IMG/VR virus record: IMGVR_UViG_3300042261_000916
Coordinates: 1-60,643 of that record
Length of the DNA: 60,643 nucleotides
Strand: one strand, 5' to 3'
Origin: a virus
Lineage: Duplodnaviria; Caudoviricetes
Part shown: positions 1 to 60,643 of the stretch, piece after piece
Position numbering within the stretch: position 1 is the first letter of the stretch
How the letters are laid out: the number at the start of each line of letters is the position of its first letter
Translations under genes and position numbers: made by a program
Notes under the pieces: generated by a model
Seen by the model: only the letters and a program-made list of their open reading frames with translations
Databases searched by the model: none
What the model was told of the DNA's origin: nothing

Positions 1-3
1 AGG

Positions 4-1098
4 ATGCTACAAGATGGTACTCTTAATTTATTAGATCAGAATTTTATAAAGCAGTACAATATTATATTTTATAATAAAAGTATTCCTTTTATTAAACCAG
101 AATACCATACAATATTTTCTGAAAACTTGAAAAATTTCAATATTAAATTAGTATATGATATTGACGATTATTGGGCATTAAACTCCGCCCATATGAATTA
201 TGATGCTTGGAAAAAATCTAAGGCTGATGAAGTTGTTCTAAAAGCTCTGAAAAAGTCTGATCATGTTACAACTACAACATCTTTATTTGCAAATAAAATA
301 AAAGAAATAAATCCAAATGTCACAGTATTAGAAAATGCAGTTAATTTGGAAGAACAACAATGGACTTTTAATAGGAAGCCATCAGATAAAATAAGATTTT
401 TATGGGGTGGTGGTATAAGTCATATGGTAGATCTTAGATTGTTAAGACCTTCTATAGAATCTTTTGATAAAGATTTCTTGAAGAAGTCTCAGCTGTTCAT
501 GTGTGGATATGATCTTAGGGTAAGAACACCAAAGGGATTAATACAAAAGAGCGATCCAAGATCAAACCAATGGAGTTTTTTTGAAGATATTTTCTCAAAT
601 AAGGGGAAATATATTACTAATCAAAATCATCGCAAATACTTAAACGAACATGATGATAAAAATTATGGAATAAATGAAGAATTTATTACAGAATTTTATC
701 AGAGAAGATGGACACGTCCAATATTAAACTACGGTCATATGTATAATGAGGCTGATGTTTGCTTAGCTCCTCTTAAGTCAAACAATATGTTCAATTTTTA
801 TAAATCAAACCTGAAAGTTATAGAAGCTGGAGCTCATCATTGTCCAATCTTAGCGAGTAACTTCGGTCCATATACAGTAAATGACATTGAAGGAAAAAAA
901 GATGGAAAACAAAAAGGATTCTTGATCGATGAATCTAATCCTAAAGGATGGTATGAAAAAATGAAGTTTTACGTTGATAATCCTGATGTCATGAGAGAAC
1001 ACGGAGAGAATCTATATAATTATGTAAAAGAAAATTTATGTATAAAAGTAGTTGGTGAAAAAAGAAAAGATTTATATAAAAAATTATGCCAGACTTAA
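4..1098 (+). CDS. GT-B fold glycosyltransferase (probably 5'-partial)
   Basis: YDIDD motif, TTTT..A, W.GG.SH, LAPL..N.FN.YKS.LK.IEAG, typical of phage GT4-like enzymes. Confidence 0.8.
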   Translation: MLQDGTLNLLDQNFIKQYNIIFYNKSIPFIKPEYHTIFSENLKNFNIKLVYDIDDYWALNSAHMNYDAWKKSKADEVVLKALKKSDHVTTTTSLFANKIKEINPNVTVLENAVNLEEQQWTFNRKPSDKIRFLWGGGISHMVDLRLLRPSIESFDKDFLKKSQLFMCGYDLRVRTPKGLIQKSDPRSNQWSFFEDIFSNKGKYITNQNHRKYLNEHDDKNYGINEEFITEFYQRRWTRPILNYGHMYNEADVCLAPLKSNNMFNFYKSNLKVIEAGAHHCPILASNFGPYTVNDIEGKKDGKQKGFLIDESNPKGWYEKMKFYVDNPDVMREHGENLYNYVKENLCIKVVGEKRKDLYKKLCQT

Positions 1099-1505
1099 TT
1101 GAAATAAAAGAGTTTGTATTTGATGTAGATTCATATGAGAATAATTTTTCTTATTCTTCGTTTGATGTAGTTAGAGATGCTATTGCCAAAGTGGAAGAAA
1201 TATTAAAGACTACTGATACCTCTAAAATTATATCTAACACTAATTTGAGTTGTATTATTACAAATAATTATAGACTTAGACCATCATACATCAAACCACA
1301 AATTGTTGGTAAATTTTCAAACATAGATGTTTTTATAGATCCTAAAATAAAAGACAATAAAATTCTATTTTATAACATAAAAGAACCAGAAATTATTCAA
1401 TCAGAAATAGATCCTTATGGTGAAGAGGACTGGGGCAATGAAGATGTTAAAGAAACTTTAATTTATACTTTAAATATAAAAGATACAAAAGGAAGATTGA
1501 CATAA
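1086..1505 (+). CDS. Mini major-capsid-protein-like fragment with internal DPYGEEDW tag; paralogue of 2093..2806
   Basis: IITN...VGKFSNIDVFIDP..DNKILFY and C-terminal YTLNIKDTKGRL mirror GNIGNMTIYVDAY..DNRILFY / HTLHVRDTNGVL of 2093..2806. Confidence 0.55.
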   Translation: MPDLIEIKEFVFDVDSYENNFSYSSFDVVRDAIAKVEEILKTTDTSKIISNTNLSCIITNNYRLRPSYIKPQIVGKFSNIDVFIDPKIKDNKILFYNIKEPEIIQSEIDPYGEEDWGNEDVKETLIYTLNIKDTKGRLT

Positions 1506-1506
1506 T

Positions 1507-1992
1507 ATGAAAACATTAACAGGAACATTATTCCAATTAGATGTTAAAAATCTAAATGGAAGAATATATCAAGATAATGATAATCTTAGGAAAAGTATTG
1601 AAGATTATAATAATAAACCAAGTAAATACGGACAAATAGGATTTCCGGAAAATGATGATTATTATGATCAGAGCATAAGAGAAATATCTCACACTGTAGA
1701 AAATGTTAGAATTGACGGAGATAGAGTCGTTGGCGATATAAGAATATTAAATACTCATAGCGGAAAGATTCTAAAAGAATTATTAGACGACGGAATACCA
1801 CACGTTTTTAGATCTAGGGCAATAGGACATACAAACGAAGACGGAACGGTTAATATTAAAAAAATATTCGCTTTCGACGCTATTCCAAAAAATATAGATT
1901 CCTTCGATATGTCAAATAAACCAAAAGAAAAAGAAATAAAAAGAATCTATTCAGACCAAGACCCATACGGTGAAGAAGACTGGGAAGATTGA
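1507..1992 (+). CDS. T4 gp21-like prohead protease paralogue, apparently inactive, with C-terminal DPYGEEDW
   Basis: DVKNLNGRIY, ISH.V..VRIDG..V.G.I.IL.T.SGKILK.L, SR..G match the gp21 family; GELxHP reads GQIGFP and GVSSRG reads VFRSRA. Confidence 0.75.
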   Translation: MKTLTGTLFQLDVKNLNGRIYQDNDNLRKSIEDYNNKPSKYGQIGFPENDDYYDQSIREISHTVENVRIDGDRVVGDIRILNTHSGKILKELLDDGIPHVFRSRAIGHTNEDGTVNIKKIFAFDAIPKNIDSFDMSNKPKEKEIKRIYSDQDPYGEEDWED

Positions 1993-2092
1993 TAAAAATG
2001 AGGGTATTCGTTTTTAAAAATATTATAACAATGCGGACAGATGGTGAGTACTTTCCATTTTTATCAATCAATATATAAAATAAAAATTGTAT

Positions 2093-2806
2093 ATGAAAAA
2101 TGAAGAAAAATTAAGAGAATTAGATGCCACGATTGATAATTATGAATCGATTTTAGTTGAAAGAGTGAGAGAGAATGGAAGTATAGCTTGTAAAGATCAA
2201 GGATTTGAAGATGTGTGTAATATGGTAAAAAGTCTTAATTGTGCCAAAAAACATTTAAATGACATTGATGATGATTTTAGCCCATATACTAATTCAAAGT
2301 TAGATCCATATGGAGAAGAAAATTGGGATGATGATGAACCAAAATCTTCATTGACTGAAAGAACTGTTAATAGTGATCTTTTTGGACCGAGAGTAAGACC
2401 CCAACAGATAGAAATAGGTGAAGAAACTGATACTGATAGTTATTTTGATGTTGATGGTATAGTTAATAACGCGAACGGTAGAATGACAACTATTCAAAGA
2501 TTGTTATTTAATAAAGTTCAGATAATACAAGCAAAATTTCAATGTACAAAAATTATAAGTAATGGTAATTTAATATCTGTTTTGCAGGATATAGCTGGTT
2601 ATACTCTAAACCCAGTGAGACAATTAAATAAAATTGATACATCTGTTCCATTTCCAATGGGCAATATTGGAAATATGACTATATATGTTGATGCTTACAT
2701 GAGATGGGATGATAATAGAATTCTTTTCTATGTAGATATTAATGCGGCTAAAGAAAATTTCATTCATACTCTACATGTTAGAGATACAAATGGAGTATTA
2801 ATATAA
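2093..2806 (+). CDS. DPYGEENW-tagged protein with C-terminal gp23-like capsid-protein fragment
   Basis: TIQR....K...IISNGNLISVLQDIAGY...PFPMGNIGNMTIYVDAYMRWDDNRIL resembles the C-terminal third of T4-like major capsid proteins. Confidence 0.6.
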   Translation: MKNEEKLRELDATIDNYESILVERVRENGSIACKDQGFEDVCNMVKSLNCAKKHLNDIDDDFSPYTNSKLDPYGEENWDDDEPKSSLTERTVNSDLFGPRVRPQQIEIGEETDTDSYFDVDGIVNNANGRMTTIQRLLFNKVQIIQAKFQCTKIISNGNLISVLQDIAGYTLNPVRQLNKIDTSVPFPMGNIGNMTIYVDAYMRWDDNRILFYVDINAAKENFIHTLHVRDTNGVLI

Positions 2807-2829
2807 TTAATATATAAAATAAAAAATAC

Positions 2830-2837
2830 AAGGAGGT
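2830..2837 (+). promoter_or_regulatory. Strong Shine-Dalgarno (AAGGAGGT) of phage rpsU
   Basis: AAGGAGGT 4 nt before ATG 2842; most other genes have only A-rich leaders. Confidence 0.75.
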
Positions 2838-2841
2838 TTAA

Positions 2842-3042
2842 ATGTTAATAGTTACAGTGAATGAAAAAACAACTATAGATAGAGCTCTAAAAATCATGAA
2901 AAGTAAAGTGGCTAAAACTAAAATAATGAAGGAGTTAAGAGAAAGACAAGAATACGTGAAGCCATCAATAAGAAGAAGAGACGAAATTAAAAAAGCTATA
3001 CATATTCAAAAATTAAAAGAGAAAGAAGAAAATGCCAATTAA
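2842..3042 (+). CDS. rpsU: Ribosomal protein bS21 (phage-encoded, Bacteroidota-like)
   Basis: MLIV.V....IDRALK..K.K..KT...KELR.RQ.Y.KPS..RR, 66 aa, basic. Confidence 0.92.
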   Translation: MLIVTVNEKTTIDRALKIMKSKVAKTKIMKELRERQEYVKPSIRRRDEIKKAIHIQKLKEKEENAN

Positions 3043-4108
3043 TAAAGTAGATCAACAGCACAAAGATTTAATTAAAAAGATTCTTAGATACGGAGCAACA
3101 AAAAATGACAGAACTGGAGTAGGTACAAAATCAATCTTCGGACATCAACTAGTATATGACCTCGAAGAAGGATTTCCATTACTCACTCTTAGAAAAATAC
3201 ATACCAAATCAGTTATACATGAAATGTTATGGTTTTTAGGAGCTTATGATCAAGAAAAATACGGAGGATTTGGAAATACCAATATTAGATATTTATTAGA
3301 TAATGGTGTTACTTTTTGGAGTGACTGGCCATATTATTCATATCTTAGAGCCAGAGAATATCGCCCAGAATTACCAGATATGACAATGAAAGAATTTGAA
3401 GGCAAAATAGTTATAGATGATGCTTTCGCTAAAGAATTCGGATCAATTGGACCTGGTTACGGTAAACAATGGTTAAATTACGGTGGTAAACTGGAAGTAG
3501 AAAAGAATGGAGATGAAAATAAATTTATTCTCACACAGGGAATAAATCAAATAGATTACTTAATTCAAGAATTAAAAAGAGATCCAGATTCAAGAAGACT
3601 CATATTAGATGCTTGGAAAGTAGATGAAATAGAAGAAATGTTGCTTCCACCATGTCATTATACTTTCCAATTATGGTCAAAAAAGATAAAACCAGAACAT
3701 AGATTTCAATCGTATTCTAAATGGATAACTAAAAACAAGTTACCTTATGGAAAACCTATGGAAGAATTTAATTTTCCTGAGAGAAAATTATCTATGATGT
3801 TAACAATAAGATCAAATGATATTGGACTAGGAAACCCATTCAATGTAGCAGAATATGCTTTATTACTACATATGATAGCACAAGTTGTTAATATGATACC
3901 TAATAAATTGTTTATAAACATAGGAGATGCTCATATTTATTGCAATCATATAGATCAAATGAAAAAACTTTTAGAAAGAGAAAGTTATGATTTACCAGAA
4001 ATCATTCTAAATAAAGATATTAAAAATATACAAGATTTTAGATATGATGATATTAAGATAGAAAATTATAAAGCACATTCAAATATAAAAATGGATGTCG
4101 CTGTTTAA
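3032..4108 (+). CDS. thyA: Thymidylate synthase
   Basis: DRTGVGT, FPLLT, DPDSRR, LPPCH, RSND..LG.PFN, GDAHIY.NH. Confidence 0.97.
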   Translation: MPINKVDQQHKDLIKKILRYGATKNDRTGVGTKSIFGHQLVYDLEEGFPLLTLRKIHTKSVIHEMLWFLGAYDQEKYGGFGNTNIRYLLDNGVTFWSDWPYYSYLRAREYRPELPDMTMKEFEGKIVIDDAFAKEFGSIGPGYGKQWLNYGGKLEVEKNGDENKFILTQGINQIDYLIQELKRDPDSRRLILDAWKVDEIEEMLLPPCHYTFQLWSKKIKPEHRFQSYSKWITKNKLPYGKPMEEFNFPERKLSMMLTIRSNDIGLGNPFNVAEYALLLHMIAQVVNMIPNKLFINIGDAHIYCNHIDQMKKLLERESYDLPEIILNKDIKNIQDFRYDDIKIENYKAHSNIKMDVAV

Positions 4109-4129
4109 TTAAAAATTTTCTGGATTATT

Positions 4130-4162
4130 AAAACCACTCAATTATGTTGAGTGGTTTTTTTT
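4130..4162 (+). terminator. Rho-independent terminator
   Basis: AAAACCACTCAA-ttatg-TTGAGTGGTTTT followed by a T run. Confidence 0.85.
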
Positions 4163-4188
4163 ATTTTTCTTTTTTTATATATAGCACC

Positions 4189-4545
4189 ATGAAAAACTAT
4201 GCTAATTTTTTAAATGAAGGAGAGATAAGAAGAGAAGGATTTTTCTCTATAAGGCAACTATCTCAAAAGTATGGAAATTTGGATCAATCACTATTGGCTG
4301 TTTATAAAAAGATAAAAGGCAAAGTGGTACAATTTACTCCTTTAGAACGCAATAAACCAGTATGGACTGAAATAAAAGAAGTATATTATAAAAGATATGT
4401 CAGAGAAGATGGGAAATTGGGGAATTTGTGGTTTTTTATAAACAAAAGTGGAAAAGAATTTCAATTGAATATAAATGATGTTATGCAAACATATGCTAAA
4501 GTAAATGAATTTGATCCTTATGGTGAAGAAGATTGGGAAAATTGA
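4189..4545 (+). CDS. Putative internal head protein (CTS-like leader, C-terminal DPYGEEDW)
   Basis: Start MKNYANFLNEG just after a TATATA box; ends DPYGEEDWEN. Confidence 0.7.
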   Translation: MKNYANFLNEGEIRREGFFSIRQLSQKYGNLDQSLLAVYKKIKGKVVQFTPLERNKPVWTEIKEVYYKRYVREDGKLGNLWFFINKSGKEFQLNINDVMQTYAKVNEFDPYGEEDWEN

Positions 4546-4996
4546 TGAATCTTGGACAAAGATAACAAAAAATAATCTCGAAGAACTTGAGATTGGTAGA
4601 AGAATCAGGCAACCTATACTGGGAGAAGGTGAAATTATTTTTGTTCGAGAAGACCGTAATATAGTTAAAATTAAGTTTGATGAAAAAGGAGAAAAAGATA
4701 TAAGAGTGGATGTTGTCGAATTAGAAGTAAAAGATAAAATAGAACCAATTGATAATAAGAAAATTAAATGGTTCAAAAAAGGAAAATTCGAAAAAATGAA
4801 TAATTTGATGAGTTTTAATACATATATTAAAGAAGAATATATGTATAGACATGATCCTTCTACAAAGGAAGATAGAAGTAAAAAACAAAGAGAACATTTT
4901 ATAAGTAAACTTTCTAAAATGGGAGAACCTATAGATGAACTTGAAAAAATGGATATTGCTTCTCTTGGTAGGTTATTAGCAAAAAAGAAAAAATAA
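4505..4996 (+). CDS. SH3/KOW-like hypothetical protein with KWFKKGK motif and internal CTS-like segment at 4796; true start uncertain
   Basis: IGRRI..PILGEGEII.V......IKFD..GEK; MNNLMSFNTYIKEE internally. Confidence 0.6.
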   Translation: MNLILMVKKIGKIDESWTKITKNNLEELEIGRRIRQPILGEGEIIFVREDRNIVKIKFDEKGEKDIRVDVVELEVKDKIEPIDNKKIKWFKKGKFEKMNNLMSFNTYIKEEYMYRHDPSTKEDRSKKQREHFISKLSKMGEPIDELEKMDIASLGRLLAKKKK

Positions 4997-4999
4997 AGC

Positions 5000-5578
5000 A
5001 TGGATAAACTATCTTTGTTATTAGAACAAAAAGAAGAACCTATTGTCCTTTTAGATTTTCCTAATCAAAGACAAGGTACTAGATATTATTGTGGAGTTGA
5101 TTGCGTAGAAACAGTTTTGGCATATTATGATATAGATGTCAGAGAACAAGATTTAGCTACAATATTAGATGCTGATCCTAAAAATGGAACCAGCATAGAA
5201 AGAATGGTAAAATTCATATCTATGCAAAGAGGACTTCAAGTAGAATATAGACAAAACATGACAATAAATGATTTGAAAAAATATCTAAACAAGAAAATTC
5301 CAGTTATAGTTATGATTCAAGCATGGCCATCTAAAGATGTTAAAGATTGGGAAGATGAATGGAATAGCGGACATTATGTTGTAGCTATTGGATATACGGA
5401 TACAAAAATTCTTTTTGGAGATCCAGCAACTTATTATGAGGTTTCATATATTGAAAATGGTGAGTTTATGAAACGTTGGCATGATGAAGATCGAGACAAA
5501 AAATATGAGCAATTTGGATGTGCTGTTTTTGGAAGAAAACCAAAATATGATAAAAACAAATGGAAAAAAATTGATTAA
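5000..5578 (+). CDS. C39-like cysteine peptidase (stand-alone)
   Basis: Q.T.YYCG, GT, GHYVV.IGY, GDP: oxyanion Gln plus Cys-His-Asp triad. Confidence 0.88.
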   Translation: MDKLSLLLEQKEEPIVLLDFPNQRQGTRYYCGVDCVETVLAYYDIDVREQDLATILDADPKNGTSIERMVKFISMQRGLQVEYRQNMTINDLKKYLNKKIPVIVMIQAWPSKDVKDWEDEWNSGHYVVAIGYTDTKILFGDPATYYEVSYIENGEFMKRWHDEDRDKKYEQFGCAVFGRKPKYDKNKWKKID

Positions 5579-6176
5579 GAGGTATTTTACATATATTAAA
5601 GAGAGTGTGATTAGTGATAATAAATTTGAAGAAAAAGAAATAGTTTATTATAAAGGATCCGGAGAGGATCCTTGTGAAGTCGCTGGAGACGATGCTCTTT
5701 CTGTAGAAAATAAAAACATTTCTGATTTTTGTCAAATTCTGGTAAAAGGATACAACACTGCTAAAAAAAGATGGGAATATAGAATTCATATTTATGCTCT
5801 TAAATTTTGGGTACCGGAAGAAGATTTAAGAAAAGCAGTAAAAGTAAATGGCGTGTGGAAAGTTGCGGAGTTAGAACCTGAACAAAAACAAAAAAAAGGA
5901 ATTAAATGGTTCAGTAAAGGAAAATTAGGAGATTTAGAAGAAATAGAAGAAACTGGTCATAATGATTTCATAACAGACGATGAATTTAGAAATTTTCTTA
6001 TAGATAATTCATGTTATGACGAATATATTTCAAATGTAATGAAACAAAAACCAGATTTCGCTGAAAATTTTGAGAAGAACGCTGTATCTGATAGAAAAGA
6101 ACTTTTGAATTATTGTTTTTATTGGGAAGAAACACCAGAAGGAAATAGTTACTGGGAAAAGTTATGTGATAAATGA
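5571..6176 (+). CDS. Putative internal head protein (TTG start, CTS-like leader)
   Basis: (L)IKRYFTYIKES leader; C-terminal domain paralogous to the end of 32840..33772. Confidence 0.65.
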   Translation: MIKRYFTYIKESVISDNKFEEKEIVYYKGSGEDPCEVAGDDALSVENKNISDFCQILVKGYNTAKKRWEYRIHIYALKFWVPEEDLRKAVKVNGVWKVAELEPEQKQKKGIKWFSKGKLGDLEEIEETGHNDFITDDEFRNFLIDNSCYDEYISNVMKQKPDFAENFEKNAVSDRKELLNYCFYWEETPEGNSYWEKLCDK

Positions 6177-6217
6177 ATAAAATTTTCAGAAGGTTCAAAT
6201 GATATTGAATGGTGATG

Positions 6218-7537
6218 ATGATAATTAAAAAATATAACAACTTCTTAAATGAAGGACTAATGTTGGATTTATTCGATTTTTTACATAAATTCAATAATCC
6301 TGTTATTGCCGAAGATGAACTCCGTAAAAAAGTGATTGGTAAAACAGTAGTGTGGTATCCTGTCGGTGGAGGTTCCACGTTGAAAAGACAAACTGTTGGT
6401 GATATAAGAATTGAAGATCATAAAGTATATTTCAACGGGTATCCCGTGGATCAAGATTTTTCAATAGAAATAGAAACGACAAAACAAAGTACATCGTCAG
6501 CACTACCAACAAAGAAGACACAAGGAAGTTGGAAACAACCTAAAACTTGGGAAATTATTGGTATTCCGTCGGGGGAAGTTATTTATGTTGATACTAAAGA
6601 ATTAAATATTTTGATAACAAAAGATCTTGTTAAATATCAAAGTTATGCTAAATATAGAGACGTAGAGTACAGAGAAATTTATATTTATAGAGATGAAAAG
6701 TATCACGATATAAAAAAATTCTTAAATCCAAATTATAAGAAACCAGAAAAATCAAATTATAAAGAAAAAACTAAATATCATATAGGAGATGTCATTTTAT
6801 GTCAAGGACAATCAGCTCATTCACAAGGATATGTGTTAAATCTAGATATGAGAGTTGGTAAAATTATTGATATGTACAAAGGGCCAAAAGAAACGGAATA
6901 TAGATATTTAATTTCTTTTATGAATAATTTTGATCCACATTTAGTTAATATAGGTGGAAACATAAATAAATTTTGTTGGTGGGTCAAGAAAGAAAATATC
7001 AAAGGTATTTATACAGGAGATCTTAAATTTCTTAAAACCATATCTGATGTAATGAATTTACTACAAAAAGAAGATTATATAGAAGAACACGAAATAGATG
7101 ACGCTTATCATATAAAACAATTATTTAAAGGCACTGATGGTGCAGTAACTTATGAAAGCGTATCTATTGAAAATACAAAAACAATTAAAGTAAAAGATAT
7201 AATAGAAGGTAAATATGGAGAATTTAAGGCGTTCGATGATGGAACAACAGGAATAGAATTTAAATGTAATTATGCTGATCTATATAAAAACAATCAAATT
7301 TGGATAGGAAAATATGATTGTAATATTTTGAGATTTGAAAGTAAAAATTCACAATGGTATAATGAAAGAAATTATGTAGGCACTATAATTTTAATTAATA
7401 AATATGACACTGGGAGATCTTATATGCCATTTGCAGTCAGAATAGATGATTATGCTATAATTGGTGTTCCAAAAGAAAAGAAACAAATATTTTCTTTACA
7501 CGATCCATACGGAGAGGAGGAATGGGATAATGATTAA
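6218..7537 (+). CDS. Multidomain putative internal protein, C-terminal DPYGEEEW
   Basis: MIIKKYNNFLNEG leader; SH3-like IGDVIL...GKII segment; terminal tag. Confidence 0.75.
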   Translation: MIIKKYNNFLNEGLMLDLFDFLHKFNNPVIAEDELRKKVIGKTVVWYPVGGGSTLKRQTVGDIRIEDHKVYFNGYPVDQDFSIEIETTKQSTSSALPTKKTQGSWKQPKTWEIIGIPSGEVIYVDTKELNILITKDLVKYQSYAKYRDVEYREIYIYRDEKYHDIKKFLNPNYKKPEKSNYKEKTKYHIGDVILCQGQSAHSQGYVLNLDMRVGKIIDMYKGPKETEYRYLISFMNNFDPHLVNIGGNINKFCWWVKKENIKGIYTGDLKFLKTISDVMNLLQKEDYIEEHEIDDAYHIKQLFKGTDGAVTYESVSIENTKTIKVKDIIEGKYGEFKAFDDGTTGIEFKCNYADLYKNNQIWIGKYDCNILRFESKNSQWYNERNYVGTIILINKYDTGRSYMPFAVRIDDYAIIGVPKEKKQIFSLHDPYGEEEWDND

Positions 7538-8876
7538 GAAATTCAACACATATATAAAAGAAAGTGATCAATGCTTTTATCCATCTGGCGATAGAATAGA
7601 AGTTGATGATATTGTAATATATAATATTACATCGAATACTCATCCAAATCTTAGATGGTATGATAGAAAATTGGCGATAATAACTGATATTGACAATAGT
7701 TATTTTAGTGGTGAATTTCCAATATCTATAAAGTTTATAGATGGAAATTTAAATTTGAGAGTAAATAAAAATTCTGTTAAAAGATATTCTAAATCCAAAA
7801 TAGATCCTTATAATGAAGAAGATTGGCAATTTAACGAAAAAAAAATAATATGTGAAGCAGATCCATATGGTGAAGAAGATTGGGATGTTCCAACAGTCGA
7901 CGGTCCAATTAATATTGGAGATAAAGTTAGAATAATTGATAAAAACAACGCTGCATATCAAATTCAATATCGTGATAGAGAAGTATTTACTAATAGTATG
8001 TTGAGTTATGATATTGAAGTTTTAGATATGTGGGAAACAGATGGCGGTAAGATTATTATAAAAGGAGATAATTTAAATTACTATGATGCTAGTAAATTTA
8101 AGAAATTACAAGAAAGTATTATAGAAGAAATTGAAATGGAAACTCCTCCAAGTATTTGCGGAGAAGATTATATAGAAGAATACGAATGCACCTTAAAAGA
8201 TAGATATAGAAATATTAAAACCGGTGAATTAAAGAGACTTGAAGAAATATTCGAAATACCAGCAAATTATTATCATGAAAAATATGTTGGAGTTTGGGAT
8301 GTTAATGGTAAATTTAAGATAATGAATTATATTAGACCTAATTGGTATCACGAATTTACAATAGATAATAAATTGAGATTTATAGAAAAGAATTTTAAGA
8401 GTAAATCGAGTCAAGTAGAAATATGTGTTGGGCCAGAGATAGAAAAAATAATGATAAATCATAAAAAGGGATATGAAGGTAAGGGTAAATATTATAACAT
8501 GAAAAACACCAATAGAGTAACAATAGATAAACAAAATATCAAAATTTGCAAAGTGTATAAATATTGTGAAGATTTTCGACTGATATTTGGTGGTAGAATT
8601 GTAGATGTTATAAATAATATATATCCGGAAGGTAAAGAAAAAGATCATTTCAAAGTTCCAGATAGATTTGATAGGTATAAAAGTTTGAATATAACAATAG
8701 GGGATTATTATTTATTGAATTTTGAAATAAAAGATTATGTAAAAGGAATATATAGAAATTATAGAGTGAATATGTTTGATACTATAAAATGCAGACCAAA
8801 AATTAAAAGAATCAATCCAGTCAACGATCCTTACGGTGAAGAAGATTGGGGTGATGAAATGATGTATGAGGATTAG
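7530..8876 (+). CDS. Multidomain putative internal polyprotein with 3 DPY(G/N)EEDW tags
   Basis: MIKKFNTYIKES leader; tags at 7803, 7860 and 8826; first domain paralogous to that of 11645..12352. Confidence 0.75.
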   Translation: MIKKFNTYIKESDQCFYPSGDRIEVDDIVIYNITSNTHPNLRWYDRKLAIITDIDNSYFSGEFPISIKFIDGNLNLRVNKNSVKRYSKSKIDPYNEEDWQFNEKKIICEADPYGEEDWDVPTVDGPINIGDKVRIIDKNNAAYQIQYRDREVFTNSMLSYDIEVLDMWETDGGKIIIKGDNLNYYDASKFKKLQESIIEEIEMETPPSICGEDYIEEYECTLKDRYRNIKTGELKRLEEIFEIPANYYHEKYVGVWDVNGKFKIMNYIRPNWYHEFTIDNKLRFIEKNFKSKSSQVEICVGPEIEKIMINHKKGYEGKGKYYNMKNTNRVTIDKQNIKICKVYKYCEDFRLIFGGRIVDVINNIYPEGKEKDHFKVPDRFDRYKSLNITIGDYYLLNFEIKDYVKGIYRNYRVNMFDTIKCRPKIKRINPVNDPYGEEDWGDEMMYED

Positions 8877-10827
8877 AAGATTAAATGAAGCTAAAGATCC
8901 TTTTAAGGATTTGAGAGATTATAGTATAAATTATATCTATGAAAGTAATTCACATGTCCTTGATAAAATTAAAATTACTTATATCGGATCTTATAAACGT
9001 TATAAAAAAAGAGAAACTAGATGGTCTGGGAATTTATATGAACCAGGAGAACCAATTGTTCCTACTTTCTCGCAGTATAAAAAATATTTAAATAATTTAT
9101 TTGTTAATAAACAATTAATATTTGTTCATTTTGATAACGATAAAGGCACATCATTTTTAGTGAAAACTAAAATAAAAGGAATTTCTATAGATAAAGATGG
9201 ATTTATAAAAAAATTAAAAGATGATGCTAGAGAATATATTTTCGATGATAGATTGGAAACAATTGATGTAGAAAAATATATTAATTTATTGAAAAATTTA
9301 ATAGGACAAAATATAAGTTTTAATAAATATTTATATCGTAAAAATCATAAAGATGTATTTGTAGATGATTTTCAATTGAAAAGAATTTATCAAAATAAGG
9401 ACGGTGAAATTATTTTTGAAAATGAAGAGGGAGAATCTTGTCATGTAAATATATTTGATCCTATATGTAAACGTGTAATTTTTACACCGGAAGATCCATA
9501 TGGTGAGGAGGATTGGGATATTAATGAGGATTACGAAGTAGATAAGAATAGATTAAGACAAATAAAATTTATAGGAGGCGAAGAATTAATAGATGTTATA
9601 ACAACGGGCGATGTTGATTTCTTAAATAATAATTTTACTGGATGGGCAAAAATGTATCCTGAATTAAGAACTTACATTTTCCATGTTATAAATTGGGAGA
9701 TAGACCCTAACGATAAAGTAAGATTTACTTATGATGGTTATATTCATGGCGAGTCTGTTAAAATTAATATAGGACCATCTAATTACGTATTAAAGAAAAC
9801 ACCAGAATTAACTATAACAATGTTTGAAGAAAAAGAACCAACAATTATGATAAATGAAAAAGATCCTTATGGAGAAGAAGACTGGAGCGAATATATGGAA
9901 AATGCGTCTTATCCAGATCCAGATCCTCTTAAAATGAGACACACAAACAAATCGTTAAGACATTCAGAAATAAGTGATATAAAGAAACAAAAAAATGTTA
10001 AAATACTCAACGACGAATTTATTGGATGGATAAGAATATTGCCTGAACTATTTGATTATTTTCTACATGTGGTGGAATGGGGAATAAGTGACGGTGTATT
10101 ATATACCAAATATGACGGATATGTTAACGGTCTGAAATTTGTTAGAAATTCAAGTGTTTATACTTATACATTAAAAGACTCAGAACAAATGATGATAACT
10201 GTTGTGGATGATGGAGATCCATTAATTAGAATAGATGATATGGATCCATATGGTGAAGAGGATTGGGATTATGAAGTATTTGAACAATTCTATGATAACG
10301 ATGACGATGTTTATGTGCCTATAAAATCTAAAGAGGAAAAGATGGCAGATATTAAAAGATCTTTGAAAAAGAATACAAGTGAATATCAAAGATTTGATCA
10401 ATATTTATTATTTGATAGACTTGGATTAGAAAGACTCGAAATTCTAAGAAATTTTTTAATAGGAAAAGTCATTGTAGTAGAACAAAACAATAAGAAAAAA
10501 ACTAGAACTAAAGGAAGAGTTTACGAAATTCGCTCAAGAAAAGTTGAAGACGAACAATTTTATCTAATAAGAATGGTAACTAAAGAAGGAGAAATTGAAT
10601 TATTTATACAAGGAAAAGATAGATTCAAAGTTAAAAGTCTAAATATTCCTAAAGTTACTATAGATCCTTACGGTGAAGAAGATTGGGAATTGATTGGTGA
10701 TATACCAGATGAACCTAAGAAAGAAGAAAAGAAAAAAACTACAAGTAAAAAAAGATATTTTAGTAAAGGCAAAGCTTGGATAGCTGATGATGCACCAATG
10801 GCAATTGCTAAACCAAAAAGAGTATGA
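8866..10827 (+). CDS. Modular polyprotein with 4 DPYGEEDW tags and two duplicated domains
   Basis: Tags at 9493, 9862, 10243 and 10663; repeat FxGW...PEL..Y..HV..W.I....YDGY..G. Confidence 0.8.
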   Translation: MRIRRLNEAKDPFKDLRDYSINYIYESNSHVLDKIKITYIGSYKRYKKRETRWSGNLYEPGEPIVPTFSQYKKYLNNLFVNKQLIFVHFDNDKGTSFLVKTKIKGISIDKDGFIKKLKDDAREYIFDDRLETIDVEKYINLLKNLIGQNISFNKYLYRKNHKDVFVDDFQLKRIYQNKDGEIIFENEEGESCHVNIFDPICKRVIFTPEDPYGEEDWDINEDYEVDKNRLRQIKFIGGEELIDVITTGDVDFLNNNFTGWAKMYPELRTYIFHVINWEIDPNDKVRFTYDGYIHGESVKINIGPSNYVLKKTPELTITMFEEKEPTIMINEKDPYGEEDWSEYMENASYPDPDPLKMRHTNKSLRHSEISDIKKQKNVKILNDEFIGWIRILPELFDYFLHVVEWGISDGVLYTKYDGYVNGLKFVRNSSVYTYTLKDSEQMMITVVDDGDPLIRIDDMDPYGEEDWDYEVFEQFYDNDDDVYVPIKSKEEKMADIKRSLKKNTSEYQRFDQYLLFDRLGLERLEILRNFLIGKVIVVEQNNKKKTRTKGRVYEIRSRKVEDEQFYLIRMVTKEGEIELFIQGKDRFKVKSLNIPKVTIDPYGEEDWELIGDIPDEPKKEEKKKTTSKKRYFSKGKAWIADDAPMAIAKPKRV

Positions 10828-11648
10828 AAGATTCTGTAATAAAAATAGAAGGAAGAGAACTCAAACCTTACGTTTGGAATTTATACAATGGACATAAGAC
10901 CAATGATATAGATTATTATTATACTCGTATGATGGAATCTGGTCTGAAGACAGAAGAAATAGGAAACATAGATGGATTATCAATGTTCCTTGTACAAAAT
11001 GATCACGAAAAAGGAAGACCAAACATTTTTATTATGGGAGGAGTTCACGGTGAAGAAACCGCCGGCCCTTGGGGAATATTGAATGTCATGATGAAATTAA
11101 AATTGATGAAGGTCAACGTAAATCTTTCTTTTATTCCTATATTCAATCCATATGGATTTAGTAAAGGTTTAAGATTTAATGGACAATTAAAATCTGTCAA
11201 TTCTGGGTATTTTAGAACTAAATCTGGAAAACAAGAATTAACTACAGAGGGTGTTATTTTCCAAAGAAACTTTATTAGAATTTGTGAACTCGCAAAAAAT
11301 GGATTTCTTTCTTGTCACGAAGATACAGACCAGGAGAATTTCTTTATTTATGAAGTTCACCATGATGCTAAACCAAGTTTTATTTGTAGAGAGTTACAAA
11401 CTATAGGATCTTATTATTTTGGTAAACAGAAAGATGGTGCAGTATATACTGGTGTTGTGAAAGATGGTGTTGTATTAAATGAAAAAGATGGAACAATAGA
11501 TGATTATCTTGTTAATGTTGGTAATATTCATAGAGCAATAACAACAGAAACTCCAGGTAAAGCTGATATTAATAAGAGAGTTTATGTTTATGAGCAAATC
11601 ATAACAAAATTCATAGAAATGTATAGTGCAGGAAATTTTTGGGAATGA
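10824..11648 (+). CDS. M14/AstE-AspA family Zn-carboxypeptidase-like protein
   Basis: GGVHGEE.AG, P..NPYG....R.N, LSCHED, TETP. Confidence 0.85.
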   Translation: MKDSVIKIEGRELKPYVWNLYNGHKTNDIDYYYTRMMESGLKTEEIGNIDGLSMFLVQNDHEKGRPNIFIMGGVHGEETAGPWGILNVMMKLKLMKVNVNLSFIPIFNPYGFSKGLRFNGQLKSVNSGYFRTKSGKQELTTEGVIFQRNFIRICELAKNGFLSCHEDTDQENFFIYEVHHDAKPSFICRELQTIGSYYFGKQKDGAVYTGVVKDGVVLNEKDGTIDDYLVNVGNIHRAITTETPGKADINKRVYVYEQIITKFIEMYSAGNFWE

Positions 11649-12352
11649 TAACGAAATTTATTAAATATAACGAAAATAAAAAACTTAGTGAAGATGATAT
11701 AGTAATCTTCCATTACGGTATTGTTCCTGAACATAGAACTCCAAATCCGACATTAAAACCTTATGATAAAAAGCCCGCTACGATTTTAGTCGCCGATTAT
11801 AGTGAATATCCAACAGTAATAGGAAGTCCTTTCTTAATAAGATTTATAGAAGATGGTAAAAAGGCTTGGGTTAATAGAGAATCTATAACTCCACATAATC
11901 CAAAAATAATAGTATCTCCTATAGATCCTTATGGAGAGGAAGATTGGTCTGTTGATGATGAAGATATAATTAAAGAAAAACTTAATTTTTTTAAGAAAAA
12001 GAAAAAAGCAGAACATGATTTTTCAGTTCATACAGAAGTCAATTTCATACCAAGAAACGATGGTGTTTATTATTTTCAGGCAGGATTGAACAGGATAAAT
12101 GATCATATGGGAATAGGTGAAGATCAATTCGGTAAAAAATGTAAAATTGTTAGAATATACGATGGATATTATGAAATTAAATTCGATAATCTCAAATATT
12201 CTTATACTTGTCGTATTGACAACTTATTGCCTTTGGATTTTTCTAAACATATTGAAAGAAGGAAGGAAATGTTGAATCTTCACAAGGATGAAGATCCTTA
12301 TGGTGAAGAAGTGTGGGAGAGTAATTCTGAAAATATTATCTATATAGATTAG
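11645..12352 (+). CDS. Putative internal protein, two SH3-like modules each ending in DPYGEE(D/V)W
   Basis: MITKFIKYNEN leader; tags at 11924 and 12293. Confidence 0.75.
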   Translation: MITKFIKYNENKKLSEDDIVIFHYGIVPEHRTPNPTLKPYDKKPATILVADYSEYPTVIGSPFLIRFIEDGKKAWVNRESITPHNPKIIVSPIDPYGEEDWSVDDEDIIKEKLNFFKKKKKAEHDFSVHTEVNFIPRNDGVYYFQAGLNRINDHMGIGEDQFGKKCKIVRIYDGYYEIKFDNLKYSYTCRIDNLLPLDFSKHIERRKEMLNLHKDEDPYGEEVWESNSENIIYID

Positions 12353-12560
12353 GAAATGAAAATGACCTAAAAGGTATTAAAAAAATAACAAGCAAGTTAA
12401 GAAATGAACTTGGATTCGTTATGAACGTGGCTCTTATAGATGCAATAAAACACGATGAATTATTAGTGGCTGAAAGTGATAATATTATTGTTGGTTTTGT
12501 TCATTTTCATAAAAGAAGGGATGGATGGAATACAATACATGAAATAGGAGTACTGCCTAC
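12346..12560 (+). pseudogene. Truncated, frameshifted GNAT acetyltransferase N-half
   Basis: Alternative frame reads RLGNENDLKGIKKI...ELGFV...ELLVAE...IVGFVHFHKRRDGWNTIHEIGVLP; no start codon at its 5' end; ends before the acetyl-CoA-binding RxxGxG motif. Confidence 0.7.
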
Positions 12561-13050
12561 ATGTCGGCTCGTAATCCACAACTAACCATACCACCAACGT
12601 TATAGGGCATTTAACCGATCCAACACATCGGCAGACGTATGACCGTCAAACTCAAACAATGCTCTATCCTTTGCAGGTATTTTGAATAAATCCCAATCTT
12701 TCAATTCATAGTGATTTGATATTTGACCAGTTGGCAATACTGCAACAACGATAAACCAACCGCCGCCAAAACAATATTCTCCATCGTGATGCCTAATTGA
12801 TTTGTGAACATTGTATTGTGGTATATCAAATTTTGCCCACTCATTGAATAGTGCAGCATTGTAAGTTTTCCTAAACTCATACAATTCATTAAATGTATGA
12901 TAACCGTCAGAGTAATTTCCCCTAACATCAGAAGGTGTAATGTCAATTAACCTTTGAGCTTCTAATAAAATTCCGTTTTGACTTTCCATTTTGTGTAAAA
13001 TAAACGCCCTATAACATACGCTATACAAAAGCAGGGGCGTACTGCTAAAG
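12560..13050 (+). mobile_element. Integron-type gene cassette remnant with attC-like ends
   Basis: GTTATAGGGCATTTA (12599-12613) and TAAACGCCCTATAAC (13001-13015) are reverse complements (14/15) bracketing one ORF; flanks visibly more GC-rich. Confidence 0.6.
12600..12989 (-). CDS. Conserved phage hypothetical protein (SDGYHTF.ELY...DGHT family), cassette cargo
   Basis: SDGYHTFNELY, HKS.RHHDG...GGWFIV, GQISNHY, FDGHT. Confidence 0.8.
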   Translation of the reverse strand: MESQNGILLEAQRLIDITPSDVRGNYSDGYHTFNELYEFRKTYNAALFNEWAKFDIPQYNVHKSIRHHDGEYCFGGGWFIVVAVLPTGQISNHYELKDWDLFKIPAKDRALFEFDGHTSADVLDRLNAL

Positions 13051-13070
13051 TGAGCGAATATCTGGACTGA

Positions 13071-13406
13071 TTAATTATACATAGATCTTCTTCTCTTCTT
13101 CTCTTTTTCAATACCAGCAGATACCAAATCAACTAAAGTTTCAGATCTTTTTCTTTGAGCAGATAATTCTTTTTTATATGAATCTCCGTCTTGTTTTCTA
13201 AGATCCGCAAAATAATCAAATACAGAAGATTGAACTATATCATTTGATCTGCAGTGACTACACATTTGAGCAGTATCATTAAATACATAAGTATATTTTC
13301 CACACTTATTACATTTATAGTAATTTGTTAAATCCTCTTCGAATGTGGATAGTATTGTACCTAATTGTTCTGCCTCAAAAGTTTTAAAATCTTTAATATT
13401 TCTCAT
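13071..13406 (-). CDS. Zn-ribbon protein with CTS-like leader
   Basis: CNKC...CSHC; MRNIKDFKTFEAE. Confidence 0.7.
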   Translation of the reverse strand: MRNIKDFKTFEAEQLGTILSTFEEDLTNYYKCNKCGKYTYVFNDTAQMCSHCRSNDIVQSSVFDYFADLRKQDGDSYKKELSAQRKRSETLVDLVSAGIEKEKKRRRSMYN

Positions 13407-13407
13407 C

Positions 13408-13435
13408 AATATATAGTTCTTTTGAACTATATATT
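13408..13435 (-). promoter_or_regulatory. 12-bp hairpin overlapping a putative late promoter and the translation start region
   Basis: AATATATAGTTC-tttt-GAACTATATATT directly before ATG 13406. Confidence 0.6.
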
Positions 13436-13600
13436 ATTTTCGGATTTTAATTTTTCTAATAATTTTTTGTAATTTTCTTCTAATTTTCTTTCTCTATCTC
13501 TTAGGTCGGCAGCCTCGCAGAAATCTTGTTTATTGATGGCTTTCATTTTTAATGATCTAATACCATCAATTTCATTTTTAATTTTCTCTAATTCTTCCAT
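13427..13600 (-). CDS. 57-aa UVR (UvrB/UvrC coiled-coil) motif protein
   Basis: Hand-translated: MEELEKIKNEIDGIRSLKMKAINKQDFCEAADLRDRERKL... Confidence 0.7.
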   Translation of the reverse strand: MEELEKIKNEIDGIRSLKMKAINKQDFCEAADLRDRERKLEENYKKLLEKLKSENNI

Positions 13601-14105
13601 GCATGATTTTATTATTATATATTATATTTGACTCGATTCTGTCAATAATATTTGAAGTACTATATCCATTTATGAGTTCTATGGTTTTTATATCCCCACC
13701 ATATTCTTTTACAATATCATATCCAATTATTTCTTCATCTTTATAATCTTTCCCTTTTACTAAAATATCAGGATGAATAGATTTTATAATATTATAGGGA
13801 TTATCTTCGTCGAAGATAATAACATTATCTATAAAAAAAATAGATGCTAATACTATAGATCTGGAAGTTTGATCATTTATAGGACGATTTGGACCTTTTA
13901 ATTTTTTAACGGACGAATCTGAATTTAACCCAACTATTAAATAATCACCCAAAGATGATGCTTTTGATAGAAATTCAATATGTCCTTTATGTAGAATATC
14001 GAAACAACCGTTGGTGAATACGATTTTTTTATTATTATTCTTTAATTCTGATATTAATAATAGAGCTTTTTGAATATCAATTATTTTAGAATCAATCTCC
14101 ATCAT
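13578..14105 (-). CDS. rfaE2: D-glycero-beta-D-manno-heptose 1-phosphate adenylyltransferase (RfaE domain II / HldC-like)
   Basis: VFTNGCFDILHKGH, LIVGLNSDSSVKKLKGPNRPIN, PDILVKG.DY, GYSTS. Confidence 0.93.
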   Translation of the reverse strand: MMEIDSKIIDIQKALLLISELKNNNKKIVFTNGCFDILHKGHIEFLSKASSLGDYLIVGLNSDSSVKKLKGPNRPINDQTSRSIVLASIFFIDNVIIFDEDNPYNIIKSIHPDILVKGKDYKDEEIIGYDIVKEYGGDIKTIELINGYSTSNIIDRIESNIIYNNKIMHGRIREN

Positions 14106-14406
14106 CCCATTTAATATTTTTCATTAATTCTCTTGCTCTATTATCAACTTCTTGAATTTCTTCTTGTGTCCATTCATGATGCTTCATCCATTCTATTTCA
14201 AATTTTCCATCAATAGAATAGAGATAAAAGACTTTTCCCAATTTTAGGTTATCTTTACCTATAATATCTATAGGTAAATTTATATAATACCTCAACAGGC
14301 TTTTTTCCGGATACACTTCCAGCAATTCAGCCGTGATGAATTTACTTTTGATTTCGCTTACATAAGCGACCCATTTCTTTTCTACTGATTTTCCGTTGCG
14401 TTCCAT
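14092..14406 (-). CDS. Hypothetical protein
   Basis: ORF overlapping its neighbours in the minus-strand operon. Confidence 0.6.
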   Translation of the reverse strand: MERNGKSVEKKWVAYVSEIKSKFITAELLEVYPEKSLLRYYINLPIDIIGKDNLKLGKVFYLYSIDGKFEIEWMKHHEWTQEEIQEVDNRARELMKNIKWDDGD

Positions 14407-14945
14407 GACTTTTGCCTTTCTATATAATCAATTATATTTACTATTGAGATTGGTTCATACCCTACATTATCTACCCCTACATCCAATACGTTTGGAGCGT
14501 GAAGATAATGTCCATGATGTTCAAATATTCCATGAACGTGTCCATGTAGACAAACCATATTAGAATCTTTTGATGGATAATGTGGATAATGACTTAATTG
14601 GAATGTATAATTTTTTCCTTCATGTTCATATTCTAAAACATGATTATAATCCCACCATTCAATAAGCCCGGCATTCTTCAAATTGTTGAGAACTTGTGAC
14701 CTATCATGGTTTCCTTTGATTACATATTTTTTCCCATTGAGGAGTCTTGTAACGTGTCTAATATTTCTATTAGTAAATTTAAAAAAGAAGTCACCCAAAT
14801 GGTAAATTTCATCTTCGGGTTTAACAACCTTATTCCATGAATCTACCATGAATCTGTTCATTTCATCCACATTATTGAATGGACGATTGCAGAATCTAAT
14901 TATATTAGCATGGCCAAAATGATGGTCTGAAGACAGATATATCAT
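14382..14945 (-). CDS. Calcineurin-like metallophosphoesterase
   Basis: SDHHFGH, HLGDF, GNHD, SHYP, LHGHVH, DVGVD. Confidence 0.92.
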   Translation of the reverse strand: MIYLSSDHHFGHANIIRFCNRPFNNVDEMNRFMVDSWNKVVKPEDEIYHLGDFFFKFTNRNIRHVTRLLNGKKYVIKGNHDRSQVLNNLKNAGLIEWWDYNHVLEYEHEGKNYTFQLSHYPHYPSKDSNMVCLHGHVHGIFEHHGHYLHAPNVLDVGVDNVGYEPISIVNIIDYIERQKSWNATENQ

Positions 14946-14993
14946 ATTATGTGTATCAGTTGTAAAAAAATCATATTTTTATCTTAATATATA

Positions 14994-15001
14994 CAAATAT
15001 A
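14994..15001 (-). promoter_or_regulatory. Bacteroidota-type -7 promoter box TATATTTG
   Basis: Matches TAnnTTTG upstream of the minus-strand operon; the same TATATTTGTATA occurs at 23595 and 26488. Confidence 0.6.
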
Positions 15002-15037
15002 CAAAAAATTTGTTTATAAAAAAAAAACAAAATAAAA

Positions 15038-15979
15038 ATGGCCGGAATTAAGTGGACGAAAGAAGAAGATAATTTTTTATTAGAAAATTATGAAAATATG
15101 AATAAAGATAGTCTATTAGACAAATTAAATAATAGAACATGGAATGCTATAAAATTAAGAGCTGAAAAGTTTAGGATAAAAAGATATAACAATAGTAATA
15201 GATTGACAAACTTAAAAAATTTGTTAATAGATAACAATGAAACTTATTACTGGATAGGTTTTATAATGGCCGACGGACATATACATAATAATAATAGATT
15301 AAAAATAACATTGTCAATAAAAGACACTGATCATTTGAATAAATTTAAAAATTTTATAAAATATGAACATGATTTATCATTTGGGAATAACGATGGGCAT
15401 GATAATGTTACAATTAATATAATGGATATGAAATACGTAAAATTGTTATGTGAAAAGTTTAATATTAAACAAAACAAAACATATAATGAGTGTGATATTA
15501 AGTCGGTTAAAGAAAAAAATTTATTACTGAGCCTTATTGTCGGATTTATAGATGGTGATGGTTCTATAAAAAATCAGAATAAAAGAAAAGATTTCCAATT
15601 AAGAGTAAAATGTCATAAGAATTGGTTCAATAATTTGGAATATATTTTGTATTCAATACAAAGAATAACAAATGAAAAATGTGATACAGAAGTAAAATAT
15701 ACAAAGGATAAAAGATATGCCTTGTTTAGTATAACAAGTACTTCTGTTCTTAAAAAATTAAAAAAAGAAGTATTGGAATTAAATATTCCTTTTATGAAAA
15801 GGAAATGGGATGTTATAAATGAAAATTACGAGACTTTTTATGAAAGAAAAAGAAAAAGAATAAATCAATACATATCTATAATAAAAAGTGAACCATACTT
15901 AAAAATAAAAGACATTGCTAAAATAATGAATTTATCAGAAGAGGCTATTTACAAATACAAAAGAGAATTAAAAAAGTAA
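15038..15979 (+). CDS. Free-standing double-motif LAGLIDADG homing endonuclease
   Basis: YWIGFIMADGH and LIVGFIDGDGS; C-terminal HTH-like IKDIAKIMNLSEEAIY. Confidence 0.88.
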   Translation: MAGIKWTKEEDNFLLENYENMNKDSLLDKLNNRTWNAIKLRAEKFRIKRYNNSNRLTNLKNLLIDNNETYYWIGFIMADGHIHNNNRLKITLSIKDTDHLNKFKNFIKYEHDLSFGNNDGHDNVTINIMDMKYVKLLCEKFNIKQNKTYNECDIKSVKEKNLLLSLIVGFIDGDGSIKNQNKRKDFQLRVKCHKNWFNNLEYILYSIQRITNEKCDTEVKYTKDKRYALFSITSTSVLKKLKKEVLELNIPFMKRKWDVINENYETFYERKRKRINQYISIIKSEPYLKIKDIAKIMNLSEEAIYKYKRELKK

Positions 15980-16020
15980 TTTATTTATTTTAATATATAG
16001 TAAAAAACAACATTTTGTTT

Positions 16021-16659
16021 ATGCCACACATTAAGAGATTTGAAAAGTTCAATAATAACTCATCTGCTAGTTGGGTTGATAATGATTCTGTGAGAAAAAT
16101 TGTAGAATCCATGAAACCAGAAAATAGTGAATCTGGTAGTTTTAAAATTGCTTTAAAAGGATTTAATTCACAATATAAAACTAAAAATAAAGAACAAAAA
16201 ATAAACGAATCTTTTAATGCGGTTAACTGGGCAGACATGAACTTAATTCAAGAAGTTTTATATAGAATGGATCCAAGAATGTGTAATAGGTCAGAAAGTT
16301 ATAAAAAAGATCTCAAAATATTTTTAGAAAAAATAAATTCTTTCAATAAATTAAATGAACAATTTTCACACGCTGAATGGGTTGATGTGTATCTTTTACA
16401 AGAAGTAATTGATAATATGAAAAGCAGTAAAACACATAACGGGGAAGAATTTAAAAAAGATTTAAGAGCGTTTAACGTCGATTATAAGTATCAATCCAGT
16501 AGGTTTCCATCAACACTTGGTAAAAGAGTAGCAGATTGGGTAGATTCTGATTTGGTACAAGATGTTATAGATAGAATGAATCCTCACAATAATCCAAGAT
16601 GTGAAGAATATAAAGCAAAATTAAAGGAATTTGTAGAACAATATGATAAAGTCTTTTGA
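16021..16659 (+). CDS. Protein of four tandem ~45-aa repeats, CTS-like leader
   Basis: W(V/A)D...(V/I/L)..(V/I)...M.......E.(F/Y)K..L..F four times. Confidence 0.75.
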   Translation: MPHIKRFEKFNNNSSASWVDNDSVRKIVESMKPENSESGSFKIALKGFNSQYKTKNKEQKINESFNAVNWADMNLIQEVLYRMDPRMCNRSESYKKDLKIFLEKINSFNKLNEQFSHAEWVDVYLLQEVIDNMKSSKTHNGEEFKKDLRAFNVDYKYQSSRFPSTLGKRVADWVDSDLVQDVIDRMNPHNNPRCEEYKAKLKEFVEQYDKVF

Positions 16660-17053
16660 TCAATTTTTATTAGAAACAGCTGCAGTACCAAAATTTATTA
16701 AGCCTGAAAAACTTCCAAAAGTTGCTGAAATGGAAGGTAGAGGATATAGAGTAGCTACATTATCAGATGGAGAAAAATATGCTTTTAGCAAAGATTATGT
16801 AGAACAAGATGATATTTATTGGTTAGGACAAAATACACCAGAATATCAATACGGTATAAAATATATTGCTACTCCTTATATAATATCAAATAAAAAGAAT
16901 TTGCCATTCTATTCCATTTATAGTAAATGTGATCCTTCACCAACAGATCATCAGAAGAAAGTTTTAGCTCAAAGAGAGAAGGAAAACGCGGCTAAACAGA
17001 AAGAACTTCAAAAAACTATAAAAGGTGAAAAAAGACCTAGAAAGAGAAAATAA
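16643..17053 (+). CDS. Putative internal head protein
   Basis: MIKSFDQFLLET leader. Confidence 0.7.
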   Translation: MIKSFDQFLLETAAVPKFIKPEKLPKVAEMEGRGYRVATLSDGEKYAFSKDYVEQDDIYWLGQNTPEYQYGIKYIATPYIISNKKNLPFYSIYSKCDPSPTDHQKKVLAQREKENAAKQKELQKTIKGEKRPRKRK

Positions 17054-17686
17054 TTAAATATTGAATATATTTGCGTTAGGATCAAATAATTCCCTAGTTT
17101 TCGTAAACATTCTTTCTAAATCCATATTCTGTTTTTCTATATCTCTTTCAGATAATTCTCCATTCGACTCATCTTCCCATTCTTCTTCGCCGTATGGATC
17201 ATTCTCAGAATAAACTCTTTTAATTTCTTTAATCTTAAATGGTGGTTTAATACTACCATAAAATGATGGAACATGATCTTCGAGATCAAGCAGGTAGCGA
17301 ACATGGTGTATTACAAGATTTTTGTCTTCTATGGTATTTACTCCATGTCCATCTCTTTTTAATGTATTAAATCTATGTTCTCTTAATATATTTGTTAACC
17401 AATCATAATCTAGTTTATCTATTTCTAATCTAAACATTGGATCTCCATCTATTCTAGAGAATCCAATAAATTCAATCCAGTTTATTCTTTCTTTTCCACC
17501 GTTATGTTTATTTTCAAATAATTTAGGTTCAGCTTCTCCGTCTCTATCAAGAAGAATGAAACTTCTTCTTGATATTCCACCTAATTGTTCTTTAATGTCG
17601 AAATATTCTAATTGTTCACGAATATTTTTCCTAAATTGAGCAGCTTTACCTTTCCAATCTAATGATATTTTTATTATTGTTGCCAT
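17054..17686 (-). CDS. Hypothetical protein with DPYGEEEW tag
   Basis: KEIKRVYSENDPYGEEEWED. Confidence 0.7.
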   Translation of the reverse strand: MATIIKISLDWKGKAAQFRKNIREQLEYFDIKEQLGGISRRSFILLDRDGEAEPKLFENKHNGGKERINWIEFIGFSRIDGDPMFRLEIDKLDYDWLTNILREHRFNTLKRDGHGVNTIEDKNLVIHHVRYLLDLEDHVPSFYGSIKPPFKIKEIKRVYSENDPYGEEEWEDESNGELSERDIEKQNMDLERMFTKTRELFDPNANIFNI

Positions 17687-17687
17687 A

Positions 17688-18170
17688 TTAATTATCCCAA
17701 TTTTCTTCCCCGTATGGATCAAGTACAGGTATGAACTTTTGACCAACTGGTTTTATATCTTTTGTGAAATTTTCTAAATAACAAACTAATCTATTTAATC
17801 TTTCTTTTTTTGCTTCTAATCTTCTAGATATTTTTTTATGCCTTTCTATTCTTCGGCTTGTCATAAATAAATATCCTGTAAATTTACGATTAGAATCTTG
17901 TAGTTCTATAAATATATCTCTTAATTCCATTGCTATAACATTATAGGAATCGTAAATCTGACGGCTATTCGCTCCATATTCACCACGTATTGCTTTGGTG
18001 CTTATAGGTTGTAATTTATCAGCAATCACACGAATTGAATCAGATATAGAATCATATCTATCTTCAGTTTGCCTGTTTCTATAATGTCCTTGAACAGTTA
18101 AAATATAAAAGGGGAACTTGAAATAATTTTTGAAACTATTCCATTTCCTTTTTATGTCATTCCATTTCAT
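17688..18170 (-). CDS. Hypothetical protein, C-terminal DPYGEENW
   Basis: Ends VLDPYGEENWDN. Confidence 0.7.
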   Translation of the reverse strand: MKWNDIKRKWNSFKNYFKFPFYILTVQGHYRNRQTEDRYDSISDSIRVIADKLQPISTKAIRGEYGANSRQIYDSYNVIAMELRDIFIELQDSNRKFTGYLFMTSRRIERHKKISRRLEAKKERLNRLVCYLENFTKDIKPVGQKFIPVLDPYGEENWDN

Positions 18171-18194
18171 TTTTATTTAGATTAAAAGTCTATA

Positions 18195-18527
18195 TTATTC
18201 CCAATTCTCCTCTCCATATGGATCTAATTCGTTATAAACTCTTGGTTTTGGATTATACACATCTTCTAAAACATTACTCATAAGATTTTTAAATCCTCTT
18301 GGTTTGCCTCCCATGATAATGGGAGTTTTATTTAACATGTGTTTTTCATAACTATCTGTTTTAATTATTCCAACGCAAAAATCACTCAAGCTAGCTCTAG
18401 TTATGGAATCTTGAATATCTTGATTCGATATTAAATCGGTATAATCTACAATATAAGGATTATAGAAAATATCTTCTTTCCCTGATGGAACTCCTTGATT
18501 TGATGTTATTATAGGCAAATTATTCAT
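18195..18527 (-). CDS. Hypothetical protein, C-terminal DPYGEENW
   Basis: Ends PRVYNELDPYGEENWE. Confidence 0.7.
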   Translation of the reverse strand: MNNLPIITSNQGVPSGKEDIFYNPYIVDYTDLISNQDIQDSITRASLSDFCVGIIKTDSYEKHMLNKTPIIMGGKPRGFKNLMSNVLEDVYNPKPRVYNELDPYGEENWE

Positions 18528-18870
18528 CCCATACCTCTTCTTCAAATGGGTCAATACTTTTTAAATTTTTCCTTATGGCTCTTACTTTATCAGGATCATC
18601 TATAAAATCATTTAGTTTCTTTTCTAATAATTTTATTAATTTCTTGCTTTCTTCCAATTCTTTTTCTAATTGATCTATCTTATCGCTACTGGTATAAGCC
18701 TTGTATGTTGTTGAATATTGATAATCATTCCAACTAGTATCTGTTCCAGTGGTTGTTGTTGACCAATATGATATTCCAGCAGTGATTGAGCTTCCTGATG
18801 TTGATGAGGTGCCACTTTTAGTGGTATAACCTATATACACATTATCTTTATATGTACCTAATTTTTTCAT
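18520..18870 (-). CDS. Ser/Thr-rich and coiled-coil protein, C-terminal DPFEEEVW variant tag
   Basis: Ends IDPFEEEVWDE; coiled coil-DPD-tag arrangement resembles 20875..21807. Confidence 0.7.
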   Translation of the reverse strand: MKKLGTYKDNVYIGYTTKSGTSSTSGSSITAGISYWSTTTTGTDTSWNDYQYSTTYKAYTSSDKIDQLEKELEESKKLIKLLEKKLNDFIDDPDKVRAIRKNLKSIDPFEEEVWDE

Positions 18871-18872
18871 AA

Positions 18873-19016
18873 TTAATTCTCCTCTTCGAACTCTGATATT
18901 TCAGGTTCTATATAATTTTTTTCATCTGGGAGTTTATTCTTATCGTTTTTCATTTTGATAAGAATGATAGCCATCAAAAATAAAATTAATGCTAGAAAAA
19001 TAATAAAACTTGTCAT
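18873..19016 (-). CDS. 47-aa single-TM protein
   Basis: Hand-translated MTSFIIFLALILFLMAIILIKMK...; AAGGAGG upstream. Confidence 0.6.
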   Translation of the reverse strand: MTSFIIFLALILFLMAIILIKMKNDKNKLPDEKNYIEPEISEFEEEN

Positions 19017-19029
19017 AATGATTCCTCCT

Positions 19030-19524
19030 TTATTTACACATTTTTTTGATTTCTGTTATTATATTATAATAAAATTCTCTAAGTCCATAAGATATTTTAA
19101 TCTCAGGTCTTGCTAATCTTGTTTGTATTTCTACATCTTCTTTTCTTTCATATTCTTCGTCTATTCCTACTACAATAATTTTGTCTGTAGAATTTCCCCA
19201 TTTTCCTAATTCATATAATACTATAGGGTTTAATGATCCTTTAGAAAACCAAAAAACAATTATATCCGATTCTTTCATTCTATTGTATTCCCACACAATT
19301 TGTCTTTCTGATTCCTCTTTTATATGTATAGGAAAATATGCTCTTCTTGGATTATAAACTATAACATCACATAAATAATCGTGATTTTTACTTTCACTAT
19401 CTTTTAATAATCTTTCAATAATATCAGATTGCCAATCTGGACAGTTGGTAATATCACCAGCCAAAAACAATTTTATAGGTTCATTTATCTTTATTTCTTC
19501 GGGTGCTGTGACAAATCTTATCAT
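19030..19524 (-). CDS. Nucleoside 2-deoxyribosyltransferase-like protein
   Basis: LFLAG.I..CPDWQ, YNPRR, QI.WE, SDII.FWF, P..LYELG. Confidence 0.85.
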   Translation of the reverse strand: MIRFVTAPEEIKINEPIKLFLAGDITNCPDWQSDIIERLLKDSESKNHDYLCDVIVYNPRRAYFPIHIKEESERQIVWEYNRMKESDIIVFWFSKGSLNPIVLYELGKWGNSTDKIIVVGIDEEYERKEDVEIQTRLARPEIKISYGLREFYYNIITEIKKMCK

Positions 19525-19820
19525 TCTTCTTTCAATGCGCTTTTTATTGATTCAGTAACGTCCGGTATAGTTTGAGCTCTTTCGAGAAATTTAACGTTAA
19601 TGTAATCAATTCTGTTTCCCGGAATAAATTTTTTATGATCTTCATGTTCAATTAAAACACCAAAAGAAGTAATTTTTCCAAGATATGTTTCTAGAGCATA
19701 TTCTTCGCATTCTAAGTGGTGGTATATTGGATCTGAAGGACCATTGATTTTATTCCCATTCGTTAGTTCTATTTCTAGACCTTTTGTTTTCAAATGTATT
19801 TCTAATTCGTATGTGTTCAT
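19521..19820 (-). CDS. Hypothetical protein
   Basis: Coupled ORF in operon (ATGA overlaps). Confidence 0.65.
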   Translation of the reverse strand: MNTYELEIHLKTKGLEIELTNGNKINGPSDPIYHHLECEEYALETYLGKITSFGVLIEHEDHKKFIPGNRIDYINVKFLERAQTIPDVTESIKSALKEE

Positions 19821-20026
19821 GGTTGTGATTTATTTTCTTCTTCAAGATCTCCTAAAAGAACGACCTTGAAATGATTTATAGAGAAGTGACGGGCGTTGAC
19901 TAGAAAACTTTTATCATCGTCTAGTAAAATAGTGTCACCAGCTGCCGGTATTATATAAGATTCATACTCTTGAATAATATCGCCATCGTAATTCATCAAC
20001 ATAATTTTATAATCTTCTCTGTGCAT
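19817..20026 (-). CDS. Hypothetical protein
   Basis: Coupled ORF in operon. Confidence 0.6.
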   Translation of the reverse strand: MHREDYKIMLMNYDGDIIQEYESYIIPAAGDTILLDDDKSFLVNARHFSINHFKVVLLGDLEEENKSQP

Positions 20027-20053
20027 TCCTATTTTTTTATTTTTTATATCTTT

Positions 20054-20266
20054 TTAAGATACGTTTGTTTCTATTTTTTTATCCTCTTTCTTTTTTCTCG
20101 GTTTTCTTGGTTTTGTCAAACAAACATAATCTGTTATAGCTTTTTCCATAATACAATCCATACAATATATTACTCTATACGAGTCGTGTCTATTTACCCA
20201 GTATGATTCTTTATCTGGAAATTCTTTTAAACAGCTAAAACATATATTATCACTTCTTTTTGCCAT
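20054..20266 (-). CDS. Small Zn-finger protein
   Basis: CFSC...CMDC. Confidence 0.65.
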   Translation of the reverse strand: MAKRSDNICFSCLKEFPDKESYWVNRHDSYRVIYCMDCIMEKAITDYVCLTKPRKPRKKKEDKKIETNVS

Positions 20267-20274
20267 GATTTATT

Positions 20275-20430
20275 TTAATTTAATGGTCCATAATAACATT
20301 CTTCACTCTTTTTCCCCTGTAATTTTTCAGATACCCAAGTCCAACTCACAACCATGATATATACTATGAAAATAACAATAGATATTAATCCAAGAGCTGC
20401 GATGTTCAAAATATTAAATATCGTTCTCAT
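20275..20430 (-). CDS. 51-aa single-TM protein
   Basis: Hand-translated MRTIFNILNIAALGLISIVIFIVYIMVVSWTW... Confidence 0.55.
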   Translation of the reverse strand: MRTIFNILNIAALGLISIVIFIVYIMVVSWTWVSEKLQGKKSEECYYGPLN

Positions 20431-20672
20431 AATAATTTACTTAAATAATGTATAAAACTAGCAAAATATGGATATACCATATACATGAAATAACATAATC
20501 CTGTTATAACCATATATAACATGAAAATAAATAACCAATTTATGGTCATCCATCTTGGAAATTTATTTTCTATGTTTTTATAATAAATAATTGAAACTAT
20601 TATAGATAATAATAACAGTATTGTACCTATTCCTCCAACTATTAAATGTATCATAATTAATTCTCCCAACAT
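20427..20672 (-). CDS. Two-TM membrane protein
   Basis: Two hydrophobic stretches. Confidence 0.65.
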   Translation of the reverse strand: MLGELIMIHLIVGGIGTILLLLSIIVSIIYYKNIENKFPRWMTINWLFIFMLYMVITGLCYFMYMVYPYFASFIHYLSKLL

Positions 20673-20887
20673 TCTTCGCCATAGGGATCTAATTCGCTAA
20701 AGACTCTTTTGATCTCTTTGGTGTTTTTATTGTTTATATAATTTTCTAGATTTTCTAGAATGTTTCTATTAATCTCCTCAGTTAGAATTTTTTCAAGCCT
20801 TTCGCTAATATCTATGCCAAAAGATTTTAGATCTTCTACTTGTTCTCTTGTAAATTTACAATTTAATTGTCTTTCTATCGTTCCCAA
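20657..20887 (-). CDS. Small protein, C-terminal DPYGEECW
   Basis: EIKRVFSELDPYGEECWEN; the segment FT.EQVEDLKSFGIDI..L..IL.EEINR.IL is reminiscent of a gp23 capsid segment. Confidence 0.65.
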   Translation of the reverse strand: MGTIERQLNCKFTREQVEDLKSFGIDISERLEKILTEEINRNILENLENYINNKNTKEIKRVFSELDPYGEECWEN

Positions 20888-21807
20888 TTTTCTTCGTCGT
20901 AAGGGTCTAGTTCCTTACGACGTTTATATTCATCAGGATCATTTTCGATTAAATTAATTTTAGCTTTTAATTTTTTATTATCGTTTTCTAGATTGTTTAT
21001 TATAAACTGAAATCTCTTTTTCTCTCCATCGTGATTCTTAACAAAGGCAGTATTCCTTTTTTCTAATTCGGATATTTTCTCCCAAAGTTTGCCTATTTGT
21101 TTATCTTTTTCGTCTATATCTGATTTACTAAGAGTGAATGTTTTTGTTGTAAAATTGGTTTTTGGTTCTGTTGTTTTAGATTTTCCAGAATCCCAACCGG
21201 GGTATTCCCACCAACGATCATCATTCCATTGTGTACCAGTTTCACTCGGAGTTGATGTTTTTCCAACACCTTTTGGTTGATCAAATATATTTGGATGTTT
21301 TTCATTCCATTCCTTTTCAGTGTACCTACGATAAATATCAGTCCACTCTGTACTCGAATATGTTTTTTTATCGCTTTCTTCCCAATCTTTTTCTGCTTTT
21401 TCTAATTTTTGTTTAATTTCCGACCAATAACCTTCTTTTTTCTCACTATCTTTCCAATCCTTCTCTGCTTCTTCTAATCTTTTCCTTTCTTCTCCAGATA
21501 ATTCTATTTTCTTTTTATTACTGTTGGTCGCGACCTGATTTTGCCACCAATATTCAGATTCGGGCATATATATTCCAGCAGTCTTTAATGGGACTTTCAA
21601 TTCGGGAGAATCTGTATTTTTAATAAAATCATAACCTACTTTTTTTTCGGGCAATTTCTCACCATTTAGTTCTTTGAACCAAGATGGTAATTTATCAATA
21701 AAAGCCGGTTTACTTTCAGGTTCTTTTTGTTCTTCTTCTTTTTTTGGATGAAGATATGGTTCTTTTTCATCCAAAGTGGTTTCAATTTCTTCATTCATTT
21801 TATACAA
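20875..21807 (-). CDS. Charged coiled-coil protein, C-terminal DPYDEENW
   Basis: Ends ELDPYDEENWER; internal repeat LE.AEKDW..S.KK. Confidence 0.7.
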   Translation of the reverse strand: MYKMNEEIETTLDEKEPYLHPKKEEEQKEPESKPAFIDKLPSWFKELNGEKLPEKKVGYDFIKNTDSPELKVPLKTAGIYMPESEYWWQNQVATNSNKKKIELSGEERKRLEEAEKDWKDSEKKEGYWSEIKQKLEKAEKDWEESDKKTYSSTEWTDIYRRYTEKEWNEKHPNIFDQPKGVGKTSTPSETGTQWNDDRWWEYPGWDSGKSKTTEPKTNFTTKTFTLSKSDIDEKDKQIGKLWEKISELEKRNTAFVKNHDGEKKRFQFIINNLENDNKKLKAKINLIENDPDEYKRRKELDPYDEENWER

Positions 21808-22408
21808 AATTTTTAGTTAACTCTGGATCAATATCTTTACCTTCTTCAAATAATTCATTAATTTTTCTGTGTTTCTCTATTACCTTTTCAATTGGTAATT
21901 TAATTAATTCCTCATTATCAATAATTTCTTCTCCTTTAGATAGAAGATCTCTTGATGCCTGCACAGCAATACAATGATCACTCTGATGAACAGAGTAATA
22001 TAATGAAAGTAAATAATTTGGATCTACCACGTTCCAACCCTTTACTGTAATATTTGGAACTTCTTTTTTGAACATGTCAATAACAATCTTTTTATCGTCT
22101 TGAATTTTCTCATAACGAATAAAAGTATTGTTGTCATATTTGGTTTTCATTCTATAAAAACCTAAACTTGTCAACTTTAGTTGAACAACGGTGAAATTTT
22201 CAGGTGGAACAAAAATATCAATATCCTTATGATCATGGATATGCTTATATTCAGTATGAGCAGGGGATATAAAATGCCATGCCCATCCACCGGATAATAC
22301 CACGAGTTCCCTAATATTTTCAAGGATCTCTATTTGAGCATTTATCCAGTTGACGTCATATGTTTCACCATATCTCGTCGGATTATGTTTTTTAATTTTC
22401 TTTTTCAT
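21800..22408 (-). CDS. Pol-beta-superfamily nucleotidyltransferase
   Basis: VLSGGWA...HKDIDIFV...VIDMF. Confidence 0.8.
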   Translation of the reverse strand: MKKKIKKHNPTRYGETYDVNWINAQIEILENIRELVVLSGGWAWHFISPAHTEYKHIHDHKDIDIFVPPENFTVVQLKLTSLGFYRMKTKYDNNTFIRYEKIQDDKKIVIDMFKKEVPNITVKGWNVVDPNYLLSLYYSVHQSDHCIAVQASRDLLSKGEEIIDNEELIKLPIEKVIEKHRKINELFEEGKDIDPELTKNFV

Positions 22409-22664
22409 TTAATTCTATTTTTTTAAGTGATAATTTTCTCAACGAACTTGCTCCTCCAAAAATATCACTTAATATAAAATACATTGATGGTAATTTCTTT
22501 TCTATTTTTTTAACAGCATGATTATAAGCCCTTAAATTTTTGTGATCAGGACTTATTAATTCTTTACGTGGAATTTTTTGTGACCACTTACACACACTAT
22601 TACAATAGAATTCTTGTTCTACTCTTAGCTTACGATGTAGTTTTATTAATTTTATTATTTTCAT
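22392..22664 (-). CDS. Hypothetical protein
   Basis: Coupled ORF. Confidence 0.6.
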   Translation of the reverse strand: MKIIKLIKLHRKLRVEQEFYCNSVCKWSQKIPRKELISPDHKNLRAYNHAVKKIEKKLPSMYFILSDIFGGASSLRKLSLKKIELNEKEN

Positions 22665-22972
22665 AATCTTCCGTGTCTCATTCTTTCTCTCTGATTATTA
22701 ATTATTTCCTGAATTCTATAAGCATCTTGTATATTAAATTTCTTCACAACGATTGGGTTGTCATTAAATCCGTTTATCACTATGGTTGTTCCTAGTAAAG
22801 AAGTATTGACTTCAACAGAAGTAACAGTATCAATAGCCATAGTAATTTTATCTTTATTTAAAAGATTCTTATTACGTTTTGAGTATCTGATATAGTTATC
22901 ATCTATTTCCAAAACGTAAGGAGTTAAGATTGGTCCAAGTCTTGTTACGTCTGATGTGAATCTATAATACAT
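22661..22972 (-). CDS. Bacterial PH-domain-like protein
   Basis: P..LEID...I.YSKR...L......I....VTSVEV...LLG.TIVI. Confidence 0.55.
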   Translation of the reverse strand: MYYRFTSDVTRLGPILTPYVLEIDDNYIRYSKRNKNLLNKDKITMAIDTVTSVEVNTSLLGTTIVINGFNDNPIVVKKFNIQDAYRIQEIINNQRERMRHGRL

Positions 22973-23280
22973 TATGTAAATATTAAAAGGTTGTTTTCTC
23001 TTGAAAATTTCCCTAAAGTTGTAAATAATTCTGATGCTTCGGCATAAGGATTTCCCATATCGCTGTCATACCAGAAATATGTTCTATCGAATATAACTAC
23101 ACAATTTTTAAGATTTTCAAGAATCTTATAAAGATTTTCTTTATTGTTACTATTAAAATTGATAATATCGACTTTTTCGTTTGGTTTGGTTTTATACTCA
23201 ACCGACATAGTATTTATCACTACTTTATTCCAGTAAGTGATATAATTATCTAATAATGCTTGAACTTTTTCGCTATACAT
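22972..23280 (-). CDS. Hypothetical protein, paralogue of 23286..23573
   Basis: Shared CVVIFD..Y.WY.D and (S/T)(R/K)EN. Confidence 0.65.
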   Translation of the reverse strand: MYSEKVQALLDNYITYWNKVVINTMSVEYKTKPNEKVDIINFNSNNKENLYKILENLKNCVVIFDRTYFWYDSDMGNPYAEASELFTTLGKFSRENNLLIFT

Positions 23281-23285
23281 ATTCT

Positions 23286-23573
23286 TTACATAAAAACCCC
23301 TATTTTATTTTCTTTTGTTAATTTCATTAATTCATCATGGAATTTTCCAATATTAGTGTCGTTATACCATTTGTAGATATTATCAAATATAACTACACAT
23401 TCTTTAGCGTAGTCTCTAAGAATTGATATTAAATGATCTTGATTTATATCTGTAAATCTAAGAATTGTTGAATCATCTTCTAAATCGTAAACTGCTCCTA
23501 TGGTATCTATAATACATAATTTTATGTGAGCGAACTTATACCAATCTATTATTTTTTGAACATTTTCTCTCAT
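23286..23573 (-). CDS. Hypothetical protein, paralogue of 22972..23280
   Basis: Shared CVVIFD..Y.WY.D. Confidence 0.65.
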   Translation of the reverse strand: MRENVQKIIDWYKFAHIKLCIIDTIGAVYDLEDDSTILRFTDINQDHLISILRDYAKECVVIFDNIYKWYNDTNIGKFHDELMKLTKENKIGVFM

Positions 23574-23594
23574 GACAGTTCATTTTTTAATATA

Positions 23595-23602
23595 CAAATA
23601 TA
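23595..23602 (-). promoter_or_regulatory. Bacteroidota-type -7 promoter box TATATTTG
   Basis: Heads the 23573-to-17054 minus-strand operon. Confidence 0.6.
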
Positions 23603-23668
23603 ACGATTGTTTTCAACAAAAAAAAACTTATTTTATATTTTGTTGTATATAAAAGAAAAGTCTAATCT

Positions 23669-24298
23669 ATGAAGATTTCCGTAATAATGGCTAGTTTTCT
23701 TGGAATGCCAGGTAGAGATAAACTAGATCAAAAATTCAAAAGAGCAGTGAACTCTTTTCAAAAACAAAATCACGAAGACAAAGAACTTATTATAGTCGCT
23801 GACGGTTGTGAAAAAACAATGCAAATTTACAACGAAAGTTTCTCAAAAGAAAGTAATATAAAATTTATTCCAATACCTAAACAACCACTATATTCAGGAA
23901 TAATGAGAAATATAGCCTACGAAGCTGCTGTTGGTGAGATAATTACTTATTTAGACGCAGACGACGTTATAGGAAAAAACCATTTAACTTCTATACACGA
24001 TCAATTTGATATTAATTCCCATGATTGGGTATATTATGATGATTATATGACTCTTGATAAAGATTTTCAAAAACTACATATTAGACCAGTCGAACCAAGA
24101 TATGGATCTATAGGCACTAGCAGTATCTCTCATAAACATCCAGCTATTATGAAAAATGGGCAATGGTTAAGATGGAGAGATGGTTATGGTCATGATTTTT
24201 GTTTTGTAATGAAATTAGCTTCTTTAGGAACAAAATTTAAAAAATTAGAAAAAATGCCAGAATATATTGTCTGTCATTATTATCAAGCAGATTTTTAA
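23669..24298 (+). CDS. GT2 family glycosyltransferase
   Basis: KISVIM, ELIIVADG, RN.A...A.GEIITYLDADD. Confidence 0.9.
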   Translation: MKISVIMASFLGMPGRDKLDQKFKRAVNSFQKQNHEDKELIIVADGCEKTMQIYNESFSKESNIKFIPIPKQPLYSGIMRNIAYEAAVGEIITYLDADDVIGKNHLTSIHDQFDINSHDWVYYDDYMTLDKDFQKLHIRPVEPRYGSIGTSSISHKHPAIMKNGQWLRWRDGYGHDFCFVMKLASLGTKFKKLEKMPEYIVCHYYQADF

Positions 24299-24313
24299 AA
24301 TAAAAGTAAAATT

Positions 24314-24685
24314 ATGAGAAAAGATAGAGATAATAGAATTTATTGTAGTGTAATGAACTATGATCAATTCGTTGGATTTAGTATTCCTAAAAACTTGGAA
24401 TATATTATAGATTTTATAAAAGAAAAAACAGACGATGAATTTATCGATCAAGTATTTGACGATTACGATGAATATAGAGATTATGAAGTTGAATGTGCGT
24501 CACAAGCTAGACACGGTAGCTCAGGAACAACAGATATAGATACAATTGAAGAATTTGTTAAAGAATACTCGTGGCACATAAATGATAATGACGATATTAA
24601 AAAATTCTTCGAAAACATTAATATAAAAGAAGAAACAATAAATATAAAAAATACATCAAATAGTTTAACAGGTTTTACTTACTAA
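24314..24685 (+). CDS. Hypothetical protein
   Basis: ORF track. Confidence 0.65.
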   Translation: MRKDRDNRIYCSVMNYDQFVGFSIPKNLEYIIDFIKEKTDDEFIDQVFDDYDEYRDYEVECASQARHGSSGTTDIDTIEEFVKEYSWHINDNDDIKKFFENINIKEETINIKNTSNSLTGFTY

Positions 24686-24721
24686 ATGATAAAAATGTCA
24701 TTTTTAACAATTAATATATAG

Positions 24722-25018
24722 ATGAAAACGGTTATTGAAATAAATGAGGAGATGGATAGGCTTAAAAATTTCTTAGATAATAGTCAAGATATTTATTATG
24801 CTTTTAGTCCAAGTAGTTATGAAGATATAACAAATAAAATAAATCAGAGTAGAGGTAAATTTCAAATTCTCGAATCTTTGATTGATAAAACGGATAATGA
24901 ATTGATAAGTATGTTAAAAGAAAAAAATGATTTATATGATATTATAAACGGGACAGGTTCTGGCAATATATATGAACTGCAGGGTGAAATACTTGCAATT
25001 AGATGGGCATTAAAATGA
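24722..25018 (+). CDS. Hypothetical protein
   Basis: ORF directly after TTAATATATAG. Confidence 0.65.
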   Translation: MKTVIEINEEMDRLKNFLDNSQDIYYAFSPSSYEDITNKINQSRGKFQILESLIDKTDNELISMLKEKNDLYDIINGTGSGNIYELQGEILAIRWALK

Positions 25019-25344
25019 CAAAAGAAGAATCAATAAATAGACTTAATAATGTCGTAAAAGACATAACCAATGAAGCATTAGTAACAGATTTACTTTATTG
25101 GAAAGATGATTTTATTGATTTTTGTGATGATGCGATATCTAATAGTGAAAAAGAATCATTATTCAATGATAAATATTTGATAGGAGTTTCTATAAGGGTT
25201 CGTGGTCTTATGAATTTATTATTTTATAAAAATGACGACATGCATCCTGCATATACAAAGACTATTCAATATAAAGAATATGAAAAAAGAGCTAAAAGTA
25301 TTAGAAGAACAGAACTAATAGATAAAATGTTAAAAAATAATTAA
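25003..25344 (+). CDS. Hypothetical protein
   Basis: ORF track. Confidence 0.6.
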   Translation: MGIKMTKEESINRLNNVVKDITNEALVTDLLYWKDDFIDFCDDAISNSEKESLFNDKYLIGVSIRVRGLMNLLFYKNDDMHPAYTKTIQYKEYEKRAKSIRRTELIDKMLKNN

Positions 25345-25349
25345 AAGAT

Positions 25350-26078
25350 ATGGCAAGGTTAACAAGTTTTAGTGATTTTGTTGATGGAGAAGATTTCTCT
25401 TACAACAATCAGCCCAAACCTTATATTTATGTTTTGAAATATATTATTGGGAAAGAAAATTATGTAGACGAGTTAAAAGAATACATAAAAAATTACAAAG
25501 ATGAAGAGTCTGATTATGAAGATGACGATTCGTACGATCCTTATATGGAAAAACTAAAAGAACTTGTCGATGATGATAATTTGGATGATGTAGAGGAAAT
25601 GATTGTTAATTATGAGGATTATATAACAGAAATCGGCGACTTCGATGAGAGTGACGATGACTATGAAGAGAAGATGTATGGATATGATGAAGATGATGAT
25701 GAAGAAATTGAAGATACAGATACATTCGATGATAAGAAAGACGTCATTCTGGATTATATAGAGACCTACAACGAAGAAGACATTAAAAATATAGATTTTA
25801 AGGAATTGGATATAGAAGTACAGAAATCTAATTTGAGTGAGGATCTTAAAGACTTCCTAAAAGTAGATATAGAATTTGAAGATCTAGAAGATGAAATAAA
25901 TGAAGATTTCTTATCTGACGAAGAAGATATAGAAGATATAGATTACGAAGAAATCACAGATGAATCTAATAAAGAAGAATTATTAAAAGAAACTCCTGAT
26001 CTTGATGTTTATGAACAAGATTCATTTGAAAAAGATTTAGGAATAAAAGACGAACCAGAAGATGAAGAGAAATCTTGA
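25350..26078 (+). CDS. Extremely acidic protein with CTS-like leader
   Basis: MARLTSFSDFVDGE; D/E dominate the sequence. Confidence 0.75.
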   Translation: MARLTSFSDFVDGEDFSYNNQPKPYIYVLKYIIGKENYVDELKEYIKNYKDEESDYEDDDSYDPYMEKLKELVDDDNLDDVEEMIVNYEDYITEIGDFDESDDDYEEKMYGYDEDDDEEIEDTDTFDDKKDVILDYIETYNEEDIKNIDFKELDIEVQKSNLSEDLKDFLKVDIEFEDLEDEINEDFLSDEEDIEDIDYEEITDESNKEELLKETPDLDVYEQDSFEKDLGIKDEPEDEEKS

Positions 26079-26292
26079 TGGAATGAGAAAAGCTTATTAT
26101 AGGAGAATTCCTGTATATTTCAATCCAGATACAACTGAATTAGAAGGTAGAAATTGGTTTTATAGTATATTAGCGAATATAATGATTTATATTGATGCTT
26201 ATATTATAAGAAATGAAGAAGGATTCCCTATATGGATTGAAATGAATGATTCTGAAAAACAGTGGAAAGATATAATAGAAAAAGGTTATTAA
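26062..26292 (+). CDS. Hypothetical protein
   Basis: ORF track. Confidence 0.6.
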   Translation: MKRNLDGMRKAYYRRIPVYFNPDTTELEGRNWFYSILANIMIYIDAYIIRNEEGFPIWIEMNDSEKQWKDIIEKGY

Positions 26293-26483
26293 GTTACCAT
26301 TTTTCTTTCATATTTTAATATTTCATCTATAGCTTTTCTTTTCTGAACATGGAAAAACCAGTACCCCTTAAATGAATCATAATTAAGCATGTTATAACTT
26401 ATTAACATGCTTTTTTCACTATAAGTTAGCCACAATATTTCACCTGATGGTACTTCTACGATATATTGAACTCTATCTCCCAT
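26289..26483 (-). CDS. Hypothetical protein (possibly leaderless)
   Basis: TATATTTG box at 26488-26495 lies only 4 nt from the ATG. Confidence 0.55.
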   Translation of the reverse strand: MGDRVQYIVEVPSGEILWLTYSEKSMLISYNMLNYDSFKGYWFFHVQKRKAIDEILKYERKMVT

Positions 26484-26568
26484 TATACAAATATATATAA
26501 AAATAACGTTATTAAAAAATAAATTTGTAACACGCCATTTTTAATATATAAAAGAAAAAAGATATAGA

Positions 26569-29265
26569 ATGGCAAGTTGTCCTCTTTACAAAAGACTAAA
26601 AACTCGTGGCACTACGTTTTTAGCCTTTCCATCAGCCGCAAACGATATGAATGTTTATCCATTTCAGGAAGCATTCGATGTTCAGGTAACAAAATTCGTT
26701 TTATTAAATATTCCTAAAAGCACAGGAAAAGTATTAAATTTTACAAAAACAGATGTACTAGATACAACTAATGGTATAAATACATACAATTTCGATCCAA
26801 ATAGTTCATACCCTGTACTTTATTCGGATCAATTGGTAGAATCGATTAGAAATTACATAGCAAATCAGGACGCTTGTTTTAGAAATACAAGAATAACAGC
26901 TAATAAAGATTTTTATAATCCAATAGAAAGAAAAACACCAACTGAAGAAATATTCTGGAAATGGTGTAGATTACACAATATTATTGATTTTGAACCAGCT
27001 GAACATAAAATAGATTGGGATAAGAATTTGTCAGATTTTGACAATCAGAATGCATCTACGGTTACAAACCAAGATTATTTTAGAAAATATTTATGGAAAG
27101 AAAGAGAAGTTAGAGATTATTCTTGTGTAGTCAATGGAACATTAAATTATCCTGTTGTTACCATAAGTGAGTATGCCAAATTTAAAATTGGAGATTTTAT
27201 TACTTTCACTGGATCAACAGTGCCAGTAGAACTTACTGGAATTACTTGTGAGATCACAGATATAACTTTTCCAACTAATCAAACTATAATAACACTTCAA
27301 AATACACCGACTCCTTCTGCATTTGGAGATACAACTACAACATGTTTATTGAATTATCATCAATTAGTTCAATATATTGGCGAAATTCAGGCAACTAGTA
27401 AAGTACAATCTTCACAAAAAACATTTACTGAATTTACAGCAATGATTCCGGCTCACGCTGGAATGTCTCCTACAATATTATTTGAGACTCAAACTAATAC
27501 TAATTATTATCCAGGTCTTACTATTCCTATATTGGACGATCAAATTCAGGATGAAATTATAGGGGCAGAAAATTTAAGTTCTCCAATAAGATCTAATCCT
27601 AATGATTATCCAGGATCTTATTTTGGATATTTTGATACATATGATAAAACGTATAAAATGAGTAGCGGGGATCAACTTCGTTACTCCGGAGATTATTTTG
27701 GAGTACTTAGAGTTAATAATGTTGGATTGGCAGCTGATGATGCTTTTGAATTTTTAACAGATTTTAATTCTAATGATATTGATGGTGTAGCTTTAGATTT
27801 CAACCTTAAACATTATTATAAAGCACAAACCGCTCCTTCTAATATTACAAATTTTGATGATTTTGATTCACTATCTATTGATGGAAATCCGCCTGAAGAT
27901 TTTGATTTTAATGCTATTCTTTGGTACTACACAGTCAGAGATAATAACACCAATAAGACATACACAGATCTTTATGGAATAGAAATACTTGATAATCCAG
28001 ACAACGACTTTGGAACATCAAACGATAGAACCATTACATTAACAAAGAAATTAGTTACCAATAATTCACAAGATGGATATTCTTATATTTATAATTTGAA
28101 TCTCAATTTTGCTGTTGATAATGATATGGTTGCTTTGAAATATGATCCAACTTCTATTTATGATATTTTTGGATTTGATCTTTACAATAAAGTTATGAGT
28201 AATTATGTTTTATTGACAGATCAATTTCAAACTATAATAGGACAATTCTTATCTATAAATGAAGACATATTAAAATTAAAAAGTCTCCTATATTCACAAA
28301 CAGATATTAGTGATATTAAGAATAGATTGGCTAATATGGAGGATTTATTAAAATTATATCAAACCAATCAATTTGTGAATTCTGATACAGTGAAAATAAG
28401 TGTGGATTATACTAAAAATTATCCGGCTTTGAGTATGAATGCGGTAGCCGTTGATTATAGTGAAATATATACATTATACACAACAGATATAGCGAATTAT
28501 AATATAGCACATTCTGGAACAACAGGTTCTACAACATCAGCATCACAGCTAATTACAGTCCCGAACACTGGAAAGTTCTTGGTAAATATTTACAATAATC
28601 TTGTTGTAGAAAATAAAAATTTAACATTACAATTAGCGTTGAGTAGTGATCTTGCATTTAAGCAATCTGTTGATTTTATGATAAGACCTGATATAGGACA
28701 ATATTCTAACGAATTGAATATAAACGTAGAATTCAACGATGGTACATCAAATCCAAAAACAGAAAAATTATTAGTTGGCCCTGTTGATTTACCAGTTGAT
28801 GTTTCTATTTATAACGCCAATAATCCTACAGGATCTACATTTAATAACGCTTATTATATGAAATTAAGCACATTTATAGATAGATTAACAACAGGTTCAA
28901 CATGGGGAACTGGAACAACCATAGACTTCAAAGACGATTTATTCTATGTTGGTGACTGGATTTATATAGAAGATATGTATTTATTAAGTGGTAATACTTA
29001 TACAGATTGGTCTGGATTATATAAAATAGTAGGACTTGTTGGTATTCAAGCAATATTAGATTGGGATACTTCTAATTGGCAAATAAAATTAAGAGGCACT
29101 CCAAAAGCACATTACTATAAAGGAATGAAAATAAATATTCTTAGAGTCGAAGAATCTGATAATTCTGATATAAGTCATAGATATTTAATAACAAAAGACT
29201 TTATCCAGGAAGAAGAAGTTCAAGGAGTACAATATTCTCCTAATACATATGTAGGACCAGCTTAA
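26569..29265 (+). CDS. Large putative virion structural protein
   Basis: 898 aa, T/N/D/Y-rich, follows a late-type promoter; no specific family recognised. Confidence 0.6.
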   Translation: MASCPLYKRLKTRGTTFLAFPSAANDMNVYPFQEAFDVQVTKFVLLNIPKSTGKVLNFTKTDVLDTTNGINTYNFDPNSSYPVLYSDQLVESIRNYIANQDACFRNTRITANKDFYNPIERKTPTEEIFWKWCRLHNIIDFEPAEHKIDWDKNLSDFDNQNASTVTNQDYFRKYLWKEREVRDYSCVVNGTLNYPVVTISEYAKFKIGDFITFTGSTVPVELTGITCEITDITFPTNQTIITLQNTPTPSAFGDTTTTCLLNYHQLVQYIGEIQATSKVQSSQKTFTEFTAMIPAHAGMSPTILFETQTNTNYYPGLTIPILDDQIQDEIIGAENLSSPIRSNPNDYPGSYFGYFDTYDKTYKMSSGDQLRYSGDYFGVLRVNNVGLAADDAFEFLTDFNSNDIDGVALDFNLKHYYKAQTAPSNITNFDDFDSLSIDGNPPEDFDFNAILWYYTVRDNNTNKTYTDLYGIEILDNPDNDFGTSNDRTITLTKKLVTNNSQDGYSYIYNLNLNFAVDNDMVALKYDPTSIYDIFGFDLYNKVMSNYVLLTDQFQTIIGQFLSINEDILKLKSLLYSQTDISDIKNRLANMEDLLKLYQTNQFVNSDTVKISVDYTKNYPALSMNAVAVDYSEIYTLYTTDIANYNIAHSGTTGSTTSASQLITVPNTGKFLVNIYNNLVVENKNLTLQLALSSDLAFKQSVDFMIRPDIGQYSNELNINVEFNDGTSNPKTEKLLVGPVDLPVDVSIYNANNPTGSTFNNAYYMKLSTFIDRLTTGSTWGTGTTIDFKDDLFYVGDWIYIEDMYLLSGNTYTDWSGLYKIVGLVGIQAILDWDTSNWQIKLRGTPKAHYYKGMKINILRVEESDNSDISHRYLITKDFIQEEEVQGVQYSPNTYVGPA

Positions 29266-29365
29266 AATTTGGTGGATAAATCCAAAAATTTGTGCCAGGA
29301 TATAATAAATCACTTCCTTTCCTGAAATATTTAAGTTTTTTTAACTTTTTGGTTCCGCCTTTCTT

Positions 29366-29394
29366 AGATCCCCTTTTTGGGGATCTTTTTTTTT
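29366..29394 (+). terminator. Rho-independent terminator
   Basis: AGATCCCC-ttttt-GGGGATCT followed by a T run. Confidence 0.85.
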
Positions 29395-29658
29395 AAAGTG
29401 TCAAAACTTCAACAAATTATATTGATATATAGAAGTGTAAAATTTTACATTTTTAAAATAATTTTACCTTGCGTACACACCTAACTCGTCCTGGGAACTT
29501 ATTAGTACAATGCATTCTGCGTAACCCTGAAACAGTGGGATAATTTAAACAAATAATGTTGATGTCATATAGAAAATTATGTATTTTACACCCCGTTGAG
29601 ATGCATAAAATGTTTACGGGGAATTTCAATCCTGAAATAAAAATTAATTTAAAAAATT

Positions 29659-30354
29659 ATGGAAACAAACCCTAATGTTAGTCCACTTTTTGTTGGATAT
29701 GTAACTAAAGCTACATTTGGAAATGCAGATGGCGTAATGTATCTTCATATAGCTGGGCACGATGAAACAATTCAAGAGCTGACTGTTGTTGCTGGCAATG
29801 CTCCATTTTCTGTACAATTAAAAATTGATGGTAATATAGTTAGAACAGTTAGTGATATACCAGCTTGTCAAAATCCAGCTTATATGAATATTGACCCAGC
29901 CGCCGGTCCTCTTTGTGAATTTAATTGTGTAATTGAGAATTTACCACCATCAGCTTATACAATCGTAATTACTGATGTTATAGGTAATGATTGTAGAGGG
30001 ATACAAAATGTGTTTGAAGTTCAACCACCTTACGCAACTCTTAATGGTACTGTTGATCCTAATGGTGTAAATACAACTGTTTGGTTCGATTTCGGAACAA
30101 CAACGACCTATGATAGAACAGCTCAATTTGGCATAGTTAACGGACATGATGTTGTTAATTGTTCCTTGAGATTGAGTTCTAAATCTAATTCCGGAGATCC
30201 AACAGAATATTTGGAACCTGGAACAACATATCATTATAGGATTAGAGCATCTAATCAATTTGGAGATTCTGCCGGCGAAGATATGACGTTTGTAACGCCA
30301 GTTTACGGTGGTCCTCCTACAGCAGTAACTTTACCAGCCACTAATATATCATAA
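29659..30354 (+). CDS. Ig/FN3-like virion surface protein
   Basis: ATLNGTVDPNG..T.VWF.FGTTT.Y, LEPGTTYHYRIRASN.FG...GED.TF.T. Confidence 0.8.
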   Translation: METNPNVSPLFVGYVTKATFGNADGVMYLHIAGHDETIQELTVVAGNAPFSVQLKIDGNIVRTVSDIPACQNPAYMNIDPAAGPLCEFNCVIENLPPSAYTIVITDVIGNDCRGIQNVFEVQPPYATLNGTVDPNGVNTTVWFDFGTTTTYDRTAQFGIVNGHDVVNCSLRLSSKSNSGDPTEYLEPGTTYHYRIRASNQFGDSAGEDMTFVTPVYGGPPTAVTLPATNIS

Positions 30355-30464
30355 TGAAAAAAATATTTTCATTCATATTATTAATTTTTAAGGCTATAAA
30401 AAAGTTATTATGTAGAAGAAAAAAACCGATTGTAAAGACACTACCGGCAACTAACATCTCTTAA
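30354..30464 (+). CDS. 36-aa peptide ending in the same TLPATNIS strand as the upstream gene
   Basis: Hand-translated MKKIFSFILLIFKAIKKLLCRRKKPIVKTLPATNIS; TAATG overlap with the upstream stop. Confidence 0.75.
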   Translation: MKKIFSFILLIFKAIKKLLCRRKKPIVKTLPATNIS

Positions 30465-30497
30465 AAAAAGACTCTCGTAAAAGAGAGTCTTTTTTTT
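30464..30497 (+). terminator. Rho-independent terminator
   Basis: AAAGACTCTC-gtaaaa-GAGAGTCTTT followed by a T run. Confidence 0.85.
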
Positions 30498-30523
30498 CTA
30501 TATATAAGTTAAAAAGAAAGATT

Positions 30524-31036
30524 ATGATTCTAGAGTTCAATAAATTCGTATCTAAACAGAAGATATACCTTGATATGGATGGTGTTTTGTGTAATTTTTT
30601 AAAAAAATTCGAAGATCTAACTGGTGAAGATTTTGAAGAATATGCTGATGAAAACGGGTGGAGTAAAACATGGAAATTAGTAGAAACTTTTGGTGTTGAA
30701 TTCTGGAGTGAACTAGAATGGATGAATGGTGGTAAAAAATTATGGAATTACTTAAAAAATTTAGATAATGTAGAAATTCTAACTGGATCACCAAGAGATA
30801 AAGTTGGTGAATATGCACAATTAGGTAAAGAAATATGGATAAAGAAAAACATTGGAAATATAAAAGTTAATCATATAGAAGGAAAATTAAAATACACCTA
30901 TGTCAAAAATAATGATATTCTAATAGACGATAGTAAAAGAAATTGTGCTTTATGGGACGCCGCTGGAGGAATATATATTCTACATAAAAATACAGATCTC
31001 ACAATAAAACAATTAAAAGAATTATTAGAAAACTAA
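30524..31036 (+). CDS. HAD-family 5'(3')-deoxyribonucleotidase
   Basis: YLDMDGVL, ILTGS, K..W, ILIDD...N...W..AGG. Confidence 0.9.
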   Translation: MILEFNKFVSKQKIYLDMDGVLCNFLKKFEDLTGEDFEEYADENGWSKTWKLVETFGVEFWSELEWMNGGKKLWNYLKNLDNVEILTGSPRDKVGEYAQLGKEIWIKKNIGNIKVNHIEGKLKYTYVKNNDILIDDSKRNCALWDAAGGIYILHKNTDLTIKQLKELLEN

Positions 31037-31063
31037 AAAGATCCAATATGGATCTTTTTTTTT
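31036..31063 (+). terminator. Rho-independent terminator
   Basis: AAAAGATCCA-ata-TGGATCTTTT followed by a T run. Confidence 0.75.
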
Positions 31064-31109
31064 GTTTTTAGTTTTTTATATATAGGTTCATAAAAAACAT
31101 TGGATAACT

Positions 31110-32267
31110 ATGAACAATATACAAACATACGAAGATTTTTTAAATGAAGGAATAATATCTGATAAATTCAAAGAGAAATTTAGCAAATTGTGGAATAATT
31201 TTCAATATAAAGAAGAAGTAACAAGAAAATTATATAATTTTCTTAGAGTTGGAAATATTCCTTTCACGCTCTTATATCTGGCTTTGTTATGTAATCATTA
31301 CTGGCCTAAATTTTTAGGAGCAGATATAAAACATTTTTTTGATCCAGCTTTTAACGGTATGATAATGGTAACATTGTATTTAATTTTTCAAAGTAATTAT
31401 GTTTTTAATATTTTAAGAGATAAAGTTATTAAAAAAGAATTGAATAGATTAAGAGAAAAATTCCACGATGGAAATATATTCTTAGTATTAGGAGATAAAT
31501 CCAATATAGATAAAGCTATAGCCAAACTTAAAGAAGATGGAATTATAAGTGATGAACACATTATTAATGAATTTGGTAGATGCATAATTGATTTTTCTGG
31601 TAGAGCCAATATAGATAAAGAGGAACATTATAATGTAGATCCTTATGGTGAAGAAGATTGGAATGATAATGGGGCTGAAGATGAAATGACCTTAACTGGA
31701 AGAAGAAATTTAGCACATATATTAGAACCTATATACGGAGTAAGATTCAGAAAAATAACAGACGAATTCGATTTATTTTCTAGAACATTATTAAGTTCTA
31801 GTGGAAGAGATAAAGAACAAGATCTCAGATATTATAATCAAGGAGTAGATGAATTTAGAAGAAGAAATGATCCAGCTCCAGCCCCAGATCCAAATTTAAA
31901 TTTAAATCATAATATTATTCCAGCTGGAGAACATTTTGAGGGCGAGGTAGTAAACATGAATGGAGCTAATTGGGAAGTCATGGGTGTTGATGAATTAAAT
32001 GGTGAAATGGTAGCTTTGATTAGAAGAATGCAACCGGGTGAAGAAATACCAGAGCAAGATCAGGGTATAGAAATACCAGAACCAGAAATTGATCAAAATG
32101 CACAACCGCCAGCACGTAATGCTGAATACTGGAAAAATATGGGATTTGACGACGTGGAAGATTTAGAAGATGGGAGAGTTGCTGTTAAAGTTAAAAAGCC
32201 AAAAAGAAAGATATTAAATTATAATAATTTTGTAGTGCCTGGATTTGATAAAAACTACCTGAAGTAA
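31110..32267 (+). CDS. CTS-leader protein with two hydrophobic helices and internal DPYGEEDW
   Basis: MNNIQTYEDFLNEG; IPFTLLYLALLC and GMIMVTLYLIF; tag at 31638. Confidence 0.75.
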   Translation: MNNIQTYEDFLNEGIISDKFKEKFSKLWNNFQYKEEVTRKLYNFLRVGNIPFTLLYLALLCNHYWPKFLGADIKHFFDPAFNGMIMVTLYLIFQSNYVFNILRDKVIKKELNRLREKFHDGNIFLVLGDKSNIDKAIAKLKEDGIISDEHIINEFGRCIIDFSGRANIDKEEHYNVDPYGEEDWNDNGAEDEMTLTGRRNLAHILEPIYGVRFRKITDEFDLFSRTLLSSSGRDKEQDLRYYNQGVDEFRRRNDPAPAPDPNLNLNHNIIPAGEHFEGEVVNMNGANWEVMGVDELNGEMVALIRRMQPGEEIPEQDQGIEIPEPEIDQNAQPPARNAEYWKNMGFDDVEDLEDGRVAVKVKKPKRKILNYNNFVVPGFDKNYLK

Positions 32268-32274
32268 AAGAAAG

Positions 32275-32856
32275 ATGATAGTAACATATAACGAATCTTT
32301 ATTTTTTAAATCTTTTGAAGAAAAACTTAAAAAGATAGATGATCTTCTAGTTAAATTAGAAATGGTTAGACAGATGGTTGGTGGTTATTATAAAACATGG
32401 GCTGAAGATAAAAATAGAAAAAATTTAAGAAAATTAAATAATAATTATGAAGGATATTTTGCTATAAGACAAACAATTATAAAAAAATTTATTAAAATAA
32501 TAAAAAATGATGATTTGAATCAAAATGATATTGATGAAGTTATTTTTAGATGGAAAGAATTTGAGAAAAATTTATCATATGGGTCTTATAATATTCAAAT
32601 GTTAGCAGGTTATCATTATGCTGAAATGATTATAGGATCTTTGAACAATTTTCTTAAAAGTTTATCAGATTTAAAAAAAGAATTTAATGTGGATTGTGAT
32701 ACAGAAGATAAATTTGTTTTATCTCCAATTGTGGATGATAAATATGTTCCATTAAGAAGATTAGTTCATAAAGTAAGAATGGAAAAAATGAAAAATTCAC
32801 ATATAAATGAAGATCCTTATGGAGAAGAAATTTGGGAAGATGAAGAGAATAAATAA
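32275..32856 (+). CDS. Helical protein with C-terminal DPYGEEIW; paralogue of the N-domain of 32840..33772
   Basis: KSFE..L..IDDL, VHK...H..(E/V)DPYGEE shared. Confidence 0.75.
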   Translation: MIVTYNESLFFKSFEEKLKKIDDLLVKLEMVRQMVGGYYKTWAEDKNRKNLRKLNNNYEGYFAIRQTIIKKFIKIIKNDDLNQNDIDEVIFRWKEFEKNLSYGSYNIQMLAGYHYAEMIIGSLNNFLKSLSDLKKEFNVDCDTEDKFVLSPIVDDKYVPLRRLVHKVRMEKMKNSHINEDPYGEEIWEDEENK

Positions 32857-33772
32857 ATATGATAAATTCAACGAGGGTTTGTTTACAAAAAATCCTAAAA
32901 AATCATTTGAGAGATATCTAGATGATATAGATGATTTATTTCTTTTATATGAAGAATCTAGTGGAAAATCCATTCGTAATAAATACGCCAATAAAGTTTA
33001 CGATAGTTCGGAAAGAGGCGACTATTTGGCAAAATCTGTAAATTATATGGCAAGAATAACCGACAAATTGGACGCTATCTTAATGGAACACGGTAGAAGA
33101 ATGGATCAAGAAATGATGGATAGGTTTGTTAAGAGATTCAATGCAGTTGGTCAGGCAATAGTTGGCACTGGATATATTCTAAAAAATTATAATGATTTAA
33201 ATAAAGTCAGAGATAATATGAACGCCATATTAAATTTACTTGATCATATTAGAAAATTTTATGACTTAAAAGTTGATGTTGACGAGAAAAAATATAACAA
33301 TCCTCTTGTATTCTGGAAACACGAAGGATTCTTTTATACTGTGCATAAATCATTCGCTGATAAAAAAGATAAAGAAGCAAAAGAGTTACACGCTAATGTA
33401 GATCCTTATGGTGAAGAAGATTGGGGGGATGAAGAACCAGCGAAAAACGAAGGAGTTAAATGGTATAGAGGAGGAGATTTAGGTGATGAGGAAAATATAG
33501 AAGTAGAAGAGCCTGATTTTATTACTAATTATTATTTCAGACAATTTTTAATAGAAAATGGGATATATGAAATTTATATAAAGTATTGTAGTCGTAAAGA
33601 TGATTTCAAATCGTATTTTACAAATGAAGCTGGAGATATAATAAATACAACTCTTTCGTGGGGGTCAACTCCTGTACCTGGTGGAGGAAGAGACATTGAG
33701 TTCTGGGAAAGAATGAGAAATAAATGGAGAGCTTTTTATAAAAAAAATAAAGATATAGTAGATGGCAAATAA
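32840..33772 (+). CDS. Two-module CTS-leader protein with internal DPYGEEDW
   Basis: MKRINKYDKFNEG; tag at 33401; C-module paralogous to 5571..6176. Confidence 0.75.
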   Translation: MKRINKYDKFNEGLFTKNPKKSFERYLDDIDDLFLLYEESSGKSIRNKYANKVYDSSERGDYLAKSVNYMARITDKLDAILMEHGRRMDQEMMDRFVKRFNAVGQAIVGTGYILKNYNDLNKVRDNMNAILNLLDHIRKFYDLKVDVDEKKYNNPLVFWKHEGFFYTVHKSFADKKDKEAKELHANVDPYGEEDWGDEEPAKNEGVKWYRGGDLGDEENIEVEEPDFITNYYFRQFLIENGIYEIYIKYCSRKDDFKSYFTNEAGDIINTTLSWGSTPVPGGGRDIEFWERMRNKWRAFYKKNKDIVDGK

Positions 33773-34433
33773 AATATCAATTAGAGATATAGAAAATGCC
33801 ATTAAACAATCAATGGCTGGAAGTGAAATTCAATTCTCTGACTCAGTTTATGAAGAGAAAGATGGGAAATTACGTCTTATAATATTCTTTAATAAACTTT
33901 TTACAAAGACCAATGTTATTCTTTACACAAAACTTTTATTTGAGGTTGATCAAAATAAAGAATATCTTGTTGAAAATAGTAGTAATCAAAACTTTTTTAA
34001 ATATCTTTATGATATTAATTGTCAGTATAATATGAAAATTATTGATGATATTAATGATTTTAAGACTCAGTGGACTAAAATTATTAATGAGAATAATTTT
34101 GGACCTAACATAAAGATATTATCTGAATTTATGAAAAAACCTTCTTTTATGATAAATGAATGGTTTAGTCAAAACGGAATCAAGGATATATCTTTAACTG
34201 GGTTTAAGTATGAACCTAAAATGAAAGTAATGCCTTGTAAATTATTATCATTTCATTTCGTATTAAATGTTAATAATTCTGAAGAAATTGAATTGTTCAT
34301 AAAGAAAGAAGGAAAAAATGATTTCATTTATACATTTACTATTGATGGGGAAAATATAGATATAGAGAAAAATGATTTAAGTACTTTAGTACAAACTGTT
34401 GGAGAAACACTAAAAGATAACATTGGAAGATGA
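33762..34433 (+). CDS. Hypothetical protein
   Basis: ORF track. Confidence 0.7.
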   Translation: MANKISIRDIENAIKQSMAGSEIQFSDSVYEEKDGKLRLIIFFNKLFTKTNVILYTKLLFEVDQNKEYLVENSSNQNFFKYLYDINCQYNMKIIDDINDFKTQWTKIINENNFGPNIKILSEFMKKPSFMINEWFSQNGIKDISLTGFKYEPKMKVMPCKLLSFHFVLNVNNSEEIELFIKKEGKNDFIYTFTIDGENIDIEKNDLSTLVQTVGETLKDNIGR

Positions 34434-34714
34434 TAAAGAATTTTCATAAATATAACGAAGAATTTAATCTTTTTGGGAAAAAGAAGCCAGAAGAGAAGAA
34501 AGATGAGAAACCAGATTGGAGAGATATGACAAAGGGCACTTGTCATGTTAAAAGTGTTAGTGATTTTTTCAATAATAATTGTGGCGGAAATGAAAACACT
34601 TTTCTACGTTATTTTAATGAAATAGTTGCAGATAAAGATATTACCATAGCAGAAACAAGAGAAAGATTTAGAGGTAGACCCCTATGGAGAAGAGAATTGG
34701 GACGATGCAGATAG
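34430..34714 (+). CDS. CTS-leader protein, probably frameshifted before a DPYGEENW tag
   Basis: MIKNFHKYNEE; the +1 frame at 34677 encodes DPYGEENWDD. Confidence 0.6.
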   Translation: MIKNFHKYNEEFNLFGKKKPEEKKDEKPDWRDMTKGTCHVKSVSDFFNNNCGGNENTFLRYFNEIVADKDITIAETRERFRGRPLWRRELGRCR

Positions 34715-35574
34715 GATATAAACATAACGAACTTTGGAATGGCGGTCGTCTATCTGATGCTCTGATGAAGGATCTTAAAAGATTAACATACGGAGAAAAA
34801 GATTCTTTTTTTATAGATGAATTAAAAGGTCTAAGAAAAAAAAAGATAGCATTTCTAAAAGAAAAATTAGTTGGAAGAAGAGTAAAATTTCATACCAATA
34901 ATTTTCAATTCATAAAAGATGTTTTAAATGTTTATGGTTTTCAAGATAAATTTCCGCCTTTCAAATTTGATTATGTTTTTACGTGCAAAAGAGATTGGGT
35001 AGAAGACGATGAAATAGGTACAGATTATAAAGTTAATAAAGATTTTCCAATAACTGTCATGCCACTTATCAAAAGAGTCTTCTCTGAAGATGATCCTTAC
35101 GGCGAAGAAGAATGGGAAGATACTAGCGAGGGAATTGACTTGAAGAAATTAAATCCTTTGAGGAAATTAAAAGACATGAGAAATATCAAAATGTTTGAAC
35201 CTTTCAAGAAAGTGATAAACTCAAATGATCCTTATGGCGAAGAAATAGATGAAGAAAAATTTAAAAAAATATTTCCTATTGAAAAAATCTATATTAAAAT
35301 AGATGATATTAACAAAGTGGTTTATCTATATCTTAAATTAGAAAAAAACGATTATGTTCTTTTTGGAGAAATGAGAGAAGGGGAATTTCAATTACCTAGA
35401 AAAGATAAAGTACACAGTGATGGTAGTGATTTATTAGGACAACTTTATTCTGAAGAAAAAAAGGAAGATTGTGAGGATTGGTACAATTATTTTATAGCTG
35501 CCTTGGTAAGAAAAGATAGTACTTTTGGATTAACTTTAGATTATTTCAAATGGGTTCTTAAAATAAAATGTTAA
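34684..35574 (+). CDS. Protein with DPYGEEEW and DPYGEEID tags (start may be 34705)
   Basis: Tags at 35092 and 35227. Confidence 0.7.
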   Translation: MEKRIGTMQIGYKHNELWNGGRLSDALMKDLKRLTYGEKDSFFIDELKGLRKKKIAFLKEKLVGRRVKFHTNNFQFIKDVLNVYGFQDKFPPFKFDYVFTCKRDWVEDDEIGTDYKVNKDFPITVMPLIKRVFSEDDPYGEEEWEDTSEGIDLKKLNPLRKLKDMRNIKMFEPFKKVINSNDPYGEEIDEEKFKKIFPIEKIYIKIDDINKVVYLYLKLEKNDYVLFGEMREGEFQLPRKDKVHSDGSDLLGQLYSEEKKEDCEDWYNYFIAALVRKDSTFGLTLDYFKWVLKIKC

Positions 35575-35617
35575 GCAATCATAAATTTAATATATAAAAG
35601 AAAAACAAATATCGAAA

Positions 35618-37453
35618 ATGCAAATCCTTGATTTTATAGAACTCCAATATGATAAACTCAGCGAACAAATAAAAAACTGGTTGCAGGCAAAATATTCTAA
35701 ATCAGATATAAATTTCAGCGAGGCTTCCCCATTTGGACAAATTCTAAAAGTAGATAAAGAATTATTTACTCATAATATAATTTATAATAAAAACTCTGTT
35801 AATCAAATTTCAATAGATTACGCCACAGATGAAAGAATGATTGATAATATTGCTCGTATTAGCGGACATAATCCAACACGTCCTATTTCAGCGACAGGAA
35901 CTCTTAATCTTAAATTAAAAACCGGAGTAGATATATCAAATCAGATAGGAAATTCTACTATTAAAATAAATAATAGAACGTTATTAAAAAATAAAACAAA
36001 TAATCTTTATTATAATATTGTATTTGGTACAGATTACGTTATTTATAATGTCACTCCAAATATGTCTATATCTGTTAATATTATACAAGGAAAATACGAA
36101 TCACAAACATATACGGGTACAGGATATAAAGATCAATCTTTTAGCGTTAATGTAGATGGAATTCAGAATATAGAAAATTTCAACTACGCTGTATTTTATA
36201 ATGGTCTTCTACTTGATGGTAAAGATAATTTAGTTGATATGTTACCTGATGAATTTGCATTTTATTCCAAGACTGGGTTTTTAGGTGGAGTTGATATTTA
36301 TTTTGGAACTGGGGACTTTGGATTTGTTCCAGCTATTGGTTCTACAATAGAAGTAAGATATTTGTTATCAGATGGTAAAGATGGAAATATATTAAATAAT
36401 AAAATTAACGATTTTCAATTCATTGATTCGGTTTATGATGGGAATGGTGATATATTAGCAATGGAAACTCTCTTCGATGTTTTTGTTGAGAATGATATAA
36501 ATTTTGGAGCAAATAAAGAAAATAAAGTTTTTACAAAAAATCTCATTCCCTTAGTATCAAGAAACTTTGTTTTGGCAACGCCAGATCAATTTATCTATCA
36601 GTTATCCAAACTTAACATGTTCTCTCTTATTAATGCTTATAATACTTTAGATGTTAATAACATAAATAATGATTCTTATATTAATCAATTTGTGACAGAT
36701 GTGTTTGGTCAAAATGTAACAAATAGGGATTTTATAATTTCTGAATTAAAAACTTATTTTCCTAATATTTATGACAATGTTATTTATCTTTATTTAATAC
36801 CCGATGTAAAGAATTATTTTCTATCGGATTATAATTATTTCACTATACCTTTTGATGCTTTTTATTTAGATCAAAATGAAAAAACTAAGGTATTAGATTA
36901 TCTTAAAATGTTGGGGACAATATCTATAACAACTAATGTTAAAATAGTTGATCCTGTAATATCAAGGTATGTAGTAAACATTTATGTGAGAAGATATAGT
37001 ACATATTTTGAAGATAATATTAGAAATCAAATAATAAATCTAGTATCTGATTATTTTATTAATAATAATAGATTCGATAGAGTTGTTAATTCAGAATTAA
37101 TAAAATTAATAAAGGAGCAAGTTCCAGGTGTAGATTCAGTTAATTTAGATTTTGTTTCTAAAAAGAATGAGGATTATCATAGGGATCATAATATATTATC
37201 ACAAAATTCAAATGTTACAAATACAAATGATACTACATTATTACCACCGACTGTTAATAACCCAAATAGATATGATCCTAATTTGATTCTAGGAATAGAT
37301 CCAGTTCAAGGAGATATTATAACTGAAAAAAATGAATATGCTGTTTTGAGAGGTGGTTGGTATGATAGAAATGGAATTTATTATAATGATGTTCCTATTT
37401 TGAATGGATTATCTACAATAAATATTGTATGGACAGGAGTGAGTGTAAAATAA
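35618..37453 (+). CDS. Baseplate wedge subunit (T4 gp6-like)
   Basis: A......IARISGHNPTRPISA.G, IYFG.GDFG..P..G..I.V.YL..DG..GN, RNFVLATP. Confidence 0.82.
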   Translation: MQILDFIELQYDKLSEQIKNWLQAKYSKSDINFSEASPFGQILKVDKELFTHNIIYNKNSVNQISIDYATDERMIDNIARISGHNPTRPISATGTLNLKLKTGVDISNQIGNSTIKINNRTLLKNKTNNLYYNIVFGTDYVIYNVTPNMSISVNIIQGKYESQTYTGTGYKDQSFSVNVDGIQNIENFNYAVFYNGLLLDGKDNLVDMLPDEFAFYSKTGFLGGVDIYFGTGDFGFVPAIGSTIEVRYLLSDGKDGNILNNKINDFQFIDSVYDGNGDILAMETLFDVFVENDINFGANKENKVFTKNLIPLVSRNFVLATPDQFIYQLSKLNMFSLINAYNTLDVNNINNDSYINQFVTDVFGQNVTNRDFIISELKTYFPNIYDNVIYLYLIPDVKNYFLSDYNYFTIPFDAFYLDQNEKTKVLDYLKMLGTISITTNVKIVDPVISRYVVNIYVRRYSTYFEDNIRNQIINLVSDYFINNNRFDRVVNSELIKLIKEQVPGVDSVNLDFVSKKNEDYHRDHNILSQNSNVTNTNDTTLLPPTVNNPNRYDPNLILGIDPVQGDIITEKNEYAVLRGGWYDRNGIYYNDVPILNGLSTINIVWTGVSVK

Positions 37454-37497
37454 ATTAAAAAATATTTTTAATATATAACAAAAAAAAAGAAGTTATC

Positions 37498-37638
37498 ATG
37501 AAAATTACGAAATTTAGTGATTTTATAAAAGAAGAAATAAATTGGGGGAAACAGCCATGGAGATCATTAAAAAATTTGATGAACTTAGAGGAACCTGAAG
37601 AAGAAACAGATGAACCAGAACCAGATGAAGAAAATTGA
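37498..37638 (+). CDS. 46-aa CTS-leader acidic peptide
   Basis: Hand-translated MKITKFSDFIKEEINWGKQPW...EEPEEETDEPEPDEEN, after TAATATATA. Confidence 0.7.
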   Translation: MKITKFSDFIKEEINWGKQPWRSLKNLMNLEEPEEETDEPEPDEEN

Positions 37639-37855
37639 TCCAAATTCTAATGTATCATTGAAATTCAATTTTCAATTAGGAATTTTTCATATGGAAAATA
37701 TACCATCCCTTAATGATGCTTTCAAAAAATTGGCGGAAAAATATAATTTACATGGAAACATAAGATGTGTCGGAAGATATTTTTATTTTGATTTAAAAGG
37801 AAAAAATAAAGACGCCGATGCCTTTTATTATAAAATTAAAGAATTAATAAGGTAA
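37625..37855 (+). CDS. Small protein, weakly acylphosphatase-like
   Basis: KKLAEKYNLHG.I......F...G.....DAF; catalytic residues not evident. Confidence 0.4.
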   Translation: MKKIDPNSNVSLKFNFQLGIFHMENIPSLNDAFKKLAEKYNLHGNIRCVGRYFYFDLKGKNKDADAFYYKIKELIR

Positions 37856-38359
37856 ATGTTAATCTATCAAGAATTTTTAGCAGAGAATACTGTAAACGAG
37901 TTAGCAGCCTTCAGTCCTAATGAAAGACTTAGGTTTGCTGTACACGAAATAGTAGGACGTCTTAAAAATAATGGAGAAATTAAGTTTCCAGAACTATGCA
38001 AAATTCTGAAAAATGAATTTAAAATAGATATATCTGTAGATTTAATAAAAGAAATATTCGATAGATGGGATAAATTTAACGATCCAGATTATAGTATATT
38101 TCAAAAAGACGATAAAAACTGGATGGATGTTTTTCCTTTTGGCGGATATGTTAAAAAGAAAATGAGAGATAAACAAAGTTTCGGAAAACATAGAAATAAA
38201 GCAACTACACCAGTTACATATTCAAGAGGAGGTTATTATGATAATGAATATTCAATGTATCCTCCACAAAATGGCAGTTGGATTGGCGGTAGATGGGTGC
38301 CAAAAGGATCTAGAACTGATGTAAATCCTCTTTATGGCGGTGAATATTATGGAGACTAA
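37856..38359 (+). CDS. Putative internal head protein
   Basis: MLIYQEFLAE is nearly identical to the T4 IPII/IPIII leader MKTYQEFIAE. Confidence 0.75.
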   Translation: MLIYQEFLAENTVNELAAFSPNERLRFAVHEIVGRLKNNGEIKFPELCKILKNEFKIDISVDLIKEIFDRWDKFNDPDYSIFQKDDKNWMDVFPFGGYVKKKMRDKQSFGKHRNKATTPVTYSRGGYYDNEYSMYPPQNGSWIGGRWVPKGSRTDVNPLYGGEYYGD

Positions 38360-38362
38360 ATT

Positions 38363-38920
38363 ATGGCTACAAAAAAGTATATAGAATTTATTAGAGAATG
38401 GGGCACTGATGCCAATAAACCTCAGATCAAAGTCAGCGACAGAATGATAGACGAAATAGATCTTAAAGAAGAAAACGATAGATTTGATATTGAGGGACAA
38501 TTAGAAGTCATGTTCGATAGAGTTGATATTAGTGAATCTGTAGATAACAGGTCAGAAGCAGACCCCTACGGCGAAGAAGACTGGAACGCTAATCTGCCAG
38601 AGAAAGATTTTTCAAATTGGAAAGGTAATCTATGGGATTGGTTAATACAACTTGGAGATGACTATTATAAAGATTTGCTTCACAAACTAGATGGGGCCGA
38701 TGAAAGAGAAGGAACTTTCTATATAAGTGAAATCATAGATGGTTTAGAAAGCGACGAAAATATATCTTTAACTGGAGATGAAATTAGAAAAATAAGGAAA
38801 ATGGCTGAAGATGAACTAACAGAATATTTAGTTAAAGATGAAGATGAAGAAACAGTACCTGATCCTGATGAATATTATGATAGAAAAAGATTAGAAGAAT
38901 TAGAAGAATTAGAAAAATGA
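38363..38920 (+). CDS. Acidic CTS-leader protein with DPYGEEDW
   Basis: MATKKYIEFIRE; tag at 38561. Confidence 0.75.
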   Translation: MATKKYIEFIREWGTDANKPQIKVSDRMIDEIDLKEENDRFDIEGQLEVMFDRVDISESVDNRSEADPYGEEDWNANLPEKDFSNWKGNLWDWLIQLGDDYYKDLLHKLDGADEREGTFYISEIIDGLESDENISLTGDEIRKIRKMAEDELTEYLVKDEDEETVPDPDEYYDRKRLEELEELEK

Positions 38921-39174
38921 TAGAAAGAGAATCACAAATAAAGGAATTATACGATCTCAAACACAGAAAAGATAATGAGATACATACACACTTCGATTAT
39001 GAAGCTGAGCTTCTTAATAGATTAATGCCAGAATATGCACGTAGAAATGATAACGTAAATGAATTTTGCGATAGATTACAGGGCATATTCGTATGGGGCA
39101 TTGAATCTAATCTTGTTTTAAGAAATTTTTACAATTATACTGTTGGTAAATATTACAATAAACACAGCAATTAA
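38917..39174 (+). CDS. Hypothetical protein
   Basis: Coupled ORF. Confidence 0.65.
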   Translation: MIERESQIKELYDLKHRKDNEIHTHFDYEAELLNRLMPEYARRNDNVNEFCDRLQGIFVWGIESNLVLRNFYNYTVGKYYNKHSN

Positions 39175-39509
39175 TGGATCAAGAAATATATAATGATATA
39201 ATGGTCATGTATATGACCCCTTTTAAAATTTCATATTATGGAAAATTAAAAATTAGATTTATACAAGATACAACAATTGAATTTATACATTATTGTAAAG
39301 ATTGTTATTCAACTGGAATTATTTCCAAATCTTTATTTAATATAGACGTGAAAGTCGGTGATGAGTATTTCTTTGATGTATTATCAGATGTAGATGATTA
39401 TATAAAAGTAACAATGGACTGTTTTAATTTATCAGATTATGATTGTTTTTGCGATTGTTATCCCTTAGCGATGGCTAAGATATATAAGAATTCCTTTGAA
39501 TTCATTTGA
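39174..39509 (+). CDS. Hypothetical protein
   Basis: Coupled ORF. Confidence 0.6.
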   Translation: MDQEIYNDIMVMYMTPFKISYYGKLKIRFIQDTTIEFIHYCKDCYSTGIISKSLFNIDVKVGDEYFFDVLSDVDDYIKVTMDCFNLSDYDCFCDCYPLAMAKIYKNSFEFI

Positions 39510-39634
39510 AAATGTCCAAAACTTATATTTCCTATTTTATATATAGATAAGAACTCACTGATTATCAGGAGAAAAAAAATTCGAACTTTTAGACCTTTTA
39601 GCGTCTATATATAAGGTAAAATTAAACACCAATT

Positions 39635-40021
39635 ATGGCAGAAGAAGAAAAAGATGATAATATTAAACTATATGGTAAAATAGCAAAAATGCCTAAAAAC
39701 TCAAAAGCTGCCCAATCTTTAACTTTTTTAGAAAAGATTAAAATATCTAAACAAAAGTTATGGTATATTTTGATCGAGAAACAAGACAACGAGCTTCAAA
39801 TGATCAAATATAACAATAGAAAAGGTGTTAATCTTAAATTGTTTATTGACAACTTAAAAGGATATTATGCTCATAATGAAATATTGAAAGAGCATATAGA
39901 TAATCTCGAGGTTGTTGGTGAAGATAAATTTTCAATAATAAAGAATATACCAGATGTTGAAATAAATGGTAAGAAGTTAATAACTATTCTTGCTGAAGAT
40001 CTTATTAAATTATTGAAATAA
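39635..40021 (+). CDS. Hypothetical protein
   Basis: ORF after a TATATA box. Confidence 0.7.
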   Translation: MAEEEKDDNIKLYGKIAKMPKNSKAAQSLTFLEKIKISKQKLWYILIEKQDNELQMIKYNNRKGVNLKLFIDNLKGYYAHNEILKEHIDNLEVVGEDKFSIIKNIPDVEINGKKLITILAEDLIKLLK

Positions 40022-40654
40022 TTATTTTATTATCTTAAATCCCTTTCTTTTACCACTCTTATATCTCCAGTAGAAATCTGGATTTGCTTCGTCTCTTTTT
40101 AATCTATCATTTCTTATTAATAGATTAAAATCGTGGACAGAGAATGGATTTTCTGGTTTATCTCCATAAAAACTTGGAGTAACGGTAGAAGAAGATGAAG
40201 GAGAAGAACTATGTCTACGATATTCCGCTCTTTTTAATTTTGGAAAATAAGATTTGAATGAATCTTTATCCCCTCTGGCGATCATATCTTGTTGTTCTTC
40301 TAATTGATGTTGAAAAAGTTTTTTAATTCTTAAAGCTTCTTCTCTTTCTATTTTTTTTATATTTTCTGAATCAATAATTGCCTGTTTTTTATTTTGAGAG
40401 GTTGTTGTGTCTTTGACTTGCAGAATGCTTGATTTAGGAGCTTTCTGAGAAAACTCGCCTTTGAAAGGTCTAGATTTCTTATCTCCTTCTTCCATAATTC
40501 TCTTTTGCTCGGCTCTAGCTTCAGCATCTAATTTTGCATACCTTTCTTTTTCTTCCTTTTGAACTTCAGCTAAATTCTTTTCAACTTTAGTTTTAGGCTT
40601 TTTAACAGGAGCTGATGCCTCATTTATAAATTCAGAGAATCTTAAAACTTTCAT
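40022..40654 (-). CDS. Basic putative internal head protein
   Basis: MKVLRFSEFINEA leader; K/R/E-rich. Confidence 0.75.
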   Translation of the reverse strand: MKVLRFSEFINEASAPVKKPKTKVEKNLAEVQKEEKERYAKLDAEARAEQKRIMEEGDKKSRPFKGEFSQKAPKSSILQVKDTTTSQNKKQAIIDSENIKKIEREEALRIKKLFQHQLEEQQDMIARGDKDSFKSYFPKLKRAEYRRHSSSPSSSSTVTPSFYGDKPENPFSVHDFNLLIRNDRLKRDEANPDFYWRYKSGKRKGFKIIK

Positions 40655-40684
40655 ATAATCGCTATTAATTTCGATTATATATTA
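40653..40684 (-). promoter_or_regulatory. Late-type promoter TTAATATATA within a hairpin that pairs with the start codon
   Basis: Minus strand ATATAATCG-10 nt-CGATTATAT(G). Confidence 0.55.
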
Positions 40685-40690
40685 ATTTAA

Positions 40691-42865
40691 TTATTCTCTT
40701 TTTATTAAACCGTTTTTCTCAATAGATTCTATAACCATAGCTGGTGTTATTGATTTGGAACATATGAACATATCTTCAGATCCTTCTTTTTGAGCAGGAC
40801 ACCAATCCCATTTTCCTCTGTCAAATTCATATCTTAAATCATTGAAACATCCATTACAAACTTTATCATTATGGACTCTTATACAATTTGACTTAAATTC
40901 ACAGAAAGGTTTACTAAATCCTGAAATCATAACGACTTTTTTACCTAGAGCCCAAGCCACCCAAGCTAATCCACTACCGATTGTTATCATAAATTCTGAG
41001 TGTTTTATTTGATTTATTCTCTTTTCTATAGTTTGCTCTCCAGTCTCATTTAATACATTTCTTAGGGTTGTAGATTGTCTGCTTATTACGACTACTTTGA
41101 GTCCTTTACTATTTAGATAATCAACTATAGATTGCCATCCTCCAGCATGATGCCAATGTTTTGCATTTGCTGTAGAATGCTCAGCTATTACGACATATTT
41201 ACTAACATAAGGTCTTTCTTTATCTGGAATAGCTATTTTAGGTCTTATTTCAAAATATGGAAGTCCCAGAATATCAGAAGCAGTTTGTTGTAATGGAACT
41301 ATTCTATAATCATTTGGTTGACGACTTCTATCTCCTCCCCAAGGCGGTGAAAACCATCCTATAGGATAAAAAGCATACATATTTTCAGGATATGTATCTG
41401 GTTTTATAAAGATAATATCTTTATATACGCTTTCAAATAAATGATTTTGATGAGTAGAACAATACATTACACATTTATGTTTTATTCTAAATTCTTCTAC
41501 ATATGGAATCCATGCAATAGAATCTCCAAGAGAACTACTATGGAAAGCTATAAGCACATTCTTTCCTTCAGCGTTGTAATCAAAAACTTGTTCATCGTCT
41601 CCAGTAACTCTAATTCTCCAATTCCTATAATAAGTTATTGGTGGAACAGCCCATCTATTAGATGTCATTGGTAAACTCCAAACTAATCTATCTGGTCCAT
41701 CCGTTCTATCTATAAATTCAACATTTATTTTCTTTTCTGTTAAACATTTCATTTCGAAGAAACATCCAGGGTTTCCTTCCCTTCCATTAAAATTGACAGA
41801 ATAATTTATCTGCGGTTCAGCATTATCTTTATGTATAATTTCACTATTTGTATAAGCATCAATAACATGTTTACGCATATCATCTCTTGTAAAATTGTCT
41901 TTTACAGATACAACAAAATGATAAAAGTCGTTTAGTTCTTTAACAACTACACTCCAATCATATTTTTTTGCTGTACTATGAGCCAAATCTTTGTAATGAT
42001 CGTAATTGTTAATTACCTTTTTTATGTTATTTACAACATCAGAAGTGTTTCTAATACATTTAACAAGACCTTCTAAAGGTTTTCTACCATCATAAGTTCC
42101 AACTATCGGAAGACCGCACGCTAAAGCTTCTACTAAAGTTAAATTTGGTTGTCCTGCTTCTAATTCTGATGGATGTAGAAATATAGTATGATCATTATAA
42201 ATGTCAACTAATTTTTCTTCAGTAGGATCTTTTATAAACTTTAATTTTTCATATTGTAATAAATCTTCATTTTTAGAGAAAAAGTTCTTATTATTGTCAG
42301 GTCCAACTATTGTTATCTCTAAATCCAATTCTTTGGCTGCCTCAATAGCATATCTAAATCCTTTTCTATCATAATATGGATCATTAGCATAACCATTATT
42401 AGCTACACATAGAAGTTTGTGTTTAGGATGTTTAATTCCTTTATCTACATATATTGATGTATCTGCTCCATGTGGAATATAGAATAGTTTATCTGTAGTA
42501 TCGAAATAGTCTAGTAAATATTCAGCATATGTTATAGATGCTACAGATTTTTTCATAGCTAGAAAATTATTAGCATATAGAGTTGATAATTTACCATATC
42601 TAACTACATGATGATCATGCATTGAAAATACATATGGTATATTATGATTGTTCCATTCTTCTATAGCTTGATTAGCTGCGTGGAAGTGAACTATATCATA
42701 TTTGGTTTTTCCGCCTCCTTCATATATTTCCCAGGGGAAAACTACATCAACAGTATGGCCAAGTTTTTCGAGTTGTAATTTATAGTTCCATATAACTTTT
42801 TCTATTGCTCCCCAACTTTTAGGTGGTATTGAAATTAAACCAAGATTTATTTGTGCTATTCTCAT
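40691..42865 (-). CDS. GT4 glycosyltransferase fused to Aah/TibC-family protein O-heptosyltransferase
   Basis: N-terminal IPP..WGAIE, EAG.PNLT.VEALACGLP; C-terminal SSSLGD.IAW.PY, PLQQ.A.DILG, GSGLAW.AWA...VVMISGFS.P..EF, VCNGCFND...WCP...CSKSIT. Confidence 0.88.
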   Translation of the reverse strand: MRIAQINLGLISIPPKSWGAIEKVIWNYKLQLEKLGHTVDVVFPWEIYEGGGKTKYDIVHFHAANQAIEEWNNHNIPYVFSMHDHHVVRYGKLSTLYANNFLAMKKSVASITYAEYLLDYFDTTDKLFYIPHGADTSIYVDKGIKHPKHKLLCVANNGYANDPYYDRKGFRYAIEAAKELDLEITIVGPDNNKNFFSKNEDLLQYEKLKFIKDPTEEKLVDIYNDHTIFLHPSELEAGQPNLTLVEALACGLPIVGTYDGRKPLEGLVKCIRNTSDVVNNIKKVINNYDHYKDLAHSTAKKYDWSVVVKELNDFYHFVVSVKDNFTRDDMRKHVIDAYTNSEIIHKDNAEPQINYSVNFNGREGNPGCFFEMKCLTEKKINVEFIDRTDGPDRLVWSLPMTSNRWAVPPITYYRNWRIRVTGDDEQVFDYNAEGKNVLIAFHSSSLGDSIAWIPYVEEFRIKHKCVMYCSTHQNHLFESVYKDIIFIKPDTYPENMYAFYPIGWFSPPWGGDRSRQPNDYRIVPLQQTASDILGLPYFEIRPKIAIPDKERPYVSKYVVIAEHSTANAKHWHHAGGWQSIVDYLNSKGLKVVVISRQSTTLRNVLNETGEQTIEKRINQIKHSEFMITIGSGLAWVAWALGKKVVMISGFSKPFCEFKSNCIRVHNDKVCNGCFNDLRYEFDRGKWDWCPAQKEGSEDMFICSKSITPAMVIESIEKNGLIKRE

Positions 42866-42888
42866 AATTCCTTTTTCATTTTTTTTAT

Positions 42889-45800
42889 TTATTTATAAAA
42901 TATGACATTACCCATGCCCAATCCTTCATTTATTTCTATAATTCTACGATTTAGAAATTTAGATCTCATTTTATAGATTTTATAATTAAATCCGTTTCTT
43001 TTCATTTTATCTATAACATAGTCTAATCTATTATCTAAGTTCATATGAAATTCGAGTAAGATTCTATTTATTTTAGATAAAGTGTGGTCGCTTATTTTAT
43101 CGAATATTTCATATTCTCCCCCTTCAATATCCATTTTTATAGCGTCTATGTTTTGTATATTATATAAGTTTATTATATCATCTATACTTATAGTTTTTAT
43201 CTTTTTAGTAATTATATTATCATGATGTTCTTTATTGATCCATTCATTTATAAGAGAACCAGCGTAGGTAGTATTATCACTTTTTAAGTAATGAAATTCT
43301 AATTCTTTATTTGATTCTGAATAAACTGCTTTATTTATAAATGATACATTTTTATTATTTCTAAATGTGTTTAATGTTGATTTATAACATTTGTCATCAG
43401 CCTCAATACCTATGATGTTTTTACAACCCTTTTCTAAAGCGTAAGCTGTGAAAGTACCAACACCAGATCCTATATCAATAACAACTTTATCTTTACTACT
43501 TAATTCTAATTCTTTCCACACATCATCGAAGAAAGCTTCATAATAATTCCTAAACTCTAAACAAGGAGTTTCAAATTTAAACTTCGTTTTTGTAACTGGA
43601 GGTTCATTTCTTAATCTAAAATCTTTCTCTAAGATAACATCCTGATTATTTGGATTTTTTATGAATATTTTATAACCGTTGAATTGTTCATACATATCAT
43701 ATAAAGGTTCACCTGTAAATATCCAATGATTTCTACTTTCATTAGAAAATTCTATTTTAGTATAGAATATTGGAAAATTAGAATCTATATCAGTTATCCA
43801 TATATCACAAGGAACTCTTTCTTCGCCGTTGTATGTAAGATATACTTTATTCTCTTCTTTATCATAAGATACGTCAACTTTTATTTTTTCTATTTTCTCT
43901 ACTTTAACTTCTCTTACTTCTTCTTCCTTTGTAGTAGAAGAATTTTCTGTAAATAAACCATTTTCTCTAATTGTATGAATATTATTCATATTTACATTAA
44001 ATACTTGTTTACTTATTTCTTTATCTGTAGAATCAGTGAAGGATACATTAATAAAATAATCATCGTCTTTTCCTATTGTGAATTTTTTGAGAAAACTTTT
44101 TTTGTCTTTTATTTCATGGAATATTGGTTGAGCTGTAACTATATCTTTATCTCCTCTATTCTCTATAATTAAATTTATTGTTCTGTCGTCTGTTGCATTA
44201 GAAGAATTAAACCAGAATATGAAACTATTTGGTTGATCTTTAACTGGTAAGACTGTCATATATTCTACTCCAGAAAACAAATTTATTTTATTATTGTTTT
44301 TAAATAATTTAGTTTCATCAGTTACTTCTATTATAAGATCTTTAGAATAAGGCATTATCTTTTTATAGAAGTAATATTCTAAGAAATTATGACAATCCAA
44401 TCTCTTACATTCAGCATTGAATTGCTCTGGTGTTCTAGTTTCTGTATTGAATATCTTTGTGTAGAATTCTGTGTTTATGATAAAAAATACACTTTTCAAT
44501 AATTTCATGTCATTCTCTGAATACATCATGAAATAACCATTCTTGTTTTCTTTATCAATTCTTTTACATAAATTCTTAATTGTGTCTATGTCATTATTAT
44601 TAAAAATAAAATCATAACTACAACAAATAATATTATCATATCCTGCCTCTTTTGCAAATTTGACAGAATTTTCTATATTATTAAGTACTGTCAAAGATTG
44701 ATTTAATTTCGATTTATTTTGTAATTTATCAAGATAAATGTCTACTCTTCCTTCTTGCATTGTTGACCAGAAATACTTATATAAGGTATGTTCTATTAAT
44801 GGATTATAAGAATCGTATAGATAATAATCTACTTTGTCTTGTAGTTTTTTATTTACAGGATAATGTGACGCTAGTAATGTTTTCATTCCCGAACTCTTTA
44901 TAGCTTCTATGCATTCTTCAGTAATATCTTCTTTTATTTTAGTATCTGGATATGTTAATATTACAAACATATTTTTAGATTCTTTAATTTCAGTGACTAC
45001 AATATCTTTAATTTTATTAATCTCTTTAAATCTGAGTTCTCTTGTAAATAATATTTCACTATCTCTTGAATATTCAACAGCAAATCCACAAAAATCTTCA
45101 TTTTGGACATGACTAGACCCTGGCGATATCCAATTTATAGAAGTACTATTATTAAATATTAAATTATCAGCAGTGAAAATATTTATTCTAGTTTCTATGT
45201 CTTTTACTTTCACATCTAAGATTATATCTTTTTCAGATCCAAAATAAGGCAGATATAATTTATTTTCACTGGTTTTATAATCTAATCCAAAATCTTCTGG
45301 TTTAATATTTGTTTTTTCGTCTTTCAATCTTTTGATTTTTTCATCAGTCTCTTCTTTATTATTCAACATCAAATCTTGTAATTCTTTTCTTACACTTTCA
45401 GAATCAGGAGTCATGTTTATTTTCAATCTTTTGGTAAAGAGATATTCTCCTTTGTATTTTATATCAAAATGAAATTCATTATATTTTTGATGCCCATAGA
45501 CTTGTATCCATACGGGATTATATGGTGATAAAATAGTTTCAGTAGTGTAAATTCCATTTACATCGTCTGCATTTACAGTAATGCTCAAATCACTAATATC
45601 ATTTTGATAAAAATCACTTAAACAAAAATGGAATTTTTGATCTTCTGGATTAAACTCTACTATAATATCATCTGGATTTTTATCTCTTACAAGATTGTTT
45701 ATATCTTTCCTGAGAAAATGAGTTACCGCCTCTCCTTGTATTGTTGATATGCCCTCTATCTGAGTTGTTAGTCTCGGTGCAATAGCTTTGGTTTTATTCC

Positions 45801-47370
45801 TAAACATATCATTAAATAATAAATCACTAACATCCCACAAGTTTGTATCGTAAGATCTTAATATAAAATCTCTCGCAGATCTAGGAAACATAATACATTG
45901 AATTCCAATTATCTTATTCGTAATATACATCCAATCGTTTATAGTTCCATGATTATCAGATACCATTTCTCCGGTTCTTAGATTTCTATTATCTCCGAAA
46001 GACATGTATGTTATATTACGATTAATTATTTCATCGCATGATTGATATACTTTGGCTACAAACTCTTCAATTGGGACGGTCAATTTACAATCTGATTCTA
46101 ATATCATTAAAAAATCTACACCGTCTTCAAACTCAGTAAAAAAAGCTTTCTTAAAGGATTGGTAATTACCATAATGTGGACCTCTTAAAGAATAAGCTCC
46201 TATTCTACCAACGTCGTTGGGTCTTGCGCAAAATTCTCTAGGGGGTGTTTCTGCATATCTTTTATTTATATGTTGAACATAATCTATACCGAAGTCTTTA
46301 ATTCTTTCTAATTCTTTAATGGAATCTTTTTTTCTATTATCTTCTTCTAAGAGGAGATGCACAGCTCTTATTTTATATTTTTTATCTGTTTTAATTTCTC
46401 TTGGAAACAAAAAATTGCGAACTAATCCAGCATCAATTTTAATATCACCATTAAGGTAATGTATTGTATCACTTTCTATATCATATTTTCTATTATAAAC
46501 ATCTAAAGGAAACAAGAACTGCGGGATTTGGTGTTCTAGTGCTTCTTTAATAACCAAAGGATTTAATTCTTTATTCCATCGAAATCCCCTTGAAGTAAAT
46601 AAAAACAAATCACAAGCATCTAACCAATCATCAATATCATCTCTTTCGCCCCATATTTCACAATTCTTTGGTTTATTCTTTAATATTGGTTTCCAATAAT
46701 CTTGAAAGTTTTCTGCTTGATTTCCAATAAAATGAAATTTTACATTTTCTTTTAAAAGTTCTTTTGCTATTTCCATAGCATATCCTTGATTTTTTCTAGG
46801 TGTGAAAAGACCAACATTTACAACATGTTTGAATTTTGGATCCAGTTTTAATCTTTTCATTGCGGATTCTTTTATTGTCAAATCCACTGGTCTTTTTTCT
46901 ACGGGATATTCTATTACTTCAGATGGTATTCCGAATTTATTAAATTTGAAACAGTTGTATTGTGAAACAAATAAAAATTTATCTGGGAAAAATAGTTTAT
47001 TATTTACGTCGAAATCTGATGAATGTGTTGTTTCGAATATTTTATATGTTCTATCTTTTTTATAAATTTCTTTTGTTATATTAAAATCAATATCAAATAA
47101 TTCTGGCATTTCTTCAAAATGAATGAAATCCGGTTGTATTTTATTGATTATATCTAATAATTCTCTTTTATTTTCTCCTAGAGTAAAGAAATGATCTGGT
47201 TTAAGAAGTTTCTTTAGTCTGTTCTTTTGAATTACATAAGCATCAGATATATTTGAAAATTCAACTACATAAATATCCAAATCTTCATTTACCAATTCTA
47301 CTCTTTTTACAAGCACTTGTGGTGCCCCTCCCGTACTTAAATGTGGAGTTATACTTAAAAGTTTTTTCAT
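42889..47370 (-). CDS. Giant multidomain glycosyltransferase (GT4 plus additional GT-A-like domains) with C-terminal FkbM methyltransferase
   Basis: PHLSTGG.PQ, VGLFTPRKNQ, ELNPLVIKEA; LESD and SYD motifs; VIDIGSGVG.F...IEAD...KMDIEGGEY...EFH. Confidence 0.85.
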   Translation of the reverse strand: MKKLLSITPHLSTGGAPQVLVKRVELVNEDLDIYVVEFSNISDAYVIQKNRLKKLLKPDHFFTLGENKRELLDIINKIQPDFIHFEEMPELFDIDFNITKEIYKKDRTYKIFETTHSSDFDVNNKLFFPDKFLFVSQYNCFKFNKFGIPSEVIEYPVEKRPVDLTIKESAMKRLKLDPKFKHVVNVGLFTPRKNQGYAMEIAKELLKENVKFHFIGNQAENFQDYWKPILKNKPKNCEIWGERDDIDDWLDACDLFLFTSRGFRWNKELNPLVIKEALEHQIPQFLFPLDVYNRKYDIESDTIHYLNGDIKIDAGLVRNFLFPREIKTDKKYKIRAVHLLLEEDNRKKDSIKELERIKDFGIDYVQHINKRYAETPPREFCARPNDVGRIGAYSLRGPHYGNYQSFKKAFFTEFEDGVDFLMILESDCKLTVPIEEFVAKVYQSCDEIINRNITYMSFGDNRNLRTGEMVSDNHGTINDWMYITNKIIGIQCIMFPRSARDFILRSYDTNLWDVSDLLFNDMFRNKTKAIAPRLTTQIEGISTIQGEAVTHFLRKDINNLVRDKNPDDIIVEFNPEDQKFHFCLSDFYQNDISDLSITVNADDVNGIYTTETILSPYNPVWIQVYGHQKYNEFHFDIKYKGEYLFTKRLKINMTPDSESVRKELQDLMLNNKEETDEKIKRLKDEKTNIKPEDFGLDYKTSENKLYLPYFGSEKDIILDVKVKDIETRINIFTADNLIFNNSTSINWISPGSSHVQNEDFCGFAVEYSRDSEILFTRELRFKEINKIKDIVVTEIKESKNMFVILTYPDTKIKEDITEECIEAIKSSGMKTLLASHYPVNKKLQDKVDYYLYDSYNPLIEHTLYKYFWSTMQEGRVDIYLDKLQNKSKLNQSLTVLNNIENSVKFAKEAGYDNIICCSYDFIFNNNDIDTIKNLCKRIDKENKNGYFMMYSENDMKLLKSVFFIINTEFYTKIFNTETRTPEQFNAECKRLDCHNFLEYYFYKKIMPYSKDLIIEVTDETKLFKNNNKINLFSGVEYMTVLPVKDQPNSFIFWFNSSNATDDRTINLIIENRGDKDIVTAQPIFHEIKDKKSFLKKFTIGKDDDYFINVSFTDSTDKEISKQVFNVNMNNIHTIRENGLFTENSSTTKEEEVREVKVEKIEKIKVDVSYDKEENKVYLTYNGEERVPCDIWITDIDSNFPIFYTKIEFSNESRNHWIFTGEPLYDMYEQFNGYKIFIKNPNNQDVILEKDFRLRNEPPVTKTKFKFETPCLEFRNYYEAFFDDVWKELELSSKDKVVIDIGSGVGTFTAYALEKGCKNIIGIEADDKCYKSTLNTFRNNKNVSFINKAVYSESNKELEFHYLKSDNTTYAGSLINEWINKEHHDNIITKKIKTISIDDIINLYNIQNIDAIKMDIEGGEYEIFDKISDHTLSKINRILLEFHMNLDNRLDYVIDKMKRNGFNYKIYKMRSKFLNRRIIEINEGLGMGNVIFYK

Positions 47371-47455
47371 GCAATGATGGATTAGTTTTTTAATATATAT
47401 TGACACTTAATGGGCATGTTTGATTTTTTCCAATTGAATTTTAATATATAGAGTT

Positions 47456-48628
47456 ATGAGTTTCAAAAAATTTCAAATTATTAATCCTTCACAAATAAAC
47501 AGACCAGAAGACGGATACGTCTATCTTGGAAGAGATACCGTTGGTCTTTGGGAAAAATATTCAGATGGATCATTCGCATATGTTGTAACTGGAGGAACAA
47601 CAGGACATGGTACTAGCGGAACATCCGGTATAAATGGAACATCCGGTGTTAATGGAGAATTTTTTGGTTCTTCTGGCACGTCGGGTATAGCTGGAACAAG
47701 TGGCATAGCCGGAACAAGTGGAACATCAGGAAAAGACGGGGATTCTGGAACTAGTGGAACTTCAGGATCAGGAACAAGCGGAGTAAGTGGAACAAGTGGA
47801 GTAAGTGGTTCCAGTGGTAGTTCTGGTTCCAGTGGTTCTTCAGGCACTAGTGGTTTTACTGGTTCATCGGGAAGTTCTGGTGTAGATGGAATCTTTTATG
47901 GTTCGTCTGGATCTAGCGGATATAGTGGGGGATATGGAGCAGCCACAAGAAGATGGGTTGCTCAATCTTCTCCTGTGCCAAGCACATCGGGATTTTTTGG
48001 AACTTCTATTTGGGCCAGTGGGAATACATTTACTTTATTAGATAAGATTTCAATAAATAAAATAGATGCTGATGGGGGTATATTAACAAATTGGTTAGGA
48101 TTTTGGCTAACTGGAATATTGAAAATAGAAAAAAGATTAGATCCTTCTATATTTGGAATATATGAATTATCAGGTAATACTGTTTTAGCTGGCAATGTCT
48201 TTACTTTCTCTGGTTTTACTTGTAGAGCAGGTAACGGTAGTATTGAAATAGGAGAAGAATACATTATATCTTTTGTAAATACTGCCGTAGGAACAGTAAT
48301 TGTTCTAGGATCAGGTACTTCAGGGACATCTGGAACATCTTTCATATCAAGTGGAATTACATTAACTAGTGGATGCACTACAACTTCAGGAGATACTTAT
48401 CTAAGAATGGCGACTAGTGGAATGACCATAATTTTACACGAGGCTTTAGGAAATTTTAAGGATCTTACTATTAAAAATGTATCAAATGGAAATTTAACTG
48501 TAAAAAGGTTATCAACCAGTTTGATAGACGGATCTCCTGATATTGGATTAGGATCTACTTCTACAGTAGTTCTTAGAGATAGTGGAACTAATGTTTGGGA
48601 CATCATATCCTTCTTTTATGGTCTATAA
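47456..48628 (+). CDS. Gly-Thr-Ser (SGTSG) repeat putative fibre/surface protein
   Basis: About 110 aa of GTS/GSS triplets; C-terminal LTIKN...GNLTV....SLIDG. Confidence 0.75.
   Translation: MSFKKFQIINPSQINRPEDGYVYLGRDTVGLWEKYSDGSFAYVVTGGTTGHGTSGTSGINGTSGVNGEFFGSSGTSGIAGTSGIAGTSGTSGKDGDSGTSGTSGSGTSGVSGTSGVSGSSGSSGSSGSSGTSGFTGSSGSSGVDGIFYGSSGSSGYSGGYGAATRRWVAQSSPVPSTSGFFGTSIWASGNTFTLLDKISINKIDADGGILTNWLGFWLTGILKIEKRLDPSIFGIYELSGNTVLAGNVFTFSGFTCRAGNGSIEIGEEYIISFVNTAVGTVIVLGSGTSGTSGTSFISSGITLTSGCTTTSGDTYLRMATSGMTIILHEALGNFKDLTIKNVSNGNLTVKRLSTSLIDGSPDIGLGSTSTVVLRDSGTNVWDIISFFYGL
47608..47930 (+). repeat. Low-complexity 9-nt (Gly-x-Ser) coding repeat
   Basis: GGW ACW WSN triplet units with synonymous variation. 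Confidence 0.85.
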
Positions 48629-50854
48629 TTAAGCAGTTAAGTTATTATTCGATGCTATCTGTTGTTTCCCACTTACTACAATAGGATTTATATGTGTTCC
48701 TCCAAATTGACTTAAATTAATAGAAGCACTCGCTGTCTTATTCCACCCATAATCCAATGGTAATTGAAATACATTAACAATGTTTGGAACAATTTGAATA
48801 GATTGAACTTTAGCGATTTCAACTCTTTCTAATAATAATACCAAATTGCCTGTGTTTTGAGGAGTTTGATAAGCATAGTTAATTGTAACTCCTATAGCGT
48901 TTAAATTTGTTATAACAGTATTTATTTGAGCACTACTAAGTCCGGCTTTAATCCATACTACAAGATTTCTATAAGAATCTAATGTTCCCCTAGCTCCTGG
49001 TTGTAATACTGGTATTCCGTCAGCATCGAATTGAGGTGGAATAATATCATTTATGCCCCCACTTCTAGCCGAAGCTATTTGTGCTGATGATTTAGCGTCG
49101 TCTGTTGATACTCCACCTGTGTTTGATGGTGCTTCTTTTAATGCTAAATCTACACTTGTTAAACCAGTTTGAGTAGGTGTAGTAGATGTTGGGACATCCA
49201 AGAATTTAATATTTTCAAATATCTTAAATTTACCTGAATATAATAATGATGAAGTATTATTAGCGTTTAATATAATATAGAAATTATCAAATTTCTCTTT
49301 GTTTATTTGTTTAATAATAGGAATATCTTCTTGAGATACCTTAAATACTACTACTCCCAATTCAAATTTATTTTCGTCTGTTTGAAAATAAATTCCCTTT
49401 TCCACTTGTTTAGTATCAGATTTGAAAACCAAATTCAATGTTCCATTTAATAAAGGTTCACTTAGATTGTATGGTACTATAGGGGATGTAGCATTATCTT
49501 GTTTTGCTATTTGAAACTTAACTACATTATCAAATGGGGTGAGTATTATATTTAATAATCCCATTCCTTTATAATCTCCATTTGTTCCTGGATTGTAATT
49601 ACTTGCCAATATTTTATAATTATTTATAAGTATTGGAAATGGAACTTTAACCAAATTTATATTTGTTACATCATTACTTATTTGTAAATTAGAAACAACT
49701 TTATCATACTTATAATTGTAAATCTTTGGCTGTTGTAAATTATTTACTTGCAATACAGATAATGTTTTACCATATTTTAATAAATTACTTGTTAATCCTA
49801 TAGAAGCAAATCTACTGAAAGAACTACTATCTACTAAATTAACTATTTTCATTTCAACATCAATGGCTGCAGTAGTGTTAGAATATTTTATAATAGGACG
49901 ATATTCTATTTTTTGAGTGAAATTTTCTGTAACTAAATATGTTAATGGAAAACCACTTATGAAGTTTTCTTCATATAAAGTTACAACGTATTCTATGTTT
50001 ATTTGACTACCTTGATCTTCAAGAGTTTTTATAAAATTATCTATTTCTTCGTTGGAATTATTATAGACTGCATATATTTCAAAGAAATCTCCTTGTGTTG
50101 ATTCTTCAATCATAACTCCTAGGGTTTGATATTCTGGTTGAGTTGTAATTGTAGTTCTATATGTATCTCCCATATAAAAATATGGAATTCCAAAGATAGT
50201 TTGTTTAGATGTTATAAAAGAAAATTCAATGTATATTGGAGTATTCATATTCAATCCAATACCGTTTGTTAAATGATCGTTAACACTATCTGGTTCTACT
50301 ATATTTGTATTTGGATTTATTAATCTTTGATTTGATGTAGCATAAACACTAGGAATATTAAATGTTATATATTTGCCCCACTCTTTTTGATTGTAAATAA
50401 ATGGTGTTCCTAGATTCATTAATGTATCTTCAAATATAAGATTACCTCCTGAAGATTGTACTTGTGATTTATCGTAGTAGAAGTTACATAATGGATATAA
50501 TGATTTACCATTATAGTCGTATGCTGATATTTTAAGATAGAAACCATAGTAAGTAGCGAAATTATAATTAGTAGGAAAAAATAAAGTAATTTTATCATAA
50601 AGCATTGGTGCTGTATAATAATTCTGTAATTTAATAAAATTGAATTTAGTTGGATCTACTTTTGAGTATTTTTTAGATGTTGCATCTATTACAAATAAAT
50701 TATTATCAATATTATTAATATTTGTAGTTGATAAAAAATTTCTAGTATTCTTAGTAAGATCTGACCAAATAGTATAATTTTCTGTTATATTTTCGCTACT
50801 ATAATCCCATTCTAAAAGAACATTTGGGTCTAAATTTAGATATTTTGATGCCAT
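48629..50854 (-). CDS. Putative virion structural protein
   Basis: 741 aa, N/T/Y-rich, preceded by TTAATATATA. Confidence 0.6.
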   Translation of the reverse strand: MASKYLNLDPNVLLEWDYSSENITENYTIWSDLTKNTRNFLSTTNINNIDNNLFVIDATSKKYSKVDPTKFNFIKLQNYYTAPMLYDKITLFFPTNYNFATYYGFYLKISAYDYNGKSLYPLCNFYYDKSQVQSSGGNLIFEDTLMNLGTPFIYNQKEWGKYITFNIPSVYATSNQRLINPNTNIVEPDSVNDHLTNGIGLNMNTPIYIEFSFITSKQTIFGIPYFYMGDTYRTTITTQPEYQTLGVMIEESTQGDFFEIYAVYNNSNEEIDNFIKTLEDQGSQINIEYVVTLYEENFISGFPLTYLVTENFTQKIEYRPIIKYSNTTAAIDVEMKIVNLVDSSSFSRFASIGLTSNLLKYGKTLSVLQVNNLQQPKIYNYKYDKVVSNLQISNDVTNINLVKVPFPILINNYKILASNYNPGTNGDYKGMGLLNIILTPFDNVVKFQIAKQDNATSPIVPYNLSEPLLNGTLNLVFKSDTKQVEKGIYFQTDENKFELGVVVFKVSQEDIPIIKQINKEKFDNFYIILNANNTSSLLYSGKFKIFENIKFLDVPTSTTPTQTGLTSVDLALKEAPSNTGGVSTDDAKSSAQIASARSGGINDIIPPQFDADGIPVLQPGARGTLDSYRNLVVWIKAGLSSAQINTVITNLNAIGVTINYAYQTPQNTGNLVLLLERVEIAKVQSIQIVPNIVNVFQLPLDYGWNKTASASINLSQFGGTHINPIVVSGKQQIASNNNLTA

Positions 50855-50904
50855 TTTATATGATTTCTTTTTCGTTATATATTAAAAACGACATCACACA
50901 AAAT

Positions 50905-50932
50905 AAAAAACCCCTCATAAAAAATGAAGGGT
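50905..50932 (-). terminator. Rho-independent terminator
   Basis: Minus strand ACCCTTCAT-ttttt-ATGAGGGGT followed by a T run. Confidence 0.75.
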
Positions 50933-50941
50933 CTTTTATTT

Positions 50942-51940
50942 TTACCTACGACCACCGCCGCCACCGTGACTTCCTCCTCCGCCTCCGCCACTTCTCATTC
51001 CTCCGCCACCACCGAAACCACCGGCAGATCTACCAGGCGATGATGAAGGAACAGGACTTCTCATTGGAGTTGAAGAATTAACCCTATTGCCTCTACTTGT
51101 ATTTGTTCTTTGTGCTCCACCATTATAATTTCCATTATTACTTGGACTTCTATAATTCTGTGGAGATGGAGAACTACTTTGTCTAGTATTCTGTTGAGAT
51201 GGTGAATTATATCCCCTATTAGTAGGTGCAGTGCTTCTTGGTGGAGTATAATATCTATTATTATTTATATATTCTCTACTACTCTTTGCTTCACGATAAG
51301 CAGGATAAGAATAACTTTGAACACTTCTTTGATATTTAGGTTGAACTTGAGTTCTAGTATTTGCTACTCTTGAATTCACTCTCTGTTGAACTGATCTACT
51401 ATTTCTATATAAACTATTTGTATTTGAATTATACAAAGCGGGATTCCTTTTACCATAGTAGTATCCATTATGCCCGTTATGCCAACCGTCATGACCATTA
51501 TGCCATCCATGTCCATGATGCCAATAATCGTGATGGTAATGTCCGTAATACGGATACCCCCAACCATAACCATAGTATGAATATGGATTATACCATCCCC
51601 AACAATAGTAGTAATATGGTGTATAATAAAAATAAGGATTATACCATCCCCAATTGTAATATCCATAATAGTAAGGACTATAAATGGAAACATAATAAGG
51701 ACTTGGATCCAATATGTTTACATAAAATGTTGTTTTAGAATCGTATGATGTTCCATATCCTAAAGATTCATCATAATACATTGTTGTATCTTTAGGGGTT
51801 GTTGTGTCTTGAACGATTTCTTTATTTTGTGTATAAACATCGTCCGTGTAATAAGACTGACTTCTCACAATGCTCTTTGTTGAAGAACAACTTGAAAGAA
51901 TTAACATAGCCGAAGCTAAGAATAAAAAAATCTTTTTCAT
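50942..51940 (-). CDS. Bacteroidota-type lipoprotein with Tyr/Trp/His-rich core and Arg/Ser/Gly-rich tail
   Basis: MKK-hydrophobic-LSSC lipobox; YYTDDVY; GWYNPY repeats; GGGGGRR end. Confidence 0.8.
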   Translation of the reverse strand: MKKIFLFLASAMLILSSCSSTKSIVRSQSYYTDDVYTQNKEIVQDTTTPKDTTMYYDESLGYGTSYDSKTTFYVNILDPSPYYVSIYSPYYYGYYNWGWYNPYFYYTPYYYYCWGWYNPYSYYGYGWGYPYYGHYHHDYWHHGHGWHNGHDGWHNGHNGYYYGKRNPALYNSNTNSLYRNSRSVQQRVNSRVANTRTQVQPKYQRSVQSYSYPAYREAKSSREYINNNRYYTPPRSTAPTNRGYNSPSQQNTRQSSSPSPQNYRSPSNNGNYNGGAQRTNTSRGNRVNSSTPMRSPVPSSSPGRSAGGFGGGGGMRSGGGGGGSHGGGGGRR

Positions 51941-51971
51941 GGGTTTTCTTTTATTTATAATATAACAATTA

Positions 51972-52595
51972 TTATGCCGGTTTTAGTTCGTTTGTGACTA
52001 TTTTTTTATACATCCAATGATCATCCGAAGTAACATGCCCTTCCCTGACCCACTTAGCCACACATCTATCAAAATCTTCAAAAGGAAAAGCATCAGCGAC
52101 TCTAACAACAAATCCTTCTTGAATATCAGTATTTACCTTAAAATTTTCTATAAATTCTTTATTATAAATTCCTCTCCAAAGAACTGGGACAGTGTCTAAT
52201 CCTAAGAAATCGCAAAAAGTAACAGTATCGTCCCAAGACAAACAAATATCATTCTCGTCCCAAATAGAGAATACCATAAAATAAGAAGAAAGGTTTTTAT
52301 AATGTAAGGAGTGTTTAGCATACAAATTTTCTCCACAAATTTTCCAACCTGTAGGAATTTCGTATTTCATACTTCCCCATAAACCTTTAACCCAATGACG
52401 TGATGGATGATCTCCACTATCTAATGAACGTGCGTGGATGCAATCATTCATCATTGTGCACGACTCCCCGTCCATTTTCTCGCTAACGACAATCTCTTTC
52501 CCTTCGAAGAAAGATATGTCTGAATGTATTTTGTCGTCACTTGTGGCTCCTGGACTAAAAGGAACATGAAACGTTCTAGGATATTTTCTTTTCAT
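51972..52595 (-). CDS. RNA ligase family protein (Rnl2-like nucleotidyltransferase domain)
   Basis: KYPRT.H.P.SPG...DD, EKMDG, GENLYAKHS, EGFVVR, AKWVR. Confidence 0.9.
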   Translation of the reverse strand: MKRKYPRTFHVPFSPGATSDDKIHSDISFFEGKEIVVSEKMDGESCTMMNDCIHARSLDSGDHPSRHWVKGLWGSMKYEIPTGWKICGENLYAKHSLHYKNLSSYFMVFSIWDENDICLSWDDTVTFCDFLGLDTVPVLWRGIYNKEFIENFKVNTDIQEGFVVRVADAFPFEDFDRCVAKWVREGHVTSDDHWMYKKIVTNELKPA

Positions 52596-52862
52596 TTTCT
52601 TTTATTTTATTTATGATAAAATCTAATATATTATTTTTATTCTCTTTTATTTCTTTCTCCCAAATATATATTATTTTGTAACCTTTGCTTTCTGCTAAAA
52701 TTTTTTTATTATAATCTTTTTCCCATAAATCTTTGGCTATTACACTTTTAAATGGGTGTGGAAGAATGTCATTAGCTTTATAAAATAAGTGGATTAGCGT
52801 GCCAAAAATCACCATTAACTTCTATTAATATATTAGTATTCGTTATTTTTATATCGCAAATT
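52576..52862 (-). pseudogene. Frameshifted Vsr/DUF559-like endonuclease remnant
   Basis: CDIKITNTNILIEVNGDFWHANP in one frame, then YKANDIL..PF...A.DLWEKD..K..LAESKGY..IYIWE in another. Confidence 0.75.
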
Positions 52863-52892
52863 TACGTCATTTTAGACTAATAAAAAAATAAA

Positions 52893-53816
52893 CTATTTAA
52901 TTAAGATAGACTTGATTAATTCCATCATTCCTATATCATCTAAATCTTTTATATCAGATTCCCAAATGTAAAATACAGAATATCCATATGATTCGGCTAT
53001 TTTTCTTTTAGAAAGATCTCTTTCCCATATGGTTTTGGCTTTAACTTTTTTAAAAGGAAATTTCAATTTATCATTTTCTTTATAAATAGAAGGATTAGCG
53101 TGCCATATATCACTATTTACATCTATAAGAATATTGTTCATTTTTATATCAAATGGCTTTCTTCCAACTAGAAATCTTTTTGTATATGTCATATTTAGTT
53201 TATCAAGACATCCAGTTACTTTAGATTCCAATGAAGAATAAATCTTATCCATTAGATAATCTTTTTGTTCGTCAGATAATTCTAACCAATATTTGTAACA
53301 AATCTTATATAAGTTTCTTAGATCTTTTTTAACATTATCATCTATTTCATTACTAGATAGATTTATTGGGTCAGATAATATAAGATCTCTCAGACGTATA
53401 AAATTGTCTATGTTTTCTTTTATGTTGAATTTTCTGCGTGTTTTCTTGTCTTTTATTACTTGAAGTTTTGATATGTTATCAACACCATATTTATTAAGAC
53501 AAGTTCTTTTATACTTTGTTATTGAAATTTCTTTAGAACTAGACTTCATAGTTCTCTTCTTTATATTGAAGTGATCTAGTAAGAATATTATATTCTTATA
53601 ACTAATCTTATAATCTCTCTTAATATCAGGCAAACTCTTAAGTTTTACCACATATTCATCAAATAAGTTATTCTTGTTGCTTATTATTGGAAAGTTGTAA
53701 GATAAGTATTCGAATTTTATACCTTCTTTAGTCCATACTTTCATGTTTTTCTTACATCTATAAATATGGCGTCCATCATATCGATTAATCCTATTTTTAC
53801 AAAAAGGGCAATGCAT
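52893..53816 (-). CDS. Vsr/DUF559-like (PD-D/ExK) putative homing endonuclease
   Basis: KRTCLNKYGVDN, SSLE, FDI....ILIDVNSDIWHANP, IWERD..K..IAESYGY.V..IWESD. Confidence 0.8.
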   Translation of the reverse strand: MHCPFCKNRINRYDGRHIYRCKKNMKVWTKEGIKFEYLSYNFPIISNKNNLFDEYVVKLKSLPDIKRDYKISYKNIIFLLDHFNIKKRTMKSSSKEISITKYKRTCLNKYGVDNISKLQVIKDKKTRRKFNIKENIDNFIRLRDLILSDPINLSSNEIDDNVKKDLRNLYKICYKYWLELSDEQKDYLMDKIYSSLESKVTGCLDKLNMTYTKRFLVGRKPFDIKMNNILIDVNSDIWHANPSIYKENDKLKFPFKKVKAKTIWERDLSKRKIAESYGYSVFYIWESDIKDLDDIGMMELIKSILIK

Positions 53817-53965
53817 ATCGACTAGTATATATAAATAGTAAGAAGTTGGATTACTTCCTATTTTTCAGTAAGAAAAACATCGAAAAATGAGAAATTTAAT
53901 AATATATATAGTATTAAACGTATAAATAATATGTTTCTTACATATTAAAAAATAATTTAAAAAAC

Positions 53966-56900
53966 ATGCCAATAAGTAACAAAGATTTAGGAAAGTACAA
54001 ACGTCCAGGCATATTTATTGAAGAAATTGATTTATCAATTATATCACGTCCAGTTCAGGAAGTGTTAATAAATTTAGTGCCAGGGTTTTCTAAGAAAGGA
54101 CCTTTTAATAAGCCTGTATTAGTAAATGACCCACAAACGTTTGAAGACATTTTTGGCCCAGTAGATAAGAATCTAGAAAACAAAGGGTCATACTTCCATA
54201 GAACTGTTGAGGATATGTTAACGGTAGGTCCAATTTGGGCTCTTAACTTATTAGCTACTGATCCAAATAGAGATACTCTCCAATGGGAATCTATTTCAGT
54301 CGCTGCTCAATACGATAATGGCCCAGTTAATACAGCCGGTTATGAATATTTCTTTAATCGTCAGGATTTCTGGGAAAGAGATGTAGAATCTTTCATGGAT
54401 ATAGTAGATGAAGCTTATGCAACTAATCCAAACCAACCAAATCCAGCTCACGATTTGTTCAGTATCACCAACATGGGAGATAAAACAGTCACAGTATGGA
54501 CATTCAAATCATCTATCACTGGATTTGACGTCTCAGCTGAGAGTTGGTATGGTGGAGCAGATAAAGTTCCTTTGTTTATGAATCCAAAAGATTATATATC
54601 AGATTATATGATTAGCGTACTATCTGTTGTTGGAGACTACACAGATTACGCGACTTTAAGCAAAGACCCATATTGGGGACAATATTTCAATACAAACGGT
54701 CTTCTTAAAGCACAAGTTCAAAATTTTGTAAGCGATAGATTAACAACTGTCAACGCTTATTATGATGTTTGTTTAATTCCAAACTTTAGAGATACATCAG
54801 GATTAGATATGTATATTAAGAATGTTATTAATTCAAATACAGACAAGACAGGATTATTCTGTTATTATAATGAAGACGTTCTCCTTAACGCAGATTTCTA
54901 TAAAGGAAATATTGATACAATTGGTCAAACACTGGTTGTAACAGAAGACCCTTTGAATGATATTTACGAGAAGAAGAATATCAATTTCATGTCTTACAAA
55001 ACAAATATTGGTGAAAATATAACATATACCGAGCAACTATTAGACGACGTTGGAAATCCATTTGGTAACTATGGGGCAGATTTATCTGTTGCTTATTATG
55101 GCGATAGAACAGGTATTAATACAAATTGGTACACAAATATAGCACCAACAACAGGAAGCACATATTCGTATGTTATTTCTTCGGCTTCAGCCACAAACAT
55201 AGTTTTAACTGATGTTACAGGTATTGAAGCAAATGATGTTGTTTATTTTAGCAACTCATTTGGGCCTGTTGATAGTGCAACTCCATATTATGTATTAACA
55301 GCTACAGTAGCTACATCTGGTATTACAGTTTCTACAACGAAGGGTGGACCTACTCTTGGTGGATTTACATCACCAACTAGACCAACTTTTGTTTATAGTT
55401 TGAAACAAAAATACTATGATGGAATTGGCGACGGTCTTGGTAATTTCTTCACTTATAATATTGGAGAACAATATATTCTAACGAATAATGGTAGTTATTC
55501 TCCACTATTCTTTGAGCCTCTTGTTATTAGCAACAGTGCTCAAACAACGGGATATAGTAGATATGATGTTGTATATTTAAGTACAGATAATACTACAATT
55601 CACACAGTTAAGGGAAATCAGGTTATTGGAACAACTCCAAGCAAACCAAATTTCTTATTGAGTAATGCCAATACAATAATTCTTGGATATGTTAAACTAC
55701 AATACACTTTAGTAGCAAGCGTTACACCAACACTAACAATGACATGGTATCCAACTACAGTAAATTACTATAATGTTAGTGGTAGTTATAAAGTTTTAGC
55801 TCCAACTACTGAAGTAACAGCAGTTTCTGGAGTTACAACAGGTGGTGTTAAATATCTTGATTTATATTTTGTTGGAACATCAGGTTCAACTGATTATACA
55901 AATTATGATAAATTGAGGAGAAATAAAATATTTACAGAAATTTATACTGCGGCTTTAACTGGTAAATCAGTTATTATAAACAGAGTAGATGGTACTAAAT
56001 ATTCAATTAATGCTACTGTATATGAACCGACCGCTACAAAAGATGGTCATATGATTATATTCTTTGATACATTAGGTAGCACAAATCCATTCGAATATTA
56101 TAATGTATCAACTGGCGGATTCTTAATTTACTACATAGACTATGAACTTGTTCTAGTTCCATCAACAACAAATCTTGAATATTTAATAACAACAAAGAAA
56201 GAAGTATCTGATCTTCCAAATAATTATGGTATAGTTGCTAAATATTCTACATTATATTTGGATTACTACAATGGTAATTTAAATGATGGAGATTATATTT
56301 TCTTCAATAATGATAGTGGACAAACTACTAGAATATATTTGAAAATGTGGTTAGATATAGATAAGAATTTGACCATAGGATTCTCAAGTGGTCCAGAAAC
56401 ACAACCAGATACAATTTTATCACAAGTTGACATCAATTATAATTCTGAACTTATTGTTTATTCCGATACTGGTAGTTATAAACAGACATTAGAAATCGAT
56501 AATACAAGTTATATTACGGATTTCACCAATGTAACGTATGTCTATGTCGATAAGACAAGATATTCCGAAGTAACTAAGGGCTGGTACTTAGACGCATATT
56601 ATGATACTTCATATTATGATGCACCAGGCGAAGGTTATATTTTAGGAGCAGTTCCTAGAAAATTAGTTCGTATCACAAGCACAGTTATAGATACTGTAGA
56701 TCCAACTAAAAAAATCTTATACGCTGATGGCCCTATTAGAATATTATCTAATATAAGTGGTTCAACAACTGATTATTATACAACAGCTAGAATGTCAATT
56801 GATAATTATGTTACTGAATATAATGGTTTAGCTATGAAGCCTTTCGTAGTAAGTCCAGAATCTATTCCTAATGGAACAGATGCTAGATTAGATACAATCA

Positions 56901-57862
56901 TGTCTGTTATGGGTAAGAATACAAATCTTGCAAAGGGTTTAGCCAATAAGAATAGAATTACTTGGAGATATTTAATTGATTCTTTCGGTTTAGGTTTAAC
57001 TCACAACTCAAAACAAGAATTTGTTGATGTTTGCGGTATGAAACTTAACTGTCTTGGTTTCATTAATATGCCAAGTGCAAGACAATTCAAAACATCAATA
57101 AATCCAAGTTTCACTAACGATGATAGAACTCTTAATACAGAATATATCAAAGAAGGTGGAAATCCAGATAAGAATCCAATATTTACATATTCGTTCGGAG
57201 ATGGTAAGGGTATGAGTTGTGTTGGTTACTTCTTCCCATACATCAAAGATGTAAATGATTCAAGTAAATTTATTCCACCAGCAGCAAAAGTTGCTAAAGC
57301 TTATATGGCAAAATTTACCGGTGGATTAGGAAATGCTTATCCATGGCAAATCATAGCAGGTCCACAATTCTCATTAATGGGTGAAGTTGCTGCTACAGAA
57401 ATCAGATTTACAAATGAAGATCTCGAAAACATGTACGCGATGGGAGCAAATCCAATTGTTTACTCTCTCAATAGAGGATATAATATCAATTCAGAGAACT
57501 CAGCTCAGGTTTACCCACTAAGTTCATTGAGTTATATTCACTCAAGAGAAGTTTTAATCGAACTTGAAAATAGACTTTATGATATGTTACTTAACTATCA
57601 CTGGAGATTTAATACTCCTGAAATTAGAGCTGAAATCAAGTTTAGAGCAGATCAAATTTGTAAAGAAATGTTAGATTCTAACGCACTCTATGATTTCAAA
57701 AATGTTTGCGACAAGACAAATAACACCGATTACATCATAGATCTACAAATGGGAGTACTTGATACATATATCGAAATCATTAAGGGTATGGGTATCATCG
57801 TAAATAACATCACAATCCTTAAAAAAGGAACAATAGCATCTGGTGGTTTCTTACCAGCATAA
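53966..57862 (+). CDS. Contractile tail sheath protein (T4 gp18-like)
   Basis: RPGIFIEEID.S, GFSKKGP.N.P, C-terminal LSYIH.RE.LI.LE...FN....R..I, CD..NNT..IID. Confidence 0.93.
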   Translation: MPISNKDLGKYKRPGIFIEEIDLSIISRPVQEVLINLVPGFSKKGPFNKPVLVNDPQTFEDIFGPVDKNLENKGSYFHRTVEDMLTVGPIWALNLLATDPNRDTLQWESISVAAQYDNGPVNTAGYEYFFNRQDFWERDVESFMDIVDEAYATNPNQPNPAHDLFSITNMGDKTVTVWTFKSSITGFDVSAESWYGGADKVPLFMNPKDYISDYMISVLSVVGDYTDYATLSKDPYWGQYFNTNGLLKAQVQNFVSDRLTTVNAYYDVCLIPNFRDTSGLDMYIKNVINSNTDKTGLFCYYNEDVLLNADFYKGNIDTIGQTLVVTEDPLNDIYEKKNINFMSYKTNIGENITYTEQLLDDVGNPFGNYGADLSVAYYGDRTGINTNWYTNIAPTTGSTYSYVISSASATNIVLTDVTGIEANDVVYFSNSFGPVDSATPYYVLTATVATSGITVSTTKGGPTLGGFTSPTRPTFVYSLKQKYYDGIGDGLGNFFTYNIGEQYILTNNGSYSPLFFEPLVISNSAQTTGYSRYDVVYLSTDNTTIHTVKGNQVIGTTPSKPNFLLSNANTIILGYVKLQYTLVASVTPTLTMTWYPTTVNYYNVSGSYKVLAPTTEVTAVSGVTTGGVKYLDLYFVGTSGSTDYTNYDKLRRNKIFTEIYTAALTGKSVIINRVDGTKYSINATVYEPTATKDGHMIIFFDTLGSTNPFEYYNVSTGGFLIYYIDYELVLVPSTTNLEYLITTKKEVSDLPNNYGIVAKYSTLYLDYYNGNLNDGDYIFFNNDSGQTTRIYLKMWLDIDKNLTIGFSSGPETQPDTILSQVDINYNSELIVYSDTGSYKQTLEIDNTSYITDFTNVTYVYVDKTRYSEVTKGWYLDAYYDTSYYDAPGEGYILGAVPRKLVRITSTVIDTVDPTKKILYADGPIRILSNISGSTTDYYTTARMSIDNYVTEYNGLAMKPFVVSPESIPNGTDARLDTIMSVMGKNTNLAKGLANKNRITWRYLIDSFGLGLTHNSKQEFVDVCGMKLNCLGFINMPSARQFKTSINPSFTNDDRTLNTEYIKEGGNPDKNPIFTYSFGDGKGMSCVGYFFPYIKDVNDSSKFIPPAAKVAKAYMAKFTGGLGNAYPWQIIAGPQFSLMGEVAATEIRFTNEDLENMYAMGANPIVYSLNRGYNINSENSAQVYPLSSLSYIHSREVLIELENRLYDMLLNYHWRFNTPEIRAEIKFRADQICKEMLDSNALYDFKNVCDKTNNTDYIIDLQMGVLDTYIEIIKGMGIIVNNITILKKGTIASGGFLPA

Positions 57863-57872
57863 TGTTAAAAAC

Positions 57873-57901
57873 AATGGAGAGAACTTCGGTTCTCTCCATT
57901 T
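57873..57901 (+). terminator. Stable hairpin with C(UUCG)G tetraloop after the sheath gene
   Basis: AATGGAGAGAAC-TTCG-GTTCTCTCCATT; short U tract. Confidence 0.75.
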
Positions 57902-57920
57902 AATTAAAAAAAATTGAAAT

Positions 57921-58289
57921 ATGAAAATCAAACATTTGAAAACATTTGAAAATTTTGAAAAGCTAAATGAGCAGATAAAATTGAATAAATCAAATGTTAC
58001 CTACGAATATTCAGAAGATGAGATAACTATAAATTGTCCAATGACAAAAATTCATAAAGAAATAATTCTAAAATTTGGCAGAGGAGAATCTATATTTCCA
58101 AGACTCACATTAAAATCTGCTTTTAAAAAAGATACATGGAATATGGAAAAATTACCATATATAAATGATTTATATAAATTAGGATTAATTATGAATGGTC
58201 CATTGGAAGATGGATATAGCAAACTAACTGAAAAAGGAAGAGAATATTTTGAGTTTTTAAATGAAAATAATTTAGAAGAAGAAGAATAA
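57921..58289 (+). CDS. CTS-leader protein with winged-helix-like end
   Basis: MKIKHLKTFENFEKLNEQ; L.KLGLI.......SKLTEKGREY. Confidence 0.7.
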   Translation: MKIKHLKTFENFEKLNEQIKLNKSNVTYEYSEDEITINCPMTKIHKEIILKFGRGESIFPRLTLKSAFKKDTWNMEKLPYINDLYKLGLIMNGPLEDGYSKLTEKGREYFEFLNENNLEEEE

Positions 58290-58362
58290 AAAAAATATAT
58301 CGAGGAACAGTAGTAACATTAATATATACTAGTAAAGATATAAAAAAATAATAATAATAAAC

Positions 58363-58962
58363 ATGGGTTTAGGACATTTTACCAACGTAGCAACAGCCAC
58401 TAATATGTGGGAACCAGTTTTTAAGAGTTTATTTGAAATTCAAATAGATTTACCACCATTAGTAGCAGGCAATTTGGGTAGCGGTATTAGAGCTCTTTTA
58501 CTAGAGAACGCCACAAGCGTACCATTACCATCATATCCAAAAATTGAAGTAAAACCTCAAAGATTTAAATACTCTACACGTATCTATCCAACCCTACCAG
58601 GTCAGACACACTTAACAGATCAACAGATTAAGTTTAATCTCAACGAATCTGTTAATGTGCCTCAGAATGTTAGTGGTGTTGTAAACGGTAGAGTCCCTAT
58701 CTTTAGAGCAATAAAAGACTGGTACGATCTAATTTGGAACAACGAAACAGGTCAACTTAACTACAAAGGAAACTTAGTGGGTACAGTTACTATAGACCAA
58801 CACGATAAGGAAGGTCTAGTTGTGAGACGTGTTATTTGGCATAACGCTTTTATAACAAGTTTCTCCGGATGGGACGAAGGTCTTAACTGGGAATCAGTAA
58901 CAGAAATCCACGATCTAACCGCGAGCTTCGCGCTGGACTACTTTGAGGATTTTTATTACTGA
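58363..58962 (+). CDS. Tail tube protein (T4 gp19-like)
   Basis: Follows the sheath gene; EPV...LFEI.I.LP, Q.FKYSTR, W.DL..N..TG...YK....G...I.Q.D..G, L.W. Confidence 0.85.
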   Translation: MGLGHFTNVATATNMWEPVFKSLFEIQIDLPPLVAGNLGSGIRALLLENATSVPLPSYPKIEVKPQRFKYSTRIYPTLPGQTHLTDQQIKFNLNESVNVPQNVSGVVNGRVPIFRAIKDWYDLIWNNETGQLNYKGNLVGTVTIDQHDKEGLVVRRVIWHNAFITSFSGWDEGLNWESVTEIHDLTASFALDYFEDFYY

Positions 58963-58977
58963 AAATCAATAAGTTAC

Positions 58978-59008
58978 AAAAATATAGAACAATTGTTCTA
59001 TATTTTTT
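58978..59008 (+). terminator. Rho-independent terminator
   Basis: AAAAATATAGAACA-at-TGTTCTATATTTTTT. Confidence 0.75.
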
Positions 59009-59054
59009 GCCTAAAAATGGCTCAGACTACTGAGAAGAAAAAAAAGAATATGTT

Positions 59055-59882
59055 ATGGAACAAAAATTATGTAGAATATGTGGCAAATTAAAAGATATAG
59101 ATAATTTTGCTAAAAATGATAAAATGAAGGACGGACACAGAAATGAATGTAATGATTGTAAGAATAAATTATATAATGATAAAAATAAAATAAGAAATCG
59201 TAATTTAGAAAAAGAGATTAAAACCGAAGGAAATAAAGTTTGCTGTATTTGTGGAGAATTTAAGTCTTTATTAGAATATCATGTAAAAAGAGGTACTCCT
59301 GATGGTCGTCGACGTGAATGTAAAGAATGTGTCAAAGAAATTCAAAAGAAATATAAGGAAGTTCCGGGGTTCAAAGAAAAACAAAAAGAATATGATAAGA
59401 ATAGATATGAGGAAATAAAAGATAAAATTCTTGAAAGAAAAAAAGAATATCATATTGAGAATCAAGAAAAAATTTCAATCAAGAAAAAAGAATATAGAAA
59501 TACTCCCGAATTTAAGATACAAGATAGAAAATGGAGATCTGAAAATAAAGAGCGTTTGGCGCAACTTCAAGCGAATTATAGAAAAAAATATCCCCACATT
59601 ATCGCCTGGCGTTCAGTATTATACTCCACTCTAAAACGTATCAATACTCCAAAAGAAGGACACACAATATCTCTTTTAGGTTATTCTGCATTAGATTTAA
59701 AAAATCACATTCAATCTCTTTTTGCGGATGGTATGTCTTGGGATAATCACGGGAAATGGCATATTGACCACATTACTGCAGTAGAAAATTTTCCAGATGA
59801 TGCGGATATAAAAGAAGTTTGTGCTTTAGAAAATTTACAACCTTTGTGGGCGTTTGAAAATTTATCTAAGAATAAATTTTAA
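59055..59882 (+). CDS. HNH homing endonuclease with two N-terminal Zn-finger repeats
   Basis: CRIC...CNDC, CCIC...CKEC; GMSWDNHGKWHIDHI...ENLQPLWA.EN..K. Confidence 0.9.
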   Translation: MEQKLCRICGKLKDIDNFAKNDKMKDGHRNECNDCKNKLYNDKNKIRNRNLEKEIKTEGNKVCCICGEFKSLLEYHVKRGTPDGRRRECKECVKEIQKKYKEVPGFKEKQKEYDKNRYEEIKDKILERKKEYHIENQEKISIKKKEYRNTPEFKIQDRKWRSENKERLAQLQANYRKKYPHIIAWRSVLYSTLKRINTPKEGHTISLLGYSALDLKNHIQSLFADGMSWDNHGKWHIDHITAVENFPDDADIKEVCALENLQPLWAFENLSKNKF

Positions 59883-59893
59883 TATATAGTTTT

Positions 59894-60643
59894 ATGATTA
59901 AAATCTTTGAACAATTTAAGGAAAGTGATGAAATTTGGTCATGTGTAGATGGTCAAGGAAAAGTTGATACTTCAACTTTATATGACATGGCTGGTCGTGG
60001 GCGTGGAGGAAAAGAAAAACAGATAAAACTTGAGTATTATCTTAAAACCATATTAGTTGATCAATTGTGCGAATTTAATGGAGCAACAGTAGATGAATTG
60101 GAATCTCTATATAATAGGAATTTAATGGGTAAGCATGTTATAAAAATTAAAGATGTTCATGTTATTAAAGAAGGAGATAGAAGAAGTGCTATATATTTTA
60201 TAGATGATAAAAATAATATTTATTTTGCTGGTTGTTCTGATATAAAAATAGTTGATGAAAATTTCGCCGAAATTAAAAAGAAAAAAGATGAAGAATTAAA
60301 TAGAAAAAGGGAAGAAATTAGACTAAGACATATACATCATGATCCTTACGGTGAAGAGAATTGGATGGAGGAAAATTATATTTTTGAACAATTCATCGAT
60401 GTTGATCCATATGGTGAGGAAAATTGGGAAGTTGATATTGATGATATTGAAGTTGGTGACGGTTTAAAAGACTCAAGTTGGGAAGCAGGAGCATGTTTAA
60501 TTATAACAAGAATAAAAGGGGAATTAATTGAGTATGATAAAAATAAATATTTTAAAGGATGGAAGCATTTTATAACACGACGTCAATTAAAAAAATGGTT
60601 AGATGATGGTAGTGCTACCATTGAAAAAAGAGTTAATGAACAA
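59894..60643 (+). CDS. CTS-leader polyprotein with 2 DPYGEENW tags (3'-partial)
   Basis: Hand-translated, open to the window end; MIKIFEQFKES; tags at 60341 and 60404. Confidence 0.8.
   Translation, partial: MIKIFEQFKESDEIWSCVDGQGKVDTSTLYDMAGRGRGGKEKQIKLEYYLKTILVDQLCEFNGATVDELESLYNRNLMGKHVIKIKDVHVIKEGDRRSAIYFIDDKNNIYFAGCSDIKIVDENFAEIKKKKDEELNRKREEIRLRHIHHDPYGEENWMEENYIFEQFIDVDPYGEENWEVDIDDIEVGDGLKDSSWEAGACLIITRIKGELIEYDKNKYFKGWKHFITRRQLKKWLDDGSATIEKRVNEQ

What the first reader, a model, noticed from the sequence alone, without database searches (positions are those of the whole stretch)
1410..60427. A genome-wide peptide tag, DPYGEE(D/E/N)W, on 20 phage proteins
Seen: 28 in-frame copies in 20 ORFs. 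Plus strand: 1410, 1960, 2303, 4513, 7502, 7803, 7860, 8826, 9493, 9862, 10243, 10663, 11924, 12293, 31638, 32812, 33401, 35092, 35227, 38561, 60341, 60404. Minus strand: 17200, 17720, 18224, 18552, 20689, 20907. One more copy is out of frame at 34677. Four copies are variants (DPYNEEDW, DPFEEEVW, DPYDEENW, DPYGEEID). Codons vary at synonymous sites (gatccttatggtgaagaggactgg, gacccatacggtgaagaagactgg, gatccatacggagaggaggaatgg), so the peptide rather than the DNA is conserved. It is often within ~10 aa of the C-terminus or at a domain end. Two upstream flavours recur: (K/P)R(I/V)(F/Y)(S/N)(E/D)x-DPYGEE and basic helix-H-x-x-x-DPYGEE. Core enzymes and the sheath, tube and baseplate proteins lack it. 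Inference: a phage-wide short linear motif or address label read by one hub protein (packaging or ejection receptor, compartment scaffold, protease adaptor or host target). I know of no described phage system with this motif.
Basis: partly seen in the sequence, partly recalled or inferred. Interest (0 to 1): 0.95.

Follow-up and report, generated by a model that had tools for sequence, protein, structure and literature searches.

The report
Portable DPYGEExW tag, huge phage
About a quarter of the genes in this piece of a giant lake phage carry the same invariant eight-residue acidic peptide on a floppy end or linker; it behaves like an undescribed address label, probably for loading proteins into the phage head, but its reader is still unknown.

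Summary
All 29 copies lie at the stated coordinates: 28 in frame in 20 ORFs, and one (34677) cut off its gene by a frame break. Chance expects about 0.0005 copies, and 50 simulations gave none.

Conservation is at the peptide level. Nucleotide identity is 0.81 in the motif and 0.32-0.41 in the flanks, with free synonymous variation. With tags masked, carriers are unrelated. They diverge faster than their neighbours.

The window is syntenic with the 735-kb phage LR756501, which has 109 copies on 86 of 1018 ORFs. The tag is confined to one sub-clade. Sister phages of 640 and 676 kb have none. The 640-kb sister uses a different, basic C-terminal tag.

Carriers are enriched for cut-outs of head proteins, including a protease paralogue that lacks the conserved His. 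They are also enriched for an N-terminal leader resembling the T4 capsid targeting sequence.

Best reading: a docking label, most likely for head loading (0.4). No reader was found. A clade-specific M14-like peptidase in the densest tag cluster is an untested lead.

This scan had already noted the tag on other DNA. I found no paper on it.

The parts
1086..1505 (+). Carrier ORF, 139 aa. Tag at 1410-1433 (aa 109-116).
   Evidence: Paralogue of the C-terminal half of ORF 2087-2806 (BLASTP E 1e-8), which is itself a capsid-protein fragment.
1507..1992 (+). Carrier ORF, 161 aa. Prohead-protease-fold paralogue lacking the conserved His, ending ...KRIYSDQDPYGEEDWED. Tag at 1960-1983.
   Evidence: phrog_207 head maturation protease, E 7e-19; Pfam S77 weak. 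jackhmmer to the main protease-scaffold, E 2e-48. The His of the conserved D-H-P is replaced by F. The sister-phage orthologue has no tail.
2087..2806 (+). Carrier ORF, 239 aa. Tag at 2303-2326 in an N-terminal extension. Residues 115-214 copy capsid-protein positions 432-542.
   Evidence: phmmer with the LR756501 capsid protein, E 1.8e-18. The LR orthologue lacks both the extension and the tag.
4144..4545 (+). Carrier ORF, 133 aa. C-terminal tag at 4513-4536 (...DPYGEEDWEN stop).
   Evidence: No Pfam family. An antisense ORF 4342-5001 overlaps it and has no relative in LR756501.
6209..7537 (+). Carrier ORF, 442 aa. C-terminal tag at 7502-7525.
   Evidence: The LR orthologue (42% identity) lacks the tagged tail.
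7461..8876 (+). Carrier ORF, 471 aa (start uncertain). Tags at 7803-7826 (DPYNEEDW), 7860-7883 and 8826-8849.
   Evidence: No Pfam family.
8866..10827 (+). Four-tag 'beads on a string' ORF, 653 aa. Tags at 9493-9516, 9862-9885, 10243-10266 and 10663-10686.
   Evidence: In 10 homologues the tags are almost the only invariant columns, and the number of tags per homologue varies. AlphaFold gives confident modules 229-322, 358-449 and 488-592; all four tags lie in segments with pLDDT under 50.
10824..11648 (+). Not a carrier. M14 / AstE-AspA-like zinc peptidase, 274 aa, in the middle of the densest tag cluster. Candidate tag-processing enzyme; a lead only.
   Evidence: Pfam PF00246 27.7 bits and PF24827 28.3 bits, both over their cut-offs. 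The HGEE, H165 and E242 columns are conserved. AlphaFold pLDDT 88; best PDB matches 2qvp, 3b2y and 3ieh. Present in the tagged 243-kb contig; no match in 4 untagged contigs.
11639..12352 (+). Carrier ORF, 237 aa. Tags at 11924-11947 and 12293-12316.
   Evidence: No LR756501 hit.
17054..17746 (-). Carrier ORF, 230 aa. Tag at 17200-17177. Residues 23-107 copy capsid-protein positions 166-245.
   Evidence: phmmer E 2e-8, jackhmmer E 8e-29. The LR orthologue is also tagged.
17688..18170 (-). Carrier ORF, 160 aa. C-terminal tag at 17720-17697.
18195..18554 (-). Carrier ORF, 119 aa. C-terminal tag at 18224-18201.
18520..18870 (-). Carrier ORF, 116 aa. C-terminal variant tag DPFEEEVW at 18552-18529.
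20657..20887 (-). Carrier ORF, 76 aa. C-terminal tag at 20689-20666. Weak similarity to capsid-protein positions 368-418.
   Evidence: Pfam Gp23 E 1.5e-4, under the cut-off. jackhmmer E 2e-4.
20875..21807 (-). Carrier ORF, 310 aa. C-terminal variant tag DPYDEENW at 20907-20884.
31110..32267 (+). Carrier ORF, 385 aa. Internal tag at 31638-31661.
   Evidence: The LR orthologue (28% identity) has the tag at the matching place.
32275..32856 (+). Carrier ORF, 193 aa. Tag at 32812-32835, 6 aa before the stop.
32807..33772 (+). Carrier ORF, 321 aa. Internal tag at 33401-33424.
34430..34721 (+). Gene of 94 codons (34430-34714) with leader MIKNFHKY. Its C-terminal tag (34677-34700, stop at 34721) lies one frame off.
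   Evidence: The LR gene at the syntenic place ends ...LDPYGEEVWDD in frame. Contigs of 3 runs from 2 studies show the same letters with no indel; two of the runs may be the source of this DNA.
34684..35574 (+). Carrier ORF, 296 aa. Tags at 35092-35115 and 35227-35250 (variant DPYGEEID, no Trp).
38363..38920 (+). Carrier ORF, 185 aa. Internal tag at 38561-38584.
   Evidence: The LR orthologue has the tag at the same place.
59894..60643 (+). Carrier ORF, at least 250 aa, running off the contig. Leader MIKIFEQF. Tags at 60341-60364 and 60404-60427.

Best explanation
DPYGEE-x-W, usually followed by two acidic or amide residues, is a portable short linear motif of one sub-clade of the largest known phages. 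It is displayed on flexible C-termini, on inter-module linkers, or just behind an N-terminal leader. It sits on many small, unrelated, fast-evolving proteins.

I infer that one common partner binds it, so that it works as an address or docking label. The most likely address is the assembling head (the prohead core): tagged proteins would be co-assembled into the capsid as internal or ejected proteins, as the capsid targeting sequence (CTS) does for the T4 internal proteins.

Shown: the motif, peptide-level selection, portability, placement on floppy segments, the clade limit, the enrichment on head-protein cut-outs, and the association with a CTS-like leader.

Inferred: that a single reader exists, and that the destination is the head.
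For: 1. Invariance against a diverging background.
- In 10 homologues of ORF 8866-10827 (20-46% identity) the invariant columns are almost only two of the tags.
- Window carriers have a median 38% identity to their LR756501 counterparts, against 64% for non-carriers. On identity times coverage the Mann-Whitney p is 0.002.

2. Portability. 87 LR756501 carriers fall into 85 BLASTP clusters once tags are masked. Among the 20 window carriers only one pair is related.

3. Floppy placement. The four tags of ORF 8866-10827 all lie in segments with pLDDT under 50. Three of them start 8-11 residues after a confident module.

4. Link to the head.
- ORF 1507-1992 has the prohead-protease fold (phrog_207 E 7e-19; jackhmmer E 2e-48).
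- The His that is conserved in all 3 main proteases is replaced in all 3 small paralogues.
- The tagged tail is present in the 2 tagged genomes and absent from the orthologue of the untagged sister phage.
- In Salmonella phage SPN3US the C-terminal propeptide of the prohead protease is proposed to target it to the prohead core (PMC7411985, passages).

5. Cut-outs of head proteins.
- Window ORFs 2087-2806 and 17054-17746 copy pieces of the capsid protein clearly; 20657-20887 does so weakly.
- ORF 1086-1505 does so indirectly, as a paralogue of 2087-2806.
- In LR756501, 6 of 15 small proteins that copy a piece of the capsid protein, portal or protease-scaffold are tagged, against 80 of 1000 others (odds ratio 7.7, p 8e-4).

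6. CTS-like leader.
- The N-terminal leader MI[KR]x[FY]xx[FYW] stands on 30 of 1018 LR756501 proteins, where 0.16 are expected. 14 of those 30 carry the tag (odds ratio 11, p 1.6e-8).
- In 17 LR756501 proteins the tag lies within 30 residues of the start.
- The leader has the K-x-aromatic-x-x-F spacing of the T4 CTS MKTYQEFIAE (PMC8442874, passage).

7. The T4 precedent. T4 internal proteins are a highly diverse set with only a conserved CTS to encapsidate them into the scaffolding core (PMC3012670, passage).
Against: - No reader was identified.
- The main capsid protein, the protease-scaffold fusion and the portal of LR756501 carry no tag. Nothing shows that they bind it.
- LR756501 carriers also match enzyme families not expected in a head: CCA-adding enzyme, GNAT, deaminase, methyltransferase and phosphoribosyltransferase. 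They also match tail-sheath and collagen-like fibre families.
- In the window, five tagged genes flank the baseplate-wedge gene.
- 14 LR756501 proteins have both the CTS-like leader and the tag. If the leader already does the targeting, the tag may serve another step, such as retention, ejection or a role in the host.
- The leader's likeness to the T4 CTS is a pattern match over 7 residues, not homology shown by a test.
- The enrichment on head-protein cut-outs rests on 15 proteins.
- There are no proteomic or expression data for this uncultured phage.
Confidence: 0.4

Rival explanations
1. The tag is a docking label, but the hub is not the head. It could be another phage machine or a host protein, for example a chaperone, a takeover hub or a compartment. 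Tagged proteins would be gathered or regulated there.
For: - Carriers include enzymes of tRNA and nucleotide metabolism and tail-type proteins.
- An Hsp70 gene in LR756501 is flanked by carriers on both sides.
- About 8% of the LR756501 proteome is tagged. This is my own judgement: I recall far fewer CTS-bearing proteins in T4.
Against: - Hsp70 also occurs in an untagged relative (G005, 0 tags in 159 kb), so it does not co-vary with the tag.
- A scan of 185,579 bacterial and archaeal species genomes found 72 stretches with one match each and none with several. That is near my own rough chance estimate of about 70. A host-wide use of the motif is therefore not seen.
- The head-derived carriers and the CTS-like leader point elsewhere.
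Confidence: 0.22
2. The tag is the recognition element of a clade-specific peptide-editing enzyme set. The M14/AstE-like zinc peptidase of this window (10824-11648), perhaps together with the RimK-like ATP-grasp ligase of LR756501, would trim or extend the acidic end or the Glu-Glu of the tag, as the tubulin-tail enzymes do (that comparison is recalled).
For: - The peptidase is intact: the HGEE, H165 and E242 columns are conserved, and the model has pLDDT 88 with an M14 fold.
- It is 72-79% conserved among tagged genomes.
- It has no match in 4 untagged contigs, two of them at least 98% complete.
- It lies in the densest tag region: 12 tags within 10 kb in LR756501 (39 of 1018 genes have as many) and 10 in G004 (15 of 287). 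In the window, 20 of the 29 tags lie within 10 kb of it (my count from the coordinates).
- All 4 IMG/VR loci with a close orthologue hold 10-12 tags.
- The RimK-like gene has the same distribution. In LR756501 it is followed by two tagged genes.
Against: - 139 LR756501 genes share this distribution, so it is weak evidence.
- The three genomes are syntenic here, so the location counts as one observation.
- Residues after the Trp are not uniformly acidic (EN, DK, SY, EV and others).
- 110 of 170 tags in three genomes are internal, out of reach of a carboxypeptidase unless they are first cut.
- Homologues of 26-34% identity sit in other phages without tags, and no ATP-grasp family is among the 25 commonest neighbour families.
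- The nearest solved structures have no known function.
Confidence: 0.12
3. The tag is an extended cleavage site of the prohead protease (cut after G-E-E). It would split multi-module proteins into pieces and remove leaders.
For: - G-E-E fits the small-residue-x-Glu motifs of T4-type proteases: AXE in SPN3US (PMC7411985, table note); the T4 and phiKZ motifs are recalled.
- There are multi-tag 'polyproteins' with one tag after each module.
- The protease paralogue itself ends in a tag.
Against: - 39 of 60 C-terminal tags end exactly two residues after the Trp. A cut there would remove only about 4 residues.
- A three-residue site does not explain seven invariant positions.
- The sister phage has an orthologous main protease but no such motif.
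- Cleavage and docking are not exclusive, so this may be an added feature rather than a rival.
Confidence: 0.1
4. There is no common reader. The peptide is a self-contained structural or physico-chemical element, such as a helix cap, a metal site or a solubility tail, that spread by copying of gene ends.
For: - The identical octapeptide is a buried, conserved part of the enolase TIM barrel in Lactobacillaceae, so it can be a purely structural element.
- The two recurrent upstream flavours suggest spread by copying.
Against: - The tag lies in low-confidence linkers and ends, not inside folded modules.
- It occurs at N-termini, C-termini and internal sites of unrelated folds.
- Seven positions are at least 97% fixed over 128 copies, which is more than a solubility tail needs.
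Confidence: 0.06

Closest known systems
Capsid targeting sequence (CTS, MKTYQEFIAE) of the phage T4 internal proteins IPI-III and Alt
   Same: A short shared peptide on otherwise diverse, fast-changing proteins. It interacts with the prohead core and so loads them into the head (PMC3012670, PMC7411985 and PMC8442874, passages). This phage has a T4-type capsid protein, portal and protease. 14 of 30 proteins with a CTS-like leader also carry the tag.
   Different: The T4 CTS is N-terminal, about 10 residues, not acidic, and is cut off by gp21. The tag here is acidic and has a different sequence. It is mostly C-terminal or internal and marks about 8% of a 1018-ORF proteome.
C-terminal propeptide of giant-phage prohead proteases (SPN3US gp245)
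   Same: It is a C-terminal extension of a T4-type prohead protease, proposed to target the enzyme into the prohead core (PMC7411985, abstract and passages). Here the protease-fold paralogue carries the tag on an added C-terminal tail.
   Different: The gp245 propeptide is 64 residues, specific to that protein, and removed by self-cleavage. Here the tail is an 8-10-residue label shared with dozens of unrelated proteins, and the carrier lacks the conserved His.
Basic-helix C-terminal tags of sister huge phages (RKxK[IL]xx[IL][FL]; KRTxLID in LR756501)
   Same: Same design: a shared end-label on many small, unrelated proteins and on cut-outs of capsid and scaffold proteins. It stands on 58 of 969 proteins of the 640-kb sister phage and on about 20 proteins of LR756501. 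Earlier notes of this scan describe it in other clades.
   Different: The chemistry is opposite (a basic amphipathic helix against an acidic turn with Tyr and Trp). The helix tag is strictly C-terminal and less invariant. LR756501 has both tags, so they are probably read by different partners.
Encapsulin cargo-loading peptides (recalled, not checked in a call)
   Same: A short C-terminal peptide on unrelated cargo proteins that docks on the inner face of an HK97-fold shell.
   Different: Those peptides are hydrophobic, there are few cargo types per shell, and it is not a phage system. No binding of the tag to the capsid protein has been shown.

Membership tests
T4-type capsid targeting sequence system | A shared short peptide on otherwise unrelated proteins | tested here: met
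   87 LR756501 carriers fall into 85 clusters with tags masked. Among the 20 window carriers only one pair is related.
T4-type capsid targeting sequence system | An N-terminal position of about 10-20 residues, removed by the prohead protease | tested here: not met
   In LR756501 only 17 tags lie within 30 residues of the start; 36 are C-terminal and 54 lie more than 50 residues from the C-terminus. Cleavage cannot be tested here. A separate leader MI[KR]x[FY]xx[FYW] does fit the N-terminal pattern.
T4-type capsid targeting sequence system | The peptide is sufficient to load a foreign protein into the head | not testable with these tools
   This needs a GFP-tag encapsidation test or virion proteomics.
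T4-type capsid targeting sequence system | The phage has a T4-type head module (gp23-like capsid protein, gp20-like portal, gp21-like protease) | tested here: met
   In the syntenic relative LR756501: PF07068 82.9 bits, phrog_207 E 5e-30 and PF07230 E 1e-69. These genes are not on the window's contig.
Prohead protease S77 / phrog_207 (for ORF 1507-1992) | Sequence membership in the family | tested here: met
   phrog_207 E 7.4e-19. jackhmmer to the main protease, E 2e-48. Pfam S77 scores 21.5 bits, under the 27-bit cut-off.
Prohead protease S77 / phrog_207 (for ORF 1507-1992) | Conserved catalytic His and Ser | tested here: not met
   D-H-P in the 3 main proteases reads G-F-P here, G-Y-P in LR756501 and G-N-P in the sister phage. 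That this His is the catalytic one is inferred from its conservation and from the paper's statement that the mechanism needs conserved Ser and His.
M14 / AstE-AspA zinc peptidases (for ORF 10824-11648) | Family score over the cut-off, zinc ligands and catalytic Glu | tested here: met
   PF00246 27.7 bits (cut-off 21.6) and PF24827 28.3 bits (cut-off 25). H75 and E78 are invariant; H165 and E242 are at least 90% conserved in 28 sequences. Fold TM-score 0.87 to 2qvp. The assignment of ligand roles is recalled from carboxypeptidase A.
DNA-level repeat (REP/MITE-like, or a recombination site) | Nucleotide identity that extends into the flanks, with no synonymous bias | tested here: not met
   Flank identity is 0.32-0.41 against 0.81 in the motif. 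Variation lies at third codon positions.
Paralogous domain family with a conserved end | Similarity of the carriers outside the motif | tested here: not met
   both BLASTP only. More remote fold-level kinship among some modules is not excluded.

The most novel reading that the evidence does not exclude
The largest known phages run a proteome-scale addressing system with several separate peptide labels: the acidic DPYGEExW, a basic C-terminal helix (KRTxLID / RKxKIxxIF) and an N-terminal MIKKFxxFE leader. Together these sort a tenth or more of all their proteins to dedicated readers. The sorted proteins include deliberate cut-outs of the phage's own capsid, portal and protease proteins. The labels differ between sister clades, which implies co-evolving readers. 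The acidic label may be edited by a clade-specific peptidase and ATP-grasp ligase pair.
Probability: 0.2. Interest if true: 0.9.

Novelty: new variant of a known kind. Interest (0 to 1): 0.78.

Why it matters
If the tag is an address label, it is a handle on how a 700-kb phage organises hundreds of accessory proteins. It would say which proteins travel in the virion or gather at one hub.

It could also serve as a ready-made 10-residue tag for loading foreign cargo into large capsids.

It marks about 86 proteins of unknown function in the largest known phage as one functional class. It also ties them to the odd mini-genes that copy pieces of the capsid, portal and protease proteins.

The contrast between tagged and untagged sister genomes gives a short, testable list of candidate readers.

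Tried and rejected
DNA repeat: rejected.

Paralogous family: rejected at the BLASTP level.

Complex prediction: capsid protein (G004, alignment A5) plus M14 peptidase (A3) plus Zn plus the 42-residue tagged tail of ORF 1507-1992 gave 'no answer'. The score was 0.00 against a mark of 0.32, and the controls were not run. This is no evidence either way.

Hsp70 as reader: dropped, because it also occurs in the untagged G005.

Neighbours of distant M14 homologues: 100 ORFs from 15 loci were scanned. No ATP-grasp family is among the 25 commonest families and there is no recurrent partner.

A de novo count of C-terminal words then found that phage's own variant.

Exact 6-mers in the sister phage: only true paralogue families.

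PDB sequence search with ORF 1507-1992: nothing relevant, best E 0.69.

Foldseek with the four-tag model: only sliding-clamp chains, at probability 0.35 or less and TM-score 0.1 or less. Not relied on.

Host mimicry: 72 single matches in bacterial and archaeal genomes, near my own rough chance estimate of about 70. About 20 of them are enolase.

Programmed frameshift at 34677: considered. I saw no known slippery site, so it stays open.

Sequencing runs: no RNA holder listed.

Paper searches:
- 'DPYGEE' anywhere gave 3 unrelated papers.
- 'huge phages' + 'conserved motif' + 'C-terminal' + 'capsid' gave 2 unrelated papers.
- The main text of PMC7162821 has no 'targeting sequence', 'peptide tag' or 'internal head'.
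- Supplements were closed and may hold annotations that I could not see.

Full report
THE OBSERVATION

A six-frame search finds 29 copies of DP[YF]xEE at exactly the coordinates given. 28 lie in 20 ORFs. The copy at 34677 lies in a third frame.

The count is far beyond chance. Amino-acid frequencies predict 0.0005 copies. 50 second-order Markov simulations gave none. The 359 other orderings of the six letters total 16, all of them overlaps of the tag itself.

Nucleotide identity is 0.81 in the 24-nt motif and 0.32-0.41 in the flanks. Synonymous codons vary freely. The peptide is conserved, not the DNA.

8 of the 28 in-frame copies end 1-3 residues before the stop, and 11 end within 11 residues.

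WHERE THE WINDOW COMES FROM

The window is a whole 60.6-kb contig with 29% G+C. It is syntenic, gene for gene, with positions 540.6-601.8 kb of LR756501, a 735,411-bp uncultured phage.

A 735-kb genome is described as the largest phage genome in PMC7162821 (abstract and passages). The same paper places its genomes of more than 634 kb in the Mahaphage clade and predicts Bacteroidetes hosts for them. That LR756501 is that very genome is my recollection; the length matches.

The window encodes these untagged proteins:
- glycosyltransferases
- thymidylate synthase
- an RNA ligase
- a baseplate-wedge protein
- a 1298-residue tail sheath
- a tube-like protein

THE TAG IN RELATIVES

LR756501 has 109 DNA matches to the degenerate pattern and none to the reversed control. 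In my own ORF call, 86 of 1018 ORFs carry 100 strict copies. Their positions are:
- 36 end within 3 residues of the C-terminus.
- 54 lie more than 50 residues from the C-terminus.
- 17 lie within 30 residues of the start.

Over three genomes, 39 of 60 C-terminal copies end exactly two residues after the Trp. The working unit is therefore about DPYGEExW plus two residues.

Over 128 copies, seven positions are at least 97% fixed. The flanks carry only weak preferences: K-R-[VI]-[FIY]-S-[ED]-[LI] before the tag and acidic residues after it.

PORTABILITY AND SELECTION

With tags masked, 87 LR756501 carriers form 85 BLASTP clusters. Among the 20 window carriers only one pair is related.

Carriers diverge fast. 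Their median identity to the LR756501 counterpart is 38%, against 64% for non-carriers, and 4 of 19 have no hit at all. Orthologues nevertheless keep the tag at the same place.

In 10 homologues of the four-tag ORF 8866-10827, the invariant columns are almost only two of the tags, and the number of tags per homologue varies.

The AlphaFold model of that ORF has confident modules at 229-322, 358-449 and 488-592. All four tags lie in segments with pLDDT under 50, three of them just after a confident module. The first 193 residues are poorly modelled, because the alignment has only 10 rows.

CLADE LIMIT

Around 68 IMG/VR relatives of the capsid protein, tags occur only where that protein is at least 77% identical to LR756501's. 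There are 14 tags in 228 kb, in 8 of 13 such loci. There are none in 808 kb from 55 loci at 72% identity or less.

Whole contigs confirm this:

| Contig | Size | Completeness | Capsid-protein identity | Tags |
|---|---|---|---|---|
| G001 | 676 kb | 98% | 61% | 0 |
| G002 | 640 kb | complete | 63% | 0 |
| G004 | 243 kb | listed as 100% (CheckV), no end repeats | 84% | 38 |

G002 is not label-free. 58 of its 969 proteins end in a basic helix motif, [RK][KR]x[KR][IL]xx[ILV][ILFY]. That motif is absent from the C-termini of LR756501, G004 and the window.

LR756501 has, besides the acidic tag, a related helix tag, KRTxLIDxML, on about 20 small proteins. The window holds one of these, ORF 25003-25344.

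Earlier notes of this scan describe helix tags on capsid-fragment mini-genes in other huge phages. That lead made me look for one here.

LINK TO THE HEAD

ORF 1507-1992 has the prohead-protease fold. LR756501 has a main 807-residue protease-scaffold fusion next to its capsid-protein gene, and a small second copy that is the window's orthologue.

All three main proteases keep D-H-P and S-S-R. All three small copies have lost the His.

The small copy of the untagged phage G002 ends with the fold. The two from tagged genomes have a tail of about 30 further residues ending in the tag.

Profile searches show that these phages keep many small ORFs that copy pieces of the capsid protein, the portal (Pfam Portal_T4) or the protease-scaffold. 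In the window:
- ORFs 2087-2806 and 17054-17746 are clear capsid-protein cut-outs.
- ORF 20657-20887 is a weak one.
- ORF 1086-1505 is one indirectly, as a paralogue of 2087-2806.
- All four are tagged.

In LR756501, 6 of 15 such proteins are tagged, against 80 of 1000 others (p 8e-4).

A leader MI[KR]x[FY]xx[FYW] stands at 30 LR756501 N-termini, where 0.16 are expected. 14 of the 30 are tag carriers (p 1.6e-8). 12 of the 30 continue with [LIVM][FYW]E.

The leader shares the K-x-aromatic-x-x-F spacing of the T4 CTS. The T4 cleavage rule, a cut after L/I-x-E, is recalled.

READER CANDIDATES

139 untagged LR756501 genes have a G004 relative and no G002 relative. Among the most conserved is the window's ORF 10824-11648, an intact M14/AstE-like zinc peptidase.

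That gene lies in the densest tag cluster of all three genomes. It has no match in four untagged contigs.

A RimK-like ATP-grasp gene of LR756501 has the same distribution. In LR756501 it is followed by two carriers.

The link is suggestive but weak:
- The list of candidates is long.
- The location counts as one syntenic observation.
- The residues after the Trp are not uniformly acidic.
- Most tags are internal.
- Distant homologues live in phages without tags.

The single complex job gave no answer and is not used as evidence.

OTHER CHECKS

The frame break at 34677 is present without variation in contigs of three runs from two studies. Two of these runs may be the source of this DNA. The LR756501 gene at the same place carries the tag in frame. 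The 29th copy is therefore a C-terminal tag detached by a real or population-fixed frameshift.

A scan of 185,579 prokaryote species genomes found 72 single matches.
- About 20 are enolases of Lactobacillaceae and two candidate phyla. There ...IISIEDPYGEEDW... is part of the TIM barrel.
- Four short contigs binned as Bacteroidetes, Bacteroidales or Hyphomicrobiales end an ORF in ...RIFSEIDPYGEEDWEN or ...RVFSALDPYGEEDWEEN. They look like mis-binned phage fragments.

VERDICT

The tag is real, strongly selected, portable and lineage-specific. I found no paper that describes it.

A docking label for head loading is the best-supported reading (0.4). The more general claim, a label read by some common partner, I hold at about 0.75.

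The scan had noted the tag before on other DNA. The following come from my own calls:
- the clade boundary
- the different tag of the sister phage, and the second tag in LR756501
- the loss of the conserved His in the tagged protease copy
- the enrichment on head-protein cut-outs
- the association with the leader
- the peptidase lead
- the enolase identity

I cannot tell how much of this the earlier reports also hold, because only a few lines of each were shown.

Noticed in passing
window 25003-25344 (+); LR756501 215-223 kb, 274-278 kb and 672-675 kb; G002 genome-wide: There is a second, basic C-terminal helix tag. ORF 25003-25344 ends ...IRRTELIDKMLKNN, like about 20 small LR756501 proteins (KRTxLIDxML). 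The untagged 640-kb sister phage has RKxK[IL]xx[IL][FL] within 8 residues of the end of 58 of 969 proteins.
   Followed up: partly
window 16643-17053, 34430-34714 and 59894-60643 (N-termini): An N-terminal leader MI[KR]x[FY]xx[FYW] (MIKSFDQF, MIKNFHKY, MIKIFEQF). It stands on 30 of 1018 LR756501 proteins against 0.16 expected, is strongly associated with the DPYGEE tag, and resembles the T4 CTS.
   Followed up: partly
window 1086-1505, 2087-2806, 17054-17746 and 20657-20887; LR756501 and G002, many places: Small ORFs copy pieces of the phage's own capsid protein, portal and protease-scaffold. They are scattered over the genomes of both tagged and untagged huge phages. Their function is unknown. 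Earlier notes of this scan report the same design in other clades.
   Followed up: partly
window 10824-11648 (+): An intact M14/AstE-like zinc peptidase, 72-79% conserved among tagged genomes, with no match in four untagged relatives. Its nearest structures are Shewanella 'putative metallopeptidases' of unknown function.
   Followed up: partly
L200 3784-5067 (-) and about 20 other loci: The octapeptide DPYGEEDW, with I-S two to four residues before it, is identical to a conserved internal stretch of the enolase TIM barrel in Lactobacillaceae, Saccharibacteria and WWE3. This may be coincidence, or a hint that the tag began as a cut-out of enolase.
   Followed up: partly
LR756501 86972-89503 (-), outside the window: A RimK-like ATP-grasp gene lies beside a 291-residue class II aminoacyl-tRNA-synthetase-core gene, directly upstream of two tagged genes. 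Neither gene has a relative in the untagged sister phage G002 by BLASTP, and RimK is also absent from G001.
   Followed up: partly
window 34600-34730: The frame break that detaches the tag from gene 34430-34714 is identical in contigs of three runs from two studies. I did not settle whether it is a fixed mutation or a recoding site.
   Followed up: partly
window 8866-10827 (model residues 229-592): The three confident modules of the four-tag protein give only sliding-clamp and PCNA chains in Foldseek. Probabilities are 0.35 or less and TM-scores very low, so this is a weak hint of clamp-like domains.
   Followed up: no
L157, L213 and L221 (about 3.3 kb each) and L181: Short contigs binned as Bacteroidetes, Bacteroidales or Hyphomicrobiales MAGs end an ORF in ...RIFSEIDPYGEEDWEN or ...RVFSALDPYGEEDWEEN. 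They are probably mis-binned fragments of this phage lineage.
   Followed up: no
window 52893-53816 (-) and 59055-59882 (+): Homing-endonuclease-like and endonuclease VII/HNH-like ORFs flank the sheath and tube genes.
   Followed up: no
window, six-frame translation; place not located: The words SSPYGS (10 times), SQSSSP, GTSGTS and GSSGSS are frequent in the six-frame translation, but no called gene holds more than two copies of SPYG. They may be off-frame readings of the collagen-like repeat gene 47456-48628.
   Followed up: no
window 4342-5001 (-): A 219-codon antisense ORF overlaps the tagged gene 4144-4545 and ORF 4505-4996. It has no relative in LR756501 and is probably not a gene.
   Followed up: no

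Follow-up and report, generated by a model that had tools for sequence, protein, structure and literature searches.

Two neighbouring reading frames of a phage genome end in the same eight residues, and the locus raises the question of what such a shared ending is for. Its source is a huge Mahaphage-related myophage from freshwater, and ORF1 is probably a structural-type protein; related huge phages have Bacteroidetes as predicted hosts, according to an excerpt of PMC7162821. ORF1 (29659..30354, plus strand, stop TAA at 30352..30354) encodes 231 aa, comprising two beta-sandwich domains and a C-terminal tail, and ends in ...PPTAVTLPATNIS. ORF2 (30354..30464, plus strand) is a predicted frame of 36 aa whose ATG overlaps the ORF1 stop (TAATG). 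Its frame is -1 with respect to that of ORF1, its residues 1-24 are rich in K, I, F and L, and it ends in a second copy of the tail motif, KPIVKTLPATNIS (30423..30461, plus strand, with TLPATNIS at 30438..30461), which matches the family consensus tail. The shared TLPATNIS is written act tta cca gcc act aat ata tca in ORF1 and aca cta ccg gca act aac atc tct in ORF2: 7 of the 8 codons differ and every change is synonymous. In a six-frame translation of the whole stretch of DNA analysed (the window, 60,643 bases) TLPATN occurs at two sites only, the ends of ORF1 and ORF2, and the chance expectation for any given 8-mer is about 5e-6 occurrences.

The unit is bounded by intrinsic terminators on both sides, each a hairpin followed by a T/U-run. 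The upstream one (29366..29395, plus strand; stem 29366..29386, then a T-run) closes the preceding gene of 898 aa. The downstream one (30463..30497, plus strand) begins within the ORF2 stop codon and consists of a 14-bp hairpin (about 30463..30496; G+C core 30470..30476 / 30483..30489) and a U-run. Identical ends in different codons and flanking terminators had both been claimed in a sequence-only reading of this DNA, and both stand. Between the upstream terminator and ORF1 lies a leader or promoter region of about 260 nt (29396..29658, plus strand); its consensus fold is weak (7 pairs), and an Rfam search of the window gave 0 matches, so the leader belongs to no known RNA family. An RNA fold in which the 3' half of ORF2 pairs at long range with the end of ORF1 is only suggestive (z = -2.78; 1 of 200 shuffles folds at least as well). 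Genes for a baseplate wedge and a tail sheath lie in the same region, and the 898-aa neighbour is unannotated and syntenic in LR756501.1. A sortase LPXTG signal was considered and rejected: LPATN lies 3 residues from the C-terminus in both ORFs, with neither a hydrophobic segment nor a basic tail after it.

Origin and conservation of the C-terminal tail

The tail of ORF1 is homologous to the linker and strand A of the "next" FN3-like repeat. In canonical repeats of this type a P.V.T..AT.I segment stands directly ahead of ATLNG (P0034; consensus PTxTTxPATNITxxxATLNGxVNPNG), while the FN3-like part of ORF1 opens at ...PPYATLNGTVDPNG and has no such segment ahead of it. The sequence-only reading had made both points; P0034 and the consensus of canonical repeats bear out the first, and the translation bears out the second. 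ORF1 thus carries a single repeat with the strand behind it, and not the tandem layout in which each repeat has its own strand ahead. The linker (G-PP, 6 residues, ATNI) has the same length in ORF1 as between covalent tandem repeats. A profile of the ORF1 family matched 43,932 proteins at E <= 1e-3. The best 150 of these matches are giant proteins with 6-41 repeat stretches each, and in 139 of the 150 the best stretch extends through the tail, to profile positions 219-226 of 226. In canonical repeat proteins the terminal domain finishes right after strand G. An AF2 control model of a canonical tandem repeat (pLDDT 87.8) showed the segments homologous to the tail, 26-33 and 125-132, as strands that directly precede the ATLNG strands 40-47 and 138-146.

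General family models respond weakly to ORF1. Pfam fn3 stayed below threshold (E 0.093, 13.4 bits against a cut-off of 25 bits), as did Pur_ac_phosph_N (17.4 bits against 30), and a PDB sequence search returned only generic F-strand motif matches, to titin FN3 domains. Foldseek against the PDB found 109 matches at E <= 0.001, the best being tandem FN3 pairs (neogenin FN5-6, E 2.4e-5). ORF1 has the FN3/Ig beta-sandwich topology by this comparison; the TM scores are low (0.19-0.32), as expected because the orientation of the two domains differs.

The tail is the best-conserved feature of the ORF1 family, which comprises about 30 proteins on huge-phage contigs with the tail at the end of each. 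All 30 proteins compared (the window protein and 29 relatives, query cover at least 83%) stop 0-2 residues past the motif, and T224, L225, P226 and T228 are kept in at least 90% of the 29 aligned rows. The closest relatives (P0002-P0007) are 73-80% identical to ORF1, and the closest distinct locus with DNA (L028) is 64% identical. Between TP and TLPATN the linker has 9 residues in the window's clade and is 2 shorter in many family members. Scanning viral contigs with ORF1 as a single protein found no relative, and an alignment-based scan found only 2 full-length relatives. One complete relative of 735,411 bp contains only 1 match to ORF1 at E <= 0.01, and therefore no paralogous acceptor at that threshold, together with 1 TLPATN-coding site. 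In P0036, an HNH-nuclease domain is fused to the last third of an ORF1 family member.

Structure models and proposed donation of the tail strand

The models divide ORF1 into an N-terminal Ig-like beta-sandwich domain (residues 7-118; 29677..30012, plus strand; strands from 7-15 to 111-118, pLDDT blocks 80-96), an FN3-like domain with strands B to G only (residues 126-212; 30034..30294, plus strand), and a linker with a putative donor strand (residues 213-231; 30295..30351, plus strand), whose core TLPATNIS is residues 224-231 (30328..30351). In the AF2 monomer (pLDDT 83.0) the first FN3 strand is 126-132 (ATLNGTV) with none ahead of it, and residues 213-231 have no secondary structure (pLDDT 55-68). 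AF2 places no seven-strand A-to-G FN3 fold within one segment of the ORF1 chain, whereas the control repeat has its strand A. The subunit fold in the models is short of one strand and leaves a groove; a complete FN3 fold formed without the tail, which had been named beforehand as the contrary case, did not appear.

The homo-oligomer prediction proposed with the sequence-only reading was run for two copies, and the tail inserts in trans beside strand B. This model (ESMFold2, own alignment of 29 rows) had an ipSAE of 0.52 (runs 0.52, 0.50 and 0.56), while the best of 3 controls scored 0.00; the 0.52 mark was reached by 20 of 30 proteins whose solved structure is a pair of one chain and by 1 of 23 whose solved structure is a single chain, a calibration that is rough for an own alignment of 29 rows. 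Contact agreement among runs was at least 96% and partner pLDDT at least 84. The interface is formed by residues 217-231 of one copy and by residues 19-20, 123-137, 139, 141, 171, 193-199, 201-209 and 211-214 of the other, with an acceptor groove of residues 123-137, 193-199 and 201-214. The contact pairs 223:132, 225:130 and 224:129 define an antiparallel register of the tail against strand B. The contact runs in one direction only, with the tail of one copy in the other. The predictor may merely complete a familiar FN3 fold.

Tail and groove also co-vary. Pro is found at position 227 in 4 of 40 rows (P0010 and P0012-14), which fall into two separate lineages of the family tree (FastTree, midpoint rooting, a topology without support values). 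The same 4 rows, and no others, have Met at 128 together with Met or Leu at 211; all of the remaining 36 have Ala 227, Leu 128 and Phe 211. In the two-copy model residue 227 contacts 211 and 126-129, and the covariation fits a tail folding in cis and in trans equally. Mutual information in raw form, computed for columns of the tail against those of the body, was dominated by variable columns and phylogeny and was discarded; only the hand-checked triple 227/128/211 was used.

The best explanation, which we hold to be moderately probable, is that ORF1 is a register-shifted FN3 protein whose tail strand is donated in trans to another ORF1 copy. The FN3-like domain would be an "ATLNG...PNG" repeat cut one strand out of register, beginning at B and ending at G, after which the chain would run through a normal inter-repeat linker into strand A of the missing repeat. 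Since the linker is as long as in covalent tandem repeats, FN3 topology suggests a tail directed away from the domain that carries it. It would enter another ORF1 as strand A, antiparallel to B and over the core beside F and G. The two-copy model, the 227/128/211 covariation and the lack of a second such protein in the 735-kb relative together support strand donation in silico; the sequence-only proposal that each subunit gives its tail to the next thus gains support at the level of modelling. According to the model, ORF1 copies are probably linked head to tail. The contact is one-directional and leaves a free tail and a free groove per molecule, so chains or closed rings can form; these would mimic a tandem FN3 rod, with neither chaperone nor protease required. 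Donation in trans and any higher-order assembly are what we infer from these models and alignments.

Trans donation may also produce closed small assemblies, such as rings round the tail or capsid axis or a short tether, in place of an open fibre, which we regard as possible but on the unlikely side. The two-copy model does not separate ring from chain, accessory proteins of phages are usually arranged with the particle's 3-, 5- or 6-fold symmetry, and 6 of 11 loci do without the putative capping peptide, as rings would predict. The modelled contact, however, is one-way, and the domains would be stacked as in a linear tandem array, an arrangement with which rings are still compatible. Quite unlikely, in our view, is a circularly permuted monomer, in which the tail completes its own FN3 domain and ORF1 is an ordinary monomeric decoration or adhesin protein. 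Covariation at 227/128/211 requires contact and not specifically contact in trans, and by estimate the 9-residue linker of the window's clade could just span a domain. However, that linker is 2 residues shorter in many family members, and its length and sequence match those of the linkers in covalent tandem arrays, in which the strand is part of the following domain; AF2 moreover leaves residues 213-231 unstructured, and the two-copy model puts the tail in trans with the contact agreement given above. Least probable of all is a heterotypic tag, with the tail docked in a different protein of the virion or host and ORF1 thereby attached as a monomer: conserved C-terminal peptides often serve as docking tags, and the region has its baseplate wedge, tail sheath and syntenic 898-aa genes, but the residues with which the tail co-varies, 128 and 211, belong to ORF1 itself, it is ORF1's own domain that lacks strand A, and the 735,411-bp relative has no other protein of ORF1's FN3 type at E <= 0.01.

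The second tail copy behind the stop codon

A second tail copy is present in 5 of 11 distinct loci (the window, L001, L002, L003 and L031), always between the ORF1 stop and the terminator, and is absent from the other 6, L028 included. In the four loci other than the window it follows directly after the stop, is 11 to 15 codons long and has no hydrophobic N-terminal part. This weakens the earlier suggestion that the hydrophobic and basic N-terminus of ORF2 acts as an anchor; the hydrophobic run in ORF2 is 9 residues only. An ATG overlaps or abuts the stop in the window, L003 and L031, and L001 and L002 have none. The C-terminal ends of the second copy vary (...ATNIS, ...ATNIKGI, ...ATI, ...AKL).

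The second copy would be translated at a low level, either because ribosomes re-initiate at the ATG that overlaps or adjoins the stop or, in the relatives, because they read through the TGA; a donor strand without an acceptor domain would then cap free grooves or limit chain length. That it is translated at a low level and has such a role appears to us about evenly balanced, and much less certain than tail donation by ORF1. Only slightly below this we place the reading that the second copy is an untranslated leftover, a remnant either of a former allele's 3' end or of an incomplete duplication, lying between the new stop and the old terminator, with its similarity due to recency or gene conversion and no role for the peptide. 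This would account for the ORF2 part only. Its absence from 6 of the 11 loci, the variable ends, the missing ATG in L001 and L002 and a 1-base deletion in the second copy of L031 all fit a leftover. However, between the window and L003, the core P[IL]VKTLPA differs at 6 of 24 bases, all 6 differences being synonymous (neutral simulation P = 7.5e-5). L001/L002 and L003/L031 keep the same junction, one codon past the TGA and in frame, despite an ORF1 dS of 1.18 between them; codons 1-10 are free of indels, and synonymous changes make up 5 of the 7 differences in the core (P = 0.0018). In the window, the overlap of ATG and stop has a chance of 0.054, and the 23-codon spacer is open in the right frame with a chance of 0.04-0.12. 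These points argue against a leftover.

The DNA of the copies bears on the same choice. Within the lineages of L001 and L003, the nearest DNA to copy 2 is copy 1 of the same genome (19-21 of 24 bases), so gene conversion could keep the peptide sequence without translation. Copy 2 of the window is nearest to copy 1 of another lineage (L036, 19 of 24), and 5 of its 12 codons end in G or C (GC3 0.42, against 16% in ORF1; P = 0.03), a codon usage that suggests a foreign origin. Both patterns fit a leftover, and the HNH-nuclease fusion in P0036 is a hint of homing-driven recombination at the ORF1 gene. ORF2 has never been called as a gene, and an exact look-up in a public protein collection did not find it, which again is in line with a leftover. 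A degenerate DNA pattern for P.VKTLPA matched 74 stretches in viral contigs, of which 2 lie behind an ORF1 homologue, both already known. Among sequencing runs, none of RNA is listed for the window, and one RNA run that was compared gave 0 records. A DNA run from another study is identical to the window over 29400..30446 and 30438..30600, and so offers no variation for testing coding constraint in ORF2.

A -1 frameshift fusion of ORF1 and ORF2 was rejected: it is blocked by a TAA in the -1 frame at 30342..30344, and the 9 bases from there to the stop contain no slippery heptamer; the A7 run lies 3' of the ORF1 stop. An association of TGA stops with in-frame second copies holds in 4 of 4 loci but was dropped as evidence: the four make up a single clade, and TGA is also the stop in L029, where a second copy is absent. 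If TGA is taken as sense in the relatives, the frame would pass a second TGA and enter the terminator. Leaky stops or coupled re-initiation yield minor protein forms in phages, and the A1 read-through protein of phage Qbeta is such a rarer second product from the 3' end of a structural gene; the in-frame second copies behind TGA would be comparable candidates.

Comparison with known donor-strand systems

The closest likeness to strand donation by ORF1 is found in the type V pili of Bacteroidota (FimA / Mfa1). As described in an excerpt of PMC13655056, a C-terminal donor strand fills the groove of the next subunit, which is left by a missing N-terminal strand, and a non-covalent head-to-tail polymer results; some accessory subunits have no donor strand. 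A C-terminal donor strand and a missing first strand are also features of ORF1 in the model. However, type V pilins carry a lipoprotein signal peptide with a lipidated Cys and an N-terminal anchor strand that a protease cleaves, whereas neither a Cys nor a hydrophobic signal region occurs in the ORF1 N-terminus, METNPNVSPLFVGYV; ORF1 has no lipoprotein signal, and its missing strand involves no protease step, as it is simply not encoded N-terminal to the domain. The fold is a single FN3-like domain and not a two-domain pilin, and the protein is phage-encoded and presumably assembled inside the cell. The betaC strand of Mfa1 becomes parallel in the same excerpt (PMC13655056), whereas the ORF1 strand is antiparallel in the model. 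ORF1 had no match among the pilin families in Pfam and PHROGs, and no sequence similarity to type V pilins.

In chaperone-usher pili, an incomplete Ig-like fold is completed by the strand of a neighbour in antiparallel orientation (excerpt of PMC13655056). The ORF1 model resembles them in this antiparallel completion by a neighbour. The subunits of those pili donate an N-terminal extension to replace a last strand that is missing, and they depend on an usher and a periplasmic chaperone. In contrast, the ORF1 donor is C-terminal and its missing strand is the first, and no chaperone-like gene was seen beside ORF1. Archaeal threads, Pyrodictium cannulae and Bacillus TasA are also beta-sandwich donor-strand polymers, the cannulae being chaperone-free, according to partial accounts of these systems. 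Unlike ORF1, they are secreted by cells as matrix or pilus proteins, and their folds and strands are different; those partial accounts describe none of them as a phage protein or a register-shifted FN3 repeat. The canonical "ATLNG...PNG" repeat proteins (giant surface proteins; Pur_ac_phosph_N / fn3-like) are homologous to ORF1 from strand B through G, the linker and A. Their repeats, however, are covalently joined and each owns its strand A, whereas ORF1 is one shifted repeat.

No donor strand in a phage particle protein was found in the literature searched. If the proposed donation by ORF1 is true, it would be a phage-encoded donor-strand assembly without chaperone or protease, where the known ones are cellular pili and matrix fibres. 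It would also show how simply evolution could turn a covalent tandem repeat into a non-covalent polymer, namely through a cut that is out of register by one strand. With about 110 residues and a 13-residue tail, the unit is small and may be a building block for designed protein chains. The fullest version of this proposal appears unlikely to us: a self-assembling phage rod of single FN3 units with a coupled, low-ratio micro-peptide that is only a donor strand (or a read-through double tail), capping the groove and setting chain length. Were it true, the micro-peptide would represent a terminator subunit reduced to its genetic minimum, for which no counterpart is known. The recurrent second copy offers a well-defined system in which to ask whether leaky stops or micro-ORFs control the stoichiometry of assembly in huge phages.

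Genomic setting of the ORF1/ORF2 unit

ORF1 (29659..30354, plus strand) encodes 231 aa ending in ...PPTAVTLPATNIS. ORF2 (30354..30464), a frame of 36 aa ending in ...KPIVKTLPATNIS, begins with an ATG that overlaps the ORF1 stop codon (TAATG) in the -1 frame, and it carries a second copy of the C-terminal motif TLPATNIS. The DNA sequence confirmed what the sequence-only reading had observed of this pair: both frames have the same eight C-terminal residues, with distinct codons at 7 of the 8 positions, and terminators flank the unit, a hairpin and T-run before it (29366..29395) and a 14-bp hairpin and U-run directly 3' of it (about 30463..30497). The chance expectation for a given 8-mer is about 5e-6, and six-frame translation of the whole window gave no further TLPATN site beyond the two ORF ends.

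A long-range RNA pairing is predicted at 30306..30450, between the codons of ORF1 residues ~216-228 and the 3' half of ORF2 (z = -2.78; 1 of 200 shuffles folds equally well or better). It encloses the stop/start overlap and could act as a gate on re-initiation. The leader before ORF1 (29396..29658, ~260 nt) has short G+C-richer hairpin-like stretches, as do the ORF1 leaders of two relatives (L001, 2830..3000; L003, 3806..4000), in a genome of otherwise 29% G+C; no Rfam match was found, and the leader consensus has just 7 pairs, weakly supported. Contigs of runs X2 and X3 end or begin within the second motif copy (30438..30446; at 30446, 30439 and 30438) and contig X1 reads across, which may reflect an assembly-graph branch from strain variation or from the repeat.

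The 60,643-base window, 29% G+C throughout, also harbors genes for a baseplate wedge protein (35618..37453) and a tail sheath (53966..57862). The sheath is very long (1298 aa), its sheath PHROG match being confined to residues 941-1283, with about 900 residues of additional N-terminal domains ahead of that match. In the phage collection the only relatives were the uncultured-phage records LR756501.1 and LR756503.1 (735,411 bases; each matching 40% of a 7.5-kb window query at 77% identity) and LR756502.1 (642,428 bases; 1% of the query). PMC7162821 describes a 735-kb genome and a 'Mahaphage' clade that takes in the largest genomes, with Bacteroidetes as predicted hosts. The stretch is also present in two freshwater or lake metagenome studies, either of which may have supplied this DNA.

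Directly 5' of the unit lies an 898-aa ORF (26569..29265), within the stretch matching LR756501.1 at 77% DNA identity; it has no Pfam or PHROG match and may encode a structural partner. Downstream, a 5'-deoxyribonucleotidase-like gene (30524..31036; NT5C, Pfam E 2.5e-7; PHROG 2643, E 4.6e-26) stands between ORF2 and a gene with a DPYGEEDW motif. In L001 the latter begins ~70 bases past the ORF1 terminator, so the two loci differ by an insertion or deletion. Three consecutive ORFs (31110..32267, 32275..32856 and 32807..33772; 385, 193 and 321 aa) have in common the acidic motif (N/E)-(V/E)-DPYGEE-(D/I)-W, which also occurs in the 414-aa gene that comes next to the ORF1 homolog of L001 on its 3' side. 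The three ORFs match no family in Pfam or PHROGs; judged by their sequences, they form a local paralog family.

ORF1 fold and the origin of its tail

The AF2 monomer of ORF1 (29-row alignment, mean pLDDT 83.0, pTM 0.53) consists of a sandwich at the N-terminus, with strands from 7-15 through 111-118, and an FN3-like domain that opens with strand 126-132 (ATLNGTV). No secondary structure is assigned to residues 213-231 (pLDDT 55-68). The model thus agrees with the earlier claim that this domain begins at ATLNG without a preceding strand, and in it the domain is predicted to lack strand A in cis. Foldseek gave 109 matches at E <= 0.001, to tandem FN3 pairs, with neogenin FN5-6 at the top (E 2.4e-5) and the FN3 part of the lambda tail-tip protein among them. 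Searches of Pfam and PHROGs returned nothing above threshold (fn3, 13.4 bits versus 25 needed); a 'minor tail protein' PHROG match was sub-threshold (E 0.0038).

A search of 5.8 billion proteins found 53 matches at E <= 0.001. Apart from the window's own protein, 29 relatives cover at least 83% of ORF1 (212-286 aa, 33-80% identity), and in 30 of 30 sequences, ORF1 included, the C-terminus lies 0-2 residues past the motif. Few stretches of the family alignment (29 rows, with P0006 excluded because of its N-terminal extension) are as well conserved as the tail, in which T224, L225, P226 and T228 occur in at least 90% of the rows. One 169-aa predicted protein from a 127-kb contig (P0036) has an HNH-nuclease-like N-terminal part fused to an ORF1-family C-terminus of ~65 residues, the last third of a member, with the tail kept as ...TLLATNIG; a homing endonuclease may have inserted in or beside an ORF1-type gene.

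The family profile, searched against 1.84 billion representatives, matched 43,932 proteins at E <= 1e-3, the best 150 being giant proteins with 6-41 repeat stretches. Among these 150, the best stretch begins at profile positions 111-128 in 142 and ends at positions 219-226 of 226 in 139, so the repeats match through the tail. Canonical repeats run from the G strand through the linker G-PP and P.V.T.PATNIT to ATLNG, and the last domain of canonical proteins terminates directly past its G strand. The spacing from G strand to motif is equal in ORF1 and in covalent repeats (PP, six residues, ATNI). In an AF2 control on the canonical two-repeat protein P0034 (10-row alignment, pLDDT 87.8; residues mapped by position count along the sequence), two segments homologous to the tail, 26-33 and 125-132, are the strands immediately before the ATLNG strands 40-47 and 138-146. 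The ORF1 tail corresponds to the strand A of a further repeat, which ORF1 itself does not have.

Predicted fit of the tail in a second molecule

The sequence-only reading had proposed a donor-strand polymer; of this, strand donation is supported by four independent in-silico lines, models included. Two copies of ORF1 were predicted with ESMFold2 on a custom 29-row alignment, and the tail was placed in trans beside strand B with an ipSAE of 0.52, 0.50 and 0.56 over three runs (median 0.52; best of 3 controls, 0.00), a pass that can arise from resemblance to known folds. In calibration the mark was reached by 20 of 30 proteins with a solved homodimer structure and by 1 of 23 whose solved structure is a single chain, counts that hold only roughly for a custom alignment. 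Contact agreement between runs was at least 96% and partner pLDDT at least 84. The interface is unidirectional: residues 217-231 of one copy lie on 19-20, 123-137, 139, 141, 171, 193-199, 201-209 and 211-214 of the other. Tail and strand B are in antiparallel register (pairs 223:132, 225:130 and 224:129), so that the tail occupies the strand-A position, and L225 contacts residue 195 of strand F. The model supports a fit of the tail as strand A in trans, a fit rather than binding.

Covariation was read from 40 rows (11 translated from loci and 29 database proteins, some in near-identical pairs). Proline at tail position 227 occurs in P0010, P0012, P0013 and P0014, and exclusively these four carry Met at strand B residue 128 together with Met or Leu at strand G residue 211; at the three positions, the remaining 36 of 36 read Ala, Leu and Phe. 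A midpoint-rooted FastTree tree puts P0010 beside P0008 and L028 (both Ala, Leu, Phe) and P0012-14 in a distinct clade, so two independent triple changes would be the most parsimonious reading. The antiparallel register (residue numbers sum to 355) sets 227 opposite 128, and 227:211 is among the model's most confident pairs. This covariation argues for physical contact of the tail with ORF1's own groove, and is compatible with a contact in cis or in trans. As for other acceptors, of 4 candidates scored in the whole 735,411-bp relative one only matched ORF1 at E <= 0.01, that genome has one TLPATN-coding site, and the six-frame TLPATN scan of the window revealed no ORF1-type protein besides ORF1.

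The second motif copy and a putative assembly

DNA was available for 11 distinct loci: the window, L001, L002 (= L030), L003 (= L032), L031, L028, L029, L033, L034, L036 and L182, with L035 having the same tail context as L034. A second copy lies between the ORF1 stop and the terminator in 5 of the 11. Besides the window, these are L001 and L002 (TGA, in frame, PPLVKTLPAKL, then TGA), L003 (TGA ATG, in frame, MPIVKTLPATNIKGI) and L031 (TGA ATG, in frame, MPIVKTLPATI, with a 1-base deletion). None was found in L028, the closest relative with DNA (64% identity), L029, L033, L034, L036 or L182, and the hydrophobic/basic N-terminal part is confined to the window.

We give about even odds to the second copy being both translated and functional. 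For translation, an ATG overlaps or abuts the ORF1 stop in 3 of the 5 loci, the 23-codon window spacer stays open in the correct frame (chance 0.04-0.12), and TG directly follows TAA in the window (chance 0.054). Over the P[IL]VKTLPA core, 6 of 24 bases separate the window from L003, every one a synonymous change (P = 7.5e-5 under neutral simulation), and L001 and L003 differ at 7 of 24, with 5 synonymous and one Ile/Leu change (P = 0.0018; dS of ORF1, 1.18). Against translation, copy 2 of the L001 and L003 lineages is nearest in DNA to copy 1 of its own genome (19-21 of 24 bases; 17 of 24 alike between the two copies 2), so gene conversion or separate duplications could mimic purifying selection. 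Copy 2 of the window has its nearest match in L036 copy 1, from a different lineage (19 of 24), and has G/C-ending codons at 5 of 12 positions versus 16% in ORF1 (P = 0.03); the C-terminal end is variable, L001 and L002 have no ATG, and the HNH-nuclease fusion of P0036 hints at homing-type recombination at an ORF1-type gene. Between L001 and L002 the second copy is DNA-identical over 36 bases past the ORF1 stop, at a proportion of synonymous differences in ORF1 of 0.36. Conservation here exceeds that of synonymous sites, hinting at recent exchange or at a constraint on the nucleotide level.

The two ends of an FN3 domain sit at opposite poles. Given a linker of normal inter-repeat length, the tail should point away from the domain that carries it and slot into the groove of the next molecule from below, like strand A in a covalent array. 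The FN3 domains would stack as a rod, from whose sides the N-terminal Ig-like domains would stick out. ORF2 or the mini-ORFs, which would supply a donor strand but no acceptor domain, might fill the chain's one open groove or interfere with elongation by competition; two acceptors could instead be joined by a read-through double tail.

Type V pili are closest in mechanism: their C-terminal donor strand takes the place of a removed N-terminal strand in the next pilin (PMC13655056). Their fold differs from that of ORF1, and they require lipoprotein export and a protease. In chaperone-usher pili the donor strand is N-terminal, and archaeal threads, cannulae and TasA are described as donor-strand fibers of cellular origin. 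A full-text literature search combining 'donor strand' with phage terms found no phage particle protein. As modeled, ORF1 would be a variant of the already known donor-strand assemblies.
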